Origin: a virus
DNA length: 64,000 nt
Virus record (IMG/VR): IMGVR_UViG_3300010885_081999
Coordinates: 1-64,000 of that record
Reading direction: 5' to 3' (one strand)
Shown: positions 1 through 64,000 of the stretch, in pieces
How positions within the stretch are numbered: the stretch's first letter is position 1
How the letters are laid out: every line of letters starts with the position of its first letter
Made by a program: the position numbers and the translations under genes
The notes under the pieces: model-generated
What the model was told of the DNA's origin: nothing
Seen by the model: the letters and a program-made list of their open reading frames with translations, nothing else
The model's database searches: none

Positions 1-126
1 ACAGGTCCCACGGGACCGACAGGTGCGACAGGTCCCACAGGACCGACGGGGCCCACGGGACCGACAGGTGACACAGGTCCTAGAGGAACAGGAAGCACAG
101 GTCCCACGGGACCGACAGGTCCTGCA
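1..126 (+). repeat. Degenerate 9-nt tandem repeat encoding collagen GPT triplets
   Basis: ggtcccacg/ggaccgaca units repeated. Confidence 0.85.
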
Positions 127-612
127 GGATCCGGCGTGGCGAAGGTCGTGTCGACCACCGCTTCCTCCTCGGTGTCGAACTCCAACACCGCTACGATCCT
201 CACGACGCTCACGATCCCCGCGAACACGTTCACCGCAGGCGACCTCCTCACGCTCGAGGCGGCCTTCCTGAAGGGCGGCACCTCGGGCGGCGTGGCGATC
301 AACCTCGCGATCAACACTTCGAACTCGATTCCCGGCAGCGGTGGTTCCCTCGCGACGAAGTCGAACGTGAGCGGCGTGTGGCAGCCTCTGACTCGAAGGG
401 CAGCGATCGTGTCGACCGGCAGCGGCGGCGCGACGACGCTCTACAGCACGTCGACTTCGACGGACAACGACCTCGGCGTGGCTGCGGCCACGACGGCGTC
501 GGTCACCATCGACTGGACAGTCACTCAGTACTTGATAGCATGGGCACAGATGAGCGTCAGGTCAACGGGAGAGACGATCTCCTGTCAGTGGCTCAAGGTC
601 TCCAACGCCTGA
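1..612 (+). CDS. Collagen-like (Gly-X-Y) fibre/tail-fibre protein, 5' truncated
   Basis: Frame 1 from base 1 reads [29 protein letters not shown]...GPAGSG and runs in frame into ORF 136..612, a Ser/Thr-rich C-terminal domain. Confidence 0.8.
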
Positions 613-627
613 GTCGGTGCGAATGAT

Positions 628-669
628 GTCGGGTCGGATGCCTCGTCGGTGTCCGACCCGACTTCTTTT
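628..669 (+). terminator. Intrinsic terminator hairpin after the collagen-like gene
   Basis: GTCGGGTCGGA...TCCGACCCGAC stem followed by TTCTTTT, between convergent genes. Confidence 0.7.
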
Positions 670-1012
670 AAGCAGTTCTACCGAAGTCGTCGGAGAGACG
701 AACGACGTCGTCGAGCTCAGGAGTGGACACCTCGAGGACGTCGACGTCGCTCAACGCCGTCATTCGGTGGACCAACCCCGTCGTGATGTGAAAGCAGTCT
801 CCTGCTTCCATGTGGACCTCGTAGAGGGTGTCCTTCGTCTGACCCACTTCGAGGAGGAGGGAGCCACTCTGCACCATGATCGTCTCGTCCTTCACCTCGT
901 GATACTGCAGCGAAAGACGCTTTCCCGAGTCGATGTGCAGCACCTTTCCGACGTACTTCGGAGCCTCTGCCCAAACCAACTCATATCCCCACGGTTTTTC
1001 GATACGTCTCAT
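668..1012 (-). CDS. Cupin domain protein (mannose-6-phosphate isomerase C-terminal-like)
   Basis: EKPWG...LSLQYHEVKDET...HRM...EVSTPELDDVVRL pattern. Confidence 0.8.
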   Translation of the reverse strand: MRRIEKPWGYELVWAEAPKYVGKVLHIDSGKRLSLQYHEVKDETIMVQSGSLLLEVGQTKDTLYEVHMEAGDCFHITTGLVHRMTALSDVDVLEVSTPELDDVVRLSDDFGRTA

Positions 1013-1527
1013 GTCGATACCAGCCTTTCAGCGACGGTCCTGAGCCATTTCAGCTCGTGCTTCTTGCGCATCTTGAAAGAGAAACCCGAACGAACGAACA
1101 TGCGAAGGGCCGCGTCGGGCAACTCCACGAGCTCTTCGAAGGTGTACTTTCGATTGGAAGAGTGCTCCGCCTTCGTGATGAGGACGGTGGAGTCGTGCTT
1201 CCGCCAGAAGTCCCACCACGTGTCGAAGTCCTGCTCCTCACCCCTGAGGATCGACAGCGTCCTGTCGTACCTGTCCATGCGGTCGCCCACGACGCCGTGG
1301 GCACGTTGGATGTTTGTGACCTGCCCCTCCACGGCCTCGAACACCGCTGCCCGCGAGATGTGCGTGGGTCTCCAGACGTCCTCACCTTGGAAACCTGCGA
1401 TCGCCTCCTCGAAGGAGCGCTGGACGCACACGTCCGGAACGATGTTGTCCTGGATGAGGCTCCTCGAAGCGAGGTAAAATCGCTGAAGCTTCTCCTTCTC
1501 GGATTTTGTGGGATTGTCTGCGGGCAT
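1009..1527 (-). CDS. Hypothetical protein
   Basis: 172 aa ORF coupled (ATGA overlap) to the downstream gene. Confidence 0.65.
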   Translation of the reverse strand: MPADNPTKSEKEKLQRFYLASRSLIQDNIVPDVCVQRSFEEAIAGFQGEDVWRPTHISRAAVFEAVEGQVTNIQRAHGVVGDRMDRYDRTLSILRGEEQDFDTWWDFWRKHDSTVLITKAEHSSNRKYTFEELVELPDAALRMFVRSGFSFKMRKKHELKWLRTVAERLVST

Positions 1528-1543
1528 CTGCGTCTCTTCCTGC

Positions 1544-1813
1544 CTACTTCAGAGGTGGGATCAACGATTCACCCATGCATGTGGGTTGTGTGGTCGGGAC
1601 GGGACACACGGCGACGACCCTGTCGGTCGACCTCCAGTTGAAGCCCCACACTTCGCAGTTGCCTACGCGGAAGAGCGGCATTGCGCCCATCATCGCCTTC
1701 GAGTCCATCGTGAGGTCGCGGTGACGCTCTTCTGCTGCGGCATACGATGCGATCGCGATGAGGCCAATGAAGGCACCCCAAGCGAAACCCCTGATCGAGT
1801 CCTTGTTGATCAC
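1544..1813 (-). CDS. Hypothetical membrane/secreted protein
   Basis: N-terminal hydrophobic segment; overlaps the stop codon of the upstream gene. Confidence 0.55.
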   Translation of the reverse strand: MINKDSIRGFAWGAFIGLIAIASYAAAEERHRDLTMDSKAMMGAMPLFRVGNCEVWGFNWRSTDRVVAVCPVPTTQPTCMGESLIPPLK

Positions 1814-2043
1814 AAAGTCTTCTCCTTGTCGAAGTCCGAAGTCGAAAGAACTGGTTTCGTGAATGCCGCGGCGAAATGATTCACGTCCTCGGAAAGCTCC
1901 TCGAGAGTCTCTCCGTAGGGCGCCATCGCCGATTCCGTGTACATCGACGGGCGACCCTCCTTGTCGTAGTAGACCTCGTGGATCCCGAAGTGCGTGATGC
2001 CCTCAGAATCCGTGTGTTTCACCACTCGGTAGTTCCACGTCAT
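1810..2043 (-). CDS. Phage hypothetical protein (MTWNYRV...IHEVYYD type)
   Basis: 77 aa ORF preceded by a class A promoter. Confidence 0.7.
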   Translation of the reverse strand: MTWNYRVVKHTDSEGITHFGIHEVYYDKEGRPSMYTESAMAPYGETLEELSEDVNHFAAAFTKPVLSTSDFDKEKTL

Positions 2044-2075
2044 GATACCATCATATCATGCGCAGCGCAGACTTT

Positions 2076-2345
2076 TCACGCATGGTCGAGCTCACATTTG
2101 TCGACCCAGCCCACGACTTCGCCCGAGAAGATCTTGCAGGCGTTCATGCAGACTTCAAGCACGACTGCGAGCGTGTCCCTGTCGAGTCGTGACACGGGAA
2201 GCTCCGATCCAAATGTGAAGGGAGGATTGGGCCATACTTCCACGGTCAGGAAATTGAACGTGGGAACGATGCGCACGAGATTTCCTACTCTGAATCGAGG
2301 ACGATCATTCTTGAGGACATCCAGTGCCACGCTGCCCCTATCCAT
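2076..2345 (-). CDS. Hypothetical protein (possible SH3-like beta fold)
   Basis: 89 aa ORF filling a gap in a minus-strand operon. Confidence 0.45.
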   Translation of the reverse strand: MDRGSVALDVLKNDRPRFRVGNLVRIVPTFNFLTVEVWPNPPFTFGSELPVSRLDRDTLAVVLEVCMNACKIFSGEVVGWVDKCELDHA

Positions 2346-2971
2346 CGCTTGTACTCCGCGGCGTTCGTGTGGATGCCGTCCTCCAGAGGTATGACGAGAT
2401 CTTCGGACGCGAAGTAAATAGGAGCTGCAGACTTCACGAGTCGACGAACTTCATCGATCTTTGCAACTTTCTTTGTGCTGATCGCGGGGGGTCCGATCCA
2501 CACGACGAAGGCACCGGACTCGTCGATCGTCTTCACGAATTCCTCGAAGAGCTTTGGATTCTTCGACACCGACTCGAATCCCGCTGCATCGTTCGTGCCG
2601 AGCGACACGACCACGAGCGCCGGCTTATTGACCTTGAGGTCCTGCTTGATCCATGTGAGCCACTGTGTAGTCGTCGTTCCTACCGCAGCATGGGTCACGG
2701 CACGATAACCTGCGCCGACCGCGAGCCTCTTGAACTCAGTCGACATCCCGACGGCGAGCGAATCGCCGACGAGCATCACGGTGGCACCCTTCTTCAGTGC
2801 GGGCTCAGTGAGGACTTCTGAGCAGTCTTCCGCTGTGTCGTCGTGTGAGGGAGGTGCCGAAGAGACCGGTGGAGGAGGAGGCGTCTCGGAGACGGGTGCC
2901 GAGGCATCTGTGACAGGTGTCGGCTTGTTCACGCACGAAGCCATGATGAACAGTGTGAAAAATTTGCGCAT
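2285..2971 (-). CDS. SGNH/GDSL hydrolase, probable lipoprotein
   Basis: VGDSLA, SLGTND and DGIH blocks; MRKFFTLFIMASC lipobox-like start and Pro-rich linker. Confidence 0.8.
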   Translation of the reverse strand: MRKFFTLFIMASCVNKPTPVTDASAPVSETPPPPPVSSAPPSHDDTAEDCSEVLTEPALKKGATVMLVGDSLAVGMSTEFKRLAVGAGYRAVTHAAVGTTTTQWLTWIKQDLKVNKPALVVVSLGTNDAAGFESVSKNPKLFEEFVKTIDESGAFVVWIGPPAISTKKVAKIDEVRRLVKSAAPIYFASEDLVIPLEDGIHTNAAEYKRWIGAAWHWMSSRMIVLDSE

Positions 2972-3041
2972 TTCGTTCCATTGTAGCATACTTCACTCTC
3001 GTTTTTCAATCCACGTCTCGCAGAATAGTTATGATTGACTC

Positions 3042-4202
3042 ATGTCCATATTCAAGGAACACAGGACCAACGCGGACCGCGTGGCGTCTGACCGACGTCG
3101 TCACAAGCAGAAGATCGACAAGGCGATCCGCGAGGGGATTCATCACATCGTGGCCGACGAATCGATCATCGGAAACAACGGAAAGCAGAAGTTCCGGATC
3201 CCGGTGAGAGGAATCAAGGAGCACAGATTCGTCTACGGTGACAACGGGAAGCAGGTCGGTTCTGCACCTGGCAAGGACGTGAAGCGAGGCCAGAAGCTGG
3301 GAGGAAAAGAGCGCGGTCAGCCTGCGAGGCCTGACAAGCCCGGCTCAGAGAGCGGTGAAGAGTACTACGACGTCGAGATGTCGCTGGAGGAGCTTTCGGA
3401 GTACCTCTTCGCAGACCTGGGCCTCCCAGACCTCCAGAAGAAGCAGCTCACCAACATCTCCACGAACAAGTTGAAGCGTAGCGGCTACAGGACGGAAGGC
3501 ATCATGCCGCGGCTCGACAAGAAGAAGTCCGCGATAGCACGCATCAAGCGCATGAAGGCGGCAGGATTCGATCCCGAGAAGGCCGAGGAGGGTGAGACGT
3601 TTCCCTTCCACGAGGACGACCTCAAGTATCGTCACTACAAGCTGAAGGACGAACCCTGCACAAACGCTGTGGTCTTCTTCGTGATGGACGTGTCGGGATC
3701 GATGGACCAGGACAAGAAGTTCCTCGCTCGCTCCTTCTGCTTCCTCATGTATCAGTTCATTCGTTCGAAGTACGAGAACGTCGAGGTCGTCTTCGTGACG
3801 CACGATATGGAGGCACGCGAGGTGAACGAGAACGAGTTCTTCACGGTGGCGACGTCAGGTGGAACGTTCGCTTCGACGGGTCTCGAGAAGGTGAATAGCA
3901 TCGTCGAGGAGAGATTCCACCCCGACGCATGGAACCTCTACGCGTTTCACCTCTCGGACGGAGACAACTTCGACTCCGACAACGGCAAATACCTCCAGGA
4001 GCACTCGAAGCTCGAGTCCATGGTCCAGCTCTTCGGATATTGCGAACTCGAGCCGGAGAGGAGCTACATGGACGAGCAGAAGCTTTCTAGGATCCTCGCA
4101 CCGAGGATAAGAGAGAAGTCTCGCTGCATCACTATCAAGAAGAAGGAAGATGTCTGGCCGGCCTTCCGAGAGATGCTCGGCGCCGCGAAGGAAGGTGTGT
4201 GA
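3042..4202 (+). CDS. yeaH: YeaH/YhbH family (DUF444) vWA-domain protein
   Basis: DRRRH...IPVRGIKE; MIDAS motif MDVSGSM; SGGT; WNLYAFHLSDGDN. Confidence 0.9.
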   Translation: MSIFKEHRTNADRVASDRRRHKQKIDKAIREGIHHIVADESIIGNNGKQKFRIPVRGIKEHRFVYGDNGKQVGSAPGKDVKRGQKLGGKERGQPARPDKPGSESGEEYYDVEMSLEELSEYLFADLGLPDLQKKQLTNISTNKLKRSGYRTEGIMPRLDKKKSAIARIKRMKAAGFDPEKAEEGETFPFHEDDLKYRHYKLKDEPCTNAVVFFVMDVSGSMDQDKKFLARSFCFLMYQFIRSKYENVEVVFVTHDMEAREVNENEFFTVATSGGTFASTGLEKVNSIVEERFHPDAWNLYAFHLSDGDNFDSDNGKYLQEHSKLESMVQLFGYCELEPERSYMDEQKLSRILAPRIREKSRCITIKKKEDVWPAFREMLGAAKEGV

Positions 4203-5506
4203 TGGACTACAAGCTGACAGACCTCGAGGAATGGGACGAGAAGATCTGCGCGATCGCGAAAGGTCATGGGCTGGACTGGTACGAGATCGAGTACGAGTTC
4301 ATCGACTTCTTCTCGATGATCGGGGCGATGGCTTTCCACGGCCTCCCTTCGCACTTCAACCACTGGTCCTTCGGAAAGAGCTTCGAGAGGACGCACCAGA
4401 TGTACAACTTGGGCATGGAGGGTCTTCCATACGAGCTCATCATCAACTCGAATCCCTCGGTCGCCTACATGATGCGAGAGAATCCCCTCTATCTACAAAT
4501 CCTCATAATGGCACACTGTGTAGGTCATTCTGATTTTTTCAGAAATAATAGGACCTTCCAGGGTACCAGACCCGACACGATCGTGGGTCGCTGCAGGGCC
4601 GCGAAGAAGAGATTCCAAGACTACGTCGAGGATCCCTCGATAGGGATCGACAAGGTGGAGGCGGTCATCGATGCCTGCCACGCAGTCCAGTTCCAGATAC
4701 AGCGTCCGGGAATGAGACGACGGACCCGAGACGAGGTGATCGAGGAGCACAAGGCGAGGCTCAAGGCAGATCCCGAACTTCCCGACATCGACACGACGAG
4801 GAATCCCCTCGAGCCCGACTACGACATCCTGGGCTTCATCTCCGAGAACGCGAAGCTGCCCTCGTGGAAGCGCGACATCATCGACGTGTGTCGCGACGAG
4901 GGACGATACTTCTGGCCACAGATCCAGACGAAGATCATGAACGAAGGCTGGGCATCGTACTGGCACTACACTATCCTCCACGAGCTCGACCTGCCTCCTG
5001 AGCTGCACGTGGCATTCATCAAGTCACACAACCAGGTGATTCGTCCCCACATCGGTGGCATCAATCCCTACCACCTCGGCTTCCATCTCTTCCAGAGGAT
5101 CAAGGAGCGAATGGGAATGGACGAGTGCTTCATCGCTCGAGAGGTGCACAACGACGCGTCGTTCTTGAGACAGTACCTGAGGCAGGAAGACTGCGAAGAC
5201 CTCAATCTCTTCTCTTACTCTCGGAAAAGAAGCGGCGACGTGTCGGTCGACGACGTGTCCGACGAGGAAGGCTGGGAAGAGGTCAGGAGCAACCTCGTGA
5301 AGCAGGTCGGCGGCGGATCGATCCCGGTGCTGTACGTCGATGAAGCCAGACGAAACGGCAACCTAGTTCTAGGTCACGAACACGACGGAAGAGACCTAGA
5401 GCTGTCTGAGACGAAGTCCACGTTGGAGCATTTGGGCTACCTGTGGGACGACAAGGTCATTCTCAACACAATTGTTGACGGAAAGCTGCACCGAGTCGAG
5501 ACATGA
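4199..5506 (+). CDS. spoVR: SpoVR/YcgB family protein
   Basis: HWSFGK, YELIINSNP, AHCVGHSDFF, QTKIMNEGWASYWH and NPYHLG motifs. Confidence 0.92.
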   Translation: MMDYKLTDLEEWDEKICAIAKGHGLDWYEIEYEFIDFFSMIGAMAFHGLPSHFNHWSFGKSFERTHQMYNLGMEGLPYELIINSNPSVAYMMRENPLYLQILIMAHCVGHSDFFRNNRTFQGTRPDTIVGRCRAAKKRFQDYVEDPSIGIDKVEAVIDACHAVQFQIQRPGMRRRTRDEVIEEHKARLKADPELPDIDTTRNPLEPDYDILGFISENAKLPSWKRDIIDVCRDEGRYFWPQIQTKIMNEGWASYWHYTILHELDLPPELHVAFIKSHNQVIRPHIGGINPYHLGFHLFQRIKERMGMDECFIAREVHNDASFLRQYLRQEDCEDLNLFSYSRKRSGDVSVDDVSDEEGWEEVRSNLVKQVGGGSIPVLYVDEARRNGNLVLGHEHDGRDLELSETKSTLEHLGYLWDDKVILNTIVDGKLHRVET

Positions 5507-5515
5507 GTGTATAAT
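5487..5515 (+). promoter_or_regulatory. Class A promoter TGCAC-N18-TATAAT for prkA
   Basis: Internal promoter at the spoVR-prkA junction. Confidence 0.55.
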
Positions 5516-5534
5516 TCGGAGAGGAATGCAAAAG

Positions 5535-7469
5535 ATGAGCGTACGTAAAAACCTTCTGAGCAAGATCGCGGAAGCAAGATCCAAGTCAGAGTCTGAGAAG
5601 AAGTTCAACGGGACTTTGATGGACTACGTTGAGCTCGTGGAGAAGGACCCGACCATCGTGAAGACTGCGCATCAGCGCCTTTACGAATCGATCACAGAAC
5701 ACGGCTCGTACGCGATGCCCGATTCCGATCCGCGTAAGTTCAAGGTGTTCGACGGCGAGAACATCAAGATCCACAAGTACTTCGAGGGCGAGTTCTTCGG
5801 CATGGAGAACGTCGTCGCGAAGGTGATGTCGTTCCTCGACTCGGCAGCGCATAGAGGTGAGGAATCCCGTCAGGTCCTCCTCCTCATGGGACCCGTCGGC
5901 GCTGGTAAGTCGGCCCTCACGGAGCACATCAAGCGCGCTCTCGAAGGTAAGAAGTTCTTCCACCTGAAGGGTGATCCACACCGCGGCGAACCGCTCCAGC
6001 TCATCCCACGGTCTCTTCGACCTGAGTTCGAGAAGGAGCTCGGCGTGAAGATCGAGGGTGACATCTCACCTGTCGCTCGTCACAAGCTCCTCAACGACTT
6101 GAAGGGCAAGTACGAGGACTTCGAGGTCGAGGAGAGCTCTTTCTCTCAGCGTGCACGTCGTGGCGTGGCCGCAGTTCCTCCGATGGACGCGAACTCGCAG
6201 GACGTCTCGGTCCTCATCGGTTCGGTCGACATCTCCAAGCTCGACAAGTTTGCCGAGGACGATCCGCGTGCACTCTCTCTAAACGGTGCGTTCAACGTGG
6301 GCAACCGTGGCATCGTGGAGCTCGTCGAGGTGTTCAAGAACGAGATCGAGTTCCTCCACACCATCATCACTGCAACACAGGAGAAGAGAGTTCCTTCGCC
6401 CGGCAAGTCCGACATGTTGCACTTCGATGGTGTGATCCTCGCGCACTGCAACGAGGCCGAGTGGAACCGTTTCCAGAGTGAACACACCAACGAGGCGATC
6501 ATGGACCGCATCGTGAAGGTCGCCGTGCCGTACTGCCTGGAGCTCAACCAGGAGATCAAGATCTACGAGAAGATGCTCGGTAAGAGCGACTTCAACGTCC
6601 ACGTTGCACCCCACACCCTCAAGGTGGCATCGATGTTCTCCGTCATGTCCCGCCTCAAGCCCTCGGCCAAGTGTGATCCTCTGACCAAGCTGAAGATCTA
6701 CAACGGCGAGGACGTCCTCGAGAAGGGGCGCGTCAAGAAGGTCGACATCAAGGACCTCCGTGAGGAGGCGAAGCACGAGGGAATGGACGGAATCTCCACC
6801 CGATTCATCACGAAGGCGATAGACCATGCGCTGTCGAATTCGGACAAGGGAATGGTCACGCCCATCTCCGTCATGGACTCACTCACGAAGATGGTTCGTG
6901 AACAGATCACAGACGACGCATTCAAGAAGACGTGCCTCGAGATCCTCCAGAAGACGGTCCGCGACGAGTATCTCAAGATCCTCGAGACCGAGATCGCGAA
7001 GGCATTCGTCACCGCCTACGAGGAGCAGGCACAGAGCCTCTTCAACTCCTACCTCGACAACGCAGAGGCCTACACCACGAGGTCGAAGCTGAAGGACAAG
7101 GTCACGAAGGAGGAACGCCTCCCCGACGAGGACTTCATGAAGTCGATCGAAGAGAACATCGGCATCAGTGGCTCTGCCAAGGACGGTTTCCGAAGCGACG
7201 TCACCGCCTACATGTTTGCGAAGATGCGAAGAGGCGACAAGGTCGACTACAAGGCTTATGAGCCACTCCGCGAGGCGATCGAGGCATACCTCATCAATTC
7301 AGTGAAGTCTTTCGCTCGAATCGTGACGAAGTCCAAGTCACGTGATTCTGAACAGCAAGAGAAATACTCTGAGATGGTGAAGACGATGATCAAGGACTAC
7401 GGTTACACAGCCGAGTCTGCAGAAGAGATTCTGGCATACGCTTCGAATCACCTCTGGAGAGACGGCTGA
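5535..7469 (+). CDS. prkA: PrkA/YeaG family AAA+ serine protein kinase
   Basis: Walker A GPVGAGKS, GNRGIVELVEVFK, NEAIMDRI and EGMDGISTRF; SD GAGGA 9 nt upstream of ATG 5535. Confidence 0.92.
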   Translation: MSVRKNLLSKIAEARSKSESEKKFNGTLMDYVELVEKDPTIVKTAHQRLYESITEHGSYAMPDSDPRKFKVFDGENIKIHKYFEGEFFGMENVVAKVMSFLDSAAHRGEESRQVLLLMGPVGAGKSALTEHIKRALEGKKFFHLKGDPHRGEPLQLIPRSLRPEFEKELGVKIEGDISPVARHKLLNDLKGKYEDFEVEESSFSQRARRGVAAVPPMDANSQDVSVLIGSVDISKLDKFAEDDPRALSLNGAFNVGNRGIVELVEVFKNEIEFLHTIITATQEKRVPSPGKSDMLHFDGVILAHCNEAEWNRFQSEHTNEAIMDRIVKVAVPYCLELNQEIKIYEKMLGKSDFNVHVAPHTLKVASMFSVMSRLKPSAKCDPLTKLKIYNGEDVLEKGRVKKVDIKDLREEAKHEGMDGISTRFITKAIDHALSNSDKGMVTPISVMDSLTKMVREQITDDAFKKTCLEILQKTVRDEYLKILETEIAKAFVTAYEEQAQSLFNSYLDNAEAYTTRSKLKDKVTKEERLPDEDFMKSIEENIGISGSAKDGFRSDVTAYMFAKMRRGDKVDYKAYEPLREAIEAYLINSVKSFARIVTKSKSRDSEQQEKYSEMVKTMIKDYGYTAESAEEILAYASNHLWRDG

Positions 7470-7479
7470 TGTCCGGCCT

Positions 7480-8238
7480 TCACGTCAAATTGACGTAAGC
7501 GACCCACTCTGTACGGTCGACGGTGCCGCCTCTGCGGACGTTGGGCACCTTGCGTGTCACGACGGACGTCCAGGCATAGTCAGGAAAGTGATCCTGCGCC
7601 CCGTCGCCGTACGTGAATACGACGGGATTCGACGTCTTCGAGATCAGGTCGATCGTGTCCGAAGCCTTGTAGGAAGCTTCGTGATTCTTGACGCGACTCT
7701 TCTCTACATAGCCTGCAGTCGTGCCGAGATACGGCGGATCGACGAACAGCAGGTCTCCGTCTTGGTGAACGTATTCGTTCGCCGATCCGTGGATGACTTC
7801 GATGTCCTTAAGCCTAGGCAGGCACAGCGCCGTTTGCTCGTAAGGAAGTCTGTTCTGTGGATATATCTTCCACGCAGTGAGCTGCCCCACGAGCACTCCC
7901 GTCGTGTTGATCCTCACGTAAGTCTGTTGACCGAGGCTGAGACCTAGCATGAGACGGACATCGGGCTTGGTCGGTGTGTTCGGGTCTATCTTGATCGCTT
8001 CCACAGCATCGTGAAGGTCCTTGAGTTCGGACGGAGTCGTCTGCTTGAGCCACTGCCACATCGCGACGATGTCACCGTTCGTTTCATATCCCAGGCCAGG
8101 AAGGTCTGTCGACAGGAAATAGCATCCGCTCCCGAGGTAGGGCTCCACGATTCTCTTCGTGCCCTGAGGTGGTCTCTTGTAGTACTTGAGGAGCCTCGAT
8201 TTGCTGCCGCTGTACCTAAAAAGTCTCGATTGTTTCAT
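7480..8238 (-). CDS. Dam/D12-class DNA adenine methyltransferase
   Basis: YSGSKSRL, EPYLGSG and DPPY motifs. Confidence 0.8.
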   Translation of the reverse strand: MKQSRLFRYSGSKSRLLKYYKRPPQGTKRIVEPYLGSGCYFLSTDLPGLGYETNGDIVAMWQWLKQTTPSELKDLHDAVEAIKIDPNTPTKPDVRLMLGLSLGQQTYVRINTTGVLVGQLTAWKIYPQNRLPYEQTALCLPRLKDIEVIHGSANEYVHQDGDLLFVDPPYLGTTAGYVEKSRVKNHEASYKASDTIDLISKTSNPVVFTYGDGAQDHFPDYAWTSVVTRKVPNVRRGGTVDRTEWVAYVNLT

Positions 8239-8295
8239 TGATGATCTTGCCTCGTATAGTTATTTCCATGAGCAGTCGTTCACAGGAGGCCCGGC

Positions 8296-8973
8296 ATGAA
8301 GAAGTTCGTAGCATTGATGTGTCTGGCTTTCTTTGGGTCGGTAACATGTAGTGGCCAGCATCCAACAGAAAGTCCCAAGTACGGTAAGAAGGCGATGGTC
8401 GAGAGGCTGCAGAAGACGACTGTGGCGCTCGTCTTGCCTGACGACGAAGGAGGACTTCACGCTTACTGCAGCGGCGTCTGGGTCGGACCAAACACGGTCC
8501 TCACGGCGAAGCATTGCATAGAAGACCGACCCATAGTGGGGTACGAGACGCTTGGCGACACTCATGACAAGATCCCGAAGTTGGGTGTCGTCGTCGCTGT
8601 CGAAGAAGACAACGACCTTGCTCTGCTGAAAGTCGACCCAAAGACGATGCCTGAACATCCCGTCGCATTGCTCGGTGAGGAAGTATGGACGGGAGAACAC
8701 GTCAACATCGTAGGACACACAACGGGGTACTGGTGGACATACATCGAAGGTGTCGTGTCGTCCTCCGAGCTTCATGAGATGGTCAGCAAGGGAAGACGTC
8801 CTTACGCAATGCAGGTCTCTTCACCTGCATGGTTCGGAAACAGCGGAGGAGGAGCCTTTGACGATGAGGGTAAGCTCATTGGAATCAGCTCGTGGATCTC
8901 AGTGAAGGCACCAAACGTGTCGTTCTTCGTGCATCGAAGCATGATCAAGGACTTTCTCGAGAAGTATCGCTGA
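8296..8973 (+). CDS. Trypsin-like (S1) serine protease with signal peptide
   Basis: Catalytic triad TAKHC / DLALL / GNSGG. Confidence 0.88.
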   Translation: MKKFVALMCLAFFGSVTCSGQHPTESPKYGKKAMVERLQKTTVALVLPDDEGGLHAYCSGVWVGPNTVLTAKHCIEDRPIVGYETLGDTHDKIPKLGVVVAVEEDNDLALLKVDPKTMPEHPVALLGEEVWTGEHVNIVGHTTGYWWTYIEGVVSSSELHEMVSKGRRPYAMQVSSPAWFGNSGGGAFDDEGKLIGISSWISVKAPNVSFFVHRSMIKDFLEKYR

Positions 8974-9301
8974 CCTTCTTTTCCTTGAGGGACTTCTTCA
9001 CCACGATTCCGTACTTGTCGAGTCCCACGGGACTGAAGACGAACCACTGACCTCGAGTCTCATCGAACGTGTGGACATTTTCACCTTCGATCGAAGTCAC
9101 TGTACACAGTGATTTCTGCATCCTGCCGTCACGGAGACGGACGACCACGAGCTCGTCGCCTACGGATCCGATAAACTTTTCGTCTTGGACGGCATCAGGA
9201 AGAGCATCCAAGTTCCATTTGGAATTGACCTTCTTTGCCTTCGGCGCGTCTGACTCAGGCTTCTCTTTCTTCTTGTCTTTGAGAGGCTTTCTAGCAACCA
9301 T
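8945..9301 (-). CDS. Hypothetical protein
   Basis: 118 aa ORF with Lys-rich N-terminus, coupled to the upstream gene. Confidence 0.6.
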   Translation of the reverse strand: MVARKPLKDKKKEKPESDAPKAKKVNSKWNLDALPDAVQDEKFIGSVGDELVVVRLRDGRMQKSLCTVTSIEGENVHTFDETRGQWFVFSPVGLDKYGIVVKKSLKEKKVSDTSRESP

Positions 9302-9707
9302 GTCGTCTCCTCCACATGTAGTAAAGAGTCAAGGCGTGATCTTTGGGACATTCAGGCGGCATCGTGTTCTTCACGAAGATCTCCCAGGCTGCTGCAGCAT
9401 AGGGACCGATGCCAGGAAGCTCGGAAGCATGCTTCCACGTTGGTCTCAGAAAATGTTTCGACATCTCAATGATGTTTCTAGCACGCCTATTTCTGAAGCC
9501 TAAAGGCGCGATGATCGACGACAGGACATCAAAATCTGCCGCTGCCATCGATGAGGCGTCTGGGTACTTCGAGAAGAGCTTGGGAATCACTTTCTCCACG
9601 GCTCGACGGGTGGTGCAGTTCAACAACATGCATGTGACGAGAATCTTGAACTCGTCGGGCCAGAGGTCTTCTTGGATGAGACCGTAGGGCGACCTGGGAG
9701 GAATCAT
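9291..9707 (-). CDS. MBD4-like HhH-GPD DNA glycosylase
   Basis: PPRSPYGLIQE, LLNCT, PLGF, ELPGIGPY and KDHAL match the MBD4 glycosylase domain; start moved to ATG 9707. Confidence 0.82.
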   Translation of the reverse strand: MIPPRSPYGLIQEDLWPDEFKILVTCMLLNCTTRRAVEKVIPKLFSKYPDASSMAAADFDVLSSIIAPLGFRNRRARNIIEMSKHFLRPTWKHASELPGIGPYAAAAWEIFVKNTMPPECPKDHALTLYYMWRRRHGC

Positions 9708-9709
9708 GA

Positions 9710-10771
9710 TCAACTCCTGTTGAAGATCTTTGCGATTTTTTCGAGGTCTGCCTGGGTCTTCACGGGAACGTAGCGAGACGATCTCGGGACTGCGAGGAAG
9801 AGCGTCTTGAAATTTGACGTGAGTTCCTGGAGGAGCCGCTCGTATTGAACGAGGAGCTGGCCTGCGACGTTCTTCTTCACGCGATGCCACGACCATCTGA
9901 TCGCATTGAAATCGATGTCGGTGTTGAACACCATGGAGTTGGTACTGAGCCAGCCGAACTCGTCGACGTTGGTCTCAGGCGAGAGCCTGAATTGCTCCAC
10001 GATCTGCTCGAAACCGAGATGACTGCAGAGGACGCCTCCCGTGTCGTTCACGGTCCTCTCGACCACCTCACAAGTTACGGGCCTTCCTCCCACGATGTGC
10101 TGGCCTACGACTCCCGGATCCATCGTCGCATACACGTTGTCCACGTTGACGACGACGACTCTTTTCCCGCCTGACGAGACGAAATCGTCGTACAAGCCGC
10201 TGTTCTTCAGGGCAGGGATCACGTCACCGTGACCGCAAGGATGCAAGTCAGGCTGGCCATCGACGAAGTGGAGTCGATTGTCAGGCGTGAGCCTGAAGGA
10301 CTCGTATTGAGTGAAGACCTTGACGTGCTGTCCTCCGACTGCATTGAGGTGTGTCCGAATCTCGGCCTCGTTGCCGGGAGACGCCATGACCCACACGTTC
10401 TTCGCAGGTCCTGCCTGCAGCAGCTTCAGGCTCAAGAGGGACGTCGAAGTGCCTGGAAGTCGCAGGAAACCCTTGGATGTTCCGATTCGGGTACCACTGC
10501 CGCCCGCGAGGATGCAGTATGCCGTGGAACCGTCCTTGATGGCCTCGTTGCCTAGGCGATACGTGTCCTGGGACGCGTCCTCCAGTCTGCATGATGGCAC
10601 GGAAGGGTCTGGGATGTCGACAGAATAATCGACGGGTTTGACGAGGAGGTTCATCAGGTCGTGCGTCCCGAGGCCACCGAATCGATTTACCCTCTCAAGG
10701 GTCTCTAGAGGAAGACTCTCGAGTTGCTGCTGAAGTGTCACCAAGAAACCCGGAGTGCTTCTCATGACCAT
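9710..10771 (-). CDS. UDP-sugar pyrophosphorylase (UDPGP/UAP family)
   Basis: LAGGSGTRIG..K, PCGHGD, NVDN and PVK motifs. Confidence 0.82.
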   Translation of the reverse strand: MVMRSTPGFLVTLQQQLESLPLETLERVNRFGGLGTHDLMNLLVKPVDYSVDIPDPSVPSCRLEDASQDTYRLGNEAIKDGSTAYCILAGGSGTRIGTSKGFLRLPGTSTSLLSLKLLQAGPAKNVWVMASPGNEAEIRTHLNAVGGQHVKVFTQYESFRLTPDNRLHFVDGQPDLHPCGHGDVIPALKNSGLYDDFVSSGGKRVVVVNVDNVYATMDPGVVGQHIVGGRPVTCEVVERTVNDTGGVLCSHLGFEQIVEQFRLSPETNVDEFGWLSTNSMVFNTDIDFNAIRWSWHRVKKNVAGQLLVQYERLLQELTSNFKTLFLAVPRSSRYVPVKTQADLEKIAKIFNRS

Positions 10772-10772
10772 G

Positions 10773-10801
10773 ATTATAGGATGCCTCTTTCGATAAGTTC
10801 A
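10773..10801 (-). promoter_or_regulatory. Class A promoter TGAAC-N18-TATAAT
   Basis: Immediately upstream of the UDP-sugar pyrophosphorylase. Confidence 0.65.
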
Positions 10802-10810
10802 ATCGTCTGT

Positions 10811-11401
10811 CTATCTTGTGATCTTGCGTGACTCAGACAGAGCCTCGCCGTGGAGCGACTCGAGCATCTCCCTGAAGTAGTCTCCGAAAGAAGACCCGAG
10901 GAGCACGTCGCGAGTTTCCCAGCTCGGAACTCCCTCGTGTGACGGCTTAAGCTTGCCGTGATAGGACGTCACCTTGAATGTCGTGACGAGCTTGCCGTTG
11001 CTCACACGGGTGAACACGGGAAACAGCTCGTCTGCCTTGATGCCCGTCTCCTCCCAGAGCTCACGAGCTGCGGCTTCGAGGGGATCCTCCCCGTGTTCGA
11101 CGCCGCCGCCGGGCATGTTGAGGTCCGTCGCGTCGCCGAAGCGGGTGACAGCGAGGACCTTGTCGCCCTTCGTCACATAGACGACTGCGGCCTTGGGAAT
11201 CGAATCGAGACGCTGCTTTTCGGCCTGCGCTTCGGCCTCGACGTCACCGAGGAGCGACGTCCTGTTGCCTCTGACTGCGGCGTCACCTCTCAGGTTGCCG
11301 GGTGCGGTTGCCCTCAGGGTGGAGGCCATGCTGTAATCGCCTCTCACCTCTGTGACGTGTTCAGATCGACTTGAGGTCCTCTTCGTCTTCAGCTTCTTCA
11401 C
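10811..11401 (-). CDS. NUDIX hydrolase (start uncertain; alternative ATG at 11329)
   Basis: Nudix box GGGVEHGEDPLEAAARELWEETG. Confidence 0.85.
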   Translation of the reverse strand: MKKLKTKRTSSRSEHVTEVRGDYSMASTLRATAPGNLRGDAAVRGNRTSLLGDVEAEAQAEKQRLDSIPKAAVVYVTKGDKVLAVTRFGDATDLNMPGGGVEHGEDPLEAAARELWEETGIKADELFPVFTRVSNGKLVTTFKVTSYHGKLKPSHEGVPSWETRDVLLGSSFGDYFREMLESLHGEALSESRKITR

Positions 11402-11777
11402 GCTTTCGAATCTCCTTCTCGATCGTCCTGATCTCTGGCGAGAACTTTGCAGACAGTGCCTTCTTCGTCAACGACTTTGCCTTTTCGATGTCTCCCTTTG
11501 CACGGGCAGCGATCTTGGGCATCTTGATCCGTGCGAATTTGACGATCTTTTCCTTGGTTTCGTCGGGAAAGTCTATGTCGTAATACAGTTCCATGTCCTC
11601 GATCCACTCCGAAGAGAGGTCGTCTGCAGGACCCGTTCCAGTGAAGAAAGACTTCAGCTTGTCGAGGAAGCCTCGCTTCTTCGTCTTCTTCTCTTCGCTT
11701 TCTTTTTCGTTGCCACGCCAGTAGAACTCCTCGTTGAGGACGGACTTGACGTACTCTTTCAGCAGTCTGTCGTTCAT
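11361..11777 (-). CDS. Hypothetical protein with LLKEYV...LNEE leader (putative virion-internal)
   Basis: N-terminus MNDRLLKEYVKSVLNEE. Confidence 0.7.
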   Translation of the reverse strand: MNDRLLKEYVKSVLNEEFYWRGNEKESEEKKTKKRGFLDKLKSFFTGTGPADDLSSEWIEDMELYYDIDFPDETKEKIVKFARIKMPKIAARAKGDIEKAKSLTKKALSAKFSPEIRTIEKEIRKREEAEDEEDLKSI

Positions 11778-11778
11778 G

Positions 11779-12249
11779 TCAGGCCTTCTTCGCTTCCTTG
11801 AGCTTCTTTATGGTTCCGACGACGTCGATGACTTGACCGGCGGCTCGACGGGCATCGATCTCGAAGGGACTGTCATAATAGGGATCGCTTCCAGGGCAAC
11901 CCAGCTTTATCGCGATGTAGCTGAGAGCATACACGATGGGCTGGAACACACCGAGCCTCATGCACTGTTGGACGTGGCGTAGTTCATGGGTCACGAGGGC
12001 CGACTTCTCGTCGGGCGTCGCGTTGAGAACTACGACGTTTCCGATGGTGTGTCCTCCCCATGCCTTCCATGCGGAGTTGAGCCAAGCAGGCGACTTGTCA
12101 CGGAGGACCTGCCACACCATTGCGTCGCCTATCACACCGTGCCACCTGTACCACCCGACCAGCGTGAACAAACCTGCATAGGCAAGACCAGGAAGCGTCA
12201 CAGGAGATGCCCATGCATAACCCAAGATTTTTTTGACTTTGTCCCACAT
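11779..12249 (-). CDS. HExxH-containing putative metallopeptidase/membrane protein
   Basis: GHTIG...THELRHVQQ...PFEIDAR. Confidence 0.65.
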   Translation of the reverse strand: MWDKVKKILGYAWASPVTLPGLAYAGLFTLVGWYRWHGVIGDAMVWQVLRDKSPAWLNSAWKAWGGHTIGNVVVLNATPDEKSALVTHELRHVQQCMRLGVFQPIVYALSYIAIKLGCPGSDPYYDSPFEIDARRAAGQVIDVVGTIKKLKEAKKA

Positions 12250-12320
12250 GACAGTGTCCTCCGCGAGGCAAATATGATCGAAGTGCCCTCAGGCGTTCTC
12301 AATAACTATGCAGATTCCGC

Positions 12321-12327
12321 ATATTTA
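12321..12327 (+). promoter_or_regulatory. Class B (putative late) promoter motif ATAnTTA, example of about 19 copies
   Basis: ATATTTA 5 nt before ATG 12333; recurs upstream of many genes on both strands. Confidence 0.65.
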
Positions 12328-12332
12328 GAAGC

Positions 12333-12944
12333 ATGAAGATCACCGAGAGCAAACTCCGAGTCATCGTCAGAGAAGAGTATCTCAAGAATTCTGAGGCGGC
12401 AGGATTCACTCCCAACCTCACGGAGGGCATGAGATGGCACCTGACCGAATCAGTTCCGTTCGATAGACCAGTATACCGTGCAGGAACGGAAAAGTACTTC
12501 ACTTTGATCAGGGAGGCACGCAACCTCTACGGCTCCGGAGACTACACACCGATGAGCGACTTCGAGAGAGACCTGCTGGAATCTGACCTCGGTGAGTACG
12601 ACATGTTCGAGGGTGCGATGGTTCCTCTCGACTTTCCGTTCCGCGAAGGTGACCTCACGGAGGCGAAATACAAGGGCAAGGAAGTCGAACTCGGCAAGCC
12701 GAAGCACGGCGAGGGCGGCAAGGCCTACGTCTACGTCAGGGACCCAAAGTCAGGCAACGTGAAGAAGGTGAAGTTCGGTTCGTCGATGCCCGATGCGATG
12801 GGCGACTCAGACGCCGCGAGGAAGAGGCGCAAGTCGTTCGGTGATCGTCACGACTGTGCCAACAAGAAGGACAGGACGAAGCCGGGCTATTGGGCATGCA
12901 GGGCCACCAAGTTCTTCGGTAGGGACATACCCGGTTGGTGGTGA
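12333..12944 (+). CDS. Leader-tagged virion protein with conserved large-phage C-terminal domain
   Basis: MKITESKLRVIVREE leader; VYVRDPKSGNVKKVKFG...SFGDRHDC...GYWAC. Confidence 0.75.
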   Translation: MKITESKLRVIVREEYLKNSEAAGFTPNLTEGMRWHLTESVPFDRPVYRAGTEKYFTLIREARNLYGSGDYTPMSDFERDLLESDLGEYDMFEGAMVPLDFPFREGDLTEAKYKGKEVELGKPKHGEGGKAYVYVRDPKSGNVKKVKFGSSMPDAMGDSDAARKRRKSFGDRHDCANKKDRTKPGYWACRATKFFGRDIPGWW

Positions 12945-13216
12945 AGTTTCCGTTCGACGAAGAGACTCTCGAGAGCGGTTCGAGACTCCGAACTTTCTCA
13001 AGTGACTCTGCGCTAGAAGAACTGGTTTGGCACAGGGATGCCGACGACAGACTTGTGCGAGTCATCAAGTCGCAGGGCTGGTACATTCAGTTCGAAGATG
13101 AGCTGCCGAGAGAGATGCGGCCTGGTGACGTCTTCTTCATTCCGAAGGAGACGTGGCACCGTGTGATCCGCAAGAGTGACAGCCCACTCGTCGTCGAAAT
13201 CGAAAGTCAGTCGTAA
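12941..13216 (+). CDS. Small cupin-like protein
   Basis: ELVWHRD...FIPKETWHRVI; GTG start overlaps the upstream stop. Confidence 0.7.
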   Translation: MKFPFDEETLESGSRLRTFSSDSALEELVWHRDADDRLVRVIKSQGWYIQFEDELPREMRPGDVFFIPKETWHRVIRKSDSPLVVEIESQS

Positions 13217-13884
13217 TACGACGTCGCCGGTCGGCGCTTCTGCGGAGCGATCTTTCTCGCGCCGTGGTCGAACATCCACTGCGCGAGCTCGGGAAGGCCT
13301 GCCACGCCCGTTCCCCTGAGGTCAGTCGCCATGATGACGCCTGTGATTCCGCGACCTGCGGGGTCGTAGTTGAATGCGATGCTGTCCTTGCGGAGTCGAA
13401 TGGAGAACGCCTTCACGGAGTTGAGAGACGGCGTGCCGTAGGTGGTCACTCTGCCCAGCATCTTGAGGATCTTCTCGTCCTTCTTCGTGAGATTCTCTCC
13501 ACCGTCGACCTGCTTGATCTTCGCGAGAGCGGCCTTATGAGCCCATGCAGTGCCACCGGCACGAGAATCGTACTCAGGGACGCGGACGAGCTCGCCAGGA
13601 GCGAAGGTGGACGTCATGTCTGCGGCCCAGATCCACACTCCCGGACTACCTGGCTTGGGTCCTGCGCCGGGCTCCCACGACATGTCGTCTGGAAAGTCTG
13701 CGAGGTCTCCTGCGTCTTCGATCTCGTCGAAGAAGACTTCTTCACCGCCGTACTCGGGTTCTTCGACCGAGACGTACACGTCGCCTTCTTGAGGCATGGC
13801 ACCAGGGTTTCCCGCTGTGGCTTCGGTTACGCGAGCGACTTCTTCTTTGATGATGCGTCGAAGGTGATCGATGGAGATTCTCAT
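13207..13884 (-). CDS. Leader-tagged hypothetical protein
   Basis: MRISIDHLRRIIKEE leader; ATAGTTA upstream. Confidence 0.75.
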   Translation of the reverse strand: MRISIDHLRRIIKEEVARVTEATAGNPGAMPQEGDVYVSVEEPEYGGEEVFFDEIEDAGDLADFPDDMSWEPGAGPKPGSPGVWIWAADMTSTFAPGELVRVPEYDSRAGGTAWAHKAALAKIKQVDGGENLTKKDEKILKMLGRVTTYGTPSLNSVKAFSIRLRKDSIAFNYDPAGRGITGVIMATDLRGTGVAGLPELAQWMFDHGARKIAPQKRRPATSYYD

Positions 13885-13896
13885 GGCGTTTAACTA

Positions 13897-14733
13897 TCAC
13901 ACTCCCCACAGCTTGTCGAAGGTGCCCACGAACTTTTGCCATGTACCGTCCTTCACGATCGACGCGAACTCGAACTGGGAGAACCTCGACTTGACGGTGT
14001 CCCAGTCCTTGGCGGGAGTCGACGACGTCATGTCTGCGGCCTCGTCGCGAGACCACTCGACGAACTGAATGAGGTCCATGTTCCTCGTGAAGATCGCCTC
14101 GCGGTCACCTTGCAGGAGGTAGTCCTTGAACTCGTCGGTTCCCACGGCCTCCGCGAGCTTGGCGGCCGTCTTGTCACCACAGCCAGGAATGCCTGGGATG
14201 TTGTCGGTGGCGTCGCCGCGGAGGGCCTTCCACACGACGTAGGGATAGTTCTCGGGTGCCTTGACGAACTCCTTGCGGACAGGATTGTAGAGACGCATGT
14301 TGGGATTCGTCTCGAGCAGTTGGATGAAGTCTGAATCGGAGGACGCCACGACCCAGTCGATGGCCGACGACGACGAGCGGACGAGGTTTGCGATCGTGTC
14401 GTCGGCCTCGTGTCGGGGATGCCGCACGACGGAGACGGGGAAGTGATTGACCAGAAGCTCCTTGATGATGTCGACCTGTCGAAAGAATTTCGCCATCTCG
14501 GCGGCACGTGGGTCGTCCGCTGCCACCACACGGTTCGCCTTGTACTCGCCCATCAGTTCGTGACGTGCCTGTGGCCGGCCTTCGAGGGCGACGTAGACGC
14601 GTGTCGGCTTGAACTGTTCGACGAGAGCACGAAATCCGCGAAAGAAGTTGAAGACGACGGGATGATCCCCTGCGAGGAAGCCGCTGCGTGCACGATGTGC
14701 TGCGTTCATGAAGTCGAGGGCGAGGATTGTCAT
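13897..14733 (-). CDS. 5'-3' exonuclease / flap endonuclease (PolA-N / T4 RNase H family)
   Basis: YKANR, EADD, SDSDF and GDATDNIPGIPGCG motifs. Confidence 0.9.
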   Translation of the reverse strand: MTILALDFMNAAHRARSGFLAGDHPVVFNFFRGFRALVEQFKPTRVYVALEGRPQARHELMGEYKANRVVAADDPRAAEMAKFFRQVDIIKELLVNHFPVSVVRHPRHEADDTIANLVRSSSSAIDWVVASSDSDFIQLLETNPNMRLYNPVRKEFVKAPENYPYVVWKALRGDATDNIPGIPGCGDKTAAKLAEAVGTDEFKDYLLQGDREAIFTRNMDLIQFVEWSRDEAADMTSSTPAKDWDTVKSRFSQFEFASIVKDGTWQKFVGTFDKLWGV

Positions 14734-14805
14734 GAGTCTACTATACCACCGATCCGGTTGACTTTGCAAAGTTGACGGTCTACTTGTCCTGCGTAGGTCC
14801 AGAGA

Positions 14806-15807
14806 TCACAGTGTTTTCGATTGATTCTGGAACCAGACGCGGGCGTGATTCATGCATGCCTTGTACGCCTCTTTGGCGTCGAGCTTCGAGGCCTCGAGTT
14901 CCGCCGAAGTCTCCTTCAGCAGGTCGGAGTTGATCCACTTGAGAAATGCTCCCATGTCGCGCACGTCGTAGAGTGCACCCGACCCGACAGCAGCGGCATG
15001 TGCAGCTCCCTGCTCAAGCCTCGGTGTGGTGACCACGAGGTCCACGAACTCCACGAGAGCCTCCACAGACGTGGCGCTCACCTGCACAGGCTTCGTGCGT
15101 GCCACGGTGTTGTGCTTCTCGCCCTTCGCCTTGAACACGAGGTTCTTGAACGTGGAATACGAGTCGCCGCGCCCCACGGGATACAGGACCAAACCCTCTC
15201 CCACACCTTCGACGCCGAATTCATCTGCAACCCACGGGTCCCTGTTCTCCACGTCGGACACCCTCACATTGATCTTGTCGACGACGTCTTGAAGACGTGA
15301 CCCGGTCGACAGCCAGTCGACGGCATACTCTTCCCCGCCGTTGAACCACGGGATGACGCGGACTTCGGGGATGCCCTCCACGAGGGCGGTGAGGAACGCA
15401 GGATCGAAGCCGATGCCGTCGATCTCAGGTGCTCGCATGCCGAACACCGCGAAAACCTTTCCCGGAATCTTGCTGACTGCGACGCCCTTCTGGATCCCGG
15501 GACCGCACCACTCCCCGAACACGACGATGGTGAAGTTACGCGCCAGACGAGCGAAGTCGGACTCGTGTCGTGCGACCCAGCGGGCGAAACCTGCGTTGTC
15601 GTTGTCTGGGGTGATCACAGACGTGCGAGAGAGTGCCGTGACGGTGCCGTCCGGATCGATCCTCACACCTGCGTTCGTGCCGTGGAGCTTCACTTTCGCA
15701 CGATACGTCACCGCGGAGGAGTCACCCAGGACGTGGGGAGACTTCTCGAGTTGACGTCTCAGCGAGTGGAAGTTCTCGATCTCGGTCCAGGAAATGTGTT
15801 CCTTCAT
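14806..15807 (-). CDS. RNA ligase (Rnl2-like)
   Basis: KLHGTN motif I, FGEWCG, FAVF, EGLV and FKAK motifs. Confidence 0.82.
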   Translation of the reverse strand: MKEHISWTEIENFHSLRRQLEKSPHVLGDSSAVTYRAKVKLHGTNAGVRIDPDGTVTALSRTSVITPDNDNAGFARWVARHESDFARLARNFTIVVFGEWCGPGIQKGVAVSKIPGKVFAVFGMRAPEIDGIGFDPAFLTALVEGIPEVRVIPWFNGGEEYAVDWLSTGSRLQDVVDKINVRVSDVENRDPWVADEFGVEGVGEGLVLYPVGRGDSYSTFKNLVFKAKGEKHNTVARTKPVQVSATSVEALVEFVDLVVTTPRLEQGAAHAAAVGSGALYDVRDMGAFLKWINSDLLKETSAELEASKLDAKEAYKACMNHARVWFQNQSKTL

Positions 15808-15817
15808 GTCTCTGATC

Positions 15818-15991
15818 CTACTCCTCTGATACGACGATCTTCAGGTCTGCTTCGTCGGGCGCGCCCTTGTAGGGGCAGTTCCGACACCTGTGGTTGCAGC
15901 AATAACCCCTGCGGAGGAGGAAGTCGCGTGTGAGCACGACCTTGCCGTCCTCGAGGGTGTAGTCTATTTGGAGTTCAAGTCTTCCGCGCAT
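15818..15991 (-). CDS. Small Cys-rich protein (DUF5522-like), not in the ORF track
   Basis: Manual translation, 57 aa: MRGRLELQIDY...FLLRRGYCCNHRCRNCPY... Confidence 0.65.
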   Translation of the reverse strand: MRGRLELQIDYTLEDGKVVLTRDFLLRRGYCCNHRCRNCPYKGAPDEADLKIVVSEE

Positions 15992-16016
15992 GTGTCAAAT
16001 ATGCGCGTCTCTCCCG

Positions 16017-16202
16017 TCACGACGTGACTTCGTCGTCGTCGAAAGTGAAGACGTCACAGACGTCACCCATGATGGCGTTGACGACTTCCACCTCGACGGC
16101 CTCGGGCGTGGGGTTGTCCACGTGCTTGTGTGCGCGGTTCCACCCGCGGCGGAATCCCTCCTCGACTGCACGCTGCAAGATCACATACGACTTTGCCTTC
16201 AT
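16017..16202 (-). CDS. Small phage hypothetical protein
   Basis: MKAKSYVILQRAVEEGFRRGWNRAHKH; ATG overlaps the PolX stop. Confidence 0.65.
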   Translation of the reverse strand: MKAKSYVILQRAVEEGFRRGWNRAHKHVDNPTPEAVEVEVVNAIMGDVCDVFTFDDDEVTS

Positions 16203-16786
16203 TGTGCCACCTTCACGTACTTCTTGATCACCCTGTGGTCGACACGTTCCTCGGGCGGAACGAAGTCCATCTCGAGGAGGTCGAAGAAGTCCTGCTCCTC
16301 GGGAATCCACAGCTGTTCGCCCGTGGGCATCGTCGGCATCGCGTCGGTCATGCGGCCGCCGCCCGACAGCTTCTTCCAACGCTTGAACATGCCGGGGATG
16401 AAGCCGTTGAAGGCGTTACCGTCGGGACCGACGCCGCTGCCCGTCCGCATCATGAAGAGGCCACCCCAGTTGTTGGGCGAAGCGAGGAAGAGGTCGAGGT
16501 TCATCTCCTCTGCGAGGCGGACCCGGATGTATCGGGCACCGGGCTTCGGTGACCACGGGATGACACCAGGAACGCCCGGTTTAATCGTTTGACCAACATC
16601 ACCAAGCAATTTGACGAGTTTATCCTGGTTGGCCTGGATGCCCACGATCTCGATGTCACCCACCACCGGCTTTCGACGTCGGATGGAGCCTGCGATCTCC
16701 GCACGGTCCATCGCAGGTGCGATGTGTTGCATCACCTTCGATGCGATGTCGATGGCTGAGGTGAGCTCGATCTTTCCGATTCCCAT
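16199..16786 (-). CDS. Minimal family X DNA polymerase (palm + thumb)
   Basis: AGSIRR...GDIEIV, LDLF, RTGS and FVPPEER. Confidence 0.8.
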   Translation of the reverse strand: MGIGKIELTSAIDIASKVMQHIAPAMDRAEIAGSIRRRKPVVGDIEIVGIQANQDKLVKLLGDVGQTIKPGVPGVIPWSPKPGARYIRVRLAEEMNLDLFLASPNNWGGLFMMRTGSGVGPDGNAFNGFIPGMFKRWKKLSGGGRMTDAMPTMPTGEQLWIPEEQDFFDLLEMDFVPPEERVDHRVIKKYVKVAQ

Positions 16787-16790
16787 GGTT

Positions 16791-17201
16791 CTAATCTACC
16801 ACGAGAGGGTCCTTCTTTGCACGGCGTCGCGACTTGATTTCTTCAAGTCTGTCGAGCAGTTGACGTTCTTCGCGATCGATCTCGGCGTCTTTCCATTCAT
16901 CGACGAGATCACTTGTGAACCACGTGTTTCGTGGGCCGTACTTCGACTCGTATTCCGCGATCGCCTCGTCCCAGTAGGAGATCCACGTCACTCTGTTCCG
17001 CCTGCAACGTTCAAGCCACATGACGCCGTCAAGTCTATTGCGGTCGTAGAGCTCCTGTTGGAGGTTGTCGGTGATCATGTTGATCCTTCCGGATCTCCTG
17101 ATCCACTCGACGTCCCTGACCTCCTCGAAGGAAGGTGCTGCACGCATCTTCCTGTCCCATGCCTTGATCGTCTCCTCGGTCGTGGGGATCTTCGTCTGCA
17201 T
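16791..17201 (-). CDS. Hypothetical protein
   Basis: 136 aa ORF in operon. Confidence 0.6.
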   Translation of the reverse strand: MQTKIPTTEETIKAWDRKMRAAPSFEEVRDVEWIRRSGRINMITDNLQQELYDRNRLDGVMWLERCRRNRVTWISYWDEAIAEYESKYGPRNTWFTSDLVDEWKDAEIDREERQLLDRLEEIKSRRRAKKDPLVVD

Positions 17202-17212
17202 GTGTCACTCCG

Positions 17213-17638
17213 TCACATGTCGGGGAGCTTGATCTTCGCGACTGTTCCGTCGGGAAGCATCACGGTGGTCGTGTCAGGTGCCTGCTGAGAAGGCTCCGAG
17301 CGATGTGTGAAGTCAGGAAGGTCATCGATCGTCTGGGCAGAAGCTTGGTCCGTCCCGTACCATTCCTTCGACTTCGAGACGGCAGCATCGACGATCTTGT
17401 TGACCATCGTCGTCGCCCTCTTCACGAGGACGGACCGAGCCTTCTCTGCATTGTCGAAGATCTCGCCGTCGATCTCGTCGAGCATGACGGTCGTCGCCCC
17501 GCTCGAGCCCGCCTGAAGGACGTATCGTACGTCCTCACCCTGCAGTGTCTTCTTCGTGATCACTTCGACCACCTGCATGGGATACACCTGACTCTTCTTC
17601 GCGAGGACGACGAAGATGACCTGTCCTATCGTGTACAT
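17213..17638 (-). CDS. Hypothetical protein
   Basis: 141 aa ORF in operon. Confidence 0.65.
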   Translation of the reverse strand: MYTIGQVIFVVLAKKSQVYPMQVVEVITKKTLQGEDVRYVLQAGSSGATTVMLDEIDGEIFDNAEKARSVLVKRATTMVNKIVDAAVSKSKEWYGTDQASAQTIDDLPDFTHRSEPSQQAPDTTTVMLPDGTVAKIKLPDM

Positions 17639-17641
17639 GTC

Positions 17642-17983
17642 CTACTCCTCCTCGACGTCGTCGGATTCGTCCTCCGAGTCGTCTCCACGTGGGTCCGTAG
17701 TGATCTGAAACACAGAAAGTGCAGGAGTCCCCGCGTGTGCCACGACGTAGTCGGGAGCATCGTCACCCACTGGAAGACCTGCAGCCTCTGCTGCCGTGTG
17801 GATCTTCTTCCAGAGCATCGATTCGACGAGGGTGCGTCCCTCGAGCTCTGCGAGGGCCTGACTCAGCGTCTTCGATGCGTCTGGTGGAAGGACGACGCTG
17901 AACATGTCCCTGAGGTGGAGAAGCTCGAACTTCGTGAGTCTGAGGTCGTACGTCTTTCGTTTCTTGATATCGTTCGTTTTCAA
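17642..17983 (-). CDS. Hypothetical protein
   Basis: 113 aa ORF, TTG start with GGAGG SD. Confidence 0.6.
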   Translation of the reverse strand: MKTNDIKKRKTYDLRLTKFELLHLRDMFSVVLPPDASKTLSQALAELEGRTLVESMLWKKIHTAAEAAGLPVGDDAPDYVVAHAGTPALSVFQITTDPRGDDSEDESDDVEEE

Positions 17984-18031
17984 TGTAGTCCTCCTGTGCT
18001 GGGTTCGTCCGAGCTTCTCGCACCGTTCGTG

Positions 18032-18319
18032 TCACTGCGCGGGATCTGTCAGTGCCTCGATGAAGAGGTCGAAGGTGTCGCGGTGGACGACCTCACGCTG
18101 GATCTTCACGACCTTGAGCGCCGCCTGGAGGGTCTTGTAGTCGAGCTTCTCCTCGTACTCTTCGATGATCTCCTTGCGGTCAGTCTTGAGGAGCTCGATC
18201 TCGTTGTCGACCGACTCGATCTTGCCGACGAACTCCTTCACCAGAGATCGAAGTGCATTGATCTCGTCGGGTTGCATCGTCGCCGTGTTGTAGTTCTTGG
18301 GTGCTTGCTTCTTAGGCAT
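18032..18319 (-). CDS. GapR/DUF2312 / T4 DsbA-like DNA-binding protein
   Basis: LRSLVKEFVGKIESVDNEIELLKTDRKEIIEE...DYKTLQAALKV helical pattern. Confidence 0.6.
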   Translation of the reverse strand: MPKKQAPKNYNTATMQPDEINALRSLVKEFVGKIESVDNEIELLKTDRKEIIEEYEEKLDYKTLQAALKVVKIQREVVHRDTFDLFIEALTDPAQ

Positions 18320-18351
18320 GCATCAATGATACACAACGACGAGGCCTTTGT

Positions 18352-19464
18352 TCAGAGTGCCTTTATCTTTTGGATCACAGCACGATAGTCCTTGATGTAC
18401 TGCGCTTCTTCGGGTATGCCGGCCTTGAGGACCTTGTCGACGTGATCCTCGAGGCTCTTGATGTAGAACTCCTTGGAAGCCTTTCGCGAGCCGTCGACGA
18501 GCATCTTCTCCGCCTTGGTTTTCTCCTGAGGTGGGAGCTTCTTGATCTCCTCGACCTTCGCCTTCGCGTCGCCTTTCAACTTGCTTCCTGCGGCCTTCTC
18601 GATGTCCTCGATCGTCTTCACCTTCTTGAGGACGTTCTCGGCCTGTGAGAAGACGTCGGTCAGCGTCTTCCTGTAGACCTTCGTCGCATCGGCCTGCATC
18701 TTCTTGACCTGCGGTGCATCGAGGGCCTTCGCGAGGAACTTCTTGCTGGAGAGTATCTTTGCGGGAGTGAACTTCTTCTTGTCGTCTGGCTCGTCGTCTT
18801 CTCTCAGCTGTGACTCTCCCCACATGGAGCGAGGACCGTCCTTCTTCTTGGAGGGCTTGGATCCGCCTCTGCCGTCGTCGCCCAGTGCCATCCTACCGGC
18901 GGCCTCCAGCTTCGACGTGACGGAGTCGTACAGTTCATCGGAAAAACCACCCGTCACTGCGGATAGAAGCTCCTTGGACACGGCGGCGCTCTTCTTCGTG
19001 GCGACCGCACCGAGGACGAGAGCAGGCGACGCCATGAACGCGAGGAGTCCTGCGTCGGGCGACGCCAGAGCTGCGTCGGTGCGCGCATACACGTCCTTGT
19101 ACTCACCCTTGATCTTCTCGATGTCTTCCTTTTCCTTGTCGAAGACGTCTGCATAGTTGTAGCCGTATATCGGGATCAGCGTGGTGAGTACCGTCTGAAG
19201 GCCGACCCAGAGGACGGTCCTCGCCTTACGGGTGATCTCCTTGGTCTTTCCTACTGCCGTCTTGAAGACGTCGACGAACGGTCCGATGAAGGCATCGTAC
19301 ATGTCGTTGCCGCTGCCGTAATGTGCTCCGCCCATGCCCATGCCCGAATCGTACGAAGAAAATCCTCCGCCGAACATCGCGGGATTGCCGCCAGCCTCAT
19401 CCTCAACGAGGAGGGAATTCCTGACGTATTCACGCAGCAGAATCTCGTCTCTTCTATATCGCAT
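18352..19464 (-). CDS. Leader-tagged hypothetical protein (putative virion-internal)
   Basis: ILLREYVRNSLLVE leader; ATATTTA upstream. Confidence 0.7.
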   Translation of the reverse strand: MRYRRDEILLREYVRNSLLVEDEAGGNPAMFGGGFSSYDSGMGMGGAHYGSGNDMYDAFIGPFVDVFKTAVGKTKEITRKARTVLWVGLQTVLTTLIPIYGYNYADVFDKEKEDIEKIKGEYKDVYARTDAALASPDAGLLAFMASPALVLGAVATKKSAAVSKELLSAVTGGFSDELYDSVTSKLEAAGRMALGDDGRGGSKPSKKKDGPRSMWGESQLREDDEPDDKKKFTPAKILSSKKFLAKALDAPQVKKMQADATKVYRKTLTDVFSQAENVLKKVKTIEDIEKAAGSKLKGDAKAKVEEIKKLPPQEKTKAEKMLVDGSRKASKEFYIKSLEDHVDKVLKAGIPEEAQYIKDYRAVIQKIKAL

Positions 19465-19472
19465 CGTGCATC

Positions 19473-19497
19473 TAAATATACTTCGATCCCATATTTA
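19473..19497. promoter_or_regulatory. Back-to-back ATATTTA motifs driving divergent genes
   Basis: TAAATAT at 19473-19479 (minus) and ATATTTA at 19491-19497 (plus). Confidence 0.65.
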
Positions 19498-19503
19498 TGG
19501 GTC

Positions 19504-20097
19504 ATGAGAAGCATTGGACTCGTCCCCATGGCAGCGAAGCCGTATCACGCAGGTCACGACGGTCTCGTGAGGATCGCAGCGAAGGAGAACGATGAGGTAC
19601 GTCTGTTCGTGTCGCTGCTCGACAGGGTGCGAAAGGGAGAGACTCCCGTATACGGAGTCGACATGAAGAAGGTCTGGGACCTCTTCATAGAGCCGTCTCT
19701 GCCTGGAAACGTCGAGGTCCAGTACGTCAACGTTCCCGTCCAGGAAGTGTATCGATCGATCGAGGAAGCTGAAGGAGACGAAGACGTCCTGTTCAGGATC
19801 TATTCTGACGACGAGGACATCTTGAAGTACAGCGACGCGTCGCTGTCTAAGTCTGCGCCAAAGCTGTTCGCCAACGGACAGATCGAAAGACGCGGAGTGG
19901 CGAGATCAGAGACGGTTCCCGTCAGCGGAACAGAGATGAGGGGCTACATCGGGTCAGGTGACGTAGAGAAGTTCATCGAGTTGCTTCCTCCCGCCGTGAG
20001 GAAGAACGGTCAAGAGATCTACGATCTCCTCAGCAGACGCCCGATGGGTGAGAGCCTGCTGAGGAGATATGTCGGATTGTGCTTATCAGCGTCTTGA
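19504..20097 (+). CDS. Cytidylyltransferase-like (HxGH) nucleotidyltransferase
   Basis: KPYHAGH and VSGTEMR motifs; C-terminal ESLLRRYV. Confidence 0.75.
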   Translation: MRSIGLVPMAAKPYHAGHDGLVRIAAKENDEVRLFVSLLDRVRKGETPVYGVDMKKVWDLFIEPSLPGNVEVQYVNVPVQEVYRSIEEAEGDEDVLFRIYSDDEDILKYSDASLSKSAPKLFANGQIERRGVARSETVPVSGTEMRGYIGSGDVEKFIELLPPAVRKNGQEIYDLLSRRPMGESLLRRYVGLCLSAS

Positions 20098-21366
20098 CGT
20101 CTTCTTTGCAGACAGGGCGTTTGCTACTACACTCTGTACTTTCTTCAGGGTTGTTGCAGCACTTCCTCCTGGTGCTTTGGCCATGGGACCTGCATGAACT
20201 TTGTACTGTATCACCAAATTAGTGCCTTGAAGTGAAACTGCTTCTGGCATGCTGTCTTTCACTGCACTAATGCTCTTCAGCTCTGGGGGGGTCAGGCTGA
20301 TTCTTGACGTTGATCCTCCCGTACCAGGTCTAAACATCAGAATAGGCTTGTGGGAAGTGTCACTTGGGATGTTATTTTTGGCATCGCGTGCGTAAAGATG
20401 ACCATTTTCTCCAACGTCAAGCTTGTACAAGTTTCCAGCTTTCTTGAGTGTCATGCCAGCGATGTCAGAAACTATGATGAAAGCACATTCGTCAGCAGGA
20501 TCTCCCTTGGGTCCATAGATGAATACTTCTGCAATCTTTGGGTCGTCAATTTCTGCATACCAGCCAGAGACATAAGACGTCTCGCCTGCAACTAACATGT
20601 CCTTGTATGTCGCTGTGGATTCTTCGATAAACTTCTGAGTGAAGTCAATCAGTTTCTTTTCGTTCTTGTCGCCAGAACCTGATGCATTCAAATTCTGAAG
20701 CAGTCTAGTCACTGCTGAGTAAGTCTGAGGGGGCATGTTGCCTTTTTGTACCTTGTGTGATATGCCCGTGCCTTCTATTTGGTTTCCAGACGTATCGACC
20801 AGAATAAAGTCCGAGTGTGCTGCCTTGTTCTCGTTCTTTATGATTCCGCCGACGCCGGAGAAATTCTTGCCAGCAATTTGAACAGTTATCGGCTTTCTAC
20901 CGCCTTGCGTAGCTTCGTCAAATGAAGCCTGCAAGTTTTGAAGAGCTCCTGCCTCTGCATGCAATTCTTCGCCCTTAGAGACGAGCCAGCTGTATTTCGC
21001 GCCTGGCGTCACACTCATACTGTAGACGTTAGGTGATTTATCAAATTCAGCGTTTCTCTGGGGGCGCTTACCCTTAGCCAAACTATTGGCTGCACCTATC
21101 TCATCAGGTGTAAAGTCTCTGTTCAGCAAATTGATGTTGAGCTCAGAACCATCTGGTGTCAAAACACCCACCAGACGTCTGTCTAAGTCATCTGGGTTGA
21201 CCTTGACTCTCTTTTTTGTCAATGCTGCTGTGATTGCAGTCTTGACAGGGACAGGTGCGTTGGAAAACTTCACACCAAAGTAAGGTCGCTCTGGCCGAAT
21301 AGTGCCTTCTAGCAGTGGCCTAAGACCCAAAGCTAGCTTCAGATACTCTCTCAATAGTTTGCTCAT
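20086..21366 (-). CDS. Leader-tagged putative PD-(D/E)xK-like nuclease (lower GC)
   Basis: MSKLLREYLK...LLE leader; HSDFILVD...GISHK motif; AT-richer codon usage. Confidence 0.55.
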   Translation of the reverse strand: MSKLLREYLKLALGLRPLLEGTIRPERPYFGVKFSNAPVPVKTAITAALTKKRVKVNPDDLDRRLVGVLTPDGSELNINLLNRDFTPDEIGAANSLAKGKRPQRNAEFDKSPNVYSMSVTPGAKYSWLVSKGEELHAEAGALQNLQASFDEATQGGRKPITVQIAGKNFSGVGGIIKNENKAAHSDFILVDTSGNQIEGTGISHKVQKGNMPPQTYSAVTRLLQNLNASGSGDKNEKKLIDFTQKFIEESTATYKDMLVAGETSYVSGWYAEIDDPKIAEVFIYGPKGDPADECAFIIVSDIAGMTLKKAGNLYKLDVGENGHLYARDAKNNIPSDTSHKPILMFRPGTGGSTSRISLTPPELKSISAVKDSMPEAVSLQGTNLVIQYKVHAGPMAKAPGGSAATTLKKVQSVVANALSAKKTSRR

Positions 21367-22628
21367 GACTTCTTCCCTTTTCTTCCGTACTTAAACAGAC
21401 CCAGTATCTGGTTCGCAGCGGCAAAACTGCCCGTGAACTTGTAGGCGTTGCCCTTGTAGATGAAGACGACGCCCTCCATGGGAGACGTGATGTTCTCCAC
21501 GGATTTGAGCTTGTCCATCTGCGCTGCGAGGACAGACATCGACATCTCGTCGCCGCTCGACTCGATCGAGTCGATTGCATTCTGCACCTCACCGCGGAGG
21601 CGCTCAACTTCGCGTGCCGTGTCGTCGATCAGCGTGGACTGCAGTCCCTTGAGTACCTCGACTGCGAAGTCGTTGACCGCCAGCTCGATGGGCCTCACGA
21701 ACGACTTCAGCAGGGCAGGAGAATTCCTCACAAATGCAGATACCTGTTCTCCTGTCGATTTGTCCAACTTTTTCTTGATGTCGTTGAGAGACGGTGCACC
21801 GTCCTCCTCGAGGCAGCGAGACATCACCATGCCCTCTATGTCGGGAGGGAGTCCCAGTTCTTCCACCTTCTCAGAGAGAAGCTCCCTGAGGTAGTCGCCC
21901 ATCGTGTCGGAGTCGGAAACTCCCGCATCGGCCATCGCAGACTCGATCTGTGAAGTCGTCGAGGAATAGACCTCTCCGTTCGACAGGTTCTTCATCCTCA
22001 CGATCGAAGGCCCTCTCACCTTCCAGCCCGTGGCCTCCACTGCGGACTGCATCCTGTCGATGTACTGCGTCAATATGTCGACTCCCCCCGCATCGTCCTG
22101 AGTCATCTGCACCGATCCGTCGGACGACCTCTTGAACACGGGCCACCCGTGGAAGACGACGTTGTTGGAGTCGTAGTTGATCACGTTGGGGTTCTTCGTG
22201 TAGATGACCTCCATCGAGTACCACCGATTCGCCGAGTCCCCGAAGACATTGCGCTTCACCTTGCCTGGTAGGGCTCCGATCGCTCCTTCGAGCACCTTGA
22301 AGGCCTTGGTGAAGGCCTCCTCCACGGATCCTCTTCCCGCGAACTTGGCGGCCAGAGCAGCAGCGTCCATGCCGCCGCCCTTGATGTCTGAGCCACGTGT
22401 CACCTTCACCTGACCCTCGGAGTCGTCGTAGGAGAAGACGAGGTTCATGCCGTCCATCTTCTCTGACACCTTCTCGAGGCGACCCGTTGAAGCCTTGCGA
22501 AGGATGGACTTGATCTCCCCGAAGGTGAGCTCCTTGTTGTCGTATAGATGCTGAAGGTGGCCGACAAGCCCTCCGCATAACAGGAGCTGCTTTCCTCCAA
22601 AGGGATAATGAAGACGTTCACGAAGCAT
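21363..22628 (-). CDS. RNA-ligase-fold nucleotidyltransferase-like protein of large phages
   Basis: GGLVGHLQHLYD, EKMDG (KxDG), EGVV and YKFTG. Confidence 0.65.
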   Translation of the reverse strand: MLRERLHYPFGGKQLLLCGGLVGHLQHLYDNKELTFGEIKSILRKASTGRLEKVSEKMDGMNLVFSYDDSEGQVKVTRGSDIKGGGMDAAALAAKFAGRGSVEEAFTKAFKVLEGAIGALPGKVKRNVFGDSANRWYSMEVIYTKNPNVINYDSNNVVFHGWPVFKRSSDGSVQMTQDDAGGVDILTQYIDRMQSAVEATGWKVRGPSIVRMKNLSNGEVYSSTTSQIESAMADAGVSDSDTMGDYLRELLSEKVEELGLPPDIEGMVMSRCLEEDGAPSLNDIKKKLDKSTGEQVSAFVRNSPALLKSFVRPIELAVNDFAVEVLKGLQSTLIDDTAREVERLRGEVQNAIDSIESSGDEMSMSVLAAQMDKLKSVENITSPMEGVVFIYKGNAYKFTGSFAAANQILGLFKYGRKGKKS

Positions 22629-22760
22629 TATTCGCCTCAAAAAGATTAAGCAACATTTCACACGACATATGACTTTTCGACTTTTTGCTTTGTTCTCTGA
22701 AGAAGGAATGATTCTTAGATTTGAAAGACATGCAGTTACTTCAACAGCTAGACCGCCTAA
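22629..22760 (-). pseudogene. Remnant of an HNH endonuclease C-terminus
   Basis: AT-rich spacer translates GGLAVEVTACLSNLRIIPSSENKAKSRK, similar to GLPPEVIGDISNLEFIPAVDNVRKQSR of ORF 41667..42566. Confidence 0.55.
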
Positions 22761-23027
22761 CTATTTCTGCTTCTCGTTGATCTGATTCTTCTTCTTCGCG
22801 GACTGAAGTTCCTTGCGGAGGTGGTTGTACACGTTGCGGTAGTGTCCCCTCTTCTCGGAGCCTTGAGGATACTTGTCGCGCCAATAGGCTGCGTCAGAGC
22901 AACGTGCCTCGAGATCGGCCACGTGGTCGTCCGAGCCCCACTCGGATGTGCGATCCCCGCTGAGAAGGGCCTGTTTCATTTTTCGCTCTATGATGAGCCT
23001 GACGTACGTCTCAATCAGCTTTTCCAT
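22761..23027 (-). CDS. Leader-tagged hypothetical protein
   Basis: N-terminus MEKLIETYVRLIIE. Confidence 0.65.
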   Translation of the reverse strand: MEKLIETYVRLIIERKMKQALLSGDRTSEWGSDDHVADLEARCSDAAYWRDKYPQGSEKRGHYRNVYNHLRKELQSAKKKNQINEKQK

Positions 23028-23211
23028 CTGCTTCCTCCAACGCCCTTTTCATGGCGGACGTGAGATAGTACTTGACATGTCGTTCGGTGATGTGGTTCAC
23101 CGTGTCGAGGTCGAAGGACGTCCTGATCCTCTCAAGAAGCGTCTCAGACATGTCGAGCGTGAAAACCTGTCCTGACTTCATCTGGATCTCGATTGTCTTT
23201 GCGACGTGCAT
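23011..23211 (-). CDS. Hypothetical protein
   Basis: 66 aa ORF with GAGGAG SD. Confidence 0.6.
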   Translation of the reverse strand: MHVAKTIEIQMKSGQVFTLDMSETLLERIRTSFDLDTVNHITERHVKYYLTSAMKRALEEADGKAD

Positions 23212-23218
23212 TTTCTCC

Positions 23219-23845
23219 TCACTTCTTCTTCGGTGTGATGGGAACGGGGCCCGACGTGTCCTCTGACGACGGCTTCTTCTCTGACTTCTCCTTCTCAGGA
23301 GCCTTTATCACGTTGGGCTTGATGGACTTCGTCTTCTTCTCTTCCTTGTCGCCCTTCTTCATCTCGACGTCGGGGTCAGGATCTGCGGGATTCGTCGCAT
23401 CTGCAGCCGGGATCTCTCCCGTCACGATCTGTGCGAGGCCCTTGAGGAACGCGAGGAGCGCGACCTTCTCGGCCTTGGAGAGGCTTTTGACGTACTCGTC
23501 GAGGTGTGCGGATATTGATTCGTCCTTGAAGGACTTGCCGCTACGTATCGTGTTGAGCTTGTCGACGATGTCCTTCGTCTCGATCTCACCCTTCTTGAGC
23601 TTGTCCTTCTCGGCGTCTGTCGTCTTCGACGATCCTGAGTCTGACGTCTCCTTGTCGTCCTTCTTCTCTTCCCCTTCGTCATCACCACCGAAGAGGTCGT
23701 CGTCTTCCTCGCCGAGCATCTTCTGCTGCTTCTCTTTCTCGTCCACAGCGTTCTGGTAGAGCGACTGCTTGAGGCTCTCCTTCATGATGGCCTCAATGGC
23801 CTTTGACAACGAACGACCTGACTGAATCTTAGTTTGCTTTTCCAT
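23219..23845 (-). CDS. Highly charged hypothetical protein (putative head/core component)
   Basis: 208 aa; ATATTTA upstream; D/E/K-rich. Confidence 0.7.
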   Translation of the reverse strand: MEKQTKIQSGRSLSKAIEAIMKESLKQSLYQNAVDEKEKQQKMLGEEDDDLFGGDDEGEEKKDDKETSDSGSSKTTDAEKDKLKKGEIETKDIVDKLNTIRSGKSFKDESISAHLDEYVKSLSKAEKVALLAFLKGLAQIVTGEIPAADATNPADPDPDVEMKKGDKEEKKTKSIKPNVIKAPEKEKSEKKPSSEDTSGPVPITPKKK

Positions 23846-23872
23846 TGAACTCCACCGCCTCTAAATATATCT

Positions 23873-24277
23873 TCATGTCGGAATTAGATCCACTCCTAGC
23901 GTGCACGTCTTGCTTTGTGGATCGAAGTCGAGGACCTTGGGTGACGCGACGTCGAAGAGGCCAAAGAGCTGAATGTCGTCGTCGCCGAGCGTGACGAAGC
24001 ACGTCTTACACTTCAAGAGTCCCGTGGTGAACTTCTTCATGATGCCGTATGCGTCTGCGGTCTTGACACGCAAGTCCACCTTGATCGATCCAGACGATTC
24101 CAGGGAAAATCCCACGGCGGCGCCTGAGACGTAGGTGTCTTCTTCCTCGCCCGAATTGAAGAGCATCGATACGACGAGGAAGGCATCCTCGTACGCCTTG
24201 ACGTTCTCTTCTAGTTCAGGAACGACGCCCTTCAAGGCGTCACTCATCAGCAGTCTATCTACCAGCGCTTCGTTCAT
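23873..24277 (-). CDS. Hypothetical protein
   Basis: 134 aa ORF in operon. Confidence 0.6.
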   Translation of the reverse strand: MNEALVDRLLMSDALKGVVPELEENVKAYEDAFLVVSMLFNSGEEEDTYVSGAAVGFSLESSGSIKVDLRVKTADAYGIMKKFTTGLLKCKTCFVTLGDDDIQLFGLFDVASPKVLDFDPQSKTCTLGVDLIPT

Positions 24278-24641
24278 GCGAACGACTATACACTACGTCC
24301 TTGTATAGTTCATCCGCCCACTTTGCGTACTCTTTGTCGAGTTCGGTCACTTCGCCGATGTCCTTCGTCTGGAGGTTCAGCGTGACCGCCTCCTCGGTGA
24401 CGTGGATGGACGCATGATGCCCCACTTCAGCTTCGTGGTCGAGAAGCTGCTTCACGAAGTCATTTCTTTGCTCTTGCAATCTGAACGTGTAGGTCTTCTG
24501 AAGAGAACCGTCCTTCTTCGACCACTTGTTCACTGCGATGAGTGGAACGTCGGTCGCTTGCGGAATGACAGGCAGGCCGCCGAACGACATGGGTCGACGT
24601 GCCTTATCGAGAAATTCTTCGTGAAGACGTGTCAGCTTCAT
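24255..24641 (-). CDS. Pterin-4-alpha-carbinolamine dehydratase-like protein
   Basis: W...LQKTYTF...VGHHASI...LQTKDIGEVTELD. Confidence 0.75.
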   Translation of the reverse strand: MKLTRLHEEFLDKARRPMSFGGLPVIPQATDVPLIAVNKWSKKDGSLQKTYTFRLQEQRNDFVKQLLDHEAEVGHHASIHVTEEAVTLNLQTKDIGEVTELDKEYAKWADELYKDVVYSRSHERSAGR

Positions 24642-24653
24642 TCGATGTCCTTG

Positions 24654-25406
24654 TCACAGTATGACTGCCCCGCCGACGACGGCCGCCTCAGTGAAAGACG
24701 AACCGTGAGTCCAGACCTTCTTGTTCCTGTCGACGACGCATGAGCCGCCCTTGAAACTGAGGTCTCTCTCCTTGCCTACTCTGTTGGACACTACGACGTT
24801 CGCAGAAGTCTCTTCTGCGAGTTCGACCCACGACGAATCAGGATAACCGTAATCGGAACCCCAATTGGTGAGAAGTGCTATCGTGTCGACAGACCCCTGC
24901 TTGTAGAAGCGTTGCTCCGATTTGTAGAATTTATACGTGTCCCTGTAGTTGTTCATCACGTCGCGGCAAATGAGCACGCCGAGGCGCCCAGCACGTGTGG
25001 TGACCACGGGATGCATCGATTCAGATGCCACGGACCAGAGGTTATCGGACCCCCACAAGTTGTGCTTCTGGCAGTTGGCGACGAGACCCGAGGGTCCGAC
25101 GACAGCAGCAGAGTTGTACAGCTTGCCTTCGCAGACTTCAACGTAGCCGAAGACGATGTGCGTGTTGAAGCGACGTGCGATGGGAAGGAAGGCTTCGGTC
25201 TGAAATCCTCCCTTCTGTTGTGCACAGTCGGCAGCCTCCCGCGAGTTCTCGAGGACGTAGCCGCTGGTGCACAGCTCTGGGAGGACCACCAGAGCTGCAC
25301 CTTTGCCTGCCGCCTCGAAAGCCATCTGTTGTGCAGTCTTCAAGTTGGCATACACGTCGTGTATCACCGGCTTGAACTGCACTGCTGCTACGATGGGTGT
25401 CTGCAT
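24654..25406 (-). CDS. Carbon-nitrogen hydrolase (nitrilase superfamily)
   Basis: E-K-C triad: VLPEL, QKHNL, LICRD; also YNSAAV and FKGGS. Confidence 0.88.
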   Translation of the reverse strand: MQTPIVAAVQFKPVIHDVYANLKTAQQMAFEAAGKGAALVVLPELCTSGYVLENSREAADCAQQKGGFQTEAFLPIARRFNTHIVFGYVEVCEGKLYNSAAVVGPSGLVANCQKHNLWGSDNLWSVASESMHPVVTTRAGRLGVLICRDVMNNYRDTYKFYKSEQRFYKQGSVDTIALLTNWGSDYGYPDSSWVELAEETSANVVVSNRVGKERDLSFKGGSCVVDRNKKVWTHGSSFTEAAVVGGAVIL

Positions 25407-25409
25407 GAC

Positions 25410-26282
25410 TTACTCCAGGGGATCGATGACCTTTTGACCCGACTTGCGCGCCTTTGAGAGCGACTTGTCGAGGAACTCTCGGAAGCCGTCGAGGCCTGCG
25501 ACGATGTTCGGGTGGTCCTTCATCAACTGGACGTCCGCGGACGTGAGCTCACCGGACTTGCGAAGAAAGTCGATGTAGTCGTTCATCGCGGTGAGGGTGA
25601 GGATCTCTGCCTCGTCGGAATCCATCGTCATCACGAACTTCGCCTTCTCGAGTGCCCTCTGGACTGCCTGGCGGGCGCCTGGCACTCCTGCATATCCGAG
25701 CTCCTTTGCGATCTCTTCGAATGTCGCTTCCTCGTCGCTTGCCATCGTATAGCCGCGCTTCGTCGACTTGATCGCGCCTGTGCCCTTGCATGCCTTGCAG
25801 TCCTTGCCGTCAGGCATGATTCCTTCGCCCTCGCAGGCCTCACACTCTTGATAACCTGCACGAACGCCAGACCCGATGGATCCAGCGAGGCCTGCAGAAG
25901 CGAGGTCGTTGTAGGAAGCCTCTCGAAGCATCTTTCTCACAGCGAGACGGATCGTCTCTTCAACCTTCTTGTCCTTGTTCATCTCTTTGTCCTCTTCTTT
26001 CATGTCTTCGACGACGTCTGTGACGGCAGAGTAGAAAGATTCTGCGTCGTCGTCCGAAATGCTATCTATGAGGGTCGATAAAGCCGAACGAAGTTCCATT
26101 CGGTTTTTCGGCCTGAAGTTGGGATTGCCCGGATCTGTCTCTGCAGCAGAGGGATCCACGACAGGCGACACACCTACGGGAGCCGTCGATAGGTCTCCGG
26201 TCGACTGCCAACCCATGCCCGGCGTCGTGATCATCTCGCGGATGTATTCGCGGACGGCGATGTCGCTGACGACGAGCTTCAT
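25410..26282 (-). CDS. Hypothetical protein with DnaJ-type Zn finger and HTH-like region
   Basis: CEACEGEG and CKACKGTG; TFEEIAKELG...ARQAVQRALEK; start moved to MKLVV (26282). Confidence 0.65.
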   Translation of the reverse strand: MKLVVSDIAVREYIREMITTPGMGWQSTGDLSTAPVGVSPVVDPSAAETDPGNPNFRPKNRMELRSALSTLIDSISDDDAESFYSAVTDVVEDMKEEDKEMNKDKKVEETIRLAVRKMLREASYNDLASAGLAGSIGSGVRAGYQECEACEGEGIMPDGKDCKACKGTGAIKSTKRGYTMASDEEATFEEIAKELGYAGVPGARQAVQRALEKAKFVMTMDSDEAEILTLTAMNDYIDFLRKSGELTSADVQLMKDHPNIVAGLDGFREFLDKSLSKARKSGQKVIDPLE

Positions 26283-26581
26283 TGACCTGCCGGTGCCTCG
26301 GGTGTCGGTGTCGATGCCTGAGGCGCATGTGCATCCGTGTGCTTGCGACCGAAGTAGAGCGCAAGGACGGGTGTGAGATAGGCCGCACAGACCGACGGGT
26401 CGAAGGGTCTGATTGAGAACGGACCGATCTTCTCGAAGATCGATGCGATATAGACGACCGTCGTCGTGACGAACGCCACCGTGGCGAAGGTCGCCGACAT
26501 CGAAGGCTTGCCATTCGTGCCTATGATCCATCCTCGCGAAGGCTCCTGCGACTTGATCGTTTTCTTGGACGATTCTGACAT
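26279..26581 (-). CDS. Two-TM membrane protein, holin candidate
   Basis: GKPSMSATF...TM1...AAYLTPVLALYFGRK. Confidence 0.5.
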   Translation of the reverse strand: MSESSKKTIKSQEPSRGWIIGTNGKPSMSATFATVAFVTTTVVYIASIFEKIGPFSIRPFDPSVCAAYLTPVLALYFGRKHTDAHAPQASTPTPEAPAGQ

Positions 26582-26617
26582 GACTGTCCCCTTACCCAGC
26601 TAAATAGGCAGTTGACT

Positions 26618-27148
26618 TCATTTAGTCGCTTGTGTTACCGCAAAAACGGTGAGCACGGTAACGATGACACCGGCTCCTGCACCGATTCCGAACCACAGAG
26701 TCCTGTCAGGTGCGCTGTCTTGCGCCTTCTTGAGTTCCGTCTCGAGCAGTTGAATCCTCTTCAAGTTGGCTTCGTTCGTCGCCTCCGCCCTTGACTTGTC
26801 AGAAGCATAGAGGATGTTGAGCTCGTTGTACTTGAAGTCCTTCTTCGCTTCCGAGCTCCTGACAGCTACTTCGACTTCGATCTGAGTCCTCTCCTTTGCA
26901 GTCGAGAGGTCCGTCGCGACGGAGGCCGCGGCCCTGGGAGAGAAGAGTATGCCAGGAAACGGAGCAGGCTGACCCTGCTTCAGTGGTGCGATCACGGCAG
27001 GGTCTTGAGGCGTCGTGGGAGCCTGTGGGTCGGGGCTCGCCGGAGTAGCTGTCGTCTCAGCGGGAGGCTTTGGAGGATCTGCCCACGAGATCGTTGACAG
27101 GGTCATTGAGGTCACGAGGATCGATGCTATTAGTCTTTTCATGGTCAT
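26618..27148 (-). CDS. Exported coiled-coil protein with C-terminal TM (spanin-like)
   Basis: Signal peptide, Pro-rich linker, GQPAPFPGILF, coiled coil, WFGIGAGAGVIV. Confidence 0.5.
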   Translation of the reverse strand: MTMKRLIASILVTSMTLSTISWADPPKPPAETTATPASPDPQAPTTPQDPAVIAPLKQGQPAPFPGILFSPRAAASVATDLSTAKERTQIEVEVAVRSSEAKKDFKYNELNILYASDKSRAEATNEANLKRIQLLETELKKAQDSAPDRTLWFGIGAGAGVIVTVLTVFAVTQATK

Positions 27149-27549
27149 TTCTCCGGAACCACTAGGGGGAAACCCGTGACGTCGCTGAGCTGCTTCGCCA
27201 TGCCCACGGGATCGTCCTTGTACTTCTTGACGAGCTGATTCACCTGTTCGGTCTTCCTGTCCTCCAGCTTCTTGATCTTCTCGTCGTAGTTCTTCTTTGC
27301 GTTGTTGAGGTCCGTCTCGAGCTTCTGGTAGTTCTCCTCGTGCGCCTTGCGCTCCTTGTCCTGGGCGTCCTTGAGCTTCTTCATCTCTTCGTCGTTGATG
27401 GTTTGTTGTTTCTGAAGCTGCGTGACGAGGTCGGACTTCTGACGAGACAGGAGGACATAGCCTGCGACGCAGGCGGCGAGGACGAGAAGCATGGGCACGA
27501 CGTGGGGTTTCACGTAGCCCCACAGTTTATTCAGGAATAGCAGAATCAT
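27145..27549 (-). CDS. N-terminal TM + coiled-coil protein (i-spanin-like)
   Basis: Single TM followed by a long K/E/Q heptad region. Confidence 0.5.
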   Translation of the reverse strand: MILLFLNKLWGYVKPHVVPMLLVLAACVAGYVLLSRQKSDLVTQLQKQQTINDEEMKKLKDAQDKERKAHEENYQKLETDLNNAKKNYDEKIKKLEDRKTEQVNQLVKKYKDDPVGMAKQLSDVTGFPLVVPEK

Positions 27550-27556
27550 GATAACC

Positions 27557-27859
27557 TCAGTTTGGTTTCTCTGATTTTTCTCTTCGCATCCCAGGAAGGT
27601 CCACGTCAGATTCTGAAGACTTCAGGTGACGCAGTATGACTTCCTGCGCTGCGAAGAGCTCGTTGATGGCCGTGTTGTGGCTGTACACGGTCACGGTGAG
27701 GAGCGACACTGTCTTTGCGAGGTTCTTGAACTCGTCTGCGAGGAGCTTCACCGATCCTGCAAGCATGTTGACGTCGTCAGGAAGCTCGACGCTTTTCTTG
27801 ACGATCGAGGTCAAGAGCGCGAACATGCCGCTTTCATTCTTCGGTGTTGTCTTTTCCAT
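27557..27859 (-). CDS. Hypothetical protein
   Basis: MEKTTPK start; coiled-coil character. Confidence 0.55.
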   Translation of the reverse strand: MEKTTPKNESGMFALLTSIVKKSVELPDDVNMLAGSVKLLADEFKNLAKTVSLLTVTVYSHNTAINELFAAQEVILRHLKSSESDVDLPGMRREKSEKPN

Positions 27860-28148
27860 CTTCGGTGCCTTCCAACAGATTGTACAACGTCTCGCTGTCG
27901 AGTTCACCGATGTGAAGGTGACGATTCCTGTTCGTCTTCTCTAGCGTGGCGATCAGCTTCTTCTTTGCCACTCTCTGGAGGAGACGCTCTGCCTTTGGAC
28001 TCTCAGACAACACCATGTCGGCAGCCTCCTGAAAGAGATCCTGCATGGTAATGCCGTACCTGAAGAGCTTCTCTCTGAGGGCGGCATGAGACTCCTTCGT
28101 CAATTTCACGTGAACACTCTTCCTTCCGAAGAAGAGGTCGTGTCTCAT
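27834..28148 (-). CDS. Hypothetical protein, possible ribbon-helix-helix DNA binder
   Basis: KSVHVKLTKESHAALREKLFRYGITMQDLF. Confidence 0.55.
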   Translation of the reverse strand: MRHDLFFGRKSVHVKLTKESHAALREKLFRYGITMQDLFQEAADMVLSESPKAERLLQRVAKKKLIATLEKTNRNRHLHIGELDSETLYNLLEGTEDGKDNTEE

Positions 28149-28723
28149 GCACCGCCTCCGCCGGCTGGGCCTGCGGCCGCGGCCTTCGGTGCCTGGAACT
28201 CCGTCTCGTCTTCCTTCTCAGACTGCGAGACTCCGATCTCGACGCCGTAGGACTCGAGTAGTTCCTCCTTGAACGTCTCCACTGCAGACTTGTCGTAGTT
28301 CTTTGCGAGGTAATTGGACGCCCTGCGGAGGATCGTGTTGCGGATCTCGAGGAGGTTGTCGTAGTTGTCGACGAGGCGCATCACGTCAGTGACGAAAGAT
28401 CCGACGTCGATGTCGTCGGAGGAGAGCTTCTCTGGCTCTGCGTCCTCCTTCTCCTCGTCTCCCTTCTCTTCGTCTTTGTCGTCCTCTTTCTCGTCTTCTT
28501 CCTCGTCAGCCTCGACGAGGAATCTCCTCGTCATCATACGAAAGTTGAGGCCTTCGTTCTTCGCATTCTTTGCCTCTGCCTCGTACTCCGACAGATACTT
28601 GTCGATCTGAGCATCGAGAGAGTCCTCACCCTTCTCTTTCTCAGGCTCAGCAGCCTCGACGATTCTTGAGGTGCTTCCTCTTCGAAGGGATCGAGCCAGC
28701 TCCTTCAGCAGGGAAGTCATCAC
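28145..28723 (-). CDS. Acidic hypothetical protein (putative head/core component)
   Basis: 192 aa; DSLDAQIDKYL; acidic tract after FLVE. Confidence 0.65.
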   Translation of the reverse strand: MMTSLLKELARSLRRGSTSRIVEAAEPEKEKGEDSLDAQIDKYLSEYEAEAKNAKNEGLNFRMMTRRFLVEADEEEDEKEDDKDEEKGDEEKEDAEPEKLSSDDIDVGSFVTDVMRLVDNYDNLLEIRNTILRRASNYLAKNYDKSAVETFKEELLESYGVEIGVSQSEKEDETEFQAPKAAAAGPAGGGGA

Positions 28724-29457
28724 TTCACCACCTGGGCCATCGCTTCTGCCTTCTTGAAGCGGTCCTCAATGACCGACCAGTTGAACTCTCTCATCTGCGA
28801 AATGAGGTAGGACTTGGGATCATTGAGATAGTCCTTGTAGTACGCGTGCTCCCACATGTCGACGACGACGAGGGGATAGAAGCCCATCGGGACGCTGCCT
28901 GCATGGTCGTCTATCATGAAGTTGACGTACTTCTTCAGGAAGAGGTGGTAGCCACAGACTGCCCAACCGCCACGTGATGCGAGGGCACACGCCATGAAAT
29001 CCCTCTGCCAGTCGTCGAACGTCCCGAAGTCACGCTGTAGCCTGAGGAAGGCGAGAGAATCCATCACCACCTCGCTGTGCGGATCGAAGCAGTTTGCGAA
29101 GTACAGCTCGTGGAGCCACACGGCGTTGAGGTTCCACGTCTCGTCGAGCTTCAGCGTCCTAAACTGAGAGTGGCGATGATTGACGTCCGATCTCTCTGCA
29201 GTGTCGAGCTCCGCCGACACCTTGTTGAGGGACTCGACGTAGTTCTTGTACTTCTCGATGTGCGCTGACTTCGTCTTCTGGGAGACGAATTCCGAGACCT
29301 GCTTGAACTGCTTCGGCTCGGCAACGTATGACTCGTTCAAAGACTCGTCGGAGGGTAGCTTCGCAGTCTCCTTGACGAGATGTGACTGGATGGTTCTCTT
29401 GATGATACCGTCGACGTCGATGCCGGCGAGAGGATGCTTCTTGTCAATCGATTTCAT
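28720..29457 (-). CDS. Fe/Mn superoxide dismutase family protein with N-terminal extension
   Basis: AHIEKY, LHELYF, DFGTFDDW and VDMWEHAYY metal-ligand motifs. Confidence 0.85.
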   Translation of the reverse strand: MKSIDKKHPLAGIDVDGIIKRTIQSHLVKETAKLPSDESLNESYVAEPKQFKQVSEFVSQKTKSAHIEKYKNYVESLNKVSAELDTAERSDVNHRHSQFRTLKLDETWNLNAVWLHELYFANCFDPHSEVVMDSLAFLRLQRDFGTFDDWQRDFMACALASRGGWAVCGYHLFLKKYVNFMIDDHAGSVPMGFYPLVVVDMWEHAYYKDYLNDPKSYLISQMREFNWSVIEDRFKKAEAMAQVVK

Positions 29458-29725
29458 AGTTCTTCTCCAGGTCTTCTTTGTTCACGAGAAACTGCTTTCC
29501 TTCGGGCGTCTTCAGGATCACGTCGCGAGGGCCGACAGACATGACGGTGTAGAGAAACTGCGTTTTCTTGTGGCGCAGCTTCAGGTCTGTATCGATCAGC
29601 GTCTTTTCCTCGCCGTCGACCTTGCCCTTCATGACAGCGTCAACTGTTTCCGAGAGGGCAGCAACCTTTGCGTTCCATTCCTCTCTCATGATTCGTATGA
29701 TGTCGGCCTCTTCGAGTTTTTTCAT
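29444..29725 (-). CDS. Leader-like hypothetical protein
   Basis: DIIRIMREEW; ATATTTA upstream. Confidence 0.65.
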   Translation of the reverse strand: MKKLEEADIIRIMREEWNAKVAALSETVDAVMKGKVDGEEKTLIDTDLKLRHKKTQFLYTVMSVGPRDVILKTPEGKQFLVNKEDLEKNYEID

Positions 29726-29727
29726 GG

Positions 29728-30153
29728 CTAACCTGTAAATATCACGTCGGCGTATCTATTGACGACTACGTCACAAGATTGGAGGATCTTGATGCCGTTG
29801 AGATCCCTGTACTCTTCGTCATAGACGACCTCTGAGATGTCGGCATTCACGATAAGCTTTGCGCACTGCACGCAAGGTGAGTGCGTGAGGTACATGATCT
29901 TCTTGCGATTGAAGTTGTAGTCACACTTGACGAGTGCATTCACTTCAGCATGTATGAAACCACTCTGTCCTGGGTCCGCCGAATCGGGAACGTTAGGTCC
30001 TCCCCTGTAGTTTCCGTTGTATCCCAGTGAGAGGAGACGAGTGTTGTCGTCTGAGACGACGATCGCTCCCACCTTGAGACGAGGATCGTAGGACCTCTCG
30101 GCCACGGTTCGAGCGATCGACATCCAGGATTCGTGCCAGGACGGTCTACGCAT
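29728..30153 (-). CDS. dCMP deaminase (ComEB-like)
   Basis: RPSW, VGAIVV, GYNG, HAEVNA and SPCVQC. Confidence 0.9.
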   Translation of the reverse strand: MRRPSWHESWMSIARTVAERSYDPRLKVGAIVVSDDNTRLLSLGYNGNYRGGPNVPDSADPGQSGFIHAEVNALVKCDYNFNRKKIMYLTHSPCVQCAKLIVNADISEVVYDEEYRDLNGIKILQSCDVVVNRYADVIFTG

Positions 30154-30154
30154 G

Positions 30155-30733
30155 TCAGTTCTCGTGGATCTTAGGACGCAGGTCGATCGAGATGTGATGC
30201 GAGTAGCATCTCGGCTCATAGAGCTCTGCACCTCCCACCTCGATCTCTTCGCCGTTTGTCTGCTTCTTGTGTGTGTAGTGGGCGTCCCTGCCGCAGACTG
30301 TGCACACAGCAGTGCATTTCTCGACGTGAGTCGACCACACGAGCATCTTCTCGATCTCGTGAAAAGGCTTGCCCGAGTAAGACATTTCGAGCGAGGAGAC
30401 GACGATGGTGAAACCGCTCTTGTAGAGCCAGATGAGGGACTCTGCGATGCCTGGAATCATGAAGGCCTCGTCGACCGCGATGACGTGAGGATTCTCGTCG
30501 AGGTTCGTGAGATGCTCGAGGATGTCCGCACCCGACTTGATGCACACAGCGGGAACCTTCCAGCCACCGTGGGTGACGACCTCACTAGGACTGTATCTGT
30601 CGTCGATCAGCGGCTTGAAGACGACGACTTTCTTGTGTTGATACTTGTATTTCTCGAGAGTTGAAAGGAGTCGCGACGTCTTCGACCCAAACATCGGCCC
30701 AGTGTAAACGATGAACTCAGGATTGCTCAACAT
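30155..30733 (-). CDS. tdk: Thymidine kinase
   Basis: GPMFGSKT, VDEA, CTVCG and VGGAELYEPRC. Confidence 0.92.
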   Translation of the reverse strand: MLSNPEFIVYTGPMFGSKTSRLLSTLEKYKYQHKKVVVFKPLIDDRYSPSEVVTHGGWKVPAVCIKSGADILEHLTNLDENPHVIAVDEAFMIPGIAESLIWLYKSGFTIVVSSLEMSYSGKPFHEIEKMLVWSTHVEKCTAVCTVCGRDAHYTHKKQTNGEEIEVGGAELYEPRCYSHHISIDLRPKIHEN

Positions 30734-30742
30734 TCTCTTACC

Positions 30743-31699
30743 TCACATGTCCTTGATCTTGTCCCAAGACTTCTCATACCACTCGATGGTTCGATCGAGT
30801 CCGTCCCAAAACCGAACAAGCGGAACGTAACCGAGAACCGCTGTGGTCTTCGATATGTCTGCCTGTGTGTGCATCACGTCTCCAGCACGCCACGGAGCTG
30901 TGTGGTGCTGGGCATAAGGATAGACTTCCTGGAGTTTTCCGAGCACCTCTGCGTTTGATGTCCTGTCGCCGCAGGCCACGTTGAGAGGTTCTGCGGCCAA
31001 TGGACCGACGTGCTCGACTGCTCTCATGCAAGCATCGACGACGTTGTCGACGTAGCACATGTCCCGTGTCTGCGAGCCGTCTCCGTCCGATCGCATGGAG
31101 TCGCCCTTCTTGATCGCAGTCAACCATGCCGAGACCGCGGTCGAATAAGGCGAATTTCCTAGCTGATTGGGTCCGAAGACGTTGAAGAAGCGAAGGGCGA
31201 CGGAATCAAGACCGTAGAGGTTGTAGTAGACCTTCATGTAGTCTTCGATGATCGACTTCTGGAGTGCGTAAGGTGACTTTGGATCCTTGGGATACGTCGT
31301 CGGAGTCGGCATGAAGTCTGCACCGCCATATACAGAACTCGATGATGCGAAGACGAACCGTCTCGCGTTGCCGCGGCAGGCCTGCATGAGGCGCAACGTC
31401 TTCGTCACATTCGTCTCGTGTGTCTCAAGAGGAAACTCCACGGAATAGCTCACACGAGGCACAGCGGCCAAGTGAACGACGGCGTCGAATTGCCCTGAGA
31501 CGACAGCATGAAGCACGTTCGGTGCCGAGAAGTCGCTTACCAGGAAGTTGTCTGATTCGACGAATCGAGAGTCGAGAAACTCTTCGTGGCCGTTGCTCAT
31601 GTCGTCCACGCCGAAGACATCCCAGCCTGATTCGAGGCATTTCTTCGTCAGGTTGCTGCCGATGAATCCCGCAGCACCTGTGATGAGAACCTTAGTCAT
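30743..31699 (-). CDS. NAD-dependent NDP-sugar epimerase/dehydratase
   Basis: TGAAGFIG, ASSSSVYG, YALQK and FNVFGP. Confidence 0.92.
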   Translation of the reverse strand: MTKVLITGAAGFIGSNLTKKCLESGWDVFGVDDMSNGHEEFLDSRFVESDNFLVSDFSAPNVLHAVVSGQFDAVVHLAAVPRVSYSVEFPLETHETNVTKTLRLMQACRGNARRFVFASSSSVYGGADFMPTPTTYPKDPKSPYALQKSIIEDYMKVYYNLYGLDSVALRFFNVFGPNQLGNSPYSTAVSAWLTAIKKGDSMRSDGDGSQTRDMCYVDNVVDACMRAVEHVGPLAAEPLNVACGDRTSNAEVLGKLQEVYPYAQHHTAPWRAGDVMHTQADISKTTAVLGYVPLVRFWDGLDRTIEWYEKSWDKIKDM

Positions 31700-31705
31700 G
31701 CGTCC

Positions 31706-31734
31706 ATTATAGGACGCATGCCTTCAAGAGTTCA
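31706..31734 (-). promoter_or_regulatory. Class A sigma70-like promoter TGAAC-N18-TATAAT, 6 nt before ATG
   Basis: Same architecture found at more than 12 other gene starts. Confidence 0.65.
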
Positions 31735-32502
31735 CCTCGTCTTGATCACGATTTCGACACCTTTGGGATCGGTGGTCAAAAAAGCCTTGAGGCGGTCGCC
31801 CTCGTAATCGATCATGACACCCTCATCTTCACTAGTGAGTTCTCCCTTGAGTGAGGACTCGAATCCCAGCTTCTTCATCACCTCGTCGCAGTACAAGGCA
31901 ATCTGATCCAGCATGGCGAGCTGTTTCGATGGCACCAGGACCCTGACGTTGACAGAAGTCTTGCTCAGCTCTTCGATGGTGACCTTTGATCCCTCAGACT
32001 CAAGGTCTTTCTTGATCGCGGAAGCGACGGCCATCTTGTCGGTGGGTGAAGGAGGTGCCGCAGTGACCTCCCCGCCCTTCATGACGGCGACGACCTTCTT
32101 TGCGAGAGCGCCCGCGTCGATCTTCTTCACTCTGCGGCCGGGTTCATAGTTCATCGGATTGAGGAATCCACCTACCATGTCAAGGACGGCATCGTGGACG
32201 TAGTACTCGACCATGCTGAGCCATTCGTCCCTTCTGTCGACGGGGTCCTTGATGCCCCTCATCTCTGACTCGATGTTTGACCAAGCGTCCCACATCGCTC
32301 CGAAAACCGGACCGCCCTCGTAAGAAGTATCTGAAGCCTCGTCGACGAGGTCTTCCGGGGCCCCTGCGGCCGTGAGTGCTGCAGAGAACACATTACGAAA
32401 CTTCATGAAGCTGTCGGGCGGGGAGGCAGCAGCCTTCGCGGCTTCGGCGATTTGCCTCTTGACAGAGGCACGAATCATTCGACGGAGTTCGTTGAGAGTC
32501 AT
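31732..32502 (-). CDS. Leader-tagged hypothetical protein
   Basis: MTLNELRRMIRASVKRQIAE; ATACTTA upstream. Confidence 0.7.
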   Translation of the reverse strand: MTLNELRRMIRASVKRQIAEAAKAAASPPDSFMKFRNVFSAALTAAGAPEDLVDEASDTSYEGGPVFGAMWDAWSNIESEMRGIKDPVDRRDEWLSMVEYYVHDAVLDMVGGFLNPMNYEPGRRVKKIDAGALAKKVVAVMKGGEVTAAPPSPTDKMAVASAIKKDLESEGSKVTIEELSKTSVNVRVLVPSKQLAMLDQIALYCDEVMKKLGFESSLKGELTSEDEGVMIDYEGDRLKAFLTTDPKGVEIVIKTR

Positions 32503-32517
32503 GCGTCTAAGTATTCT

Positions 32518-33513
32518 TCACTTCTTCCAGAAGTCATACATTCCCTTGGCGACCTCGTATTTCATCATCTTGACGGGACGTGGCGGCTGCTCCTTCGCCC
32601 AGACGAACATCTTCTCGACGAGGTCCTCAAAGTCTGTGTCGTCTACGAATCCCAGGTCTCTCTTCGCCTTTGTGTGGTCGCAGTAGGCGTGCTGCACCTC
32701 GTCACGAGGCTCGAGGTGGACTATCGCCACGTCGTGTCCCAATTTGGCCGCGACGCGTCGGAATCGAGAAGCCGCATCGGCGATCGTCATGTGTGAATCG
32801 GCACCCATGTTGTACGTCTCACCGTCGCCGGCATTCATCAAGGTCTCAAAGGGCGCCATGTAGTACTTGATGTCTGAGAACGACCGCGTCTGTGAGCCAT
32901 CACCGAAGACTGTGATGGGCTGACCCGACAATGTCTGTCTAATCCAGATGCCTAACACATTCCTGTATTTGTCCCAGATATTCTGGTGTACTCCAAAGAC
33001 GTTGTGCGGACGCACGACAGTGTAGTTGAGACCGAAGAGCCTGTGGGCCTGCTTCAGGTCCAACTCCACAGCATACTTTGCGATGCCGTAGGGATCTTCA
33101 GGCATCGGCACAAAGTCCTCGACGTAGGGCGGGTGATGATGGCTTCCGTAGACGTCCATGGACGACGTGAAGACAATCTTCTTCGAGTCGTGATTGACGC
33201 ACGCATTGATCACGTTTGCAGACCCCACCACGTTGTTCGAGTAGTTGAAGCTCCTGATGAAGGGACTGAGCCCCACCGCAGCATAGGCAGCGAAGTGATA
33301 GACGTACTGGGGTCTTCGTGTCCGAAATGCCTCGTCGACCGCGGACGAATCGACGAGGTTCACCTCCAAGAAATCGAGTCGTTCGTCGAGGTTCTCTCTA
33401 TAACCACCACTCAAGTCGTCGATGCCCGTCACCGTGTGACCGCGGTCGAGAAGGTGTCTCGAGAAATGACTTCCTAGTAGGCCTGCCACGCCTGTGATCA
33501 ATACACTCGCCAT
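32518..33513 (-). CDS. NAD-dependent NDP-sugar epimerase/dehydratase
   Basis: TGVAGLLG, TSSMDVYG, YGIAK and HNVFG. Confidence 0.92.
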   Translation of the reverse strand: MASVLITGVAGLLGSHFSRHLLDRGHTVTGIDDLSGGYRENLDERLDFLEVNLVDSSAVDEAFRTRRPQYVYHFAAYAAVGLSPFIRSFNYSNNVVGSANVINACVNHDSKKIVFTSSMDVYGSHHHPPYVEDFVPMPEDPYGIAKYAVELDLKQAHRLFGLNYTVVRPHNVFGVHQNIWDKYRNVLGIWIRQTLSGQPITVFGDGSQTRSFSDIKYYMAPFETLMNAGDGETYNMGADSHMTIADAASRFRRVAAKLGHDVAIVHLEPRDEVQHAYCDHTKAKRDLGFVDDTDFEDLVEKMFVWAKEQPPRPVKMMKYEVAKGMYDFWKK

Positions 33514-33522
33514 GATCCAGCA

Positions 33523-34428
33523 TTATACAGCATCACGACGCACGTGGAGGCTGTCGAACTGAACGACGAGTCTCACTGAGTTGACAGCCCAGCCGAAGGT
33601 CCGAGGAATTTCGGTGGAAAGGTGGGCAAGGAATCGAAGGTCGAGTGTACCGTTCTTCACGGAGTCCGTGCTCCTCAGAAGACTGATGACCTTGAGGTCG
33701 CCATCACGAGGCAAGAAGTGTATCGAAGAGATGCACGTGTCGCTGTGGTAGTAGAACCGCCTCGAGTCGAGTCCTTGTGGCGCTCCATAGGGATTTTTCC
33801 CTGACATCTCGTCGTGGATCACTTCCTCGCACGACTTGAGGATGTCCAAGAAGTACTCGCCTTCGTGGGGATCGTTGAGGATGGAGGGATCCGTGTACTG
33901 AGGTGGGACGTCGAACTCCACGCGTGCCTGCACCTCTTGGTCCTTTGACAGGAAAGTACAGTGTCTAATCGTGTGACCAAACACCCCCGGAGATTGTTCC
34001 GAATATTCCTGGATGTCCCTGCTGACTTCTCGTGCCTGGTCCGACAGGGAAGCGTCCCTCGAGAGGACGAGGACGTTGGGAAGTGCGATGATCTTCGAGA
34101 CCTCTTCCTGGAAGATCCTGTAGAGTTTCAAGAGCGAAGCGTCGTCCTGGAACTCGTCGCCTCGTGAGCGTAGTCTCTCGAGGACGACGTTGACAGGAGG
34201 CATCAGGACGACGAGGAAGTTGTTGAGATCACAGAGCTCTTCGCGGAGGGCAGCTCGATGCTCCGCCTCAGGCCGTCCGTAGAGACGCGCATAGCACAGC
34301 ATCGAGAGGAAGGACCGGTCTTGAATGTTGTACTTGAACTTCGTTTCCTTGTGCAGGGCTGAATAGAGCGAAGTCTTGCCGCTGCAGTCCGGTCCCTCTA
34401 GAATGACGTATTTGATCGGAATGTTCAT
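33523..34428 (-). CDS. NMP kinase fused to a thymidylate-synthase/dCMP-hydroxymethylase-like domain
   Basis: N-terminal EGPDCSGKT and DRSFLS; C-terminal SRR...CISSIHF...LRSTDSVKNGTLD...DSLHV. Confidence 0.7.
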   Translation of the reverse strand: MNIPIKYVILEGPDCSGKTSLYSALHKETKFKYNIQDRSFLSMLCYARLYGRPEAEHRAALREELCDLNNFLVVLMPPVNVVLERLRSRGDEFQDDASLLKLYRIFQEEVSKIIALPNVLVLSRDASLSDQAREVSRDIQEYSEQSPGVFGHTIRHCTFLSKDQEVQARVEFDVPPQYTDPSILNDPHEGEYFLDILKSCEEVIHDEMSGKNPYGAPQGLDSRRFYYHSDTCISSIHFLPRDGDLKVISLLRSTDSVKNGTLDLRFLAHLSTEIPRTFGWAVNSVRLVVQFDSLHVRRDAV

Positions 34429-36752
34429 GCCATCTGCCTCATCTTGAAGATCGAAGTCGAGAAGCCCCACTGAGGATCGTGTTGTGCCTTGCCTACCCAC
34501 AGGGTGTAGGGTTTGATCTCCTCCTGCGGCGTGCCCCATACTCGAATCCACGCGATCCTAAACTCGTCGTCCATCGCTTTACAACGATAGAACGACTTTC
34601 CGTTCTTCGTCTTCTTCAGCTCGGCGGACGCCATGCAGAACCAGCCGATGCCCTCCGTGCCCGGCGGGATGTCGTGGAGGCGAGGCACTTCCTTCGACGC
34701 GACCTTCTCCATGATCTCGGGTGGAAAGAGGAGGTCTGCGTCGATCGTGGACGTGAGGTCGAAGCGTAGGTTGATCTTCTCGTCACGAGTCCAGTCCTCC
34801 GTTTCTGCGAGCTCCTCGAGGAGGAAGTCGACGATGGGAATCACGGGTTCACCGGCCTTCGCCTTCTTCTTCAGTTGCGATGCAGTGAGACCGTAGAGGC
34901 CCTTTCGGAGGGTCTCGTAGTTCTTTTCCTCGGTGAGTGCGAGGAGGAGCTGCCGATGATTCGCGATGCGGCCGTACTGGAAGTCCTCGAGGGACTCTAG
35001 GCCTTCGATCTGACACAGGGCGGAGAGCACCGTCTTGTTCACCTTGCTGTGTCTCCATTCGCCGGCGTCGTCGTACAGCATCCCCTTGAGGTCCTTATAC
35101 GGTCGGTTGACCATGATCTCCTCGACGGCGGCGTTTCCGATGCCCTTCACCGAACCGAGGGGCGGAACGAAGGCGTTGGCCTCGTCGGAGAAGTCCCACT
35201 GCTTGCCCGAGTAGTTGACGTCGTGCTTCGAGAAGCTGTATCCCAATGCCTTCACCTCGGAGATCACCTTGGAGAGCTCCTTGGGATTGGACGAGGCAGA
35301 CTGCAGGATCGTGGCGAGCCAGTCCTTCTCGTAGTGGGTGTGGAGCCATGCCGCGTAGTAGGAGTCGATGGCATAGGACACGGAGTGGGACTTGTTGAAG
35401 CCGTAGAGCGAGAAGAACTCGATCTTGTCGAACAGCGCATTGGTGATGTCTTCCGAGATTCCGTGGATTTCTTTGGCGCCCTTCACGAACTTCTCGCGGA
35501 GCATCACCTTCTCGCCCGACTTCTTGTCGAGTGTGTCGAGTGACTTCTTCACGAGCGTCTTCCTCATCTGGTCGGACTCGCCCGGTGAGAAACCGCCGAG
35601 CTCCACGGCGAGGCTCATGAACTGTTCCTGGAAGGCGATGAAGCCGCGGGTCACACCGAGCACCTTCTCGATGAGCGGATGGTCGTACTTGATGCCCTCG
35701 ATGTTCTTACCGGCGTCGACGTACATATTGTGGACGTTCGCCTTGAGGGGACCGGGTCGGTAGATGGCAGTGATCGCCGCGAGCTCGTCGATCGTGTTGG
35801 GCTTCGCCTGCATGCAGAACTTCCGGGCTCCGCTGGCAGTGAACTGGAAGACGCCGACGAAGCGACCTTCCTGGTACACGTGCTTCCACACCGCGGGGTC
35901 GTCCTGCTTCACGTATCGACAGTTGAGGTGCTTGTCGAAGAACGCCTTGACGTCGAGGAACGTCGGATCGGGATTGCCCTGCTTCACGAGGATGCGTCGG
36001 ATGCAGTTCTCGACGTCCTTGAGGAGGGTGAGTCCCAGGAAGTCGAACTTGAGGAAGCCGTTGTCCTCGAGGTTGCGGAAGTTCATGCCCTCGGTCCACG
36101 GAGTCTGAAGCTCGCCGCGGACGCCGATGATGGGCATCGTGGCGGACAACTCCTCGGGATCGGCGACGAGGACGCCGCCGGCGTGACGGCCCACGGATCG
36201 GTTCTGCATGAAGAGCGTGCTGATGTGGTCCTCGACCTCCGGGTACTTCTCCATGAAGGCCTTGTACTTCGGAGAGAACCTCATACAGTCCTCGTGCTTC
36301 AGGACGAAGACGGACTTCTCCTGGTCCTCGTCCCGGGCGAGAGGCTCGACCTCCGCTTGGAGCGGGCCTGTCACCTCATTCACCTCCTCGAACGGAATGC
36401 CGTAGATTTTTGAGATGTCCTTGACGAGGGACTTCAGCTTCAGGGTGTTGAAGTTGGACACGGGAATGACCGCGTCCTCACCGAAGAGATTTCGAGCTTC
36501 CTCGATCAACACGTCTCGATCTGCAGCATCAGAGTCGATATCGGGCCACGAAGTATTGTGTGTCAGTGCAAAGTCCTTGCCTACTGTTGACACAAAAAAC
36601 GTATGATCATTAGCAACCTCGATGTCGACGTATTCTTCAGCTTTGTCGCTAAAGATGACTTCTTCGATCTCTACTTCTTCAAACTCGAGAGTTGACAACA
36701 AGATTTTTTGTTCCTTTGTAGTTTCTGAATTCGAGATTTGGAATGACATCAA
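34425..36752 (-). CDS. dnaE: DNA polymerase III alpha, C-terminal fragment preceded by split-intein IntC (likely TTG start about 36701)
   Basis: YVDIEV..DHTFFV...THN then TSWPDIDSD, GRHAGG, KFDFLGL, YRPGP and YGFNKSHS. Confidence 0.92.
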   Translation of the reverse strand: MMSFQISNSETTKEQKILLSTLEFEEVEIEEVIFSDKAEEYVDIEVANDHTFFVSTVGKDFALTHNTSWPDIDSDAADRDVLIEEARNLFGEDAVIPVSNFNTLKLKSLVKDISKIYGIPFEEVNEVTGPLQAEVEPLARDEDQEKSVFVLKHEDCMRFSPKYKAFMEKYPEVEDHISTLFMQNRSVGRHAGGVLVADPEELSATMPIIGVRGELQTPWTEGMNFRNLEDNGFLKFDFLGLTLLKDVENCIRRILVKQGNPDPTFLDVKAFFDKHLNCRYVKQDDPAVWKHVYQEGRFVGVFQFTASGARKFCMQAKPNTIDELAAITAIYRPGPLKANVHNMYVDAGKNIEGIKYDHPLIEKVLGVTRGFIAFQEQFMSLAVELGGFSPGESDQMRKTLVKKSLDTLDKKSGEKVMLREKFVKGAKEIHGISEDITNALFDKIEFFSLYGFNKSHSVSYAIDSYYAAWLHTHYEKDWLATILQSASSNPKELSKVISEVKALGYSFSKHDVNYSGKQWDFSDEANAFVPPLGSVKGIGNAAVEEIMVNRPYKDLKGMLYDDAGEWRHSKVNKTVLSALCQIEGLESLEDFQYGRIANHRQLLLALTEEKNYETLRKGLYGLTASQLKKKAKAGEPVIPIVDFLLEELAETEDWTRDEKINLRFDLTSTIDADLLFPPEIMEKVASKEVPRLHDIPPGTEGIGWFCMASAELKKTKNGKSFYRCKAMDDEFRIAWIRVWGTPQEEIKPYTLWVGKAQHDPQWGFSTSIFKMRQMA

Positions 36753-37929
36753 ACAACTCCTGAGTCTTTAGGCTGTTATAGAAATCTTTCATATAGAGCA
36801 CACGAATGTTCAATCCGTCTGCCTTTAGCACTTCGAGAGCAAGCAAATTCTTCTCAAAGGCATGATCTCTTCTTCCTGCTTTCAGCTCTACATACTCGTT
36901 AGTATCTGGATGAAAGAAGTCCGGTGTGTAGCTTACTTCTGTTTCAGCGACTTTTACGGAGAAGGTCTTGTGTTCGTAATGAACTTCAATTCCTACATGA
37001 TTGCAGTAACGAAAGTAGTCAGCCTCGAGCGAACTTCTGAAGTAGATTCCTAAGTCAGAACGAACGCCAGATCGACCCCTAGAATAGAGTTTGATCTCTC
37101 CGCTTGATTGAGCTGCATACTGACACTTGCGTCCACAAAATCTTACCACAGACGTAGTGTACTTTTCAAAATTACTACCGCAGACTTTACATGGGACTAT
37201 CACTCTTGTTGCAGTTCGACTTGCATCCCTGGCACATGGGAGTGAACAGTATTTACGGTTGCTGCCTTCGATTACTTCGAAATTTGCGCCACATGAACTG
37301 CAAATCAGAGTGACGCGCTCTTTTTCGCTTGACTTAGCATACGACCGATTTTGGCATGCTCTCGAGCAATACTTCGATTGTTTCGCTAAACTGGGCGGTA
37401 ACGTGTAGTCTCTTTCACAGTAGTTGCACTTGAGCGTCATTGATGAAATTGACTTTTCTCTCCTTTTTGCACCTTTGCATTCTTTCGAGCAGTACTTCTT
37501 GTTGCAAGAACTGAAGCCTCCCTGTGTATGGGTGAAGGTGACAACGAAGTCCTTGTTGCAATGTTTGCATGTGAGAGATTTCGTGCTTGTGTTTCCCATG
37601 AATCTTCTCCGTTATGATTCACTGGGATACGTATCATGTCACGGAGACTTCTTCTTGACGAAGAGCAGCTTGTCGCCCTTCTTGAGGTCGGTCGTCATAA
37701 CTTCTTTCACTTCGCCAGCGCGACGGACGAGCCAGCGATGGTTTGGCGAGCATGAGAAATTCTCTCTCGAAGTCTTGATGACAGCATTGATGTCATGTCC
37801 TACATCATCTTCCTTGTCGATGACAGACTCATAAGTACCGCCATGCGTGAGGACCTTCTCTCCAAGGCCGAGGTCTTTGATGGGCTTGACTCCATTTTCT
37901 GTCAAGACAAGTGAGTCTTTCTGAAGACA
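36555..37929 (-). mobile_element. Split intein (IntN 37639-37929, IntC about 36555-36701) plus intervening endonuclease
   Basis: IntN begins CLQKDSLV with block B CSPNHRW; IntC ends HN/T; whole segment is lower in GC than the dnaE exteins. Confidence 0.88.
36679..37599 (-). CDS. Free-standing homing endonuclease: CxxC/YCSxxC Zn repeats + PD-(D/E)xK nuclease
   Basis: Four CxxC...(Y/F)CxxxC repeats; FRSSLE...YTPDF...YVELK. Confidence 0.8.
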   Translation of the reverse strand: MGNTSTKSLTCKHCNKDFVVTFTHTQGGFSSCNKKYCSKECKGAKRREKSISSMTLKCNYCERDYTLPPSLAKQSKYCSRACQNRSYAKSSEKERVTLICSSCGANFEVIEGSNRKYCSLPCARDASRTATRVIVPCKVCGSNFEKYTTSVVRFCGRKCQYAAQSSGEIKLYSRGRSGVRSDLGIYFRSSLEADYFRYCNHVGIEVHYEHKTFSVKVAETEVSYTPDFFHPDTNEYVELKAGRRDHAFEKNLLALEVLKADGLNIRVLYMKDFYNSLKTQELFDVIPNLEFRNYKGTKNLVVNSRV

Positions 37930-39405
37930 ACGGTGCCGACCGAGGAATCGGCTCCACAGGAGACCGTACGGAATCGGATCGATCTGGGTGATGCCGAGGA
38001 GGTAGTTGACGAGAGAACCGGGACCGCTGCCACGTCCGGGTCCGAAGAGGGTCCGCGTCTCGGCACGCTTGAAGATCTTGTACATTGTCACGAAGTACGA
38101 GGCATGACCCAGGTACTTGATGTCGGACAGCTCGGACTTCGCTCGTTCGACGTACTCGGGCTTGTCCACCATTCCCTCGCGGACGAGTCCCTCCTTGACG
38201 AGGTCGGTGAGCTGCTGGAATGCGGTCCTCTCAGGAGTGTCGAGCTTCGGGAGCTTCGCCTTGACATCGACCCAGGTGTCCTCGCAGTTCTGCCAAGCGA
38301 GGTCGTGGGTCCGCTCGATCGCGTCGCGGACCTCCTCCTCAGCACCTCGGTAGAAGTCGTAGGAGTCGTACGACGACTTGAACTCGTCCCACATCTGGGT
38401 GGCGTTCTTGGGATACAGCTCGCACTTCAGGTCCTCGAACTTGGGCAGCGCCGTCTGATCCAGCTTCGCACCCATCCAGCCGAGCTTCTTGTAGAGCTCG
38501 CGGGCCTGCCATTTGGAGGGATCGGGATAGTGGGCATCGCAGGTGGCGATCAGCTTCACGCCGCTTCGTCGAGACAGGTCGATGAGGTACTTGTTCACCA
38601 CGTGCTGCTTCGGCAGCTTGTTGAACTGTAGCTCGAGGAAGAAGTTGTCACGACCGACCGCGTCGGTGAACCTGTCGGTGAGGTTCTGCAGCTCACTGAT
38701 GATCTGATCGGATGTCTTACCGTACGCCTCGCCGCGGAGGATCGTGCCGCTGTAGATGCCGCCGAGGCACGCCGTCGACCAGATGATGCCCTTACCCCAC
38801 TTTCGGAGGAGGTCGAAGTCGATGCGAGGATAGCGGTAGAAGCCGTCCTTGAAAGACGCCTTCACGAGGCGGTTGATGTTCGCGAGACCCTCGGCTGTCT
38901 GGGCGACCGCGACGAGGTGGTATCGACGCTGCCAGTCGGGCTTCTCCTTGTAGTCGTCCGACTTGGTCTCTGCCTCGTCCTCGACGACGTGGCCTCCCGC
39001 CTCCTCTTCCTCTGCGACCTCGTCTGCGTCGACGTCCGTCCGGACCTTCGCCTTCTTCTCAGCTTCGGCCGCGGTCTTCGCGTCCTTGATCGACTGCTTG
39101 TGTGCTTCGTAGTCGAGCTTCCACTGTGCGAGCGAAGTAACAAAGTAGAACTCCACGCCGTAGAGCTGTCTGTACTTCACGCCCTTCTTCTGCAGCTTCT
39201 TTGCCGCAGAATGTGCATGGGCGAGACCGTTGCCGTTGCCGTGGTCGGTGAGGGCCCACGCGTCCTGCCCTTGCGACTCGGAGGTCACGAACTTCACGTG
39301 ATCCTCGGGATACCCGAGGCCGTCGAATGTCGAAAATCCGCTGTGATTGTGGAAGGAAACGAACTTCTGGGGAGGGCGAATCAGATCGACGGGACGATTT
39401 GACAT
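37639..39405 (-). CDS. dnaE: DNA polymerase III alpha, N-terminal fragment (PHP domain) fused to split-intein IntN
   Basis: HNHSGFSTFDG, TDHG, CDAHY, GPGRGS, LLGITQIDP and LLWSRFL, then a 96-aa IntN. Confidence 0.92.
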   Translation of the reverse strand: MSNRPVDLIRPPQKFVSFHNHSGFSTFDGLGYPEDHVKFVTSESQGQDAWALTDHGNGNGLAHAHSAAKKLQKKGVKYRQLYGVEFYFVTSLAQWKLDYEAHKQSIKDAKTAAEAEKKAKVRTDVDADEVAEEEEAGGHVVEDEAETKSDDYKEKPDWQRRYHLVAVAQTAEGLANINRLVKASFKDGFYRYPRIDFDLLRKWGKGIIWSTACLGGIYSGTILRGEAYGKTSDQIISELQNLTDRFTDAVGRDNFFLELQFNKLPKQHVVNKYLIDLSRRSGVKLIATCDAHYPDPSKWQARELYKKLGWMGAKLDQTALPKFEDLKCELYPKNATQMWDEFKSSYDSYDFYRGAEEEVRDAIERTHDLAWQNCEDTWVDVKAKLPKLDTPERTAFQQLTDLVKEGLVREGMVDKPEYVERAKSELSDIKYLGHASYFVTMYKIFKRAETRTLFGPGRGSGPGSLVNYLLGITQIDPIPYGLLWSRFLGRHRCLQKDSLVLTENGVKPIKDLGLGEKVLTHGGTYESVIDKEDDVGHDINAVIKTSRENFSCSPNHRWLVRRAGEVKEVMTTDLKKGDKLLFVKKKSP

Positions 39406-39462
39406 GTTACACCAACCATAACACGTGAGGAAGCCCGTTTACACTCGGATTTTCGAAAACGA

Positions 39463-39487
39463 TTCGGGCTCCACAGAGGAGCCCGAA
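39463..39487. terminator. Hairpin downstream of 39515..40117
   Basis: TTCGGGCTCC-acaga-GGAGCCCGAA perfect 10-bp stem. Confidence 0.6.
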
Positions 39488-39514
39488 GTCGCAACGATCT
39501 GTCAGAGGTCTATT

Positions 39515-40117
39515 TCAGACCCGGTAGCCCTTGTCCACAGCCAGCGTCTCTGCCTCTATGCCAGCAGCTTCGAGCTGATCGACGATGGCTTGTGCCTCCT
39601 CCTCTGAAGCGAAGGCACGAGACGAATTGTAGCCGGGGTTGGCGCTCGAAGCACCCACGAGCTTGAACTTGATGCCATTTTTCGCAGCAATTGCATCGAA
39701 GGTCTTCTTGGTCTTGTCCCACTCCTTCGCAGAAAGGCCAGAATAAGACGGCGGAAGTATGTGTCCGCTGAGGGCAACAACCCACTCTCTCGGGGCCGAA
39801 GAGAAAGAGTCTATGTATTCGAGGACCGCGGAGGTCATGTTGGCCTCGGTCGCTCCCTGGGAGATCCAGTCCGCCATCCTGTCGACGATTGGATCGGTCT
39901 CTTTAGGGGGATACATGACGCCTGGGAGACCACGAAGATACGACCAGGCTTCAACGGCAGCGCCGTATGCATTGCCTGTCTTAAAGGCCTTGACGAACCC
40001 TGCGTTGGCCAATACCCTCTTGACGATCTGTGCACTGACGTCGGTTCCTTCGCGGAGGGCGACCTTCTGCACTTCTTCCTTGATGATTCTGCGAAGCTGA
40101 CTGACTGTGATCTTCAT
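39515..40117 (-). CDS. Leader-tagged hypothetical protein
   Basis: MKITVSQLRRIIKEEVQKVALRE; ATATTTA upstream. Confidence 0.75.
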   Translation of the reverse strand: MKITVSQLRRIIKEEVQKVALREGTDVSAQIVKRVLANAGFVKAFKTGNAYGAAVEAWSYLRGLPGVMYPPKETDPIVDRMADWISQGATEANMTSAVLEYIDSFSSAPREWVVALSGHILPPSYSGLSAKEWDKTKKTFDAIAAKNGIKFKLVGASSANPGYNSSRAFASEEEAQAIVDQLEAAGIEAETLAVDKGYRV

Positions 40118-40160
40118 GCGTTTTTCCTTTTGATCGAAAGAAATGCAAATAAATATTCCG

Positions 40161-41153
40161 TCAGGCCGGAAAGTGCTGCAGCAGGTCCACTTTCTTTGCG
40201 GCTGCCTCGTCGAGGTACTTCAGCGGGTTGTAGTCCTCGGATCCCCTGATCCACTCCAGGGTCTCTCGAATACCCTGCGACAAATCAAGTTCTGGTTTCC
40301 ACCCAAGCTTTTCCCTGATTTTCTGAGAGGACAATCGGTGGTTACCGAGGTAGTCCGTCTTGGGATGCCACACCAGCCGTCCGCTCGTGCCAGGGAGGTG
40401 GGCATCGACTTCGGACACGACCTCGGACGCGGGACGGGCAGTCTCCGCCGCAACGTTCCAGTCGGTTCCCCATCCCTGACCCATGGGATCTCGGCACACG
40501 ACCTCGATCGCCTTGCAGAAGTCCGACACGTGGAGGTAGTCCTTCACCTTGGTGGGATCGAGGAACATGTCGATCGAAGGTCGACCTTTCAGGGAGGCAT
40601 AGATCGACTTCGCGATGAGGGAGTTCATGTCACCGAGACCTCCGAAGGCGAAGAGGGGACGCACGATCGTCCATCGATTCGCCATCGCGGTGACGATCTG
40701 CTCGGCCGCGAGCTTCTGGACGCCGTAATATGTCCGCGGGCACTTGTCAGAGGCTTCCGTGATCCACTCGTCCTGGTATTTCGGAGTATCGTAGATCACC
40801 GTCGTGCCGAGGTAGCAGACAGCCGCCTTGGCCCTGTTCGCAGCCCGGACGATGTTGTAGGTGCCTTGCACGTTGGAAAGCACAGCTTCCTGAGGATCGA
40901 GCGCGACGACGTCTGTACCTACGACGGCCGCATTGTGCACGACGACGTCGATGTCGTTACCGTAGAGAACGTTGTACCATGCATCTTCTGAGTTCTGCCA
41001 GATGCATGCCTCCCCCGTCTTCGGAACCTTCTTGGGTTCTGCTGCGTCGGAGAAGAGCTCACCGTCAGTGACGACCTCGTGCTTACGAGACTCGAGGACG
41101 ACCTTGAGGTTGCGTGAGATCAGCCCGTTTTGGCCCGTGATGTAGAACTTCAT
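40161..41153 (-). CDS. Divergent NAD-dependent NDP-sugar epimerase/dehydratase
   Basis: ITGQNGLIS, HNAA, YGVQK and DYLHVSD; start MKFYITG. Confidence 0.85.
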   Translation of the reverse strand: MKFYITGQNGLISRNLKVVLESRKHEVVTDGELFSDAAEPKKVPKTGEACIWQNSEDAWYNVLYGNDIDVVVHNAAVVGTDVVALDPQEAVLSNVQGTYNIVRAANRAKAAVCYLGTTVIYDTPKYQDEWITEASDKCPRTYYGVQKLAAEQIVTAMANRWTIVRPLFAFGGLGDMNSLIAKSIYASLKGRPSIDMFLDPTKVKDYLHVSDFCKAIEVVCRDPMGQGWGTDWNVAAETARPASEVVSEVDAHLPGTSGRLVWHPKTDYLGNHRLSSQKIREKLGWKPELDLSQGIRETLEWIRGSEDYNPLKYLDEAAAKKVDLLQHFPA

Positions 41154-41170
41154 TGTACCTCCATCATAAA

Positions 41171-41206
41171 CGGCTCGGGCGGCCATTTTCACAGCCGCCC
41201 GAGCCG
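41171..41206. promoter_or_regulatory. 13-bp inverted repeat overlapping the epimerase promoter
   Basis: CGGCTCGGGCGGC-N10-GCCGCCCGAGCCG. Confidence 0.55.
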
Positions 41207-41214
41207 AAGCTATC

Positions 41215-41670
41215 TCACTCAATTTCCTTGTCGTACGGTTCGTAGAGCATCTTTCCTGCGGCCTTGCTGCGATCGAGATAATCCTCGAGCTCTTCGAATG
41301 AAGTACACACGCGTGCACCTGATCTACTCAACATGAGGTTGAATTTTGCTCCAGCTGGGAGTCCGGCGCAGAAGTAGATGATGTGCTTGTCGAAGGCTGT
41401 TGCATATCCGCACTCCATGATAGTGCCCAAGTCCTTATCGCGAGTGTTGACGACAAGGAAGTCAGATTCGCGGATGTGTTTCAAATTACCCTGATAAGTC
41501 GCATCCTGAACCTCACGGGAAGCATTTGGTGGGCAAATGAAGATTCGTCGTGGAGACGCCATGTCAATCCAGTCCTTACGTGCCTCCATGATTTGTTCGA
41601 GTCTGGTGAGCTCGGCGTCTTGAACGGGGTTGAACCAGCCTGCGGCGAGGTACATCTTTTTGCGATTCAT
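41215..41670 (-). CDS. Nucleoside 2'-deoxyribosyltransferase / nucleotide N-glycosidase (NDT/MilB/Rcl family)
   Basis: YLAAGWF, SPR, DLGTIMECGYA and NLML. Confidence 0.8.
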   Translation of the reverse strand: MNRKKMYLAAGWFNPVQDAELTRLEQIMEARKDWIDMASPRRIFICPPNASREVQDATYQGNLKHIRESDFLVVNTRDKDLGTIMECGYATAFDKHIIYFCAGLPAGAKFNLMLSRSGARVCTSFEELEDYLDRSKAAGKMLYEPYDKEIE

Positions 41671-42566
41671 CTTTGATTTGCCTTTCTAGTTGTGTATTCC
41701 AATAGTAGCATGTCTTTATCAATTGAACAACGTGACTGTTTACGCACGTTGTCAACTGCAGGAATGAATTCTAAGTTAGAAATGTCACCAATGACTTCTG
41801 GTGGCAGGCCTTGCCTAAAGCCTTCGGCAACAGAGAACTTGTGATCTAGGTGATACTCACCTCGCTTATCGTGGTTGTCGAGTTGATCTATCGGTTGCAT
41901 ACGAGTGAAATGATCAACTCTTCTTCTATAGTCCTGAAATTCAGGTAGATCATCGACGTACTGTTGCCAAGTTTTTCCATGCGTCTTGAGCAGCTTCTTG
42001 TCCATAGAAGAAGAGATAAACGCTGGCGATAAGACGATGTTGTGCACTCCAAACTTTTCGACACAAGTTTCTTCTGCTCGAGATCGTAGAATAGGAGATT
42101 CGAAAGTCGATGGGCCACCCCATCTATCAGTCATCGTTTGGCGCCGCCGGGCAAGCACTTCGGGATTTTCAATCGGAGACTTATAGCCGTATCTCTTCAA
42201 ATTTGTCTCTTCGATCTTGGCCCTAAACTCTTCCGTCTGAGAGTAAACATCGACTCCATAACGCTCGCGAGTAGTCTTCTTCGACTTCTCTTTGGTTGAG
42301 TCAAGCTCAAATGTGCTAGCAACACCATACTTTCTAATGTTGTTATTTTTGCGTTTTTCTTTTATCTCATCGCAAGACATTGGAAAGTCTGTCCCGTGCT
42401 TCTCTAAACTCTTCTTTCGACGAAGCTCGTATGTGATACCGCCTTTCTTCTGGGCAAGGTAGATGCACTCTTTCGAGCAAAAGAAGAAGCCAGATTTGTT
42501 GCTAAGCGGATTCTTTGGCACGAATATCGTCTTGCACTGCGAGCAGATTTTCTCTTTCATCGCCAA
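41667..42566 (-). CDS. Putative HNH homing endonuclease with KYG repeats (lower GC)
   Basis: CSQC/FCSKEC, repeated (K/R)YG units, YHLDHKFS...SNLEFIPAVDNVRK. Confidence 0.72.
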   Translation of the reverse strand: MAMKEKICSQCKTIFVPKNPLSNKSGFFFCSKECIYLAQKKGGITYELRRKKSLEKHGTDFPMSCDEIKEKRKNNNIRKYGVASTFELDSTKEKSKKTTRERYGVDVYSQTEEFRAKIEETNLKRYGYKSPIENPEVLARRRQTMTDRWGGPSTFESPILRSRAEETCVEKFGVHNIVLSPAFISSSMDKKLLKTHGKTWQQYVDDLPEFQDYRRRVDHFTRMQPIDQLDNHDKRGEYHLDHKFSVAEGFRQGLPPEVIGDISNLEFIPAVDNVRKQSRCSIDKDMLLLEYTTRKANQR

Positions 42567-42681
42567 TCCTCTCTCGAATGATCTCGGCGACGAATTGACT
42601 CATCAGTAATCCATGTTGAGCACAATACACCTTCAGCGCTTTGTGAGTCTCTTCGTCCACCGAGATCTTCGATTGTTTCAT
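42502..42681 (-). CDS. Small ribbon-helix-helix-like regulator, not in the ORF track
   Basis: Manual translation, 59 aa: MKQSKISVDEETHKALKVYCAQHGLLMSQFVAEIIRERI... Confidence 0.6.
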   Translation of the reverse strand: MKQSKISVDEETHKALKVYCAQHGLLMSQFVAEIIRERIGDERENLLAVQDDIRAKESA

Positions 42682-42717
42682 GGCTATACGTATCTAAGCA
42701 AGTACTAAAGTACTTAG

Positions 42718-43701
42718 TTACTTACCTACCTTCCAATCGTTGTGCTGCCTCTTGATGGCATTCCAGTCTGTCATGTCTGCGTTCCACAGCTCGGTGAATC
42801 GCTTCTGTGGTCCGTTGCCGTGGGTGCCGTTGATGTCCTCGCGGGTCGACTGATAGATCGTGTCCTGTGGATGGAACTCGAACGTGTCGTTCTTCGGGAT
42901 GGGCCAGTAGAGGTTCGTGCCTCGCGACACGAACTTGTCACCTTCCTTGACGCGGAAGGTCTTGATGTAGTGCATGTCGGGCTTGTTGAAGTCGATCACG
43001 GACGTGAACTCGGGGATCACCTTCGCCACCTCGACTGCCATGCGAGACGCGAGGAGGTTGTCGGCAGCCGGCTGGATCTGGGTGTCCATTCGCTGGTAGA
43101 TGAAGCCGATGAGCTCCTTGAGTGGGAGGCGCATGTAGTAGAACGACGTCATGCACTTCGGGAGGATGAGTCGGGCATCCATCATCGACACGACCTTCGA
43201 ATCCGTCATGTCGGCATAGAGCTGCTTCGAGTCCTCGACGAGCTTCTTCCATCGAGCGTGGAACTCAGGAGAGTTCTGGACGGGCTCGGGAATCACAGCG
43301 TCGTCGTCTCGGAGGTCACGGTCGCCCGTGCACTGGGCGGCGAAGGTGCCGGCACGATGGCGGATGATGTGTGTCACCTCCTGAAACGAGAGGCCGCTGA
43401 GACGGAAAGTGAAGCCGAGGCACTCCATGGGAGCGGGAAGCGTGCGGCCGCCGAACACGTCCTCGAGGTTCTTCGACAGCTCACGCTGGGTGACGCCGCT
43501 GGTGGGATCGATGTCCGGGCGGTCTGCCCACGTCGCCTTGACGTAGTGCCACGCGACGTTCCAGGCCTGCTGACGCGTGGGAGCGTCGACTAGCTCCACC
43601 TTGAGGGCATCGAGGTTGTTGTGGAACTGGGTCTTCGGTTCTTGACCGAACTTGAGGACCATGGGAAGCTCAATGGGTTGAAGATCACGATTGATGGGCA
43701 T
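42718..43701 (-). CDS. Divergent ThyX-fold (flavin-dependent) protein
   Basis: FTFRLSGLS...HIIRHRAGTFAAQCTGDR and DARLILP; canonical ESxRY replaced. Confidence 0.75.
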   Translation of the reverse strand: MPINRDLQPIELPMVLKFGQEPKTQFHNNLDALKVELVDAPTRQQAWNVAWHYVKATWADRPDIDPTSGVTQRELSKNLEDVFGGRTLPAPMECLGFTFRLSGLSFQEVTHIIRHRAGTFAAQCTGDRDLRDDDAVIPEPVQNSPEFHARWKKLVEDSKQLYADMTDSKVVSMMDARLILPKCMTSFYYMRLPLKELIGFIYQRMDTQIQPAADNLLASRMAVEVAKVIPEFTSVIDFNKPDMHYIKTFRVKEGDKFVSRGTNLYWPIPKNDTFEFHPQDTIYQSTREDINGTHGNGPQKRFTELWNADMTDWNAIKRQHNDWKVGK

Positions 43702-43777
43702 TCTTACCTCTGTGTTTGAATTGATGCAGACTCTTGTATCCTAAACAGACAAGTCGTTTCTTTGCATCGTCGGGACG

Positions 43778-44722
43778 TCAAATGACGTAATCGACGAAAC
43801 TGATGGGGTCGCTGCCCTCTGGGACATACACGACGTTCTTCATTCCCTCGACCTCGGCGTTGTAAGTCTTTTCGGGAACGATCACAGGCACTCCGTGTTT
43901 CGCGTATTCCGCTGCGTGCTTCGCAGAATCATCGACGGCGAAATACTTGCCGGTGGAGTAGTAGGGTTGGTCGGTGAGCCACACGTATTTCTCAGGCGTG
44001 AATGTCACGCCGTCGGCCGCGATGTCGTGCCTCGAAAGCCAGGAGTACGTGTCGTAGAAGGCGGTGAGATTGGAGGCAGGACGTGCAGTGACGATCTGGA
44101 TCCAGTATCCTCTGTCCTTGAGGTGCCTCAGGAGACCCGTGTACTTTTCGTTGCGTTCGAGCAGGAGAAATCCGTGTGTGTCGATGAAGGTCTTGAAGAG
44201 GACCTCGTTGTTGAGTCCGCTCTTCTTCAGTTCTTCTGTGGCATAATACTGTTTGCTCTTGGGATCGAGAAAGCAACCCGTCGTTTCGGTCACCCATCCA
44301 CAGAATGAAGACCTGAACTCGGCGAGGACGTCGTCCATGTCGAACAGGGCGACAGGCTGTCCGGCCCACTTCTTTGTGGAAAGCTCGTGCCTGTAGTGGA
44401 GGAAGTCGTCCTTCTGCGACAAGGCGGCCTCGAAAGTGGAGGCGCCGATTCCCCAGAGGTTCAACATCGCGAGGATGTAACGGTATGCGTCGACGGACTT
44501 GTAGAGTATCTTCTGCACGTCGACGGGATGCTTGACACCTCGATGATCCTTGTAGTTGACGCCCTCAACGATTCCGCTTGCTTCGGCGTGAAGTGCAAGA
44601 ACGAACGTCTTGAGAAGCTCTTGCTTCTGCCAGTCGTCCAGCTTCTCAGGATCGAAGAAGATGTCTGAGAAGGCCTTCTGACGCCCTAGGGCTTCGTGCA
44701 GCTTCGACCAGTCGTTCATCAA
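43778..44722 (-). CDS. All-alpha NTP-PPase-like domain fused to HAD 5'(3')-deoxyribonucleotidase-like domain
   Basis: N-terminal LALHAE...NYKDHR...VDAYRY; C-terminal FDMDDVL, IVTARP and VDDS. Confidence 0.7.
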   Translation of the reverse strand: MMNDWSKLHEALGRQKAFSDIFFDPEKLDDWQKQELLKTFVLALHAEASGIVEGVNYKDHRGVKHPVDVQKILYKSVDAYRYILAMLNLWGIGASTFEAALSQKDDFLHYRHELSTKKWAGQPVALFDMDDVLAEFRSSFCGWVTETTGCFLDPKSKQYYATEELKKSGLNNEVLFKTFIDTHGFLLLERNEKYTGLLRHLKDRGYWIQIVTARPASNLTAFYDTYSWLSRHDIAADGVTFTPEKYVWLTDQPYYSTGKYFAVDDSAKHAAEYAKHGVPVIVPEKTYNAEVEGMKNVVYVPEGSDPISFVDYVI

Positions 44723-45096
44723 TAGTCCTTCTTGATTCGATCGTTGATGATCTTGTCCTTCTTGAGATAGGCTTCGAACAGCTCATCCGCCGTGATTCCC
44801 AGCATGATGGGCACCGCGAGAAAGAAGTTGAACGCATCCACGTACTCCTCGAGGAATGCCTCCTGATCGAAGTCTTTCACCTCTGTCGCACGATGCGGCT
44901 TCCAGTTCTTCAGGTGCTGAAGCGCCTCGAACATCTCCTCGACGCCCTTCAGGACGTTGTCGCGCACTGCGATCTGACCCTCCTTCGAGGTGATGTCGAC
45001 GGGCCACTTCTGCAACACGGCGGGCCTCGCAGCAGCGAGGTCTTTCATGAACTTCTCTCGAAGCTCCAGCATTTTCGATAGACGGTCTTCTTGCAT
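44719..45096 (-). CDS. Dimeric dUTPase/dCTPase (MazG-like, T4 gp56 type)
   Basis: EEMFEA...NWKPHR...LEEYVDAFNFF...YLKK. Confidence 0.8.
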   Translation of the reverse strand: MQEDRLSKMLELREKFMKDLAAARPAVLQKWPVDITSKEGQIAVRDNVLKGVEEMFEALQHLKNWKPHRATEVKDFDQEAFLEEYVDAFNFFLAVPIMLGITADELFEAYLKKDKIINDRIKKDY

Positions 45097-45152
45097 GACT
45101 AAGTTCATCATACACATGGGTCAAACTGCAGTACAATCGATATTTACGGTAC

Positions 45153-45458
45153 ATGAGAAACGTCCGAAACATCGCGAAGATCCTTCAGGAGAGATTCGGT
45201 GACCCGATAGGAAGCTATGCAGGAGACGCACCCGTCGGTGTGAGAGACGAAGTTTCCGTCTGTCCACACTGCGGAATGATGCCGGTCGGCGGTCGATGTG
45301 GATGTTCTGAGGACTGTGGATGCGGAGCACCTTCGGGCGAATGCAGCTGCGGCATGAAGACAGAGGGCGCCGACGTGACGGACGAGGGCCTCTCGACGTG
45401 CGACGAATGCGGAATGCTCGAGGTCGAAGGCGGGTGCGGATGCACCCACGAGATGTGA
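45153..45458 (+). CDS. Cys-rich small protein (metallothionein-like)
   Basis: CPHC, CGC, CGC, CSC, CDEC, CGC; ATATTTA upstream. Confidence 0.65.
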   Translation: MRNVRNIAKILQERFGDPIGSYAGDAPVGVRDEVSVCPHCGMMPVGGRCGCSEDCGCGAPSGECSCGMKTEGADVTDEGLSTCDECGMLEVEGGCGCTHEM

Positions 45459-45467
45459 GAGGACCAC

Positions 45468-46100
45468 GTGAAGTTCTCTGTCGGCGTCGTGAAGTACGGT
45501 GACATGCCATCGAAGCAGTGGTACATGTCGCCACAACACAAGGCGTGGTACTACCACACTCCCAGGACATCGCCTTCGGAGGAGCTGACGCCAAAGTTCC
45601 TCGAGGCGACGCTCGATGCTCCGCTGCGTCTCTTGGCACTGGGACTCAACTCCCTAGGATACACGACACTGCCTTCTTGCAGCGGACACTACAAGTCAGC
45701 CGACGAACTGAACGAGGCGTACGACGCCCTGGTTGACGACGCAAGAAAGATCAGAAAATCGGGCTTAGAACTAATCGACGTTGAGACGGGGAATATTCTG
45801 ACCCATCACGACGAGTCCTGGCACCTTCCCTGGGACCGACGGGAGTTCGCTGCAGCAGCGAGCGGTACCGATGGACGTCCTGAAGGCTACCTCGGATTCT
45901 GCGTTCCGAAGAACGACGGCTACAAGGTGGGCAAGGCAGTGGACGACGCCGTCTCCTCAACGATGGGTACCCGTTATGAGACGAAGAGGTCCCCGACGGG
46001 CTACGTGTTCGAGCTGAGGGTCCACACCGGAAAACAGAAATCCCAGGACGACGCATGGCGTGACCTGGGAGATTCCGTGATGTTGGGACTGTTGAAGTAG
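45468..46100 (+). CDS. Hypothetical protein
   Basis: 210 aa; LNSLGYTTLPSCSGH motif; GAGGA SD. Confidence 0.65.
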   Translation: MKFSVGVVKYGDMPSKQWYMSPQHKAWYYHTPRTSPSEELTPKFLEATLDAPLRLLALGLNSLGYTTLPSCSGHYKSADELNEAYDALVDDARKIRKSGLELIDVETGNILTHHDESWHLPWDRREFAAAASGTDGRPEGYLGFCVPKNDGYKVGKAVDDAVSSTMGTRYETKRSPTGYVFELRVHTGKQKSQDDAWRDLGDSVMLGLLK

Positions 46101-46101
46101 A

Positions 46102-46764
46102 TCAGAGCATCGCGAGAGCAGACTGTAGAGTGGTTCTGTCCACCTTTCCAGCAAGCTGGTCGCCGACGTACTCCTTGAACACCGGATCGCTCACGTCATC
46201 GCATCCCAAATCGGGGCAATGTCCTTCGTAGTTGCGAATGATGTAGTCAACAAGCTTGACTGGGTCGGCAGGTATAACGTCCATCGACCGTCTACGAGGA
46301 CCGCCGCCGTCGTGTTCGGCAACGAAGCCCCAATCGCCGCTCTTCCATGCCGCGAACTCCTCTTGGGTGATGCGAGCGTGGCCCTCTTTCAACGACTTCG
46401 CCTTGCGCTTGCGAGACTCGCCCATTGGTGCAGCGGGCATCGAAACCGACGGCTTGTCGTAAGCACGAAGCTTCTCGTCACCCTCAAGGTAATCCTTGAC
46501 GTGCTCCAGGTCGGTGTGAGCAGAGGCCACGAGGTCCTGCACCCAAGCAGGAAGCTGGTCTCCCATCTCGATGAGACCGCAGATGGTCTCGGCCATGTCC
46601 TTGACGTCTGACATGCGAGACTTCACCATGTAACCCTCGTCGTCCATCGGGTGACCGGACTCAAAACCGTGGAGGAAGCGCTGGGGATCCTTGCCTCCGG
46701 CAGGCATCATGGACTCGACTTCTTCCTTGATGATCTTGCGTAGTTGTGTTGCTGTGAGCTTCAT
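46102..46764 (-). CDS. Leader-tagged virion protein
   Basis: MKLTATQLRKIIKEE; EGYMVKS...LPAWVQ...DYL domain typical of large-phage head proteins. Confidence 0.75.
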   Translation of the reverse strand: MKLTATQLRKIIKEEVESMMPAGGKDPQRFLHGFESGHPMDDEGYMVKSRMSDVKDMAETICGLIEMGDQLPAWVQDLVASAHTDLEHVKDYLEGDEKLRAYDKPSVSMPAAPMGESRKRKAKSLKEGHARITQEEFAAWKSGDWGFVAEHDGGGPRRRSMDVIPADPVKLVDYIIRNYEGHCPDLGCDDVSDPVFKEYVGDQLAGKVDRTTLQSALAML

Positions 46765-46776
46765 TGTAGTCGTCCT

Positions 46777-47235
46777 TTACTTCTTCCTTGTTGCCTTGAA
46801 ATCCGCAGTCGCCTTGCCTGTGGGTTGGAATTTCTGACCGAAGCCGGCCTTCCACAGCATGCCTGTGGCCGTCTCGGCGTAGTAGAAGTCGCCGTCCCTG
46901 AAGAACTTCACGAGCTTGTTCTTCTTTGCCTCTGCAGGAGTCGTCCTCGTCGCACCGAATGCCTGCTCCGCGGGCACCGGTTGGAGCCTCTGACCCAGAG
47001 GAGTCGTCGCGACGTACTCATCGCGACGATTCTTGCGTAGCGTCTCGGCAGCTCGGGCTGCGGCCACGACGAGGTCAAGTTGCTCGTCGTCGATATCATC
47101 GAGAGAAGATACACCAAAGAGGCTGAGAAGCGGCGTCTCGTCGACTCTCGCGCCGTATTTGTCCTTGATGACCTCAGTGATAGAAGTCATTTCTTCTTTG
47201 ATGATCCTGCGAAGTTGTGTTGCTGTGAGTTTCAT
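46777..47235 (-). CDS. Leader-tagged hypothetical protein
   Basis: MKLTATQLRRIIKEEMTSITE. Confidence 0.75.
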   Translation of the reverse strand: MKLTATQLRRIIKEEMTSITEVIKDKYGARVDETPLLSLFGVSSLDDIDDEQLDLVVAAARAAETLRKNRRDEYVATTPLGQRLQPVPAEQAFGATRTTPAEAKKNKLVKFFRDGDFYYAETATGMLWKAGFGQKFQPTGKATADFKATRKK

Positions 47236-47237
47236 CG

Positions 47238-47483
47238 TCACCACCGGCTCCCTCTACGGCCGTAACTTCCGCCTGAGCTTCCGCCCTCAAAGGGAGTCGC
47301 CTCCCCGTCCTCGAGCCACGAGTATTCGGGGCTCTCAGCAGAGTCGAAGTACTCCTCATTGCCCTCGTCGTCCACGAGGTATAGCTCAGTGCCGCGGCGC
47401 ACGATCGACTGTTCGTGCTCGAGCAGCACCTTCTGCAGTTCTTCTTTGATGATACGGCGGAGTTGTGTCGTTGTGATCTTCAT
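47238..47483 (-). CDS. Leader-tagged hypothetical protein
   Basis: MKITTTQLRRIIKEELQKVLLE. Confidence 0.75.
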   Translation of the reverse strand: MKITTTQLRRIIKEELQKVLLEHEQSIVRRGTELYLVDDEGNEEYFDSAESPEYSWLEDGEATPFEGGSSGGSYGRRGSRW

Positions 47484-48037
47484 TGCGGTAGCACCCTTTG
47501 CTTCAGTAGATATACGTGTCCTTCGTGCTTGTCCTCGATGCCCTGTAGCATGTTGTCGAGGCCACGCGTCATCGTGCCGCACTCCTTAAGGAGCTCGGCG
47601 AGGTGGGACATCACCTTCAAGAAGTTCATCTCGGCGAGATACGACCGCTTCGCGAGCTCGGTGGGCTGCGGGATGGTCGACGTCATGCCGTATCCCTGGA
47701 CGAGTTTCATGAGCTGTGAAGTGACGAGGACGAGGTCCACACACGCGGTGGAGCCGAGACCGATCGACTTCTCGGCGACTGTGTCGACGTCCTCGACTGT
47801 CGCCTCGTGGATGCGCTGAAAGAGGAGGTGATCACCGTAGAAAGGATCACCCTTCGTGATCCAGTGGTGGTTCTGGTGCACCGCCGCGAGGAACTTGAGG
47901 TGGACGAGAGCCACCGAGAGCTGTGCATAGGGCGTGGATCCCCACTGTGCGACCATGTTGTCGGTCATGATGTCGAGGTTCGGCTCGACGACGATCGCCA
48001 TCTCGAGAGTCTCTGAAAGCCTTCTCTTTGTCATCAC
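47480..48037 (-). CDS. Dps/ferritin-like protein
   Basis: HQNHHWITKGDPFYGDHLLF...DTVAEK ferroxidase pattern. Confidence 0.82.
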   Translation of the reverse strand: MMTKRRLSETLEMAIVVEPNLDIMTDNMVAQWGSTPYAQLSVALVHLKFLAAVHQNHHWITKGDPFYGDHLLFQRIHEATVEDVDTVAEKSIGLGSTACVDLVLVTSQLMKLVQGYGMTSTIPQPTELAKRSYLAEMNFLKVMSHLAELLKECGTMTRGLDNMLQGIEDKHEGHVYLLKQRVLPQ

Positions 48038-49182
48038 TTCAGCTCCAAGTTAAAGCCAACGAGGTCCACGCCAAGGGGATGAGGTCCCCACGTGATCCTG
48101 TACGGTTCGCCACGCAGCGACTGCTGGTTGTTCCAATGCGACACATAAGCGTCGAGAGCCTTCTCGGCTTTCGCATCGAAGCCACCCGGAACGGATGCCT
48201 TGACGGGCACGAGAGTCTCGGAGTTTCGGCCCTCGCCGATCCGATACTTCTTGATGCCTGCTGGAACCGTCGACTTGCGGACGGAGAATATCTTCTCCGC
48301 CTTCTCGATGTACTCTGAGGACGAGAGCGACGCCTCGAGGAGGTCTGCGACGGGATTCGCTGGTACTTCGATGACGGGCATCACGGCCTCGTCGAGGTGT
48401 GCCTCGGACCGAAGCCGGCGGACGATCGACATCAGCGATCCTTCACCGAGGACCTCCTTGTCGCGGTCCTCGATGCACTTGTATATCGCCTTGAGAAGCT
48501 TCTCTCTGTCCACCTTCACGCCTGAAGTGGCGTAGTGCGAGGCGGAGACCCGAGTCGCGAGGATCTCTTCCCACTGTCCCTCCAGGTTGGTGCCGTATTC
48601 CTTGCACAGCTTGTGTGCGAGCCTCTCGTACCAAGTGTCGGGCAGGTCCTTCAGGGGATCGGGAGACTTGACTGCGTCGCCGAGCGGGCCGTCGCCGTAC
48701 ATGTCGAAGGGCTCGTCCTGGGTCTTCGGCGTCGGAAGTCCTCCTTCTGCGAGGCGCTTCTCACGGGCGATCGAACGAAGCTGATCGTCACCGGGATTCA
48801 TCTTGACGGCCTCCTTCACGAGGGAGAGGGGGAGGCGGCGTGCAGCGGCACATCTCACGGAAGACGCTGCGTCTTCGAGGAGCCTGGCTGCGTGTCTCTC
48901 TGGAAGGAGACGGGCTGCGACCTTGCGGAGGACGACGGACTTGCTCGATGCCGCCTCGATGAGGACGGTGGTCTTTATCGCGGTGCGGTTGACTCCTCGT
49001 CCCGTGGACTCGAGGAGGTCGAGTTGTTCGATGGCGGCCTCTGCGACTTTCTCGCAGTTGCTTGAGACCATCACCGGAGGCCCAAATACTCTGAAAAGCT
49101 CGTCGCGAAGTGCGGTTCTGCTCTTCTCTTCTCTAATTGTGTTCTTCGCTACTCGCTGCAGCTCTTGAAGCTTCAGATGCAT
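48034..49182 (-). CDS. Leader-like protein with HEAT-like repeats
   Basis: LQELQRVAKNTIREE; LRKVAARLLP / VRCAAARRLP. Confidence 0.65.
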   Translation of the reverse strand: MHLKLQELQRVAKNTIREEKSRTALRDELFRVFGPPVMVSSNCEKVAEAAIEQLDLLESTGRGVNRTAIKTTVLIEAASSKSVVLRKVAARLLPERHAARLLEDAASSVRCAAARRLPLSLVKEAVKMNPGDDQLRSIAREKRLAEGGLPTPKTQDEPFDMYGDGPLGDAVKSPDPLKDLPDTWYERLAHKLCKEYGTNLEGQWEEILATRVSASHYATSGVKVDREKLLKAIYKCIEDRDKEVLGEGSLMSIVRRLRSEAHLDEAVMPVIEVPANPVADLLEASLSSSEYIEKAEKIFSVRKSTVPAGIKKYRIGEGRNSETLVPVKASVPGGFDAKAEKALDAYVSHWNNQQSLRGEPYRITWGPHPLGVDLVGFNLELK

Positions 49183-49230
49183 GTTGAATAGACTCCTTTG
49201 CGTAAGTATCCGACAAGGAGTAAATCATAA

Positions 49231-49419
49231 TCACTTAGAGGACAATTTCATGTCCTTTGCCCATGCCCTGATCTTCTTCTTCGCCCAGTTGGGGACATAG
49301 ACGCTGTCCTCTTCGAAGGCAGGATCGTCCATGAGCTCCATGGTATAGGTCTCGTCAGGCTGTGATCCTCCGAAGACCTTCCTCACTGTCTCGCGTAGTT
49401 GTCCTATCGTCATCCTCAT
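49231..49419 (-). CDS. Small leader-like hypothetical protein
   Basis: MRMTIGQLRETVRK; ATACTTA 6 nt upstream. Confidence 0.6.
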   Translation of the reverse strand: MRMTIGQLRETVRKVFGGSQPDETYTMELMDDPAFEEDSVYVPNWAKKKIRAWAKDMKLSSK

Positions 49420-49952
49420 GACTGGTAAGTATCGCTTCCGAAGAAAGCAGTCCAGTCGGGATGCCACGTGTGGTGAGGATTGTACTCCCAGAAGTGGAGT
49501 ACGCTAGGATCTGTCGGGTTCTTTCGAAGCTGCATTCCGACCTCCGACAGCGTCCGAGACCCCTTCTTCCAGTTGCACCGCTTGCACGACGCGACGCAGT
49601 TCTTCCAGTTAGTCGGTCCGCCTCTGGATCGCGGCATGACGTGGTCGATCGTGATCGTCTTCTGGTCGAGCTTGATGCCGCAGTACTGACACTGCCAGTT
49701 GTCACGATTGAACAACACCCACTTCCTGAAGCGAGGCGCGGTGTACTTCCTGTTGACTCTCTCGAGGAGTCGAAGAGTCGCAGGCATCTCGAACGACCTC
49801 GAGGGTGAGGACACCCTCTCGTTCCACAGACTTGGCCTCTCGCTCATCGAGATGACCTCGGCACGTCCCTTGAAGATGAGGTTGAGGGCTCTGAAGCCCG
49901 ACACGAAGTTGAGAGGCGACCAATCTGCGTTGAGGAGGAGTACTCTGTTCAT
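49416..49952 (-). CDS. HNH endonuclease (McrA-like)
   Basis: VLLLNAD..PL, RDNWQCQYCG, TIDHVMPRSRGG and NCVASCKRCN. Confidence 0.88.
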   Translation of the reverse strand: MNRVLLLNADWSPLNFVSGFRALNLIFKGRAEVISMSERPSLWNERVSSPSRSFEMPATLRLLERVNRKYTAPRFRKWVLFNRDNWQCQYCGIKLDQKTITIDHVMPRSRGGPTNWKNCVASCKRCNWKKGSRTLSEVGMQLRKNPTDPSVLHFWEYNPHHTWHPDWTAFFGSDTYQS

Positions 49953-50905
49953 GACATCATCTTGAAGTCGAAGAAGACCTCGCCGGTATCCGCGTCTACG
50001 TGAGTGATGGCACCGATGGGAATCGGGCTCGTGTGAGGACCATGTGAGAAGCTGTAGCCGTACGTGCAAGGAACACCTGCACCGAAGTATTCGAGTATGA
50101 CGTCCTCCACGGAGGGCACCTTGGGATCTGTCCTGCAGTCGACGTCCTCGAACTCTCCGATCACGACGGCGGAGAGGCACGTGTAGAAGCCTGCGAGGCG
50201 AAGATGGAGAAGCTCACGTGAGATCTCTTCGCCGCCCTTGTGGACGTCCTCGATGAACAAGACCTTCCCACCGGGATCTGGCATGTATGGGGTTCCGATG
50301 AGATGCACGAAGGTGTCCATGTTGCCTCCCACGGCGATGCCGACCGCGGAGCCCGGCGACACCACCCTGGGAAAGTGAGGATTGAAGTCGAAGGGACGAG
50401 AGCCCCACACCTGATCGGACTTCAGCAGCTCCAGCGTCAGCTTGAAGGACTCAGAGTCTGCCTCGCGGATCTTCCGCCCCTTGTCGAGCCTTATCGACGG
50501 TGTCTGGGCATTGAAGCTGATGAGACCCGATTTCGAGAGGATGCCCGTGTTGATGGCGGTGAGGTCGGACATCCCGACGAAGGCCTTGCGAGATGCACGA
50601 ATCGTGTCGTAGTCGAGGTAGGGAAGGAGCGCCGCACTTCCCTCGCCGCCCACCGCGCCGATCACACCTGCGACGCTGGGATTCGAGAAGGCCCAGTTGA
50701 GCTCGTCGACCCTGTCCTTGACGGAGGCAGCATGGGCTGCCGTGGTCTTCAACGACTTGACGCAAGGACCGAGAACGGGTTCGAGTCCGCACTCTCTGAT
50801 GATGTCTATGCCTGCCTGAACCTCATCTGTGATGATAGGACCGGAAGGTGCCACGATCGCGACTCTTGAACCCGAACGCAATCGCTTAGGTGAGATGATG
50901 TTCAT
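49949..50905 (-). CDS. LD-carboxypeptidase (S66, LdcA/MccF family)
   Basis: IVAPS, GMSDLT (Ser), FIEDV (Glu), FSHG (His) and PIG. Confidence 0.85.
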   Translation of the reverse strand: MNIISPKRLRSGSRVAIVAPSGPIITDEVQAGIDIIRECGLEPVLGPCVKSLKTTAAHAASVKDRVDELNWAFSNPSVAGVIGAVGGEGSAALLPYLDYDTIRASRKAFVGMSDLTAINTGILSKSGLISFNAQTPSIRLDKGRKIREADSESFKLTLELLKSDQVWGSRPFDFNPHFPRVVSPGSAVGIAVGGNMDTFVHLIGTPYMPDPGGKVLFIEDVHKGGEEISRELLHLRLAGFYTCLSAVVIGEFEDVDCRTDPKVPSVEDVILEYFGAGVPCTYGYSFSHGPHTSPIPIGAITHVDADTGEVFFDFKMMS

Positions 50906-50913
50906 GTCGTTAA

Positions 50914-51720
50914 CTATCCTTGGATCTCGACCTTTTCGTTCGAGCCGAAGCGGGTCCTCATCACGTCGATTGCATGCTGACTTTCGTCGCACACGATGAA
51001 ATTTCGACCTGTCTGTAGGGCGGCGTCGGCCGTCGTGCCGCTGCCTGCGAAAGGATCCACGACGAGCTCGCCGGCGTTCGAGGATGCGAGCACTGCCCTC
51101 TTCACGAGTTTCACGGGTTTCTGATTGGGATATCCCAAGCGTTCCTTCGAGGCGGTACCGACGATAGACATCGACCAGACATCGGTAGGTACCTGACCCT
51201 CCATTATCCTCTTCTCGGCTTCCTCACGAGTCCGGCCGACGTACTGTAGTTCCGGGGCTGCATAGGGCACCCTATCGATGTCGCCCCAGTTGAAGGTGTG
51301 TCGACCCTTCTTCTTGACGTAGACGAGGATGTTGTCATGCTTCGTGGGCCACTTGTCCTTTCCGCGACCGCCGAAGTTATACGACCACACGACGTCGTTG
51401 AGGAAGTTCTCCATTCCGAAGATCTCGTCGCACATCACCTTCGCATAGTGGACCCAGCGCCAGTCCAGGTGAAGGTAGAGAGTTCCTGTCTCCTTGAGGA
51501 CCCTGTGCATGTCTCTCAGGTGAGGCTCCAAGAAATCGAGATAATCTTCGTACTTATCACAGTATTGTATTTTGGAGACTATGTTGCCGAGTTTGCGGCG
51601 AGCCATTGTCTGCATGTCACCCGTCCCAAACGGTGGGTCGGTATAGATCATGTCGACAGAGTCGGTCTGGAGCGACTCGAGAAGCTCCGACGCCCTGCAC
51701 CGACGTATCGTGCCGCTCAT
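50914..51720 (-). CDS. DNA methyltransferase (N6A/N4C, beta class)
   Basis: DPPF, YPNQKP and DPFAGSGTT. Confidence 0.9.
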   Translation of the reverse strand: MSGTIRRCRASELLESLQTDSVDMIYTDPPFGTGDMQTMARRKLGNIVSKIQYCDKYEDYLDFLEPHLRDMHRVLKETGTLYLHLDWRWVHYAKVMCDEIFGMENFLNDVVWSYNFGGRGKDKWPTKHDNILVYVKKKGRHTFNWGDIDRVPYAAPELQYVGRTREEAEKRIMEGQVPTDVWSMSIVGTASKERLGYPNQKPVKLVKRAVLASSNAGELVVDPFAGSGTTADAALQTGRNFIVCDESQHAIDVMRTRFGSNEKVEIQG

Positions 51721-52502
51721 CGCTTCCTCTTGCCGTTTCTCAGTGCCTCGACGGCCTCGTCGAACATCTTCGTGTCTCGCTCGACGCAGATCCAGCGCCT
51801 GTCCAGCTTCCTCGCGGCGAAGGCAGCAGTCATGGATCCTGCGAAGGGATCGAGGACCCAGTCGCCCGGGTTCGTGTTCGCCTCGATGGGAATCTCGTAC
51901 ACCTTCAGCGGCTTCTGTGTCGGATGGACCTTGCCGCTGAAGATCTCCGTGGTGTCCATCCACACGTTGGTTCGACGGTAGAACTCGCTCTTCGCCGGGT
52001 ATTTGGCGTTGTAGCCGGCGTAGCCTCTCTTCGTCTCGAGGTACGGCACGTTAAAGACTGCAGGCTTCTTGACGTTTCCCTTCACGAGGTAGAGTACGTC
52101 CTCCCGCGTTGCGAGGTAGTTGTGTTGAACTCCGTACGCCCTCTTCTTCGACCACGTGATGATGTTCGCCATGCGGAGAGGTGTCTCACCCTCGAGACGT
52201 GCAGCATATTCGAAAAACGGCCTGAATCCCGGCACGCCGTAGCCACCCCAGACATAGAACGCCCCTCCGTCCACGAGAAGGTCCGTGTAGGAATTGGTCC
52301 AGCCCATCATCCAGTCGACGAAGGCCTTCTGACCCTTGTTCCACTTGTCCCATTCTTCATCGATGATGTTTCCGTAGGGAGGGTCGGTGACGACGAGGTG
52401 GGAAAGCTTGTCGCCCATTCTGGACTTCACCTCATCGAGGACGTCCTGTTGTGTACAGTCACCGTTGATGGCGACGCCATCGTTGAAAACTTCGACTCTC
52501 AT
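51717..52502 (-). CDS. DNA methyltransferase (N6A/N4C, beta class)
   Basis: DPPY, HPTQKP and DPFAGS. Confidence 0.9.
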   Translation of the reverse strand: MRVEVFNDGVAINGDCTQQDVLDEVKSRMGDKLSHLVVTDPPYGNIIDEEWDKWNKGQKAFVDWMMGWTNSYTDLLVDGGAFYVWGGYGVPGFRPFFEYAARLEGETPLRMANIITWSKKRAYGVQHNYLATREDVLYLVKGNVKKPAVFNVPYLETKRGYAGYNAKYPAKSEFYRRTNVWMDTTEIFSGKVHPTQKPLKVYEIPIEANTNPGDWVLDPFAGSMTAAFAARKLDRRWICVERDTKMFDEAVEALRNGKRKR

Positions 52503-52552
52503 GTGCCTCTCATCGTCATTATAGTCAACGCGGCTTCGATGTTCAGATCCTG

Positions 52553-53416
52553 TCAAGGCAGCTGGATCGTGCCAATCATGCGAGGATTTCCGTACTCCGC
52601 CCCGCCGACGTGACAGAACAAGTTCTCCTCGATCTGATCGTCGAACTGTCCGTGGGTGTGGCCACAGAACACCTCGAACCTCGTCTGAGGGTTTGCTGCA
52701 GCGACATCAGTCAATGCGTCGCCCATCAGCTTCGAAGTGTACCACGGCATCGCCGCGGCGGAACCCGATTTCCCGTTGTGACGATGCACTTGTGGAAAAG
52801 GCGGGACATGCGTGAGGACGATCACTATCCGATGATCGCGAGCAGCAGCAGATGCGACTTCTCTCACGTGCTCTGCGGCCTCGAACGAGGCCTTCCTGGA
52901 GATCGAGACGATGTTTCCAATGGAGAAGTTCGCTAGCGGTAGAAGACGGGCCCAGGGAAGTCCCGTGGAACCCGCATTGACGTAGTCCTCGATCTTGTGC
53001 CAGTCCGTCATGACGATGTTGGAACGGGCGACATCTCCCCAGTAAGCATCGTACCAACCGTCGTGGCCCACCACGGCAGTGTTCTCCGTGAGCGAAACGT
53101 GTCTTTCGTTGGTGAGATACCGAAGGTTCTTGGAGTCCTTGCAAAGGGAAACGACTTCACCCCTCACTCTCTCGAAAGATCCACCGTAGAAATCGTGGTT
53201 GCCGAGGACGAAATAGATGGGTTTGTCCACGACCGAATCGAGTATCCTGAGATGGCGAACGATGTCGTTTGCCAAGGAGATGTCACCTGTCAAGAAGACG
53301 CCGTCCACGCCAGAATTCGACAGAGGACGTGCGAATTCCTCGTGGACCCGCCCGGTTTCGTTGGGACCGTCGATGAAATCGAGATGGATGTCGGTGCACC
53401 ATGCGAATTTCTTCAC
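52553..53416 (-). CDS. Calcineurin-like metallophosphoesterase
   Basis: DIH, GD, GNHD, THVPP and GHTH. Confidence 0.88.
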   Translation of the reverse strand: MKKFAWCTDIHLDFIDGPNETGRVHEEFARPLSNSGVDGVFLTGDISLANDIVRHLRILDSVVDKPIYFVLGNHDFYGGSFERVRGEVVSLCKDSKNLRYLTNERHVSLTENTAVVGHDGWYDAYWGDVARSNIVMTDWHKIEDYVNAGSTGLPWARLLPLANFSIGNIVSISRKASFEAAEHVREVASAAARDHRIVIVLTHVPPFPQVHRHNGKSGSAAAMPWYTSKLMGDALTDVAAANPQTRFEVFCGHTHGQFDDQIEENLFCHVGGAEYGNPRMIGTIQLP

Positions 53417-53898
53417 TTCGTGGTTCCTGTAGTCCAGCGTTGAGCCCGCTTCTTTTCATACTCCTCACGGCAAGGAGCACAGAGGGTTCTGATCCAGCCG
53501 TCGTTGGACGACTTTCCTGGGTTGCCGCATTCCTCACAGAGCTTGTATGACATCGCCTCAGTCATTCGAATCATGCCGTGCACCTCTTCGTCAGCATATC
53601 CGACGTAGAAGCGAAGGCCTCCGAACTTCTCCTTCACCTGTGCGGCGACGACCTGAAGGTCTTCCTCGGGCACGAGGTCTTCTTCTTTGACCTCGCCCCG
53701 GGCGTGAGCATACTTTTGTCTGCTGATCTTTTGATCGACGTGTTGCTGGATCTGGTAACAAAGGGTGTCGATCAGGTCGTACCAGCCGTCGGCGCATGAA
53801 AATCCCCAGCACATGCAGGTCGCTTGTGGAGAACCGTTTCGGTCACGAAAGATCTTGGGATACTTCTCGCAGAGCTGTGCGTCTTTCTCGGGAGTCAT
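53413..53898 (-). CDS. Conserved phage protein with C-terminal Zn ribbon
   Basis: GW, QVKEKFGGLRFY and CEECG...WIRTLC. Confidence 0.75.
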   Translation of the reverse strand: MTPEKDAQLCEKYPKIFRDRNGSPQATCMCWGFSCADGWYDLIDTLCYQIQQHVDQKISRQKYAHARGEVKEEDLVPEEDLQVVAAQVKEKFGGLRFYVGYADEEVHGMIRMTEAMSYKLCEECGNPGKSSNDGWIRTLCAPCREEYEKKRAQRWTTGTTK

Positions 53899-53973
53899 AG
53901 AATCATGATATACCAAACAGTGTCAGTTATACACTGAGTGAAGAAATATCGAGATCGTTGCGGCAAAACAAGA

Positions 53974-54002
53974 GTGCCTCTGAGCGGGGTACTCAGAGGC
54001 AC
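53974..54002 (-). terminator. Intrinsic terminator
   Basis: GTGCCTCTGAG-N7-CTCAGAGGCAC followed by a T-rich tract on the minus strand. Confidence 0.7.
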
Positions 54003-54007
54003 ATCTG

Positions 54008-55195
54008 TCAGGCAGCGATCTTAATCGCGTCCAGATCGTCAAGTGCTGCAAGAATCTTGGCGATGGATCCCTCGTCTGCCTCGGGTCCAACTGCCTTCTT
54101 GACGTCTTCTAGCGCTGCGCCGTATTTTTTCTTGGCTTCTTCGGCAGCTTCTTTGGCCTTTTCGTCGCTCTTGCCTATGTTCTTGAGGTCTACGCCTGCA
54201 TCTTTAGCTGCCTTCTCGATAGCCTCGGGCTTCTTCTCGCCGATCTTCGCAATGACTCCTTCGAGTCCTATGTCGCCGATCTGCTTCTCGAGCTCATCCA
54301 CATTTATCTTCAAGGCTTTGGCAAGGTTTTCTCTGAAGCCGTCGTACATCGCTGTCTTCTGCTGAAGACCCTTGGCAAGGTCTTCTGCCTCTTCTTTCCA
54401 ATTGTGATCGTCTTCTGTCAACAAGCCTCTTCTGCCGCCGAAGCCTGCAAGCTGCTGCCACCTCTCAATGATTCTTTTCCCTCTTTCTTGAGAGGCACCG
54501 ACTTCTTTCGCCGCCTTGAGCAAGTCTTTGGCGTTAGGTCTGAAGATGCCTTCCGCCACAAGATGTCCAGACTTCATCAGCGCTTGGATGACTTGCGAAG
54601 TCAACTTGACATCCGTCCCTGTTTGCTTTGAGATGGATTTAGCAAGAACTTCTGTGGCTTTTTCGGGAGTGACCTTCTTTTCTTCAGCATCAGCAAGTGC
54701 TTTGTCGGGATCTATGTTCGCTGCCTGCGCAGCGCTTCTGACAAGAGCAGGAGTCGCCTGTTCTGGCTTGCCAGGATCGATTGCTGTGCCTGGCTTTGGC
54801 CCGCCAGATTCACCCTTGTCTCCGCCCTCGCCGCCTGTGGGCTTCGCAGAAGCGACTGCGGCGGGATCCACGCCGGCACCATCCAGGACTCCTTTGAGGA
54901 ATTCATTCACGACTCCTTCGTCAACGCCTGCTTTTGACGCAACGTCCTTGAGATCCTTCACCGCCTTGGTGATGTTGTCCTTGGCAGTGGCGAAGAGCTT
55001 CTGGTTCGCTTTGTCCTTGAAGAGCTTACCAAGATCAGCACCTACTTCCATGCCGCCTCCGAGAAATGCCTTGACCTTGTCAAGGAATCCCAGCTCGAGG
55101 AGCATGTCGTACTGCCTGTTGCTGATATTGCCTTCAAGAAGTTGCGTGTAAAGCTTGTACTTCAGTGCAGCGTTATTCATTGCGTGTTTCCTCAT
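54008..55195 (-). CDS. Ala/Lys-rich putative virion-internal protein
   Basis: Multiple LLE/LTE sites, internal IERWQQLAG, ATACTTA upstream. Confidence 0.7.
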   Translation of the reverse strand: MRKHAMNNAALKYKLYTQLLEGNISNRQYDMLLELGFLDKVKAFLGGGMEVGADLGKLFKDKANQKLFATAKDNITKAVKDLKDVASKAGVDEGVVNEFLKGVLDGAGVDPAAVASAKPTGGEGGDKGESGGPKPGTAIDPGKPEQATPALVRSAAQAANIDPDKALADAEEKKVTPEKATEVLAKSISKQTGTDVKLTSQVIQALMKSGHLVAEGIFRPNAKDLLKAAKEVGASQERGKRIIERWQQLAGFGGRRGLLTEDDHNWKEEAEDLAKGLQQKTAMYDGFRENLAKALKINVDELEKQIGDIGLEGVIAKIGEKKPEAIEKAAKDAGVDLKNIGKSDEKAKEAAEEAKKKYGAALEDVKKAVGPEADEGSIAKILAALDDLDAIKIAA

Positions 55196-55217
55196 CAGAA
55201 CTAAGTATCTTGCAATC

Positions 55218-55260
55218 AAAAAAAGAAAGCGACAGGAGTACAGAAGAGCCCCTGTCGCTT
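55218..55260 (-). terminator. Intrinsic terminator after hsp20
   Basis: AAGCGACAGG...CCTGTCGCTT with a T run on the minus strand. Confidence 0.7.
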
Positions 55261-55280
55261 CGGTATCGTATCTGTGATTT

Positions 55281-55664
55281 CTACTTCAGTTTGATCTCAA
55301 TGTTCTTGACTGACGCAGCTGCCGTCTTCTTGAACGATAGGGTCAGGACTCCGTCCTCAAGCGAGGCATCAGCAGTGTCAGCGTCGTATTCTCTAGAGAG
55401 TCGATAGGTGTGCTTGAAGTCTTCTCCTCGAAGCTTGCCGGTCACCTTCACGTCCCTCCCCGTGACCTGCACGGAAAGGTCAGTCGATTTGACGCCGGGA
55501 AGATCGATCGACAGTCTGAGTCCTGAGTCAGTGGCTTCTGTGCGATATGCCGACGACGTCCATTTCTTCGATCTCGACGCTGTCCCATAGTAGTCGTCGA
55601 AGAGGCGAAAAGTGTCGAAGAGGTCGGGTGTCTTCAGCATCGAATCGTAGTAATTGACAAGCAT
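55281..55664 (-). CDS. Small heat-shock protein (Hsp20)
   Basis: DLPGV...V.G...ASLEDGVLTL...IEI. Confidence 0.88.
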   Translation of the reverse strand: MLVNYYDSMLKTPDLFDTFRLFDDYYGTASRSKKWTSSAYRTEATDSGLRLSIDLPGVKSTDLSVQVTGRDVKVTGKLRGEDFKHTYRLSREYDADTADASLEDGVLTLSFKKTAAASVKNIEIKLK

Positions 55665-55838
55665 GACGTTTCTTTCTCCTTTGTTCTGACGAGGTTGTCT
55701 CCTCGTTGGAATGCAAGATAATCACCTCGCGGAAGGAGGTAACCCCTCGAGAGAAAACTTTTTACTCGTCGTCGTCCATTACGAAGAATCTTACGTAGAA
55801 CAACACGGAAAACATGCACACGAGAACGATGAAGGAGA

Positions 55839-56078
55839 TCACACGAAGAACTTGCCTCTCAGGTCCTTCTTCTCGGCGGCCTCTGATTCGTACTTCTTGT
55901 GCATGTCCTCGACCGACTTGACGTACTCGGGATCCAGAGTGAGACAGTTCTCTTCTGTCTTGTCCTCTACGAGGCGAACTTGACGAAAGAGGTCAGCGCC
56001 ATCGATCCCAAAGATGACGGCTTCTTGAAAGATCTGGATCATGCGCATCGCGACGGCGTCTGAAATCTTGTAGCTCAT
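55839..56078 (-). CDS. Hypothetical protein
   Basis: 79 aa; AGGAG SD. Confidence 0.65.
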   Translation of the reverse strand: MSYKISDAVAMRMIQIFQEAVIFGIDGADLFRQVRLVEDKTEENCLTLDPEYVKSVEDMHKKYESEAAEKKDLRGKFFV

Positions 56079-56123
56079 TGGTAAACTCCTGTGTGTCGAT
56101 ACTACACTGTTGACGATTTTCGG

Positions 56124-56717
56124 TCAAGCTGGGATGCAACGGACAGTTGCGAGGATCGTCCTAATCTCCTGTGCGACTTTCTCCTTCGACTTCTCACAGT
56201 CTACGACGTGGACCTTCTCCTCTTGAGCGTCCACCCACTTCGCGTAGAGATCCCTCACTTTTTGCTGCAGGACGGTGTCTTTCTCGTAGGCGTCCTCGGC
56301 CTCGTGGGCATGTGCCTTGCCGAGAAGGACGAGCGTGAAATCGGGACAACGTAGAAGTCGATACATCTTGTCGATCGTGGCCTCATCGATCCCCTCGGCC
56401 ATTCCGTACACAGAAGTCGAAGGACTCCACCTGTCGAAGATGATGTAGTCGTACTCGTGCTCGAGTTTGACGAGCTGGAAGCTCTGAAAAATCCATCTAT
56501 TCAAGACCTGTAACCACTGGAAAGTTTTTGGAAACTTTTTCGCAGACCCATTCCGCAACATCCAGTAGATCAATCGATAGGTGACGTTGTCGTGGATCGG
56601 CACCTCGACGACGCATGCCCTCTTCTTGAGGGCTCCCGTGATGTGATCGCAGAGCATTTGGCTCTGTGTCGCCTTTCCGACACGGTCCGGTCCCTCGATG
56701 ACGATGATCCTGCTCAT
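56124..56717 (-). CDS. tmk: Thymidylate kinase
   Basis: EGPDRVGKATQ, FDRWSPS and PDFT. Confidence 0.85.
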   Translation of the reverse strand: MSRIIVIEGPDRVGKATQSQMLCDHITGALKKRACVVEVPIHDNVTYRLIYWMLRNGSAKKFPKTFQWLQVLNRWIFQSFQLVKLEHEYDYIIFDRWSPSTSVYGMAEGIDEATIDKMYRLLRCPDFTLVLLGKAHAHEAEDAYEKDTVLQQKVRDLYAKWVDAQEEKVHVVDCEKSKEKVAQEIRTILATVRCIPA

Positions 56718-57400
56718 TCGAACGGCTCCCTGAGAGTGCTCACATACTGTCCGTGTGGAACCATTTCCTCGAAAGTCAACTTGAACGCCTCCAGCGTGGC
56801 ATCGAACACGCCGAGGTCGGACACCTGTGCGAGCATCTCGTGTGCAAGCTCCCTGACTTCGAGTTGTGCGTGCTTAGAATAGCGCAGCTTGAGAAAGTGA
56901 TAGAAGCTGCGGAAGTTGAACATGACGTCTGCTGTGATCTGGTTTCCGTAGGGGAGGTAGAATCGGGCAGATTCCTTTGCCCTCTTGCGAGGCATTCCTT
57001 TCGAGACGAGTCGTTCTAGCGTCTCGTGATACTTGTGGAGAGAATACTCGAGGTGTGTGATGTACTTCTCTCGTTCCTCGGTGTCCCAATCGACAGGAAC
57101 ATAGTACTTGTCGTCTTTCAACTCCTTGTATCGGGCCGACTCCGCATTGACGGAGACGCCGATTCGATGCTTCAAGATGTGAATGTGTGTCGCTACGTCC
57201 GTGGTGACGAGGAAGTGCAACGCACTCTTCTCGAAGGGCGTCTCGTGACTGTTCTCAGCCAGCATCTGCAAGAGAGAAGGAATTCGGGCTCTCTTCTCTT
57301 CTGTCAAGTCTCTCGACGTCGACGTCCAAGCAGAGAGCCCGTGTGTTTCGTCGGAACCATAATGTCCGACAAGCTCTACTTTGTTTTCTTGTGCAGGCAT
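56714..57400 (-). CDS. thyX: Flavin-dependent thymidylate synthase
   Basis: HETPFE, KHRIGVSVNAESARY, ESARFYLP, NFRS and HAQLEVR. Confidence 0.92.
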   Translation of the reverse strand: MPAQENKVELVGHYGSDETHGLSAWTSTSRDLTEEKRARIPSLLQMLAENSHETPFEKSALHFLVTTDVATHIHILKHRIGVSVNAESARYKELKDDKYYVPVDWDTEEREKYITHLEYSLHKYHETLERLVSKGMPRKRAKESARFYLPYGNQITADVMFNFRSFYHFLKLRYSKHAQLEVRELAHEMLAQVSDLGVFDATLEAFKLTFEEMVPHGQYVSTLREPFE

Positions 57401-57456
57401 GTTCCGATCTTACACCGGAATGCGCCAAAGTTCAAACGTGAGGTGTCTTCTCAGTC

Positions 57457-57738
57457 TCAGAGAACGGCGTCGATCGCATGCATCATGATGCTGAAAATTG
57501 CCTCTGAGCGGACGTCGCCTCGTTCTGCCTTCTCAGCGTATGCCTGCATGAAGGCTTCTTCGAGACCCGGAAGCGAAAATACCTTGGGAGCATCCGTCGT
57601 CGTCGTGTAGAGGTCCCAGTAGTGTTTCGCCTCACGTGAGATTCGAGGATCAACGGGAGGTGCCACGTCGGCTTCGCCTAGAGCCTTCTGAGCTTCTTCT
57701 CTGATTATCCTGCGGAGTTGTGTCGTAGTGATCTTCAT
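57457..57738 (-). CDS. Leader-tagged hypothetical protein
   Basis: MKITTTQLRRIIREEAQKALGE. Confidence 0.75.
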   Translation of the reverse strand: MKITTTQLRRIIREEAQKALGEADVAPPVDPRISREAKHYWDLYTTTTDAPKVFSLPGLEEAFMQAYAEKAERGDVRSEAIFSIMMHAIDAVL

Positions 57739-57752
57739 GACGCTTCTCCTAA

Positions 57753-58046
57753 CTATGTGCTCCTGATGAATTGTAGCATCTTGTCCTCGAGAACTTTCTT
57801 GATGTCTTCTTCAATCTCTTCGAGGACTTCGTTCGCTGCAGCGAGCATCTCTCTCTGACGTACCGAATCCGATGCTGTTATCTGTATGTGACGTTTGAGG
57901 TGACGCTTGAGTCCCTCGGCTGCGTCGGATGCCACCTGCGACAGAGCGAAGTCAGGTATGCCACGAGCATAGTCTTCCGCAAGGACAGTTCGAATTTCTT
58001 CGACGACCAAACGCCTCAGTCCTGCCCTCGCGTCTTTCAAGGTCAC
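57753..58046 (-). CDS. Leader-like hypothetical protein
   Basis: LRRLVVEEIRTVLAE. Confidence 0.65.
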   Translation of the reverse strand: MTLKDARAGLRRLVVEEIRTVLAEDYARGIPDFALSQVASDAAEGLKRHLKRHIQITASDSVRQREMLAAANEVLEEIEEDIKKVLEDKMLQFIRST

Positions 58047-58492
58047 ACCTCTTCAGTGTAGGCGAGCTTGGAGTTGTGGACGAGCAAAGCTATCTGATCG
58101 ACGTATCTCTCAGCAGCTGCCGTGATGTCAGAGACGAGTTCCTGTTGGACTTCCATGACTCCGTCCTGGTCGAAATCCTCCAGGTCGTTGCTGAGGGTCG
58201 TCGGAGACATCTTCTCGACTCCGTACTTCTTCAGGGTGTCGGCAAGGACCTTGTACATGGCCTTGTCGAGGTCCTTCAAGAAGGCCTGCGCCATCTCGAC
58301 AGACTTCTCGCTGACGATCCCCGAGACTTCCATCTCAAAGTTGTCAGGATTCTCTGCTTCGAACATGAGCGTCTCGACGAGACGTGACTGAGACTGCATG
58401 CGATTTCTGGCATGATAGGCAGCAGAGATTTCTTCACGACCCTCGTTGAGGATGTCGGAGATGCTCAAAGCCTGACGTCTTCCTAGTTTCAT
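58043..58492 (-). CDS. Hypothetical protein (putative virion)
   Basis: 149 aa; ILNE/LVE/LMFE sites; ATACTTA upstream. Confidence 0.65.
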   Translation of the reverse strand: MKLGRRQALSISDILNEGREEISAAYHARNRMQSQSRLVETLMFEAENPDNFEMEVSGIVSEKSVEMAQAFLKDLDKAMYKVLADTLKKYGVEKMSPTTLSNDLEDFDQDGVMEVQQELVSDITAAAERYVDQIALLVHNSKLAYTEEV

Positions 58493-58557
58493 TTCTGTGA
58501 CTCCTTCGTCTAAGTATCGTCTCCATCGTGATTTGGTGATCTAAGATTCCACTTGGA

Positions 58558-61155
58558 TCAGCCGCATTTGCTCGCGCCGCAGTTGACGCAGGTCACGCAG
58601 CCCTCCTTGTAGACGAGGCCATCGACTCCACAATTGCTGCAGTTCTTGTCGGAAGCCGACTTTGTTCCGTCCGGGATGTATCCCTTCAGGACTCGGGCGA
58701 GGACCCGCGAGAAGCTCTGCATGTCACTGTGTTTGTCCTTCTGCAGCTGCTCCACGACGTAACTGACGGGAACACCATGACGAAGCGCCAGTGAAAGCGT
58801 GCGAGTGAAAGCACCGTGATTCGGATTCGCGAAGAGCTCCACGACGTCCTTGAAGAGGAGGTGGTCGTCGTCGCCCAGAGGAATGGAGAGATTGTACGTC
58901 GCGACGCCGTCCTTCTTTCCGTTCTTGACGAGGACTCCGCTCTTCACCTTCTTGGGCACTTCGACGTGTGAAGAGAGACCACAGAACACCTCGTAAGGAG
59001 CTCCATCGAGCTTACCCACGAGCACGAGATAGCTCTCAGGTCCCCCAGAACCCTTCACGTTAATGCGGTGAATATCACACGGTAATTCCTTCGGACGTTT
59101 TGGTGCATGATTCTCTGTGACCTTCGACGGCTGCTCGTCGGTCGGGGCGGCCTCAGCCTTCTTTGGCTCGTCGGCAACGAGTACTCCAGTCCTGCAACCG
59201 TCGCGATAGATCGTGACGCCCTTGCAACCCGTCTCCCAACCGCGCATGTAGATCTCCTTGACAACGTCGACCGACGTGGAGTTGGGAATGTTCGTAGTGT
59301 TGGAGATCGAGTGGCAGATCCATTTCTGCGCTGCCGCCTGGAGGTCGACCTTCTTGACCCAGTCGATGTCGTTGGCGGTACCACCGAAGTACGGTGACTC
59401 CTTGACGTCCGTCTCGGTCTTGTGGTTGGCATCCATCCACTTCTTGAAAGCGTGGTGATAGACGGTGTACTCCTGCCACTTGTCGCCCATGGGATCCACG
59501 AAGTCGACACGAGCTGTAGGGTCTGCAGACGTCACCTTCTTCCGACGCTTGTAGAAGAGCATGAAGGCAGGCTCGATTCCCGAGGTCGTCTGCGTGAGGC
59601 ACGAGACGGAACCGGCCGGAGCCGTTGTGGTCAGAGCGATGTTTCTGCGACCGAACTTGTCGTAGTTCGCTGCAAGCTCTGGGTCGGCCTCGAGCACCTG
59701 GAGGATGAACGGGTGCTTCGACTCGAAGTTGTGCGAGTACACCGGGAACGCTCCGCGTTCCTCTGCCATCTTGACGGAAGAACGGTAGGCGTTGAGGCAC
59801 AGTCCCTTATAGAGAGTCTCTGTCATCGTGATAGAGATGTCGCTACCGTACACGAAGTTCATGGCAGCGAGTGCGTCTCCGAGGCCCGTCACGCCAAGTC
59901 CGGTCCTACGACCACCGAGAGCCGCCGACTTGATCTTGTTCCACAACTCGAGCTCGGACCTCTTCACATCCATCGGCTCTGGATCCGCCTCGATCTTTGC
60001 GATGATCCTGTCTACCGCCTCGATCTCCAGGTCGATGAGGTCGTCCATGAGCCGCTGGGCCTTCTGAACTGTTGCGTGGAAGCGAGGCATGTCGTAAGCT
60101 GCCTCGGATGTGAACGACTTCTTGACAAACTTGTAGAGGTTGACGAGAAGAAGACGACAAGAATCGTACGGAGAAAGGACGATCTCCCCACAAGGATTGG
60201 TCGACACCGACTTGTAACCGTCGTAGCACTCGGTGGGTGTGCGCTTCTTGACCGTGTCCCAGAAGAGGAGTCCAGGCTCAGCCGAAGCCCATGCTGCCTC
60301 GATGATCTCGTGCCATAGTTCCTTGGCGTCTACCCAGCTCTCCACGGTGTGGACCGCATCCGCTTGAACAGGGAAGCGTAGATGGACCTTGCCACCGTCC
60401 TTCACCGCCTGCATGAACTCGTCAGTGAGACGGATGGAGATGTTTGCGCCAGTCACCTTCTTGAGGTCGCGCTTGATGTTGATGAAGGTGCGAATCTCGG
60501 GGTGGTGGACATCGATCGTGAGCATCAGGGCTCCTCGACGACCACCCTGCGCAACCTCACGGCAGGTGTTGGAGAACCTCTCCATGAAGACGCTGATGCC
60601 GTCGGTGGTACGTGCAGCGTTGGCAGTGACCAAGCCCTTGGGTCGAATCGTAGAGATGTCGAAGCCGACGCCGCCTCTACGCTTCATGATCTGCGCCTGC
60701 TCCTGGTCGGCCTTGAGGATGCCGGCATAGGAGTCGTAAGGTGACTCCACGACGAAGCAGTTGGAGAGTGACTGGTACTGATAGGGATTCCCGACCGCAG
60801 ACATGGGAGAACCCTGCGGGACGACAGGTCCCAGACCGCGAGACTCCGCAGCCAGCTCATCCAAGGTCATGACTTCACGTCGAGAAGCATCGATGTGCTC
60901 AACGTCGGCGAGGAGACAGAAGATCTCCTTCTCCGACATCGGGTTGGGATACTTTGCCTCGATTCGTGCGAACTCTCGTGCGAGTCGTCGGTGCATGTCC
61001 GACGGCGTCTTCTCGAGAATGTTGCCTGAGTTGTCCCTCAGCGCGTACTTGGACACGAAGACAGAGGCGGCGAGTTCGTCACCGCCAAAGTATTCCAACG
61101 TCGCGCTGTAAGCCTCGTCCTGTGTGTACTTGGTCATGATTTGCGATTGCTCCAT
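58558..61155 (-). CDS. nrdJ: Class II (adenosylcobalamin-dependent) ribonucleotide reductase with C-terminal TSCPD/Zn-ribbon region
   Basis: SNCF, GGVG, QGGRRGA, TNPCGE, TTAPAGS, KGVTIYRDG and KEGCVTCVNCG. Confidence 0.9.
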   Translation of the reverse strand: MEQSQIMTKYTQDEAYSATLEYFGGDELAASVFVSKYALRDNSGNILEKTPSDMHRRLAREFARIEAKYPNPMSEKEIFCLLADVEHIDASRREVMTLDELAAESRGLGPVVPQGSPMSAVGNPYQYQSLSNCFVVESPYDSYAGILKADQEQAQIMKRRGGVGFDISTIRPKGLVTANAARTTDGISVFMERFSNTCREVAQGGRRGALMLTIDVHHPEIRTFINIKRDLKKVTGANISIRLTDEFMQAVKDGGKVHLRFPVQADAVHTVESWVDAKELWHEIIEAAWASAEPGLLFWDTVKKRTPTECYDGYKSVSTNPCGEIVLSPYDSCRLLLVNLYKFVKKSFTSEAAYDMPRFHATVQKAQRLMDDLIDLEIEAVDRIIAKIEADPEPMDVKRSELELWNKIKSAALGGRRTGLGVTGLGDALAAMNFVYGSDISITMTETLYKGLCLNAYRSSVKMAEERGAFPVYSHNFESKHPFILQVLEADPELAANYDKFGRRNIALTTTAPAGSVSCLTQTTSGIEPAFMLFYKRRKKVTSADPTARVDFVDPMGDKWQEYTVYHHAFKKWMDANHKTETDVKESPYFGGTANDIDWVKKVDLQAAAQKWICHSISNTTNIPNSTSVDVVKEIYMRGWETGCKGVTIYRDGCRTGVLVADEPKKAEAAPTDEQPSKVTENHAPKRPKELPCDIHRINVKGSGGPESYLVLVGKLDGAPYEVFCGLSSHVEVPKKVKSGVLVKNGKKDGVATYNLSIPLGDDDHLLFKDVVELFANPNHGAFTRTLSLALRHGVPVSYVVEQLQKDKHSDMQSFSRVLARVLKGYIPDGTKSASDKNCSNCGVDGLVYKEGCVTCVNCGASKCG

Positions 61156-61175
61156 GATGTGGATCCTTAACTATA

Positions 61176-62612
61176 CTACAATGCTCGTGCTTCTTCAGCG
61201 ACGTTCGGGCTGGTTTTCTGAGGAGGGAATTCGTTCTTCATTTCCTTCCACTTCGCGCGAAGAGCTTGACGTTGGGCCTCTTCTTCGGACACCACCGCCG
61301 TGTCAGGAGCGTCTGACTCTCCTGTGATCTCAAACTTACTACGTGCCGTGTTCATCTTCAGAGGAAAGACAAGGCCGTCTCGGCCTGCACGATTCTTAGC
61401 CACATAGAGGCGACCCCAGCCGCTTGCTTTCTCGTGTGGTCGCCTCGAGACCGAGACGATGAGGTCGCAAATCATCGCCTTGCCGTAGGCCTCTGACATG
61501 TTCGTCATGTCGATCACCTCGGCATTCGCACCCTCTTTGTTCGACTGTGATGCAGTCCAGATGGGTACGCCAAGCTCCATCGCGAGGCCTCGTAGCTCCT
61601 CGTAGACGAGCTTGAGCTCGTGTCGTAGAGAGTCGAACTGTCGAGTCGACCTCATGATGTCAGCGTAGTCGATGATGATGATGTCTGGCTTGAATCCCTT
61701 TAGGTCGAGACGTTCGATGTGCGACTTGATCGTGTAGATGGATGCTGTATTTGTGGGATATTCTTTGATGAACAACCGACCAAGTCGATTGTCCTCGTAG
61801 AACTTCTTGACCTCCTCCTTACGGTCCATCACCTCGTTCGAGTCGATGTCACAGAGATTGGAGTCGTACCTGATACCGACTGCCGTCTCGGACAGCTCGA
61901 AGGTGTAGTGGAGGACGTTCTTGCCTTCACGAAGGGCGTTGGCTCCAATCATGGTGAGCCAGTGAGACTTGCCGCTGCCGGAGGCACCGACGACGCAGAG
62001 GAGTTCACCCTTGCCGCTGCCGCCGTTGAGGATCTCTTTCTTGTCGAGCTCCGGGATTCGAGTCGGAATGGTGTCACGCTTCAACTTCGTGAAACGTGCG
62101 TCCATCTCGTTGAAGAAGTCGTGTCCCACAGAGGGAGCAGTACCGACTTGGACGGCCTTCTTGATCGTCTCCACGATGGACTCATATTTGTTCGCCTGCA
62201 TCTGGTCGACTGCAGACTCGAGAGCCTTCTTGAGTGCCTGCTTCCTGCAGAACTCGAGCGACTTCTCCTTGACGTACTGAAGGTCGCCAGGATCTGGGTT
62301 CGCCTTCATTCTCTGGAGGTAGTCGATGATCTGGTCCCGCAGGATGACGTCCGTTCCCGTCTTCAGATCGTCACGAATGATCGTGACGAGAAGCTGTAGC
62401 GTCGGAAACACCTTGTATTTCTTCGAATACGCAAAGTAACGATCCGCCAAGAACTTGAGATAATTCACCTCGAAGTAGGAGATGTCGACCACCTCCGTCA
62501 TCTGTTCGGCCCATTTGTGATCGGTCAGAAGAGCTTGTCCGAGTTTCTCCTGGAAGGACTTGCCGAACTGACCGAAAGTTACGCCTGAGTGCTTATTGTC
62601 GTTTTCTAGCAT
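61176..62612 (-). CDS. Replicative DnaB-like (T4 gp41-type) helicase
   Basis: GASGSGKS, IIIDYAD, WTASQ and AKNRAG. Confidence 0.9.
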   Translation of the reverse strand: MLENDNKHSGVTFGQFGKSFQEKLGQALLTDHKWAEQMTEVVDISYFEVNYLKFLADRYFAYSKKYKVFPTLQLLVTIIRDDLKTGTDVILRDQIIDYLQRMKANPDPGDLQYVKEKSLEFCRKQALKKALESAVDQMQANKYESIVETIKKAVQVGTAPSVGHDFFNEMDARFTKLKRDTIPTRIPELDKKEILNGGSGKGELLCVVGASGSGKSHWLTMIGANALREGKNVLHYTFELSETAVGIRYDSNLCDIDSNEVMDRKEEVKKFYEDNRLGRLFIKEYPTNTASIYTIKSHIERLDLKGFKPDIIIIDYADIMRSTRQFDSLRHELKLVYEELRGLAMELGVPIWTASQSNKEGANAEVIDMTNMSEAYGKAMICDLIVSVSRRPHEKASGWGRLYVAKNRAGRDGLVFPLKMNTARSKFEITGESDAPDTAVVSEEEAQRQALRAKWKEMKNEFPPQKTSPNVAEEARAL

Positions 62613-63583
62613 TGACTCTCCGAAGTATATCTCAGCTTCTCAATGCACTTGAGGTCATAGAAGAACCCCTCAGCATCAAAGTCGTTGATTCCTTCCTTTA
62701 CAAGGATCTTTAGTAGGCCCATCTTATTGATCACGGGAGCAAATGTATCGACCACATAATCCACCTTCTTCATCTGGTCAGGCGACATCATGTTTCCGTC
62801 GAGGTGGACGAGTTGCCAGTTCCTCTTCACGTCACCTGAGGACTCGTCGACCCTCTTGTATGCCACGCTGTCGTCCCTGTGACTCGTCGCATAGTCGAGG
62901 AGGTCTTGAAGCACGATCGTGTCGTCGCTTCCCAGCATGGGAAACTTCTTCGCGATGCTCTTGAAGCCCAAGCCTTTGACACCGGGAATGTTGTCGGAGT
63001 CGTCGCCGCAGAGGCACTTGGCGAGGGCAAAGTTGTGCGACTTGATGCGAAATTCTCCGAAGAGGTCATCGTTAGTGATGAACTTCTTCCTGTAGAGCGA
63101 GTAGATCTTCGTCCTTTCGTCCAGCAGCTGATACATGTCTTTGTCGGCAGAGACGATGACCTTGTCTACTTCCCGAAAAGTCGACCTGCAGAGATATGCG
63201 ACGACGTCGTCACCCTCGCAGTCAGACACGTAGATCTGGCACACGGGAACGTTCTTGAGAACGTTGAGGAGAGTGATGAGCTGGTGTTGCTTGTTCTCCT
63301 CAGAGTCTGGGATGTCGTCCTCGTAGAATCGATTGAGTCTTCCGGGCTTTCGATTCATCTTGTATTCTGAGTAGATCTTTCTTCGTCTCTGGGATCCTCC
63401 GCCTTCCCAAGTGACGTAGACCTGCGACGGCTGATATTCCCTACAGAGGCGTTGAAGCGTCTTGAGAAAACCGATGCATCCTCCCATCTGATAGCCATGG
63501 GAGGACATCTGTGGAAACGCACTGTATGCCCTGAGGTATGCGTTCATTCCGTCAATGATGAAGATGGGTCGCTCACTCGACAT
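62606..63583 (-). CDS. Second 5'-3' exonuclease / flap endonuclease
   Basis: IIDGMN, YKMNR, EGDD, SADKD and GDDSDNIPGVKGLG. Confidence 0.9.
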   Translation of the reverse strand: MSSERPIFIIDGMNAYLRAYSAFPQMSSHGYQMGGCIGFLKTLQRLCREYQPSQVYVTWEGGGSQRRRKIYSEYKMNRKPGRLNRFYEDDIPDSEENKQHQLITLLNVLKNVPVCQIYVSDCEGDDVVAYLCRSTFREVDKVIVSADKDMYQLLDERTKIYSLYRKKFITNDDLFGEFRIKSHNFALAKCLCGDDSDNIPGVKGLGFKSIAKKFPMLGSDDTIVLQDLLDYATSHRDDSVAYKRVDESSGDVKRNWQLVHLDGNMMSPDQMKKVDYVVDTFAPVINKMGLLKILVKEGINDFDAEGFFYDLKCIEKLRYTSESQC

Positions 63584-63628
63584 GGGTAGAACTTACCACA
63601 CGTCGAGTGAGCAGTACAAAGGATCGTC

Positions 63629-64000
63629 TCAAAGGATTTGCGATGCGATGAGACAGCCTCTTGCCACCGCGTGGAGAGGATCGGCGGCGTGGCGGACTTC
63701 CTTTACGGGAAGTGGGAATCCGTTTGCGATCAGCTTCTTCTCGAAGTGTGCCACGAATCCTTTCGCCTTCGACGTTCCTCCTGCCACGATCACGGGCAGG
63801 GGATCCTTGAAATTGGGGAGCGACTTGTGACCTTCCATCGAGGCAGCAAGCTGCTTCGTGGTGTAGTCGATGAGACGGTCGTAGTAGGACGACACGGCTG
63901 CGAGCACCTGGTTTTCGTTTGGTTCTGCGACAGTAAAGTCGCCCTGTTCTTTCTCGGCCTGAACGACGGAGTCAGACTCTCCCGTCGCGACGGCGGACAT
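63629..64000 (-). CDS. Actin-fold ATPase (MreB/FtsA/ParM-like), 5' truncated
   Basis: VIVAGGTS and DPLHAVARG adenosine/connect-2 motifs. Confidence 0.7.
   Translation of the reverse strand: MSAVATGESDSVVQAEKEQGDFTVAEPNENQVLAAVSSYYDRLIDYTTKQLAASMEGHKSLPNFKDPLPVIVAGGTSKAKGFVAHFEKKLIANGFPLPVKEVRHAADPLHAVARGCLIASQIL

What the first reader, a model, noticed from the sequence alone, without database searches (positions are those of the whole stretch)
11361..58046. A portable N-terminal address tag on about 17 unrelated proteins (putative capsid-loading / protease-cleavage system)
Seen, type 1 (MK(I/L)TxxQLRRII(K/R)EE): 12333, 13884, 40117, 46764, 47235, 47483, 57738, with looser forms at 29725, 32502, 49182, 49419, 58046. 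Type 2 (LL(R/K)EY(V/L)...LxE): 11777, 19464, 21366, 23027, 26282, and C-terminally at 20097. Sequences diverge completely after a nearby hydrophobic-x-E site (ALRE, VLLE, SITE, ALGE, LLVE). Known: T4 internal proteins carry an N-terminal capsid targeting sequence removed by prohead protease gp21 after (L/I)-x-E. Inference: a genome-wide system by which arbitrary cargo is tagged for packaging and injection, with two tag classes.
Basis: partly seen in the sequence, partly recalled or inferred. Interest (0 to 1): 0.85.

Follow-up and report, generated by a model that had tools for sequence, protein, structure and literature searches.

The report
Shared head-loading tag on phage proteins
A fragment of an uncultured, roughly 300-kb marine T4-type phage starts seven to ten otherwise unrelated proteins with the same 22-residue peptide. 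The peptide ends in the cutting motif of the T4-type head protease, so it is most likely an expanded form of phage T4's signal for loading proteins into the capsid, but neither loading nor cutting has been observed.

Summary
The core observation is real, but the count of about 17 is too high. Seven window proteins, and two or three more on the same 103.7-kb contig, begin at residue 1 with tag T1 (MK-I/L-T-x-x-QLRRIIKEE plus about 7 residues ending in hydrophobic-x-Glu). Their bodies are unrelated, and conservation is at protein level, not DNA level.

Tag T2 (LL-R/K-E-Y-V/I-R..LL.E) is solid for two proteins. A third carries it at its C-terminus. Eight 'looser' cases do not rise above noise.

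The contig is about one third of a T4-type jumbo phage. T1 heads at least 7,203 protein clusters in public metagenomes, is absent from 50,697 GenBank phages, and in cellular genomes occurs only on MAG contigs, which I take to be misbinned phage DNA.

Several lines support a T4-like capsid-targeting leader:
- Eight of nine large tag-bearing contigs encode the gp21-type head protease.
- A complete close relative has a T1-type protein two genes after that protease.
- In multi-tag proteins, 97 of 148 internal tags follow a hydrophobic-x-Glu site, usually at a fixed offset.
- In this contig the tagged genes favour the promoter-like heptamer that precedes the tail sheath genes.

No radical-SAM partner enzyme was found. 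Packaging and cleavage remain unobserved. This scan has noted the same kind of system, and apparently this same tag, on other DNA.

The parts
12333..12944 (+). T1-tagged gene (203 aa). The tag is residues 1-22, nt 12333-12398. It is the most diverged of the clear members.
   Evidence: 13.2 bits against the IMG/VR-derived T1 HMM, noise 3.5. The body matches phrog_7595 at residues 109-190. The orthologous body in relative G010 carries a different N-terminus.
13207..13884 (-). T1-tagged gene (225 aa)
   Evidence: 22.6 bits. No Pfam or PHROG family. No body orthologue in G010.
39515..40117 (-). T1-tagged gene (200 aa). The body is an orphan, possibly SPOR-like.
   Evidence: 41.7 bits. Only itself was found among 5.8 billion proteins. 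There are weak SPOR hints: 17.3 bits, below the Pfam cut-off, and Atlas TM 0.43.
46102..46764 (-). T1-tagged gene (220 aa)
   Evidence: 33.0 bits. The G010 orthologue (49% identical) carries two T1 tags; the inner one follows V-P-E-G-K.
46777..47235 (-). T1-tagged gene (152 aa)
   Evidence: 34.1 bits.
47238..47483 (-). T1-tagged gene (81 aa)
   Evidence: 40.9 bits. Orthologue in G010.
57457..57738 (-). T1-tagged gene (93 aa)
   Evidence: 39.9 bits. ATAGTTA heptamer at -18.
18352..19464 (-). T2-tagged conserved gene (370 aa). The tag is residues 9-23.
   Evidence: 12.9 and 9.8 bits against T2 HMMs, noise 4.2 and 6.8. In a family of 114 metagenomic clusters, L9, L10, E12, L19 and E21 are at least 90% conserved and Y13 is invariant. 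AlphaFold2 gives a helix at 5-18, a low-confidence stretch to about residue 108, then helical domains. No fold match in the PDB.
25410..26282 (-). T2-tagged gene (290 aa)
   Evidence: 7.0 and 8.3 bits, just above noise. Orthologue in G010 with a similar N-terminus.
19504..20097 (+). Nucleotidyltransferase-like gene (197 aa, HxGH-type motif) with a T2-like peptide at its extreme C-terminus, about nt 20047-20094.
   Evidence: Its score is near noise (4.3 and 3.1 bits). The C-terminal peptide is conserved in the orthologues of G002, G007 and G010. Weak Pfam match to the nucleotidyltransferase-type family PF08218.
29444..29725 (-). 'Looser' member, not supported as a tag. It is a conserved core gene.
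   Evidence: 0.3 bits. 70% identical full-length orthologue in G010.
48034..49419 (-). Two 'looser' members (48034-49182 and 49231-49419), not supported as tags.
   Evidence: 3.2 and 1.1 bits. Both have full-length orthologues in G010. The heptamer before 49182 may head the unit that contains 47483, 47235 and 46764.
57753..58046 (-). 'Looser' member, not supported.
   Evidence: 0.7 bits. The G010 orthologue has a different N-terminus.
31732..32502 (-). 'Looser' member, not supported.
   Evidence: No positive T1 score. No family.
11361..11777 (-). Weak type-2-like N-terminus, not above noise.
   Evidence: 1.6 bits.
20086..21366 (-). Weak type-2-like N-terminus, not above noise.
   Evidence: 1.5 and 2.2 bits.
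22761..23027 (-). Weak type-2-like N-terminus, not above noise.
   Evidence: 0.2 bits. The orthologues carry other helical N-termini.
12321..12327 (+). ATAnTTA promoter-like heptamer 12 nt before the start codon at 12333. Like copies lie at 13891-13897(-), 19473-19479(-), 19491-19497(+), 40150-40156(-), 49203-49209(-) and 57750-57756(-).
   Evidence: 26 of 32 copies on the contig lie within 70 nt upstream of a gene in sense orientation, binomial p about 1e-30. The same heptamer precedes both sheath genes and two nearby genes I take to be tail tube and neck.

Best explanation
T1, and probably T2, is a capsid-targeting leader of the kind phage T4 puts on its internal proteins.

Shown:
- A 22-residue peptide with hydrophobic residues spaced as in an amphipathic helix heads many unrelated, mostly small and acidic proteins.
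- It is found in a clade of roughly 280-300-kb T4-type phages.

Inferred:
- The helix docks the protein onto the scaffolding core while the prohead assembles.
- The gp21-family protease then cuts after Glu in hydrophobic-x-Glu sites (I-K-E at residues 12-14, and residues 20-22). This removes the leader and separates the modules of multi-tag polyproteins.
- The freed bodies stay in the head and enter the host with the DNA, probably as a fast-changing set of take-over or counter-defence proteins.
For: - Tag reality and portability.
- Clade identity: the contig is rated 32% complete. It is syntenic with G002 and G007 and shares a 69%-identical protein with the complete genome G010.
- The gp21-family protease PF03420 is present in 8 of 9 large tag-bearing contigs. 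A gp23-family capsid protein is present in G002.
- In G010 the gene order is protease, 138-aa protein, 81-aa protein, then scaffold and capsid protein. The 81-aa protein scores 7.1 bits on the T1 HMM, against noise of 1.6-3.5. The 138-aa protein fits a loosened T1 DNA pattern that has zero reversed-pattern hits in five genomes.
- The scaffold N-terminus ends in I-A-E-A in G002 and G007, like T4 gp22.
- [LI]-x-E density is 2.5-3.7 per 100 aa in the protease, scaffold and core proteins, against 1.13 in the proteome.
- Among the top 150 of 7,203 tag-bearing clusters, 97 of 148 internal tags have hydrophobic-x-Glu in the preceding 10 residues, against 15.6% in control windows (p about 2e-42). The site most often sits at one fixed offset, and 45 internal tags lack an initial Met.
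- 7 of 12 solid tagged genes carry the ATAnTTA heptamer that precedes the tail sheath genes, against 19 of 113 other genes (Fisher p 0.003).
- Known biology: T4 leaders are 10 residues, are cut after L/I-x-E, and sit on diverse internal proteins. Alt is also cut at its C-terminus (PMC9026906, PMC3012670).
Against: - No virion proteomics or cleavage data exist for any member.
- The head module is not on this fragment, so the link rests on relatives.
- Hydrophobic-x-Glu is a low-information motif in Glu-rich helices.
- At roughly 15-45 tagged genes per genome, the set far exceeds any known set of internal proteins.
- In G002 and G007 the big T1 arrays do not carry the late-type heptamer individually.
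- The 138-aa core protein is not significant by HMM.
- T1 is far more conserved and longer than T4's 10-residue leader, which may mean another or an additional partner.
- One T2-bearing protein looks like an ordinary nucleotide-metabolism enzyme.
Confidence: 0.55

Rival explanations
1. The tag is a docking helix for some other hub, not the prohead. The hub could be a phage-encoded chaperone (these phages encode DnaK, DnaJ and GroEL), a replication or transcription factory, or a host target. The tagged proteins would act in the cytoplasm and would not be packaged.
For: - Hydrophobic residues of the tag are spaced every 3-4 positions, as in an amphipathic helix, and T2 is position-independent.
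- The tag is extremely conserved across phages of 39-55% GC.
- By their N-terminal sequences, G002 and G007 appear to encode DnaK-, DnaJ- and GroEL-like proteins (not checked against family libraries).
- The large T1 arrays in G002 and G007 lack the late-type heptamer.
Against: This does not explain the fixed hydrophobic-x-Glu site before internal tags, the T1-type protein inside the head gene cluster, or the association with the late-type motif in this contig.
Confidence: 0.2
2. The tag is an oligomerisation (coiled-coil) helix of a fast-diverging family of small proteins descended from one ancestor. It would then be a retained structural element, not an address.
For: - Tandem arrays of up to 7 tagged genes point to duplication.
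- The hydrophobic positions follow a heptad-like spacing.
Against: - The bodies fall into 132 BLAST groups out of 182 proteins. They include unrelated known domains: YkuD with T1, and DUF192 and CCA-adding domains with T2.
- Orthologous bodies occur with and without a tag, or with the tag on the other side.
- Tags also lie between modules, each with a junction site.
Confidence: 0.15
3. The tag is a leader recognised by a modifying enzyme, as in RiPP systems.
Against: The radical-SAM family PF04055 is absent from the complete genome G007, from G008 (92% complete), and from G002 and G000. It is present only in G009. The bodies are 60-450 aa, not short peptide cores.
Confidence: 0.04
4. The repeat is a nucleic-acid feature, such as a promoter, a translation enhancer or a recombination site, that happens to overlap gene starts.
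For: It always lies at the 5' end of genes in this contig.
Against: Third codon positions vary freely and Leu and Arg use different codon families, while the upstream DNA is unrelated. The same peptide occurs in genomes of 39% to 55% GC.
Confidence: 0.01

Closest known systems
Phage T4 capsid targeting sequence (CTS) on internal proteins IPI, IPII, IPIII and Alt, removed by the prohead protease gp21
   Same: - A short N-terminal leader is shared by otherwise unrelated, mostly small proteins.
- The leader ends in hydrophobic-hydrophobic-x-Glu.
- The phage has a gp20/gp21/gp22/gp23-type head module.
- The cargo set is hypervariable between relatives.
- C-terminal propeptides also exist in T4: the review reports C-terminal processing of Alt and expects it for gp21 (PMC9026906, PMC3012670).
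   Different: - The leader is 14-22 residues rather than 10, and has no sequence similarity to the T4 leader.
- There are tens of tagged genes per genome instead of four or so.
- A second tag class works at N-termini, at C-termini and between modules.
- Tags are strung into polyprotein-like ORFs.
- Nothing here has been shown experimentally.
Propeptides of head and inner-body proteins of phiKZ, 201phi2-1 and SPN3US, cut by a diverged gp21 homologue
   Same: These giant phages have many head-internal proteins, cut after Glu in a short motif, with redundant sites in the propeptides (PMC9026906, PMC5694885).
   Different: Those propeptides are not one shared portable tag, and those phages have a different head gene set. 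Here the protease matches Pfam's gp21 family above the curated cut-off.
Encapsulation peptides of bacterial microcompartments and cargo-loading peptides of encapsulins
   Same: They are short helical or linear peptides, N- or C-terminal, that address diverse cargo to the inside of a protein shell. This is a resemblance in how it works, recalled from general knowledge.
   Different: They are not removed by a protease. The shells are not DNA-filled virions. No homology was tested or claimed.
RiPP precursor families with one conserved leader and many variable cores, such as the prochlorosins
   Same: One conserved leader on many variable bodies, arranged in gene arrays.
   Different: No matching maturase was found. 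The bodies are whole proteins or domains.

Membership tests
T4-type capsid-targeting leader / internal-protein system | The same short leader on proteins whose remaining sequence is unrelated. | tested here: met
   9 proteins on the contig score above noise and all carry the tag at residue 1. Their bodies align only through the tag.
T4-type capsid-targeting leader / internal-protein system | The leader ends in the gp21 cutting motif (L/I)-x-E. | tested here: met
   I11, E14 and E15 are invariant and I12 is at least 90% conserved across the aligned tags. In IMG/VR tags, position 19 is L/V/I/M in 82%, position 20 is L/M/I/V in 68%, and position 22 is E in 56%. This is sequence level only.
T4-type capsid-targeting leader / internal-protein system | The genome encodes a gp21-family prohead protease within a T4-type head module. 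| tested here: inconclusive
   Not on this 32%-complete fragment. Present in the close relative G010, next to the scaffold and capsid protein genes, and in 8 of 9 large tag-bearing contigs.
T4-type capsid-targeting leader / internal-protein system | Sequence similarity of the leader to the T4 leader. | tested here: not met
   The T4 IPII leader was recovered from GenBank phages with a 30-aa query. The T1 consensus finds nothing in the same 50,697 records. Only the M-K start and the closing motif are alike.
T4-type capsid-targeting leader / internal-protein system | Tagged proteins are present in virions with the leader removed, and are injected. | not testable with these tools
   This needs virion mass spectrometry or a packaging assay.
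Leader peptide of a radical-SAM/SPASM-modified protein family | A radical-SAM enzyme is encoded in the same genome. | tested here: not met
   PF04055 is absent from the complete genome G007 and from G008, G002 and G000. It is found only in G009.
Tat or Sec signal peptide | A hydrophobic core region of 12 or more residues after the basic or twin-Arg motif. | tested here: not met
   The R-R-I-I is followed by K-E-E and a charged helix, with no hydrophobic stretch.
Microcompartment or encapsulin cargo peptide | A microcompartment shell protein or an encapsulin shell protein is encoded nearby. | not tested
   Considered only as an analogy. The only shell-forming protein seen in the relatives is the gp23-family capsid protein.

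The most novel reading that the evidence does not exclude
An uncultured clade of roughly 300-kb marine T4-type phages gives about 4-15% of its genes to a tag-addressed, protease-jointed 'injected proteome'. One nearly invariant 22-residue tag (T1), on at least 7,203 distinct protein clusters worldwide, loads a fast-turning-over set of small acidic proteins and enzymes into the capsid. The cargo would include cell-wall-active domains that lack export signals. A second tag (T2) would work from either end of a protein or between modules.
Probability: 0.4. Interest if true: 0.8.

Novelty: new variant of a known kind. Interest (0 to 1): 0.6.

Why it matters
If true, the capsid of these ocean phages is a delivery vehicle for dozens of proteins per genome and thousands of kinds overall. 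T4's handful of internal proteins would then be the small end of a much larger strategy. The tagged set would be a ready-made catalogue of candidate host take-over and counter-defence proteins. The tag itself, with its junction motif, would be a defined loading and release signal that can be tested directly. The tag is also a cheap marker for this phage clade, and for its contigs that have been misfiled in bacterial genome bins.

Tried and rejected
- Pfam and PHROGs on the tagged proteins gave almost nothing.
- tblastn of a tagged protein and of the T1 consensus against GenBank phages found nothing useful.
- Full-text paper search for the tag letters found no paper.
- A word-indexed protein search restricted to residues 1-40 returned only close relatives of that one protein.
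- AlphaFold2 plus Foldseek on 18352-19464 gave helical domains with no PDB match.
- The ESM Atlas gave only weak SPOR-like hints for 39515-40117, and DUF6267-type phage clusters for 21363-22628.
- The resemblance of the 138-aa head-core protein and of the capsid protein N-terminus to T1 is not significant by HMM. I use only the 81-aa protein and the DNA-pattern hit.
- The late-promoter association did not carry over to the T1 arrays of G002 and G007.
- The radical-SAM rival was tested and dropped. A DNA-level repeat was dropped. A Tat signal was dropped.
I therefore could not extend this contig into its own head module, and used the relative G010 instead.
Full report
**What the window is.** The window is the first 64 kb of a single 103,725-bp IMG/VR virus record that CheckV rates 32% complete. 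It encodes UvsX-like and gp32-like proteins, a DnaE-type polymerase, two tail-sheath-like proteins and a baseplate hub. It has no terminase, portal, protease or capsid gene. By gene order and orthologues it belongs with IMG/VR contigs of about 200-300 kb:
- G002: 201 kb, 44% GC.
- G007: complete, 293,409 bp with terminal repeats, 39% GC.
- G010: complete, 297,894 bp, 43% GC. It encodes a 69%-identical copy of the protein at 102070-103032.

The capsid protein of G010 is closest to an uncultured 484-kb phage. The next closest are Flavobacterium phage immuto (43% identity), Microcystis phage Mel-JY01 and Rhodothermus phage RM378. This suggests the neighbourhood of the 'Far-T4' phages of PMC4360716, a paper that mentions no such tag.

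**The observation, type 1.** Seven window ORFs start with the type-1 tag: 12333+, and 13884, 40117, 46764, 47235, 47483 and 57738 on the minus strand.
- An HMM built from eight of these proteins and run against the six-frame translation of the whole contig finds ten copies. Every copy sits at the first residue of an ORF, and there is no internal copy.
- An HMM built only from IMG/VR sequences scores nine contig proteins at 13-42 bits. The best reversed-sequence score is 3.5.
- The 60 nt upstream are unrelated. Inside the tag, Leu and Arg use different codon families, so the conservation is on the protein.
- BLAST of the bodies (residue 25 onward) of 182 distinct tagged proteins gives 132 groups, 100 of them singletons. 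The contig's own tagged proteins align to one another only over residues 1 to about 25.
- The body of 39515-40117 has no relative among 5.8 billion proteins.
- The bodies are mostly acidic, with median pI 4.5.

**The observation, looser forms and type 2.** Four of the five 'looser' type-1 cases score 3.2 bits or less, and the fifth (32502) gives no positive score. Four of them are conserved core genes with full-length orthologues in G010, so their N-termini are conserved as part of an orthologue, not as a portable tag. For type 2, only 19464 and 26282 exceed noise. The C-terminal copy ending at 20097 scores weakly, but it is kept at the C-terminus of the orthologues in G002, G007 and G010. 11777, 21366 and 23027 are not supported.

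**How far the tag reaches.**
- Beyond the 15 residues fixed by the pattern, positions 16-22 stay conserved and then conservation collapses. Position 19 is L/V/I/M in 82%, position 20 is L/M/I/V in 68%, and position 22 is Glu in 56%.
- A profile of 84 tags finds 7,203 clusters at E of 0.001 or less among 1.84 billion cluster representatives.
- The consensus finds nothing in 50,697 GenBank phage records. A 30-residue T4 IPII query recovers 304 records in the same database, so the method works.
- In 185,579 prokaryote genomes the pattern occurs in only 8 stretches on 6 MAG contigs. These include a 305,838-bp contig and the same 101,404-bp record that IMG/VR lists as viral. I take the MAG hits to be misbinned phage DNA.
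- The tag is therefore specific to an uncultured phage clade. No paper in the library contains the tag letters.

**Link to the head.**
- Pfam's gp21 family (PF03420) is found above the curated cut-off in 8 of 9 large tag-bearing contigs. The exception is a 32%-complete fragment.
- G002 has a gp23-family capsid protein.
- In G010 the order is protease, a 138-aa protein, an 81-aa protein, two paralogues, a 689-aa acidic scaffold, then the capsid protein.
- The 81-aa protein scores 7.1 bits on the IMG/VR T1 HMM, with noise of 1.6 in that genome.
- The 138-aa protein is not significant by HMM. It is, however, one of five hits in G010 to a loosened T1 DNA pattern that has no reversed-pattern hit in five genomes.
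- The scaffold N-terminus ends in I-A-E-A in G002 and G007, as in T4 gp22 read from NC_000866.
- [LI]-x-E is 2.2 to 3.3 times denser in the protease, scaffold and the two core proteins than in the proteome.
- From PMC9026906: gp21 cuts after L/I-x-E. The 10-residue leader of IPIII suffices for packaging, and leader residues 8 and 10 govern cutting. Alt is also cut at its C-terminus, and giant-phage propeptides carry redundant sites.
- T1 offers I-K-E at residues 12-14 and a second site at 20-22.

**Junction sites.** This is the strongest new evidence. The best-scoring 150 of the 7,203 clusters are mostly ORFs with two to four tags. Of 148 internal tags, 97 have hydrophobic-x-Glu within the ten preceding residues, against 15.6% in control windows of the same proteins (p about 2e-42). 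In 48 cases the Glu lies exactly three residues before the tag, typically followed by Gly, Ser or Asn and a basic residue. Forty-five internal tags do not begin with Met, and some begin with residues that cannot come from a start codon. The orthologue of 46102-46764 in G010 shows the same thing: tag, 85-residue module, V-P-E-G-K, second tag, then the shared body.

Type 2 behaves alike. It recurs three or four times inside 824-1104-aa proteins, usually preceded by a Glu-Ser pair, often within hydrophobic-x-Glu-Ser. In G007 it also sits between a DUF192 domain and a CCA-adding/poly(A)-polymerase domain.

**Portability.**
- DUF192 carries T2 in front in G002 and behind in G007.
- The G002 orthologue of 21363-22628 has a C-terminal T2 that the window protein lacks.
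- One IMG/VR T1 protein carries a YkuD L,D-transpeptidase domain without an export signal.

**Timing.** ATAnTTA occurs 32 times on the contig, and 26 copies lie within 70 nt upstream of a gene in sense orientation (p about 1e-30). It precedes both sheath genes and two nearby genes I take to be tail tube and neck. In G002 and G007 it precedes the genes I read as portal and scaffold, and the sheath genes. Seven of the 12 solid tagged genes carry it directly, against 19 of 113 others (Fisher p 0.003). Eleven of 12 lie in units headed by it (p 0.054). In G002 and G007 the big T1 arrays do not carry it individually, so this support is limited to the G000 contig.

**Rivals.**
PF04055 is absent from the complete G007 and from G008, G002 and G000.
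- A DNA-level element is excluded.
- A Tat signal is excluded, because no hydrophobic core follows the twin Arg.
- A docking helix for another hub, or a retained oligomerisation helix, cannot be excluded. Neither explains the junction sites or the head-cluster member.

**Verdict.** The tag is real, portable and widespread. The best reading, at about 55%, is an expanded, sequence-distinct version of T4's capsid-targeting and protease-processing system. The concept is known from T4. The scale, the tag itself, the second position-free tag and the polyprotein junctions are new, and I found no description of them in the searched literature. Earlier notes of this scan describe the same kind of system, and apparently this same tag, in other windows. 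No step of packaging, cutting or injection has been observed.

Noticed in passing
window 12321-12327, 13891-13897, 19473-19479, 19491-19497; contig-wide: The ATAnTTA heptamer often lies only 12-13 nt before the ATG, with no Shine-Dalgarno sequence between. There are 11 such genes. Late transcripts here may therefore be leaderless or nearly so.
   Followed up: partly
L118:8070-9032 (contig 102070-103032, outside the window); L162:3198-5267 and 10001-10984: The scaffold protein and one or two other proteins per genome end in the same C-terminal motif, R-W-x-x-L-A-G-I/L plus 2-5 residues. This includes the contig's 320-aa protein, which has a T1-like start. The motif also ends the scaffold-like protein of Flavobacterium phage immuto. 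It may be a second, C-terminal head-binding signal.
   Followed up: partly
L160:6576-9347 (G007 286576-289347): A 923-aa ORF strings together DUF192, a T2 motif, a CCA-adding/poly(A)-polymerase head domain with its RNA-binding domain, and a PAP2 phosphatase. It looks like a polyprotein of RNA-end-repair-type enzymes.
   Followed up: partly
L024:6255-7055: A T1-tagged protein with a YkuD L,D-transpeptidase catalytic domain (73.9 bits) and no export signal. This is a cell-wall enzyme that would need another route to the periplasm.
   Followed up: no
L134, L139 (NHDW01000006.1, 305,838 bp); L135, L137 (PBIO01000025.1, 101,404 bp): Contigs filed in MAGs named Methylococcaceae TMED69 and Halobacteriovorax SP2999 carry T1 tags. 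The second has the same length as a tag-bearing IMG/VR viral record. They are probably phage contigs misplaced in bacterial bins.
   Followed up: no
window 3042-7469: Three co-oriented genes match phage families. One is annotated as a sporulation protein (SpoVR-like), and the set looks like a YeaH/PrkA/SpoVR-type trio. It is headed by the ATAnTTA heptamer. G007 carries a gene with a similar N-terminus behind the same heptamer.
   Followed up: no
G007 176269-178167 and 178261-180150 (L154): Two adjacent near-identical capsid protein genes: the first 42 residues are identical.
   Followed up: no
G002 190381-198904 (L131, L132): An array of about 12 small genes (60-80 aa) that all start M-K-V-G-D-L-V-K. 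Unlike T1, this looks like an ordinary paralogue family in which the whole protein is related.
   Followed up: no
window 34425-39405: The DnaE-type polymerase is split into two ORFs with a small ORF between them. Other first-reader notes call it a split intein. I did not examine it.
   Followed up: no

What the first reader, a model, noticed from the sequence alone, without database searches (positions are those of the whole stretch)
29728..45096. Candidate new cytosine-hypermodification pathway wrapped around the phage DNA polymerase
Seen: dnaE is flanked by a co-oriented set of nucleotide enzymes. These are a dimeric dUTPase/dCTPase (44719), an NTP-PPase-HAD fusion (43778), a divergent ThyX-fold protein (42718), an NDT/MilB-like glycosidase (41215), three NDP-sugar epimerases (40161, 32518, 30743), a kinase/TS-like fusion (33523), TK and dCMP deaminase. 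A complete ordinary dTMP route (thyX + tmk) exists separately at 56124-57400, so these paralogs are free to do something else. Known: T4 replaces C using dCTPase gp56, TS-fold dCMP hydroxymethylase gp42 and kinase gp1. Inference: this phage makes a modified, possibly sugar-substituted, dCTP before replication, using a ThyX-fold flavoenzyme plus a minimal TS-fold domain. I do not recognise this combination as a described pathway. No glycosyltransferase is recognisable in this window.
Basis: partly seen in the sequence, partly recalled or inferred. Interest (0 to 1): 0.9.

Follow-up and report, generated by a model that had tools for sequence, protein, structure and literature searches.

The report
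Phage cytosine-modification module around DnaE
An uncultured ~300-kb freshwater phage keeps a conserved set of unusual nucleotide enzymes around its DNA polymerase gene, including a kinase fused to a miniature cytosine-reading thymidylate-synthase-like enzyme and a rewired second ThyX. The set most likely makes a chemically altered cytosine for the phage's DNA, but no chemistry has been measured and a sugar decoration is not supported.

Summary
All listed genes exist, are co-oriented, and flank an intein-split dnaE. Where contig ends allow a call, the core is syntenic in related IMG/VR contigs: MazG-like NTP-PPase 66/66, HAD fusion 58/66, ThyX-like 80/80 (it was the query), NDT 43/43, SDR 'epi3' 38/43, kinase/mini-TS 15/15.

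The strongest new support concerns 33523-34428. It encodes a YorR-like kinase fused to a ~175-aa thymidylate-synthase-fold domain. That domain keeps the catalytic Cys, and Asp sits at the ThyA-N177 position in 137/137 family representatives, which is the dCMP-specifying change. Its nearest structures are phage dCMP hydroxylase AfhB and T4 dCMP hydroxymethylase.

The ThyX paralogue has Cys where ThyX has Ser88 and has lost several ThyX residues. It coexists with a canonical ThyX in all five genomes checked.

Culturable Geobacillus phage GR1 has the same ThyX-like gene directly followed by a standalone mini-TS.

The sugar part is weak. The fragment has no glycosyltransferase. A complete relative has GTs only in a distant glycan island of the kind usually read as surface or virion glycan. 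epi2 and the unknown ORFs are not conserved.

Other agents of this scan reached similar readings on related DNA. I found no published description.

Verdict: a probable pre-replicative cytosine C5 modification, product unknown.

The parts
44719..45117 (-). All-alpha (MazG / dimeric-dUTPase-like) NTP pyrophosphohydrolase of 132 aa. Candidate dCTPase, analogous to T4 gp56.
   Evidence: PF08761 7.6e-6. phrog_12184 'nucleotide pyrophosphohydrolase' 1.3e-18. E61, E64, E90, E91 and D94 are invariant in 22 homologues. Present in 66/66 loci with enough upstream flank.
43778..44722 (-). Fusion of a degenerate MazG-like domain (res 1-112) with a HAD 5'(3')-deoxyribonucleotidase (res ~120-300).
   Evidence: PF06941 NT5C 1.1e-5. 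The DxDDV motif (D128, D130) and D264/D265 are invariant. The N-domain matches the MazG family by hhalign at 98.2%, E 4e-14, but with the acidic ligands replaced. Present in 58/66 loci. No tblastn hit in cultured phages.
42718..43701 (-). ThyX-fold paralogue of 327 aa with a rebuilt active-site loop, RHRAG(T/S)FAAQCTGDRDLR.
   Evidence: PF02511 1.9e-16. The best PDB hit of the family profile is the TmThyX S88C mutant 3g4c, so C124 aligns with Ser88. H53->C94, N85->A121, E86->A122 and R90->G126, while R147 and R174 are kept. Foldseek finds the ThyX/PolB fold. More than 1000 metagenomic homologues. Coexists with canonical ThyX in 5/5 genomes.
41667..42566 (-). DUF7487 homing endonuclease inserted between the ThyX-like gene and NDT. 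Mobile and not part of the pathway.
   Evidence: PF24308 2.4e-24. phrog_3339 'homing endonuclease'. Present in only 3 related loci. In relatives NDT follows the ThyX-like gene at a median gap of 9 nt.
41215..41670 (-). Nucleoside 2'-deoxyribosyltransferase family protein of 151 aa.
   Evidence: PF05014 6.9e-13. The family profile hits NDT 6evs at 9e-14. Y7, D70, D80, E86 (nucleophile position) and N111 are invariant. Present in 43/43 loci.
40161..41153 (-). Extended SDR 'epi3' (RmlB/RmlD/GalE-like) with an intact GxxGxxA fold motif and a T..YxxxK triad.
   Evidence: PF01370 4e-28. Below every NCBIfam equivalog cut-off. T117/T118, Y143 and K147 are invariant, and mean column identity is 59%. 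Present in 38/43 loci but tightly coupled to NDT in only 12/63.
39515..40117 (-). Unknown 200-aa ORF with no conserved counterpart.
   Evidence: No Pfam or PHROG family. No tblastn hit in 80 related loci.
37639..39405 (-). DnaE N-terminal piece (PHP domain and start of the palm) plus an N-intein remnant.
   Evidence: PF02811 and PF07733, and a weak Hint_2 hit at res 493-529. Relatives have a contiguous dnaE.
36679..37599 (-). Free-standing endonuclease gene (Zn ribbons plus an endonuclease-I-like domain) between the dnaE halves.
   Evidence: PF05367 5e-5. Homologues at 40-45% identity sit elsewhere (next to epi3) in a distant sub-clade.
34425..36752 (-). DnaE C-terminal piece (palm, fingers, HhH), preceded by a C-intein segment.
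   Evidence: PF17657 1.9e-35, PF07733 and PF14579.
33523..34428 (-). Bifunctional 'kinX'. A YorR-like P-loop deoxynucleoside/deoxynucleotide kinase (res 1-~124) is fused to a ~175-aa mini thymidylate-synthase-fold domain. That domain has C232 (ThyA C146), R223/R224, R252/S253, D255 (D169) and D263 (N177).
   Evidence: Profile against PDB: YorR 2axp 7e-9 and T4 dCMP hydroxymethylase 1b49 2.4e-3, with Cys and Asp aligned. AF2 model pLDDT 93. The Foldseek top hit is dCMP hydroxylase AfhB 9iqu, 2e-5. hhalign against RB69 gp48: 86.7%, E 4e-6. Residue census over 150 representatives. Present in 15/15 loci directly after dnaE.
32518..33513 (-). Extended SDR 'epi2' (GalE-like). Found only in the closest relatives.
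   Evidence: PF01370 3.5e-50. A high-identity counterpart (63-71%) is seen only in L003 and L004; the other tblastn hits, at about 25% identity, are to paralogous SDRs.
31732..32502 (-). Unknown 256-aa ORF between two SDR genes. Not conserved.
   Evidence: No family in Pfam, PHROGs or NCBIfam. No usable Atlas hit. No hit in related loci.
30743..31699 (-). Extended SDR 'epi1' (TviC/GalE-like 4-epimerase type). Often follows kinX in relatives.
   Evidence: PF01370 2.8e-52. Best NCBIfam matches are TviC and GalE, both below cut-off. Present after kinX in many loci but absent in some.
30155..30733 (-). Thymidine kinase.
   Evidence: PF00265 1.4e-39.
29728..30231 (-). dCMP deaminase.
   Evidence: PF00383 7e-21.
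56124..57400 (-). Canonical thyX (56714-57400) and tmk (56124-56717), the ordinary dTMP route.
   Evidence: PF02511 8.5e-34 and PF02223 3.8e-13.

Best explanation
The module is a pre-replicative pyrimidine-modification pathway of the T4/RB69 kind, most likely acting on cytosine C5.

Proposed flow, all inferred from homology:
1. The MazG-like NTP-PPase turns dCTP into dCMP. This removes the canonical triphosphate and feeds the pathway.
2. The mini-TS domain of kinX attacks C6 of dCMP with its Cys and installs a small C5 group. Asp263 reads the 4-amino group.
3. The fused YorR-like kinase phosphorylates the product at once, host NDK completes the triphosphate, and the phage DnaE incorporates it.

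In this phage the ThyA-D169 position is Asp, as in folate-type enzymes, and the residues before the Cys are polar. The best guess is therefore 5-hydroxymethyl-dC. Half of the family has Asn there, which is the published signature of flavin/O2-dependent 5-hydroxy-dCMP synthases.

The ThyX-fold paralogue is a second dedicated pyrimidine-nucleotide enzyme. It may serve as flavin partner or donor for the truncated mini-TS. In Geobacillus phage GR1 the two genes abut, and a nitroreductase-type flavin reductase gene lies immediately upstream of the ThyX-like gene.

The HAD fusion, NDT, TK and dCMP deaminase form a nucleoside-level shunt that clears or recycles canonical deoxynucleotides.

The SDRs are not needed for this scheme. 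epi3 may tailor a sugar or nucleoside, but its role is open.
For: Shown by tools:
- TS-fold homology of kinX res ~125-301, with Cys, the Arg pair, Arg-Ser, Asp (N177 position) and His aligned to T4 dCMP hydroxymethylase and RB69 5hodCMP synthase.
- Family-wide conservation: Cys 135/141, Asp 137/137, R166 139/143, S167 140/142, H207 126/128.
- A kinase domain with P-loop, DR and RxxxRGD motifs, homologous to YorR.
- Strict co-conservation and gene order. kinX directly after dnaE in 15/15 loci, MazG 66/66, NDT 43/43. Median ThyX-like->NDT gap 9 nt.
- ThyX-like and canonical ThyX both present in 5/5 genomes, so the paralogue is not redundant.
- GR1 carries the ThyX-like gene followed directly by a standalone mini-TS (96%, E 3e-9), plus a separate YorR-like kinase, NDT, an annotated dUTP diphosphatase gene and a glycosyltransferase, beside its DnaE.

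From the literature:
- TS homologues with N177D make C5-modified dCMP.
- They need a cognate dNMP kinase.
- In RB69 they lie beside the polymerase gene together with sugar-nucleotide genes (PMC13326640).
Against: - No chemistry has been measured.
- Pfam's ThyA model (PF00303) does not detect the mini-TS.
- The domain lacks roughly a third of a normal TS, including most of the cofactor-binding N-terminal part, so it may bind rather than modify nucleotides.
- The specificity of the MazG-like enzyme is unknown.
- The phage also has three DNA methyltransferases, the usual alternative form of protection.
- The NDT, HAD nucleotidase, TK and deaminase are ordinary salvage enzymes.
- The ThyX-like protein keeps the equivalents of Arg147 and Arg174, which contact uracil nucleotides in ThyX. 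It may therefore act on dUMP rather than dCMP.
- GR1 has no other thymidylate synthase, so there the paralogue could simply make dTMP.
Confidence: 0.55

Rival explanations
1. Ordinary dNTP-pool management. The genes salvage and rebalance deoxynucleotides from degraded host DNA for a large phage genome. The route is NTP-PPase, 5'-nucleotidase, base exchange by NDT, TK, dCMP deaminase, ThyX and kinases. The ThyX paralogue and mini-TS are diverged but make or bind canonical nucleotides, and the DNA carries only canonical and methylated bases. The SDRs are auxiliary glycan genes that happen to lie here.
For: - NDT, TK, dCMP deaminase, NT5C-type HAD, RNR, canonical ThyX and Tmk are all standard salvage or de novo enzymes.
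- GR1 has the ThyX-like protein as its only TS homologue.
- Three DNA methyltransferases are present.
- Jumbo phages often carry SDR/GT clusters that are read as surface-glycan genes (PMC7824862). A complete relative has such an island.
Against: - It does not explain why a canonical ThyX and a rewired one are both kept in 5/5 genomes.
- It does not explain why a kinase is fused to a TS-fold domain with 100% Asp at the cytosine-specifying position.
- It does not explain why that pair is linked to the ThyX-like gene even in an unrelated Geobacillus siphovirus.
Confidence: 0.22
2. Thymidine-type rather than cytosine-type modification. The ThyX-like enzyme makes a C5-modified dUMP (for example 5-hm-dUMP or a larger adduct), possibly from deaminated products, and the DNA carries a hypermodified T. 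This would resemble SPO1, the ViI/M6 phages, or the sugar-like T adducts newly found in DnaE-encoding Pbunaviruses.
For: - The ThyX-like protein keeps the equivalents of the uracil-nucleotide-contacting Arg147 and Arg174.
- A dCMP deaminase lies in the module.
- Pbunavirus F8 and 14-1 have thymidines bearing sugar-alcohol or pentose-like groups, with unknown genes (10.1101/2025.03.31.646159).
- SDR genes are embedded in this module.
Against: - The mini-TS has Asp, not Asn, at the N177 position in every member.
- Neither the ThyX-like protein nor the HAD fusion has a tblastn match in any Pbunavirus.
- A full canonical dTMP route is kept.
Confidence: 0.13
3. The module makes a free, non-DNA nucleoside or nucleotide. 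Examples would be a base-modified or sugar-modified nucleoside used against the host or its defences, by analogy with the MilA (TS-like, Asp) plus MilB (NDT-fold) logic of cytosine nucleoside antibiotics.
For: A TS-fold domain with Asp, an NDT-fold enzyme, SDRs and a UDPGP-family pyrophosphorylase occur together in one genome. The MilA structures are among the Foldseek hits.
Against: - The NDT resembles true deoxyribosyltransferases, and MilB is not hit.
- The kinase fusion and the position directly after dnaE point to DNA precursor supply.
- No cytosylglucuronate-synthase-like or peptidyl-tailoring genes are seen.
Confidence: 0.07

Closest known systems
T4 cytosine replacement: gp56 dCTPase, gp42 dCMP hydroxymethylase, gp1 dNMP kinase
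   Same: The enzyme logic matches. There is an all-alpha NTP-PPase and a TS-fold enzyme with the catalytic Cys and Asp at the N177 position. There is also a dedicated kinase and a dCMP deaminase. The mini-TS profile aligns to gp42 (1b49) with C148 and D179 matched.
   Different: TS and kinase are fused here. The TS domain is ~175 aa against 246 aa and is not detected by PF00303. The polymerase is DnaE, not family B. A ThyX-fold paralogue, NDT and HAD fusion have no T4 counterpart. No DNA glucosyltransferase is recognisable.
Flavin/O2-dependent 5-hydroxy-dCMP synthases (HY126 AfhB, PDB 9iqu/9iqc; RB69 gp48; DLP3 gp80) and their arabinosylation clusters (PMC13326640)
   Same: AfhB is the best structural match of the kinX model. 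hhalign to RB69 gp48 gives E 4e-6. The RB69 cluster also lies beside the polymerase gene and mixes nucleotide, HAD and sugar-nucleotide genes. About half of the mini-TS family, including GR1's copy, carries the D169N signature.
   Different: This window's copy has Asp, not Asn, at the D169 position. No arabinose-5-P isomerase, Araf kinase/pyrophosphorylase or Aat-type transferase was found. Flavin binding by the mini-TS is untested.
Canonical flavin-dependent thymidylate synthase ThyX/FDTS (T. maritima TM0449, M. tuberculosis Rv2754c) and UMP methylase PolB
   Same: Same fold (Foldseek). The RHR motif and the equivalents of Arg147 and Arg174 are kept.
   Different: Ser88->Cys, His53->Cys, Asn85/Glu86->Ala/Ala, Arg90->Gly. 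There is a ~70-aa N-terminal and a ~95-aa C-terminal extension. It scores 32.5 bits against the 87.9-bit cut-off of TIGR02170. It is always accompanied by a normal ThyX in this clade.
Geobacillus phage GR1 (OK896991) replication/nucleotide module
   Same: A ThyX-like protein (47% identity), NDT (39%), a mini-TS, a YorR-like kinase and an annotated dUTP diphosphatase gene all lie beside a DnaE-type polymerase.
   Different: Kinase and mini-TS are separate genes. The mini-TS directly follows the ThyX-like gene. GR1 adds a glycosyltransferase, an HD protein, a nitroreductase, NUDIX, an amidoligase and GGCT, and it lacks a canonical ThyX or ThyA. Its DNA composition has not been reported.
Pbunavirus (F8, 14-1) TG-context hypermodified thymidine
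   Same: These are phages with a DnaE polymerase distantly related to this one and sugar-like base adducts whose genes are unknown.
   Different: Neither the ThyX-like protein nor the HAD fusion has a detectable homologue in Pbunaviruses. The modified base there is T, whereas the determinant here points to C.

Membership tests
Thymidylate synthase superfamily (ThyA / dCMP hydroxymethylase / 5hodCMP synthase): kinX C-domain | TS fold | tested here: met
   The AF2 model (pLDDT 93) hits AfhB, ThyA, MilA and T4 dCH by Foldseek at E 2e-5 to 5e-4. Only about 175 aa are present, so it is a truncated version.
Thymidylate synthase superfamily: kinX C-domain | Catalytic Cys (ThyA C146), phosphate-binding Arg pair (R126/R127), R166-S167, H207 | tested here: met
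   Aligned in the profile-PDB and hhalign comparisons. Conserved in 135/141, 137/140, 139/143, 140/142 and 126/128 representatives.
Thymidylate synthase superfamily: kinX C-domain | Recognition by the curated family model PF00303 | tested here: not met
   No match at E<=1 in five genomes of the clade. Homology rests on profile-profile and structure comparison.
dCMP-acting TS homologues | Asp at the ThyA N177 position | tested here: met
   D263 here, and Asp in 137/137 representatives. It aligns to D179 of T4 dCH.
5-hydroxy-dCMP synthases (Lee et al. 2026 signature) | Asn at the ThyA D169 position | tested here: not met
   The window has D255. Family-wide counts are N 64, D 61 and E 8. GR1's copy has N.
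5-hydroxy-dCMP synthases | Bound flavin and O2-dependent hydroxylation | not testable with these tools
   Needs purified protein.
ThyX / FDTS | ThyX fold and RHR motif | tested here: met
   PF02511 1.9e-16. Foldseek hits to Mtb and Tm ThyX and to PolB. R114-H115-R116 are invariant.
ThyX / FDTS | Full signature RHRxxSxxxxSxRY and the flavin/folate-contacting His53, Asn85 and Glu86 (residue roles recalled from the ThyX literature) | tested here: not met
   The loop reads RHRAG(T/S)FAAQCTGDR. The changes are H53->C94, N85->A, E86->A, S88->C and R90->G, all invariant in 17 sequences. It is below the TIGR02170 cut-off.
Nucleoside 2'-deoxyribosyltransferase (PF05014) | Catalytic Glu nucleophile with the Tyr, Asp, Asp and Asn of the nucleoside site | tested here: met
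   Y7, D70, D80, E86 and N111 are invariant. Best PDB match is NDT 6evs at 9e-14. Which residues separate nucleoside-acting from dNMP-acting members is recalled from memory.
All-alpha NTP pyrophosphohydrolase (MazG / dimeric dUTPase / T4 gp56 superfamily) | ExxE ... ExxD metal-binding carboxylates | tested here: met
   For 44719-45117, E61, E64, E90, E91 and D94 are invariant. For the N-domain of 43778-44722 most are replaced, so the feature is not met there.
HAD 5'(3')-deoxyribonucleotidase (NT5C) | DxDx(T/V) nucleophile motif and distal DD | tested here: met
   D128-M-D130-D131-V and D264-D265 are invariant. PF06941 1.1e-5, just above the cut-off.
Extended SDR NDP-sugar epimerase/dehydratase | Rossmann GxxGxxG/A motif and S/T-YxxxK triad; assignment to a specific equivalog | tested here: inconclusive
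   The fold and triad are met for all three. None reaches any NCBIfam equivalog cut-off, so substrate and reaction are unknown.
Phage DNA glycosylation systems | DNA glycosyltransferase encoded with the base-modifying genes | tested here: not met
   There is no GT1/GT2 match in the 103.7-kb record. Unknown ORFs of the module gave no family. GTs in relatives lie in a distant glycan island. Novel GT folds cannot be excluded.

The most novel reading that the evidence does not exclude
The ThyX-fold paralogue and the miniature TS domain form a two-component pyrimidine C5-functionalising system not described so far. The truncated TS supplies the Cys nucleophile and cytosine recognition. The rewired ThyX-fold flavoprotein supplies the flavin-borne one-carbon unit or oxygen that full-length TS homologues hold in their own cofactor pocket. 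The fused kinase traps the product. An NDT/HAD/TK nucleoside shunt and an embedded SDR would then tailor or recycle it, giving a cytosine derivative unlike hmC or 5hoC in a very abundant clade of freshwater and marine giant phages.
Probability: 0.2. Interest if true: 0.88.

Novelty: new variant of a known kind. Interest (0 to 1): 0.7.

Why it matters
Modified phage DNA blunts restriction and CRISPR defences, and it has given useful enzymes such as hmC tools and glucosyltransferases.

This module is not a curiosity of one contig:
- The ThyX-like family has more than 1000 distinct metagenomic members.
- The mini-TS family has about 400 representatives at the 50% clustering level.
- Both occur in 200-300-kb phages of lakes and oceans.

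If the module makes a modified cytosine, a large and abundant phage lineage would have non-canonical DNA that current metagenomics ignores. Two enzyme families would also gain functions: a kinase-fused minimal TS and a Cys-bearing ThyX fold.

The split into Asp and Asn at the D169 position inside one family would be a natural experiment on the switch between folate and flavin chemistry in the TS superfamily. Lee et al. 2026 left that question open.

The question is directly testable, because Geobacillus phage GR1 is in culture and carries the core genes.

Tried and rejected
- Complex prediction of two ThyX-like chains with the mini-TS domain gave no verdict (score 0.00). This is not evidence either way.
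- Pfam PF00303 does not see the mini-TS.
- Single-sequence phmmer of the ThyX-like protein against the PDB found nothing. The family profile was needed.
- Megablast of the whole region against GenBank phages gave no match. The DnaE is under 30% identical to any cultured phage.
- kinX and the HAD fusion have no tblastn homologue in cultured phages, apart from the GR1 kinase piece.
- The search for glycosyltransferases found none in this record. Unknown ORFs at 31732, 39515, 45121, 46102, 46777, 48034, 54008, 17303, 18352, 20086 and 21363 gave no useful Pfam or PHROG family. The Atlas search of 31732 gave no usable hit.
- Genes filling the variable gaps of the module in relatives gave no flavin reductase or GT.
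- MilB/DNPH1-type glycosidase reading of the NDT: rejected, because true NDTs match far better.
- Sequencing runs: near-identical DNA occurs in several freshwater metagenome studies, but only as assembled contigs. No read-level signal of modification could be examined, and read laying was not run.
- The GR1 paper reports nothing on DNA modification or restriction resistance.
- The link to the Pbunavirus thymidine adducts was considered and not supported by homology.

Full report
**Source and setting.** The window is the first 64 kb of a 103,725-bp IMG/VR virus record that CheckV rates 32% complete, so the phage is about 300 kb. Near-identical DNA occurs in several freshwater metagenome studies. 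The record encodes long tail-sheath proteins, gp32, RecA, RNR, DnaB and a DnaE-type replicase. No GenBank phage matches the region by DNA. The DnaE is under 30% identical to any cultured phage, and the nearest are Pbunaviruses.

**Observation.** Start codons needed correction for kinX (about 34428) and epi3 (about 41153), judged from homologue lengths. Three details change:
- The NDT is a true-NDT relative rather than MilB/DNPH1-like.
- The N-domain of the HAD fusion is a paralogue of the adjacent MazG-like protein (hhalign 98.2%, E 4e-14) with most metal ligands lost.
- A DUF7487 homing endonuclease interrupts the ThyX-like/NDT pair.

**Conservation.** The ThyX-like protein retrieved 113 relatives in IMG/VR at 56-91% identity, and 80 loci were fetched. 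tblastn of all window proteins against them shows one order: MazG, HAD fusion, ThyX-like, NDT, epi3, dnaE, kinX, (epi1), TK, dCMP deaminase. Counting only loci with enough flank gives the following:

| Gene | Loci with the gene |
|---|---|
| MazG | 66/66 |
| HAD fusion | 58/66 |
| NDT | 43/43 |
| epi3 | 38/43 |
| kinX | 15/15 |

Gene spacing differs along the module:
- ThyX-like->NDT is translationally tight (median gap 9 nt, 49/77 within 30 nt).
- dnaE->kinX is also tight (median 8 nt).
- NDT->epi3 is usually separated by 0.4-3 kb of variable genes.

A close epi2 counterpart and homologues of 46102 and 48034 occur only in the closest relatives. ORFs 31732, 39515, 45121 and 46777 have no homologue in any fetched locus. 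kinX is also found in a distant sub-clade and in a complete 284-kb genome.

**The kinase/mini-TS fusion.** An alignment of 15 family members (A2) hits two things by profile search of the PDB. One is SPbeta YorR, a deoxynucleoside/deoxynucleotide-kinase-like P-loop protein (7e-9). The other is T4 dCMP hydroxymethylase (2.4e-3), with the family's invariant Cys on C148 and its invariant Asp on D179.

The AF2 model is confident (pLDDT 93). Its best Foldseek match is 9iqu, the dCMP hydroxylase AfhB of phage HY126, followed by ThyA, MilA and T4 dCH. hhalign of the C-domain alignment against RB69 gp48 gives 86.7% probability and E 4e-6. The SRR, C, RS-x-(D/N), D and SAH motifs are in register. RB69 gp48 is an experimentally verified 5-hydroxy-dCMP synthase (PMC13326640).

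An exhaustive profile search finds 399 representatives. Most are ~300-aa fusions. Among the best 150 the site counts are:

| ThyA position | Residue | Count |
|---|---|---|
| C146 | Cys | 135/141 |
| N177 | Asp | 137/137 |
| R166 | Arg | 139/143 |
| S167 | Ser | 140/142 |
| H207 | His | 126/128 |
| D169 | Asn / Asp / Glu | 64 / 61 / 8 (of 141) |

The window has Asp at the D169 position. Lee et al. 2026 use N177D as the dCMP determinant and D169N as the mark of hydroxylases. By that signature this copy reads cytosine, while the nature of the C5 group stays open. Asp at the D169 position, together with polar residues before the Cys, favours a one-carbon (hydroxymethyl-type) product. That last step is inference.

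Two caveats apply. PF00303 does not detect the domain. It is also about one third shorter than any characterised TS, lacking much of the cofactor-binding half.

**The ThyX paralogue.**
- In seventeen sequences the loop is invariantly RHRAG(S/T)FAAQCTGDRDLR.
- The best PDB hit of the family profile is the engineered S88C mutant of T. maritima ThyX, so C124 stands at Ser88.
- The same alignment gives H53->C94, N85/E86->A121/A122 and R90->G126, while the equivalents of R147 and R174 stay.
- The fold is ThyX/PolB.
- It scores 32.5 bits against the 87.9-bit thyX equivalog cut-off.
- All five genomes of the clade that I searched carry both this paralogue and a canonical ThyX, so it is not a spare thymidylate synthase.
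- What it does is unknown. The roles of the replaced residues (flavin, folate and NADPH contacts) are recalled from the ThyX literature, not tested here.

**The cultured relative.** Geobacillus phage GR1 is the only GenBank phage with this paralogue (47% identity) and a matching NDT. Around its DnaE-type polymerase it encodes the following:
- NDT
- an HD protein
- a glycosyltransferase
- a P-loop protein
- a nitroreductase
- the ThyX-like protein
- two small ORFs
- a dUTP diphosphatase (as annotated in the record; not examined here)
- NUDIX
- a guanylate kinase
- further on, an amidoligase, GGCT and TK

The 151-aa ORF that starts where the ThyX-like gene ends is a standalone mini-TS (hhalign 96.1%, E 3e-9). 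It keeps the Cys, has RSSN (the D169N state) and has Asp at the N177 position. The P-loop protein is the YorR-like kinase half (96.7%, E 4e-10).

The fusion of this window therefore exists as two genes in an unrelated siphovirus, and there the mini-TS is coupled to the ThyX-like gene. This is the best evidence that the two act in one pathway. It remains genomic inference. GR1 has no other ThyX or ThyA, and its DNA chemistry is unreported.

**Sugars.**
- All three SDRs have intact fold and triad motifs, but none reaches any equivalog cut-off.
- The record has a UDPGP-family pyrophosphorylase but no GT1/GT2 gene.
- In the complete relative, GTs lie 90-120 kb from the module. They sit in an island with Gmd, GT11, GT6, GT4, GT2, a carbamoyltransferase and a radical-SAM enzyme.
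- In jumbo phages this kind of cluster is usually read as surface glycan remodelling (PMC7824862).
- epi3 is the exception, because it keeps its place between NDT and dnaE across the clade.
- In RB69 the sugar-nucleotide genes do lie beside the polymerase, so a DNA-sugar link is not excluded. It has no positive support here.

**Mechanism and odds.**

| Reading | Odds |
|---|---|
| T4/RB69-type pre-replicative cytosine C5 modification. MazG-like dCTPase makes dCMP, the mini-TS makes 5-X-dCMP, and the fused kinase traps it. The ThyX-fold protein is a second, possibly partner, enzyme, with a nucleoside-level clearing and salvage shunt (HAD, NDT, TK, deaminase). | 0.55 |
| Plain dNTP salvage and pool balancing | 0.22 |
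| A thymidine-type modification | 0.13 |
| A free nucleoside product | 0.07 |

A structure-prediction test of ThyX-like/mini-TS binding gave no verdict and counts for nothing.

**Novelty.** The kind of system is known: a TS-superfamily enzyme, a kinase and an NTPase making a modified pyrimidine before replication. Several features have no published counterpart that I could find in the paper library:
- the kinase fusion
- the minimal TS domain
- the Cys-bearing ThyX paralogue
- the tight NDT coupling
- the embedded SDR

Other agents of this scan reached similar conclusions on related genomes. I re-derived the main points independently. I add the family-wide residue census and the Asp/Asn split at the D169 position. 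I also add the flank-corrected co-conservation counts and the gene-spacing data. The other additions are the degenerate MazG paralogy of the HAD fusion and the character of the distant glycan island.

Noticed in passing
window 34425-39405: dnaE is fractured. The N piece ends in a Hint-like segment and the C piece begins with about 50 extra residues. A free-standing Zn-ribbon/endonuclease-I-like gene (36679-37599) lies between them. Relatives have an uninterrupted dnaE. In a distant sub-clade the endonuclease homologue sits next to epi3 instead. This points to a split intein with a mobile homing endonuclease.
   Followed up: partly
window 3042-7469: A complete DUF444 (YeaH) - SpoVR (YcgB) - PrkA (YeaG) trio on the plus strand (E 1e-103 to 1e-136). 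This is a bacterial stress/sporulation-linked kinase module carried by the phage.
   Followed up: no
window 9710-10771 (-): A UDPGP-family NDP-sugar pyrophosphorylase (PF01704, 2.5e-22) about 20 kb from the module. It shows the phage can activate a sugar-1-phosphate, but its link to the SDRs is untested.
   Followed up: no
L110/L111 (complete relative G004, 124-149 kb): A large glycan-biosynthesis island. It holds two GT1 genes, GDP-mannose 4,6-dehydratase and three further SDRs. It also holds a radical-SAM enzyme, a carbamoyltransferase, GT11 (fucosyltransferase family), GT6, GT4, two GT2 genes and HtrL. It looks like synthesis of a fucosylated, carbamoylated oligosaccharide by a phage.
   Followed up: partly
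window 41667-42566 and L082:2497-3453: Two DUF7487 homing-endonuclease genes in one genome. One splits the otherwise tightly coupled ThyX-like/NDT pair and the other lies next to recA and gp32.
   Followed up: no
window 7480-8238, 50914-51963, 51717-52556: Three DNA methyltransferase genes, one D12-class and two N6_N4. The two N6_N4 ORFs overlap by about 250 nt as listed, so one start is probably downstream.
   Followed up: no
window 28720-29457, 24654-25406, 49949-50992, 55281-55664, 14806-15807: Auxiliary genes scattered around the module: Fe/Mn superoxide dismutase, a carbon-nitrogen hydrolase, LD-carboxypeptidase (S66), an Hsp20 and an RNA ligase.
   Followed up: no
L084 (Geobacillus phage GR1, record 40057-41289): GR1 also encodes an amidoligase and a gamma-glutamylcyclotransferase near its nucleotide module. 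Genes of this type have been linked to base hypermodification by comparative genomics (recalled from the literature), which makes GR1 a good wet-lab target.
   Followed up: no
L082:6001-7206 (G000 70001-71206): A 401-aa ORF with a partial family-A DNA polymerase domain (PF00476, 4.6e-10) in a genome whose replicase is DnaE.
   Followed up: no

What the first reader, a model, noticed from the sequence alone, without database searches (positions are those of the whole stretch)
33523..34428. NMP kinase fused to a stripped-down thymidylate-synthase domain with the dCMP-specifying Asp
Seen: the C-terminal third reads SRRFYY..TCISSIHF....L.....RSTDSVKNGTLD...DSLHV. Aligning RSTD to E. coli ThyA R166-S167-C168-D169 puts Asp at position 177. 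Known: ThyA has Asn177 there, while dCMP-acting enzymes such as T4 gp42 have Asp. The catalytic Cys appears retained, but the N-terminal folate-binding region seems absent. Inference: a folate-independent dCMP-modifying enzyme channelled to its own kinase, translationally coupled to dnaE-C.
Basis: partly seen in the sequence, partly recalled or inferred. Interest (0 to 1): 0.8.

Follow-up and report, generated by a model that had tools for sequence, protein, structure and literature searches.

The report
Phage kinase fused to mini thymidylate-synthase
An uncultured jumbo phage encodes, right after its DNA polymerase gene, a small nucleotide kinase fused to the smallest known thymidylate-synthase-type domain, whose active site is set up for cytosine; it probably makes and phosphorylates an altered C building block for phage DNA, but the chemistry is untested.

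Summary
Window 33523-34428 (-) encodes a 301-aa protein. Residues 1-145 are a YorR/thymidylate-kinase-class P-loop kinase. Residues 146-301 fold confidently (pLDDT 95.7) as a stripped-down thymidylate-synthase (TS) fold.

In a search of 48,161 solved chains, the seven best matches were all TS-superfamily enzymes (Z 8.9-10.9). Profile alignment to T4 dCMP hydroxymethylase (E 4e-8) matches the catalytic residues in register:
- Glu189, Arg223/Arg224, Cys232 and Arg252-Ser253
- Asp263 at the ThyA Asn177 site, which selects cytosine
- His295

There is no conserved Trp corresponding to W80/W83, and TS's C-terminal ~55 residues are missing.

The family is large (422 clusters at 50% identity), purely metagenomic, and absent from Pfam, PHROGs and cultured phages. 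It lies beside DnaE in 79 of 80 stretches (79 related loci plus the window), within a dCTPase-like/dCMP-deaminase/TK/ThyX island. A split form also exists.

Best reading (about 0.5): a gp42+gp1-like bifunctional enzyme that modifies dCMP at C5 and phosphorylates the product. 5-hydroxylation, as in RB69 gp48/AfhB, is the leading guess. The diagnostic D169N position is Asp here and toggles D/E/N across the family, so the substituent and cofactor remain open.

The scan has already reported this family on three other genomes.

The parts
33523..34428 (-). Whole gene (301 codons + stop): kinase / mini-TS fusion, P0001
   Evidence: 379 full-length homologues. AF2 model of the full protein: pLDDT 94.9, pTM 0.90.
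33994..34428 (-). N-terminal P-loop kinase domain (residues 1-145), YorR / thymidylate-kinase / deoxynucleoside-kinase class
   Evidence: Structural matches: YorR 3kb2 Z 14.3 (140 aa, rmsd 2.8), M. mycoides dAK Z 13.4, S. aureus TMK Z 12.4. The A1 profile hits YorR at E 4e-11. phrog_761 'thymidylate kinase' at 1.4e-14. Pfam TMK scores only 17.7 bits, below its cut-off of 27.
34372..34395 (-). P-loop GPDCSGKT (residues 12-19)
   Evidence: Asp14, Gly17 and Lys18 are each 79/80 conserved.
34312..34320 (-). DRS motif (residues 37-39), equivalent to the DR(Y/F) motif of thymidylate kinases
   Evidence: Asp37 is 79/80 and Arg38 80/80 conserved.
34156..34176 (-). LID-type motif RLRSRGD (residues 85-91)
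   Evidence: Arg85, Arg89, Gly90 and Asp91 are each 80/80 conserved. The motif aligns with YorR RLRVRGDE.
33526..33993 (-). C-terminal minimal TS-fold domain (residues 146-301, 156 aa)
   Evidence: The domain alone models at pLDDT 95.7. Structural search: 9iqc Z 10.9, Brucella ThyA 10.5, MilA 9.8, T4 dCH 8.9; next unrelated hit 6.0. Foldseek top hit 9iqu, E 1.1e-6. hhalign results.
33862..33864 (-). Glu189, equivalent to T4 dCH Glu60 / ThyA Glu58
   Evidence: Global hhalign to T4 gp42, probability 86%. 79/80 conserved.
33787..33810 (-). Family-specific loop E-x-x-G-x-N-x-Y (residues 207-214), replacing the long W80...Y94 segment of ThyA
   Evidence: The role of this loop is unknown.
33757..33762 (-). 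Arg223-Arg224, equivalent to ThyA R126/R127 (phosphate-binding pair, donated across the dimer in TS)
   Evidence: 79/80 conserved.
33733..33735 (-). Cys232, equivalent to ThyA C146 / T4 C148 (nucleophile)
   Evidence: 79/80 conserved.
33664..33675 (-). R252-S253-T254-D255, equivalent to ThyA R166-S167-C168-D169
   Evidence: Position 255 is N in 44, D in 22 and E in 14 of 80. It switches at least 5-8 times on the family tree.
33640..33642 (-). Asp263 at the ThyA Asn177 / T4 Asp179 position (cytosine-type)
   Evidence: 80/80 conserved.
33544..33546 (-). His295, equivalent to ThyA H207 / T4 H216. The protein ends 6 residues later.
   Evidence: 79/80 conserved. Most relatives end 1-3 residues after this His.
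34425..34428 (-). ATGA overlap of the dnaE-C stop codon and the start codon of this gene
   Evidence: DnaE is directly upstream in 33 of 80 stretches (79 related loci plus the window) and within three ORFs in 68 of 80.

Best explanation
The gene encodes a bifunctional nucleotide enzyme. Functionally it is the counterpart of T4 gp42 + gp1, or of RB69 gp48 + its dNMP kinase, joined in one 301-aa chain.

Proposed mechanism:
1. The 156-aa TS-fold domain binds a cytosine deoxynucleotide (dCMP). Arg252/Ser253 and Arg223/Arg224 hold the phosphate. Asp263 reads N3/N4 of cytosine.
2. Cys232 adds to C6, and the Glu189 network handles proton transfers. C5 thereby becomes a nucleophile and receives a non-methyl substituent.
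3. The fused YorR/TMK-class kinase phosphorylates the modified dNMP to the diphosphate. After host NDP kinase, it reaches the DnaE polymerase encoded immediately upstream.

The leading guess for the substituent is a hydroxyl delivered by a flavin hydroperoxide, as in the 5-hydroxy-dCMP synthases RB69 gp48 / HY126 AfhB. Hydroxymethyl is second.

Shown here: the two folds, the register and conservation of the catalytic residues, the loss of the Trp-bearing segment and of the C-terminal tail, and the gene context.

Inferred: the substrate, that catalysis occurs, the cofactor and substituent, the order of the two reactions, and incorporation into DNA.
For: Fold and homology. The C-domain is a TS fold: the top seven of 48,161 chains are all TS-superfamily enzymes, Z 8.9-10.9. 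It is homologous by profile to T4 dCMP hydroxymethylase (E 4.1e-8).

Catalytic residues. Glu189, Arg223/224, Cys232, Arg252/Ser253, Asp263 and His295 are kept in 79-80 of 80 family members spanning 24-66% identity. A decayed binding module would not be expected to keep them.

Cytosine-type signatures.
- Asp at the N177 site is the known dCMP-versus-dUMP determinant (Hardy & Nalivaika 1992; Liu & Santi 1992; as cited in PMC13326640).
- The residues before the Cys are polar or acidic (S229-D230; position 229 is D in 41 of 80). Hydroxymethylases and hydroxylases carry an acidic residue (D/E) at the equivalent L143 position, whereas ThyA has Leu143.
- An Arg nine residues after the Cys (Arg241, 80/80) is shared with T4 gp42, RB69 gp48 and P0270, but not with ThyA.

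Closest structures. The best hits are the flavin-dependent dCMP hydroxylase 9iqc/9iqu. That protein is about 99% identical to RB69 gp48. Like gp48, this family ends soon after the S-A/L-H-V/I strand.

Autonomy of the parts. Stand-alone mini-TS proteins exist. In locus L086, the mini-TS and a 157-aa YorR-like kinase are separate genes in one operon (hhalign 96.8% to the N-domain).

Context matches the T4 logic:
- a gp56-like dCTPase/dUTPase-family gene (44719-45117)
- dCMP deaminase and TK
- NT5C
- DnaE

Ordinary dTMP supply is covered separately by ThyX + Tmk at 56124-57400. No ThyA-family gene is detectable in this record or in five large relatives.
Against: No biochemical evidence exists for any member of the family.

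The C-domain is not detected by the Pfam TS model even at E 10. A family profile also fails to detect PDB TS sequences, so the domain is far more diverged than gp48 is from ThyA (gp48 hits ThyA at 1e-12).

The D169N signature used to recognise 5-hydroxy-dCMP synthases (PMC13326640) is not met in this protein, which has Asp255. The position toggles D/E/N among close orthologues, so it neither supports nor excludes hydroxylation.

Structural scores for the hydroxylase and for folate-dependent ThyA are tied (Z 10.9 versus 10.5).

The domain is about 60-80 residues smaller than gp48, so a flavin site is not assured.

The ThyA Arg21 equivalent is not evident.

The kinase cannot be assigned to NMP versus nucleoside acceptors (dAK Z 13.4 versus TMK Z 12.4).

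In locus L086 a second, larger cytosine-type TS homologue sits beside the mini-TS. The mini-TS therefore need not be the primary C5-modifying enzyme.

Two complete relatives lack a recognisable Tmk. This fits a general dNMP-kinase role for the kinase domain.
Confidence: 0.5

Rival explanations
1. A general phage dNMP (or deoxynucleoside) kinase. Its TS-derived domain only binds dCMP or another nucleotide, as a substrate-capture or allosteric module, and does no C5 chemistry.
For: Public sources annotate the family only as a kinase.

The gene is a core neighbour of DnaE inside a salvage island of TK, NT5C, NDT, a DHH phosphoesterase and dCMP deaminase.

Two complete relatives (284 and 239.5 kb) have ThyX but no Pfam-detectable Tmk. 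The fused kinase may therefore be their only dNMP kinase.

The usual cofactor-binding parts of TS are missing.
Against: The Cys nucleophile, the Glu58 equivalent and His are kept in 79/80, and the Asp in 80/80, of sequences down to 24% identity.

The domain also exists as a stand-alone protein and as a separate gene from the kinase.
Confidence: 0.17
2. A classical folate-dependent enzyme: a dCMP hydroxymethylase (T4 gp42-like) or dCMP methylase fused to its kinase. Methylene-tetrahydrofolate would bind in a reduced site.
For: The best profile match is T4 gp42 (94.9%, E 4.1e-8; global alignment 86%).

This protein keeps Asp255, the equivalent of ThyA D169 / T4 D171. From textbook knowledge, that residue hydrogen-bonds the pterin.

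36 of 80 relatives have D or E at this position.
Against: No conserved Trp replaces W80/W83, and residues 190-222 contain no Trp at all.

The C-terminal ~55 residues that close over folate in ThyA are absent.

44 of 80 orthologues carry Asn at position 255, and the residue flips among close relatives.
Confidence: 0.13
3. The order is reversed, or the chemistry is different. In the first version, the kinase is a deoxycytidine kinase that feeds dCMP to the TS-like domain. In the second, the domain uses Cys-C6 addition for another outcome, such as deamination or C5-H exchange. In a third, it works with the co-conserved divergent ThyX-like flavoprotein or the NDT-family protein in a MilA/MilB-like route to a free modified base.
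For: The kinase matches deoxynucleoside kinases as well as it matches TMKs. Some members carry precomputed dNK Pfam hits.

A divergent ~330-aa ThyX-like gene is present in the window and in 5 of 5 large relatives.

An NDT-family gene (41215-41670) is in the island in 32 of 80 stretches (79 related loci plus the window).
Against: A zinc dCMP deaminase is already encoded next door in 65 of 80 stretches (79 related loci plus the window).

No test here links the ThyX-like or NDT genes to this protein beyond co-occurrence.
Confidence: 0.12

Closest known systems
Flavin-dependent 5-hydroxy-dCMP synthases (RB69 gp48, DLP3 gp80, HY126 AfhB; PDB 9iqc/9iqu; Lee et al. 2026 NAR, PMC13326640; He et al. 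2026 Nat Chem Biol, cited there but not held)
   Same: - TS fold; best structural neighbour (Z 10.9, 142 of 156 residues; Foldseek E 1.1e-6).
- Cys nucleophile.
- Asp at the N177 site.
- Polar/acidic residues before the Cys.
- Arg nine residues after the Cys.
- The chain ends soon after the S-A-H strand.
- They work with a dNMP kinase to put the base into DNA.
- 44 of 80 relatives share the D169N signature.
   Different: - This protein has Asp, not Asn, at the D169 position.
- The domain is 156 aa against 217-238 aa.
- It is not detectable by TS sequence models, whereas gp48 hits ThyA at 1e-12.
- It is fused to the kinase.
- No arabinose or UDP-sugar activation genes of the RB69 type were seen.
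- Flavin binding is untested.
T4 gp42 dCMP hydroxymethylase together with T4 gp1 dNMP kinase and gp56 dCTPase
   Same: - Best profile-profile match (94.9%, E 4.1e-8).
- Equivalents of Glu60, Arg123/124, Cys148, Arg168-Ser169, Asp171, Asp179 and His216 are all present.
- The island also holds a gp56-like gene, a dCMP deaminase and a TK.
   Different: - 90 residues shorter.
- The Trp-bearing segment and the C-terminal 30 residues are absent.
- The kinase is YorR/TMK-like and is fused.
- Folate use is doubtful.
Bacillus subtilis SPbeta YorR (PDB 2axp/3kb2), an uncharacterised small P-loop kinase
   Same: Best match of the N-domain by sequence profile (E 4e-11) and by structure (Z 14.3, 140 residues). 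The P-loop EGPDC, the DR motif and the RxRGDE LID are shared.
   Different: YorR stands alone (173 aa) and has no TS-like domain. As far as I know, its substrate is unknown.
E. coli ThyA thymidylate synthase (PF00303)
   Same: Same fold (Brucella ThyA Z 10.5). The SRR, Cys and R-S-x-D motifs are in register.
   Different: - Asp instead of Asn177.
- 108 residues shorter.
- No Pfam hit.
- dTMP synthesis in this phage is covered by ThyX.
MilA CMP hydroxymethylase (PDB 5jnh) with MilB N-glycosidase
   Same: TS fold (Z 9.8). Cytosine-type Asp. An NDT/MilB-family gene lies in the same island.
   Different: MilA is 318-342 aa, acts on CMP and belongs to an antibiotic pathway. The context here is deoxynucleotide metabolism and replication.

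Membership tests
Thymidylate synthase / dCMP hydroxymethylase superfamily (fold level) | TS alpha/beta fold | tested here: met
   Model of the domain alone has pLDDT 95.7. The top seven of 48,161 chains are all TS-superfamily, Z 8.9-10.9 with 135-143 residues aligned; the next hit has Z 6.0.
Thymidylate synthase / dCMP hydroxymethylase superfamily (fold level) | Catalytic Cys, the Arg-Arg pair, the R-S-x-D motif and His, all in register | tested here: met
   hhalign. Conservation is 79-80 of 80.
Pfam PF00303 Thymidylat_synt (sequence family) | Score above the gathering threshold of 24.3 bits | tested here: not met
   No hit even at E 10. The genome-level PF00303 search also found nothing.
ThyA thymidylate synthase (dUMP to dTMP) | Asn at position 177 (uracil specificity) | tested here: not met
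   Asp263 is aligned to N177 and is invariant, 80/80.
ThyA thymidylate synthase (dUMP to dTMP) | Folate-binding elements: W80/W83 segment and C-terminal tail | tested here: not met
   No Trp occurs in residues 190-222, and the family has no conserved Trp. The chain ends 6 residues after His295, against 57 residues in ThyA.
5-hydroxy-dCMP synthase (RB69 gp48 / AfhB type) | N177D (cytosine substrate) | tested here: met
   Asp263.
5-hydroxy-dCMP synthase (RB69 gp48 / AfhB type) | D169N signature residue (PMC13326640) | tested here: not met
   Asp255 in this protein. Across the family the position is N 44, D 22, E 14 of 80, and it switches repeatedly on the tree.
5-hydroxy-dCMP synthase (RB69 gp48 / AfhB type) | Acidic residue at the L143 position | tested here: inconclusive
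   The window has S229-D230 before Cys232; position 229 is D in 41 of 80. The exact register of this short loop is uncertain.
5-hydroxy-dCMP synthase (RB69 gp48 / AfhB type) | Bound flavin and O2-dependent hydroxylation | not testable with these tools
   Needs protein spectroscopy and assays. The He et al. paper describing the flavin site is not held.
T4-type dCMP hydroxymethylase | Equivalents of Glu60, Cys148, Asp171 and Asp179 | tested here: met
   Glu189, Cys232, Asp255 and Asp263.
T4-type dCMP hydroxymethylase | Methylene-tetrahydrofolate use | not testable with these tools
   Only the absence of the ThyA-type folate elements could be shown.
Thymidylate kinase (PF02223) | Score above the gathering threshold of 27 bits and a full-length match | tested here: not met
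   17.7 bits, matching only profile positions 84-175. A separate full-length Tmk lies at 56124-56717.
YorR-like small P-loop kinases | Sequence and structural similarity over the whole domain, including the P-loop, DR motif and LID | tested here: met
   Profile E 4e-11. Z 14.3 with 140 residues aligned.
TS obligate homodimer | Dimer that donates the Arg-Arg pair to the partner's active site | tested here: inconclusive
   The one complex job gave no verdict.

The most novel reading that the evidence does not exclude
The 156-aa domain is the smallest working TS-fold enzyme. It uses neither the canonical folate site nor the gp48-type flavin site.

Either alone, or together with the divergent ThyX-like flavoprotein that co-occurs with it in the window and in 5 of 5 large relatives, it installs a so far unknown C5 substituent on dCMP. 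A whole clade of abundant aquatic jumbo phages with DnaE polymerases would then carry an undescribed cytosine modification.

A bolder variant: the fused kinase phosphorylates the new C5 hydroxyl, as 5-HMUDK does on DNA, rather than the 5'-phosphate.
Probability: 0.15. Interest if true: 0.85.

Novelty: new variant of a known kind. Interest (0 to 1): 0.62.

Why it matters
If the reading is right, a large, uncultured clade of aquatic jumbo phages replaces or supplements cytosine with a modified base. The clade is represented by 422 protein clusters at 50% identity, on contigs up to 285 kb. The base would be made by an enzyme that current annotation sees only as a 'thymidylate kinase'.

That would matter in three ways:
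[quoted passage not shown] This shows which parts of the fold are needed to activate C5 of a pyrimidine.
- It would give a natural one-chain 'modify and phosphorylate' module, useful for making modified dNTPs in cells.
- It would warn that viromes from such phages may be biased in sequencing, restriction and CRISPR-targeting studies.

The prediction is directly testable with the published in vivo assay: express the gene in E. coli, then run LC-MS on plasmid nucleosides.

Tried and rejected
- **Dimer test.** A homodimer prediction of the C-domain (A2, two copies) gave no verdict: score 0.09 against a mark of 0.42. It is not used as evidence either way.
The contexts of most stand-alone forms could therefore not be fetched. 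The A3 alignment was too diverged for a locus scan. P0257 gave no viral locus. Only P0269 did (L086).
- **Cultured phages.** tblastn of the whole protein and of the C-domain against 50,697 phage records found nothing meaningful.
- **Family libraries.** No PHROG, Pfam or NCBIfam family covers the C-domain. A family profile against PDB sequences found only YorR, not TS.
- **Larger fusions.** None were found above 528 aa (weak evidence).
- **Glycosylation link.**
  - Pfam GT1, GT2 and GT1_4 searches found nothing in the 103.7-kb record, which is 32% complete.
  - Among five large relatives, SDR epimerases and GT1 genes co-vary (4 of 5 have both).
  - One complete 239.5-kb genome has neither, yet keeps the fusion.
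  - I therefore do not treat the flanking epimerases as part of this enzyme's pathway.
- **Using D169N versus D169 to assign chemistry.** Rejected, because the residue toggles D/E/N among close orthologues and no other C-domain position co-varies with it.
- **RB69 gp45 'thymidylate kinase'.** It shares only the P-loop with the N-domain.
- **Literature.** He et al. 2026 is not held. Searches found no description of a kinase/TS fusion.
Full report
**The gene.**
- Window 33523-34428 (minus strand) is an open frame of 301 codons (P0001).
- Its ATG overlaps the stop codon of the dnaE C-terminal gene as ATGA.
- A longer GTG start is possible, but homologues begin at the ATG.
- The window is part of a 103,725-bp IMG/VR virus record with an estimated completeness of 32%.
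- Large relatives are 200-285 kb, two of them complete, so this is a jumbo-phage lineage.
- It has no close cultured relative: DnaE is at most 31% identical to any deposited phage.

**N-terminal domain (residues 1-145).**
- Pfam gives only sub-threshold P-loop and thymidylate-kinase hits. PHROGs gives 'thymidylate kinase' phrog_761 at 1.4e-14.
- The nearest solved protein is the uncharacterised SPbeta protein YorR, by sequence profile (E 4e-11) and by structure (Z 14.3, 140 residues).
- Deoxynucleoside kinases (Z 13.4) and thymidylate kinases (Z 12.4) follow closely.
- The P-loop (GPDCSGKT), a DRS motif and an RxxxRGD LID are invariant or nearly so in 80 family members.
- The domain is therefore a small (deoxy)nucleotide or nucleoside kinase. 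The tools cannot tell which acceptor it uses.

**C-terminal domain (residues 146-301).**
- The full-length model is confident (pLDDT 94.9, pTM 0.90), and so is the domain alone (pLDDT 95.7).
- A search that does not depend on Foldseek, against 48,161 representative solved chains, returned TS-superfamily enzymes as the top seven hits:
  - flavin-dependent dCMP monooxygenase 9iqc, Z 10.9
  - Brucella ThyA, Z 10.5
  - MilA, Z 9.8
  - T4 dCMP hydroxymethylase, Z 8.9
- These hits align 135-143 of the 156 residues. The next hit, at Z 6.0, is unrelated.
- Foldseek agrees, with 9iqu on top at E 1.1e-6.

**Homology is also visible at the sequence-profile level.**
- The family alignment A2 matches T4 gp42 at 94.9% probability (E 4.1e-8), RB69 gp48 at 85.5% and E. 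coli ThyA at 62%.
- In all three, SRR falls on R126/R127, Cys232 on C146, R252-S253-T254-D255 on R166-S167-C168-D169, and Asp263 on N177.
- The T4 gp42 and RB69 gp48 alignments also place His295 on ThyA H207.
- A global alignment to T4 gp42 (86%) additionally puts Glu189 on T4 Glu60 / ThyA Glu58.

**What is missing relative to TS.**
- The domain is 108 residues shorter than E. coli ThyA.
- About 48 residues are lost before the SRR motif. The remaining stretch (190-222) has no Trp, and the family has no conserved Trp, so W80/W83 have no counterpart.
- 11 residues are lost between SRR and the Cys.
- The chain ends six residues after His295; most relatives end after one to three.
- A family-specific loop E-x-x-G-x-N-x-Y (207-214) replaces the long ThyA insert.
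- The N-terminal core elements of the fold are present. 'N-terminal region absent' is therefore only partly correct.

**The family.**
- A word-indexed search found 379 full-length homologues of about 300 aa. All are metagenomic, and sources annotate them at most as kinases.
- An exhaustive profile search with the C-domain found 422 clusters at 50% identity, 174 of them below 1e-10.
- Eighty viral loci were fetched; the fusion ORF was called in 79 of them, and with the window these make the 80 stretches counted below.
- Asp263 is kept in 80/80. Cys232, Arg223, Arg224, Arg252, Ser253, His295 and Glu189 are each kept in 79/80. Identity to the window protein falls as low as 24%.
- No Pfam, PHROG or NCBIfam model covers the domain. 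No deposited phage genome encodes it.

**The D169 position.**
- Lee et al. 2026 (PMC13326640) showed that RB69 gp48, DLP3 gp80 and diverse relatives are TS homologues that make 5-hydroxy-dCMP with a flavin. They proposed D169N, together with N177D and an acidic L143, as the recognisable signature.
- The solved structures 9iqc/9iqu are about 99% identical to RB69 gp48.
- In the present family the D169-equivalent position is Asn in 44, Asp in 22 and Glu in 14 of 80. The window protein has Asp.
- On a maximum-likelihood tree, the residue changes at least five to eight times. This includes changes between very close orthologues in identical synteny.
- No other C-domain position co-varies with it.
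- The signature therefore cannot assign chemistry inside this family. The Asp in the window copy is not evidence that it differs from its Asn-bearing relatives.

**Context.**
- In 79 of the 80 stretches a DnaE gene lies within the fetched region. It is directly upstream in 33 and within three ORFs in 68.
- The recurrent order is: [NT5C, divergent ThyX-like, NDT-family, SDR] - DnaE - fusion - [SDR] - TK - [DHH phosphoesterase] - dCMP deaminase - SOD-like.
- The 132-aa protein at 44719-45117 shares the C-terminal motif of T4 gp56 dCTPase/dUTPase (38% over 47 residues, pairwise E 2e-6).
- Canonical ThyX (56714-57400) and a full-length Tmk (56124-56717) sit together elsewhere in the window. dTMP and dTDP supply therefore does not need this gene.
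- No ThyA-family gene is detectable in this record or in five large relatives.
- The island thus contains analogues of T4 gp56, gp42, gp1, cd, tk and td.

**Autonomy of the parts.**
- Stand-alone mini-TS proteins of 165-200 aa, with their own start codons, exist.
- Viral locus L086 carries this operon: dCMP deaminase, a 214-aa cytosine-type TS homologue detectable by Pfam, a protein resembling FAD-dependent amine oxidases / UDP-galactopyranose mutases, the stand-alone mini-TS, a HAD/NT5C phosphatase, a 157-aa kinase homologous to the N-domain (96.8%), a dimeric-type dUTPase, and DnaE.
- This shows that the two halves fold and function as separate proteins and stay linked.
- It also shows that a mini-TS can coexist with a second TS-like enzyme, which cautions against assuming that it is the primary C5-modifying enzyme.

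**The flanking epimerases.**
- The three extended-SDR genes (30743-31699, 32518-33513, 40161-41318) are divergent NDP-sugar epimerase/dehydratase types. None reaches an equivalog cut-off.
- No GT1, GT2 or GT1_4 glycosyltransferase is detectable in the held record.
- Among five large relatives, SDR and GT1 genes co-vary: 4 of 5 have both. One complete 239.5-kb genome has neither but keeps the fusion.
- The sugar genes look like a separable module, so I do not count them as part of this enzyme's pathway.
- By contrast, the divergent ~330-aa ThyX-like gene is present in the window and in all five relatives.

**Interpretation.**
- The near-invariant nucleophile, general-acid Glu, phosphate-binding arginines and cytosine-reading Asp argue for a working enzyme that attacks C6 of a cytosine nucleotide.
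- The polar/acidic residues before the Cys, the loss of the folate-contacting elements, the gp48-like early chain end and the nearest structural neighbour favour a non-methyl, probably non-folate, C5 modification. Hydroxylation is the leading candidate.
- The fusion to a kinase, and the position next to the polymerase gene, fit delivery of the product to DNA synthesis.
- None of this is shown biochemically.
- I put about 0.5 on the bifunctional 'modify dCMP at C5 and phosphorylate it' reading. Within that, hydroxylation is roughly half.
- Rivals are: a plain dNMP kinase with a TS-derived binding module (0.17), a classical folate-dependent hydroxymethylase or methylase (0.13), and reversed order or other Cys-C6 chemistry, possibly with the ThyX-like or NDT partners (0.12).

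**Prior notes and tools.**
- The scan has already reported this family on three other genomes, with the same closest-known assignment. I re-derived the fold, the register and the synteny independently.
- New here are: the D/E/N toggling, the split operon, the gp56-like neighbour, the decoupling from the sugar genes, and the universal co-occurrence with the ThyX-like gene.

Noticed in passing
window 42718-43701 (-): A divergent ThyX-like protein of 327 aa (Pfam Thy1 1.9e-16; thyX equivalog only 32.5 bits against a cut-off of 87.9). A ~330-aa homologue is present in all five large relatives examined, alongside the canonical ThyX in four of them. It is therefore as conserved in this clade as the kinase/TS fusion.
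   Followed up: partly
window 44719-45117 (-): A 132-aa all-alpha dUTPase_2-family protein whose C-terminal motif matches T4 gp56 dCTPase/dUTPase (38% over 47 aa, E 2e-6). In some relatives (L028, L051, L079) it lies directly next to the fusion.
   Followed up: partly
L086:5832-13690: An operon in a 51-kb viral contig: dCMP deaminase, a 214-aa cytosine-type TS homologue (PF00303), an FAD amine-oxidase/UGM-like protein (P0271), a stand-alone mini-TS (P0269), a HAD/NT5C phosphatase, a 157-aa YorR-like kinase, a dimeric-type dUTPase, and DnaE. Two TS-like enzymes flank a putative flavoprotein with overlapping stop/start codons. P0271 homologues also occur in L078 and L081.
   Followed up: partly
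window 28720-29457 (-): A Fe/Mn superoxide-dismutase-like gene (Sod_Fe_C 7.9e-17), conserved near the nucleotide island in 52 of 80 stretches (79 related loci plus the window). This is an unusual phage gene. A link to oxygen-dependent nucleotide chemistry is only a thought.
   Followed up: no
window 34425-39405 (-): DnaE is split into two genes, with a 306-aa zinc-ribbon-rich ORF between them that has a weak Phage_endo_I hit (36679-37599). Many relatives have DnaE split at various places with different inserted ORFs (families f24, f62, f79 and the HNHins family in 15 loci).
   Followed up: no
window 30743-31699, 32518-33513, 40161-41318 (-): Three divergent extended-SDR NDP-sugar epimerase/dehydratase genes. 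In large relatives, SDR genes co-vary with clustered GT1 glycosyltransferases. Both are absent from one complete genome that keeps the fusion.
   Followed up: partly
window 43778-44722 (-) and 41215-41670 (-): An NT5C-type deoxyribonucleotidase with an unexplained ~120-aa N-terminal extension, and a nucleoside 2-deoxyribosyltransferase-family protein. Both recur upstream of DnaE in relatives.
   Followed up: no
related loci, e.g. L039:10034-10885: A DHH/DHHA1 phosphoesterase (NrnA-like) lies between TK and dCMP deaminase in 38 of 80 stretches (79 related loci plus the window), but is absent from the window's island. GMP reductase/IMPDH-family and trimeric dUTPase genes also sit next to the fusion in some lineages.
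   Followed up: no
window 50914-51963 (-), 24654-25406 (-), 49949-50992 (-): An N6/N4 DNA methyltransferase, a carbon-nitrogen hydrolase and an LD-carboxypeptidase are encoded in the same window.
   Followed up: no
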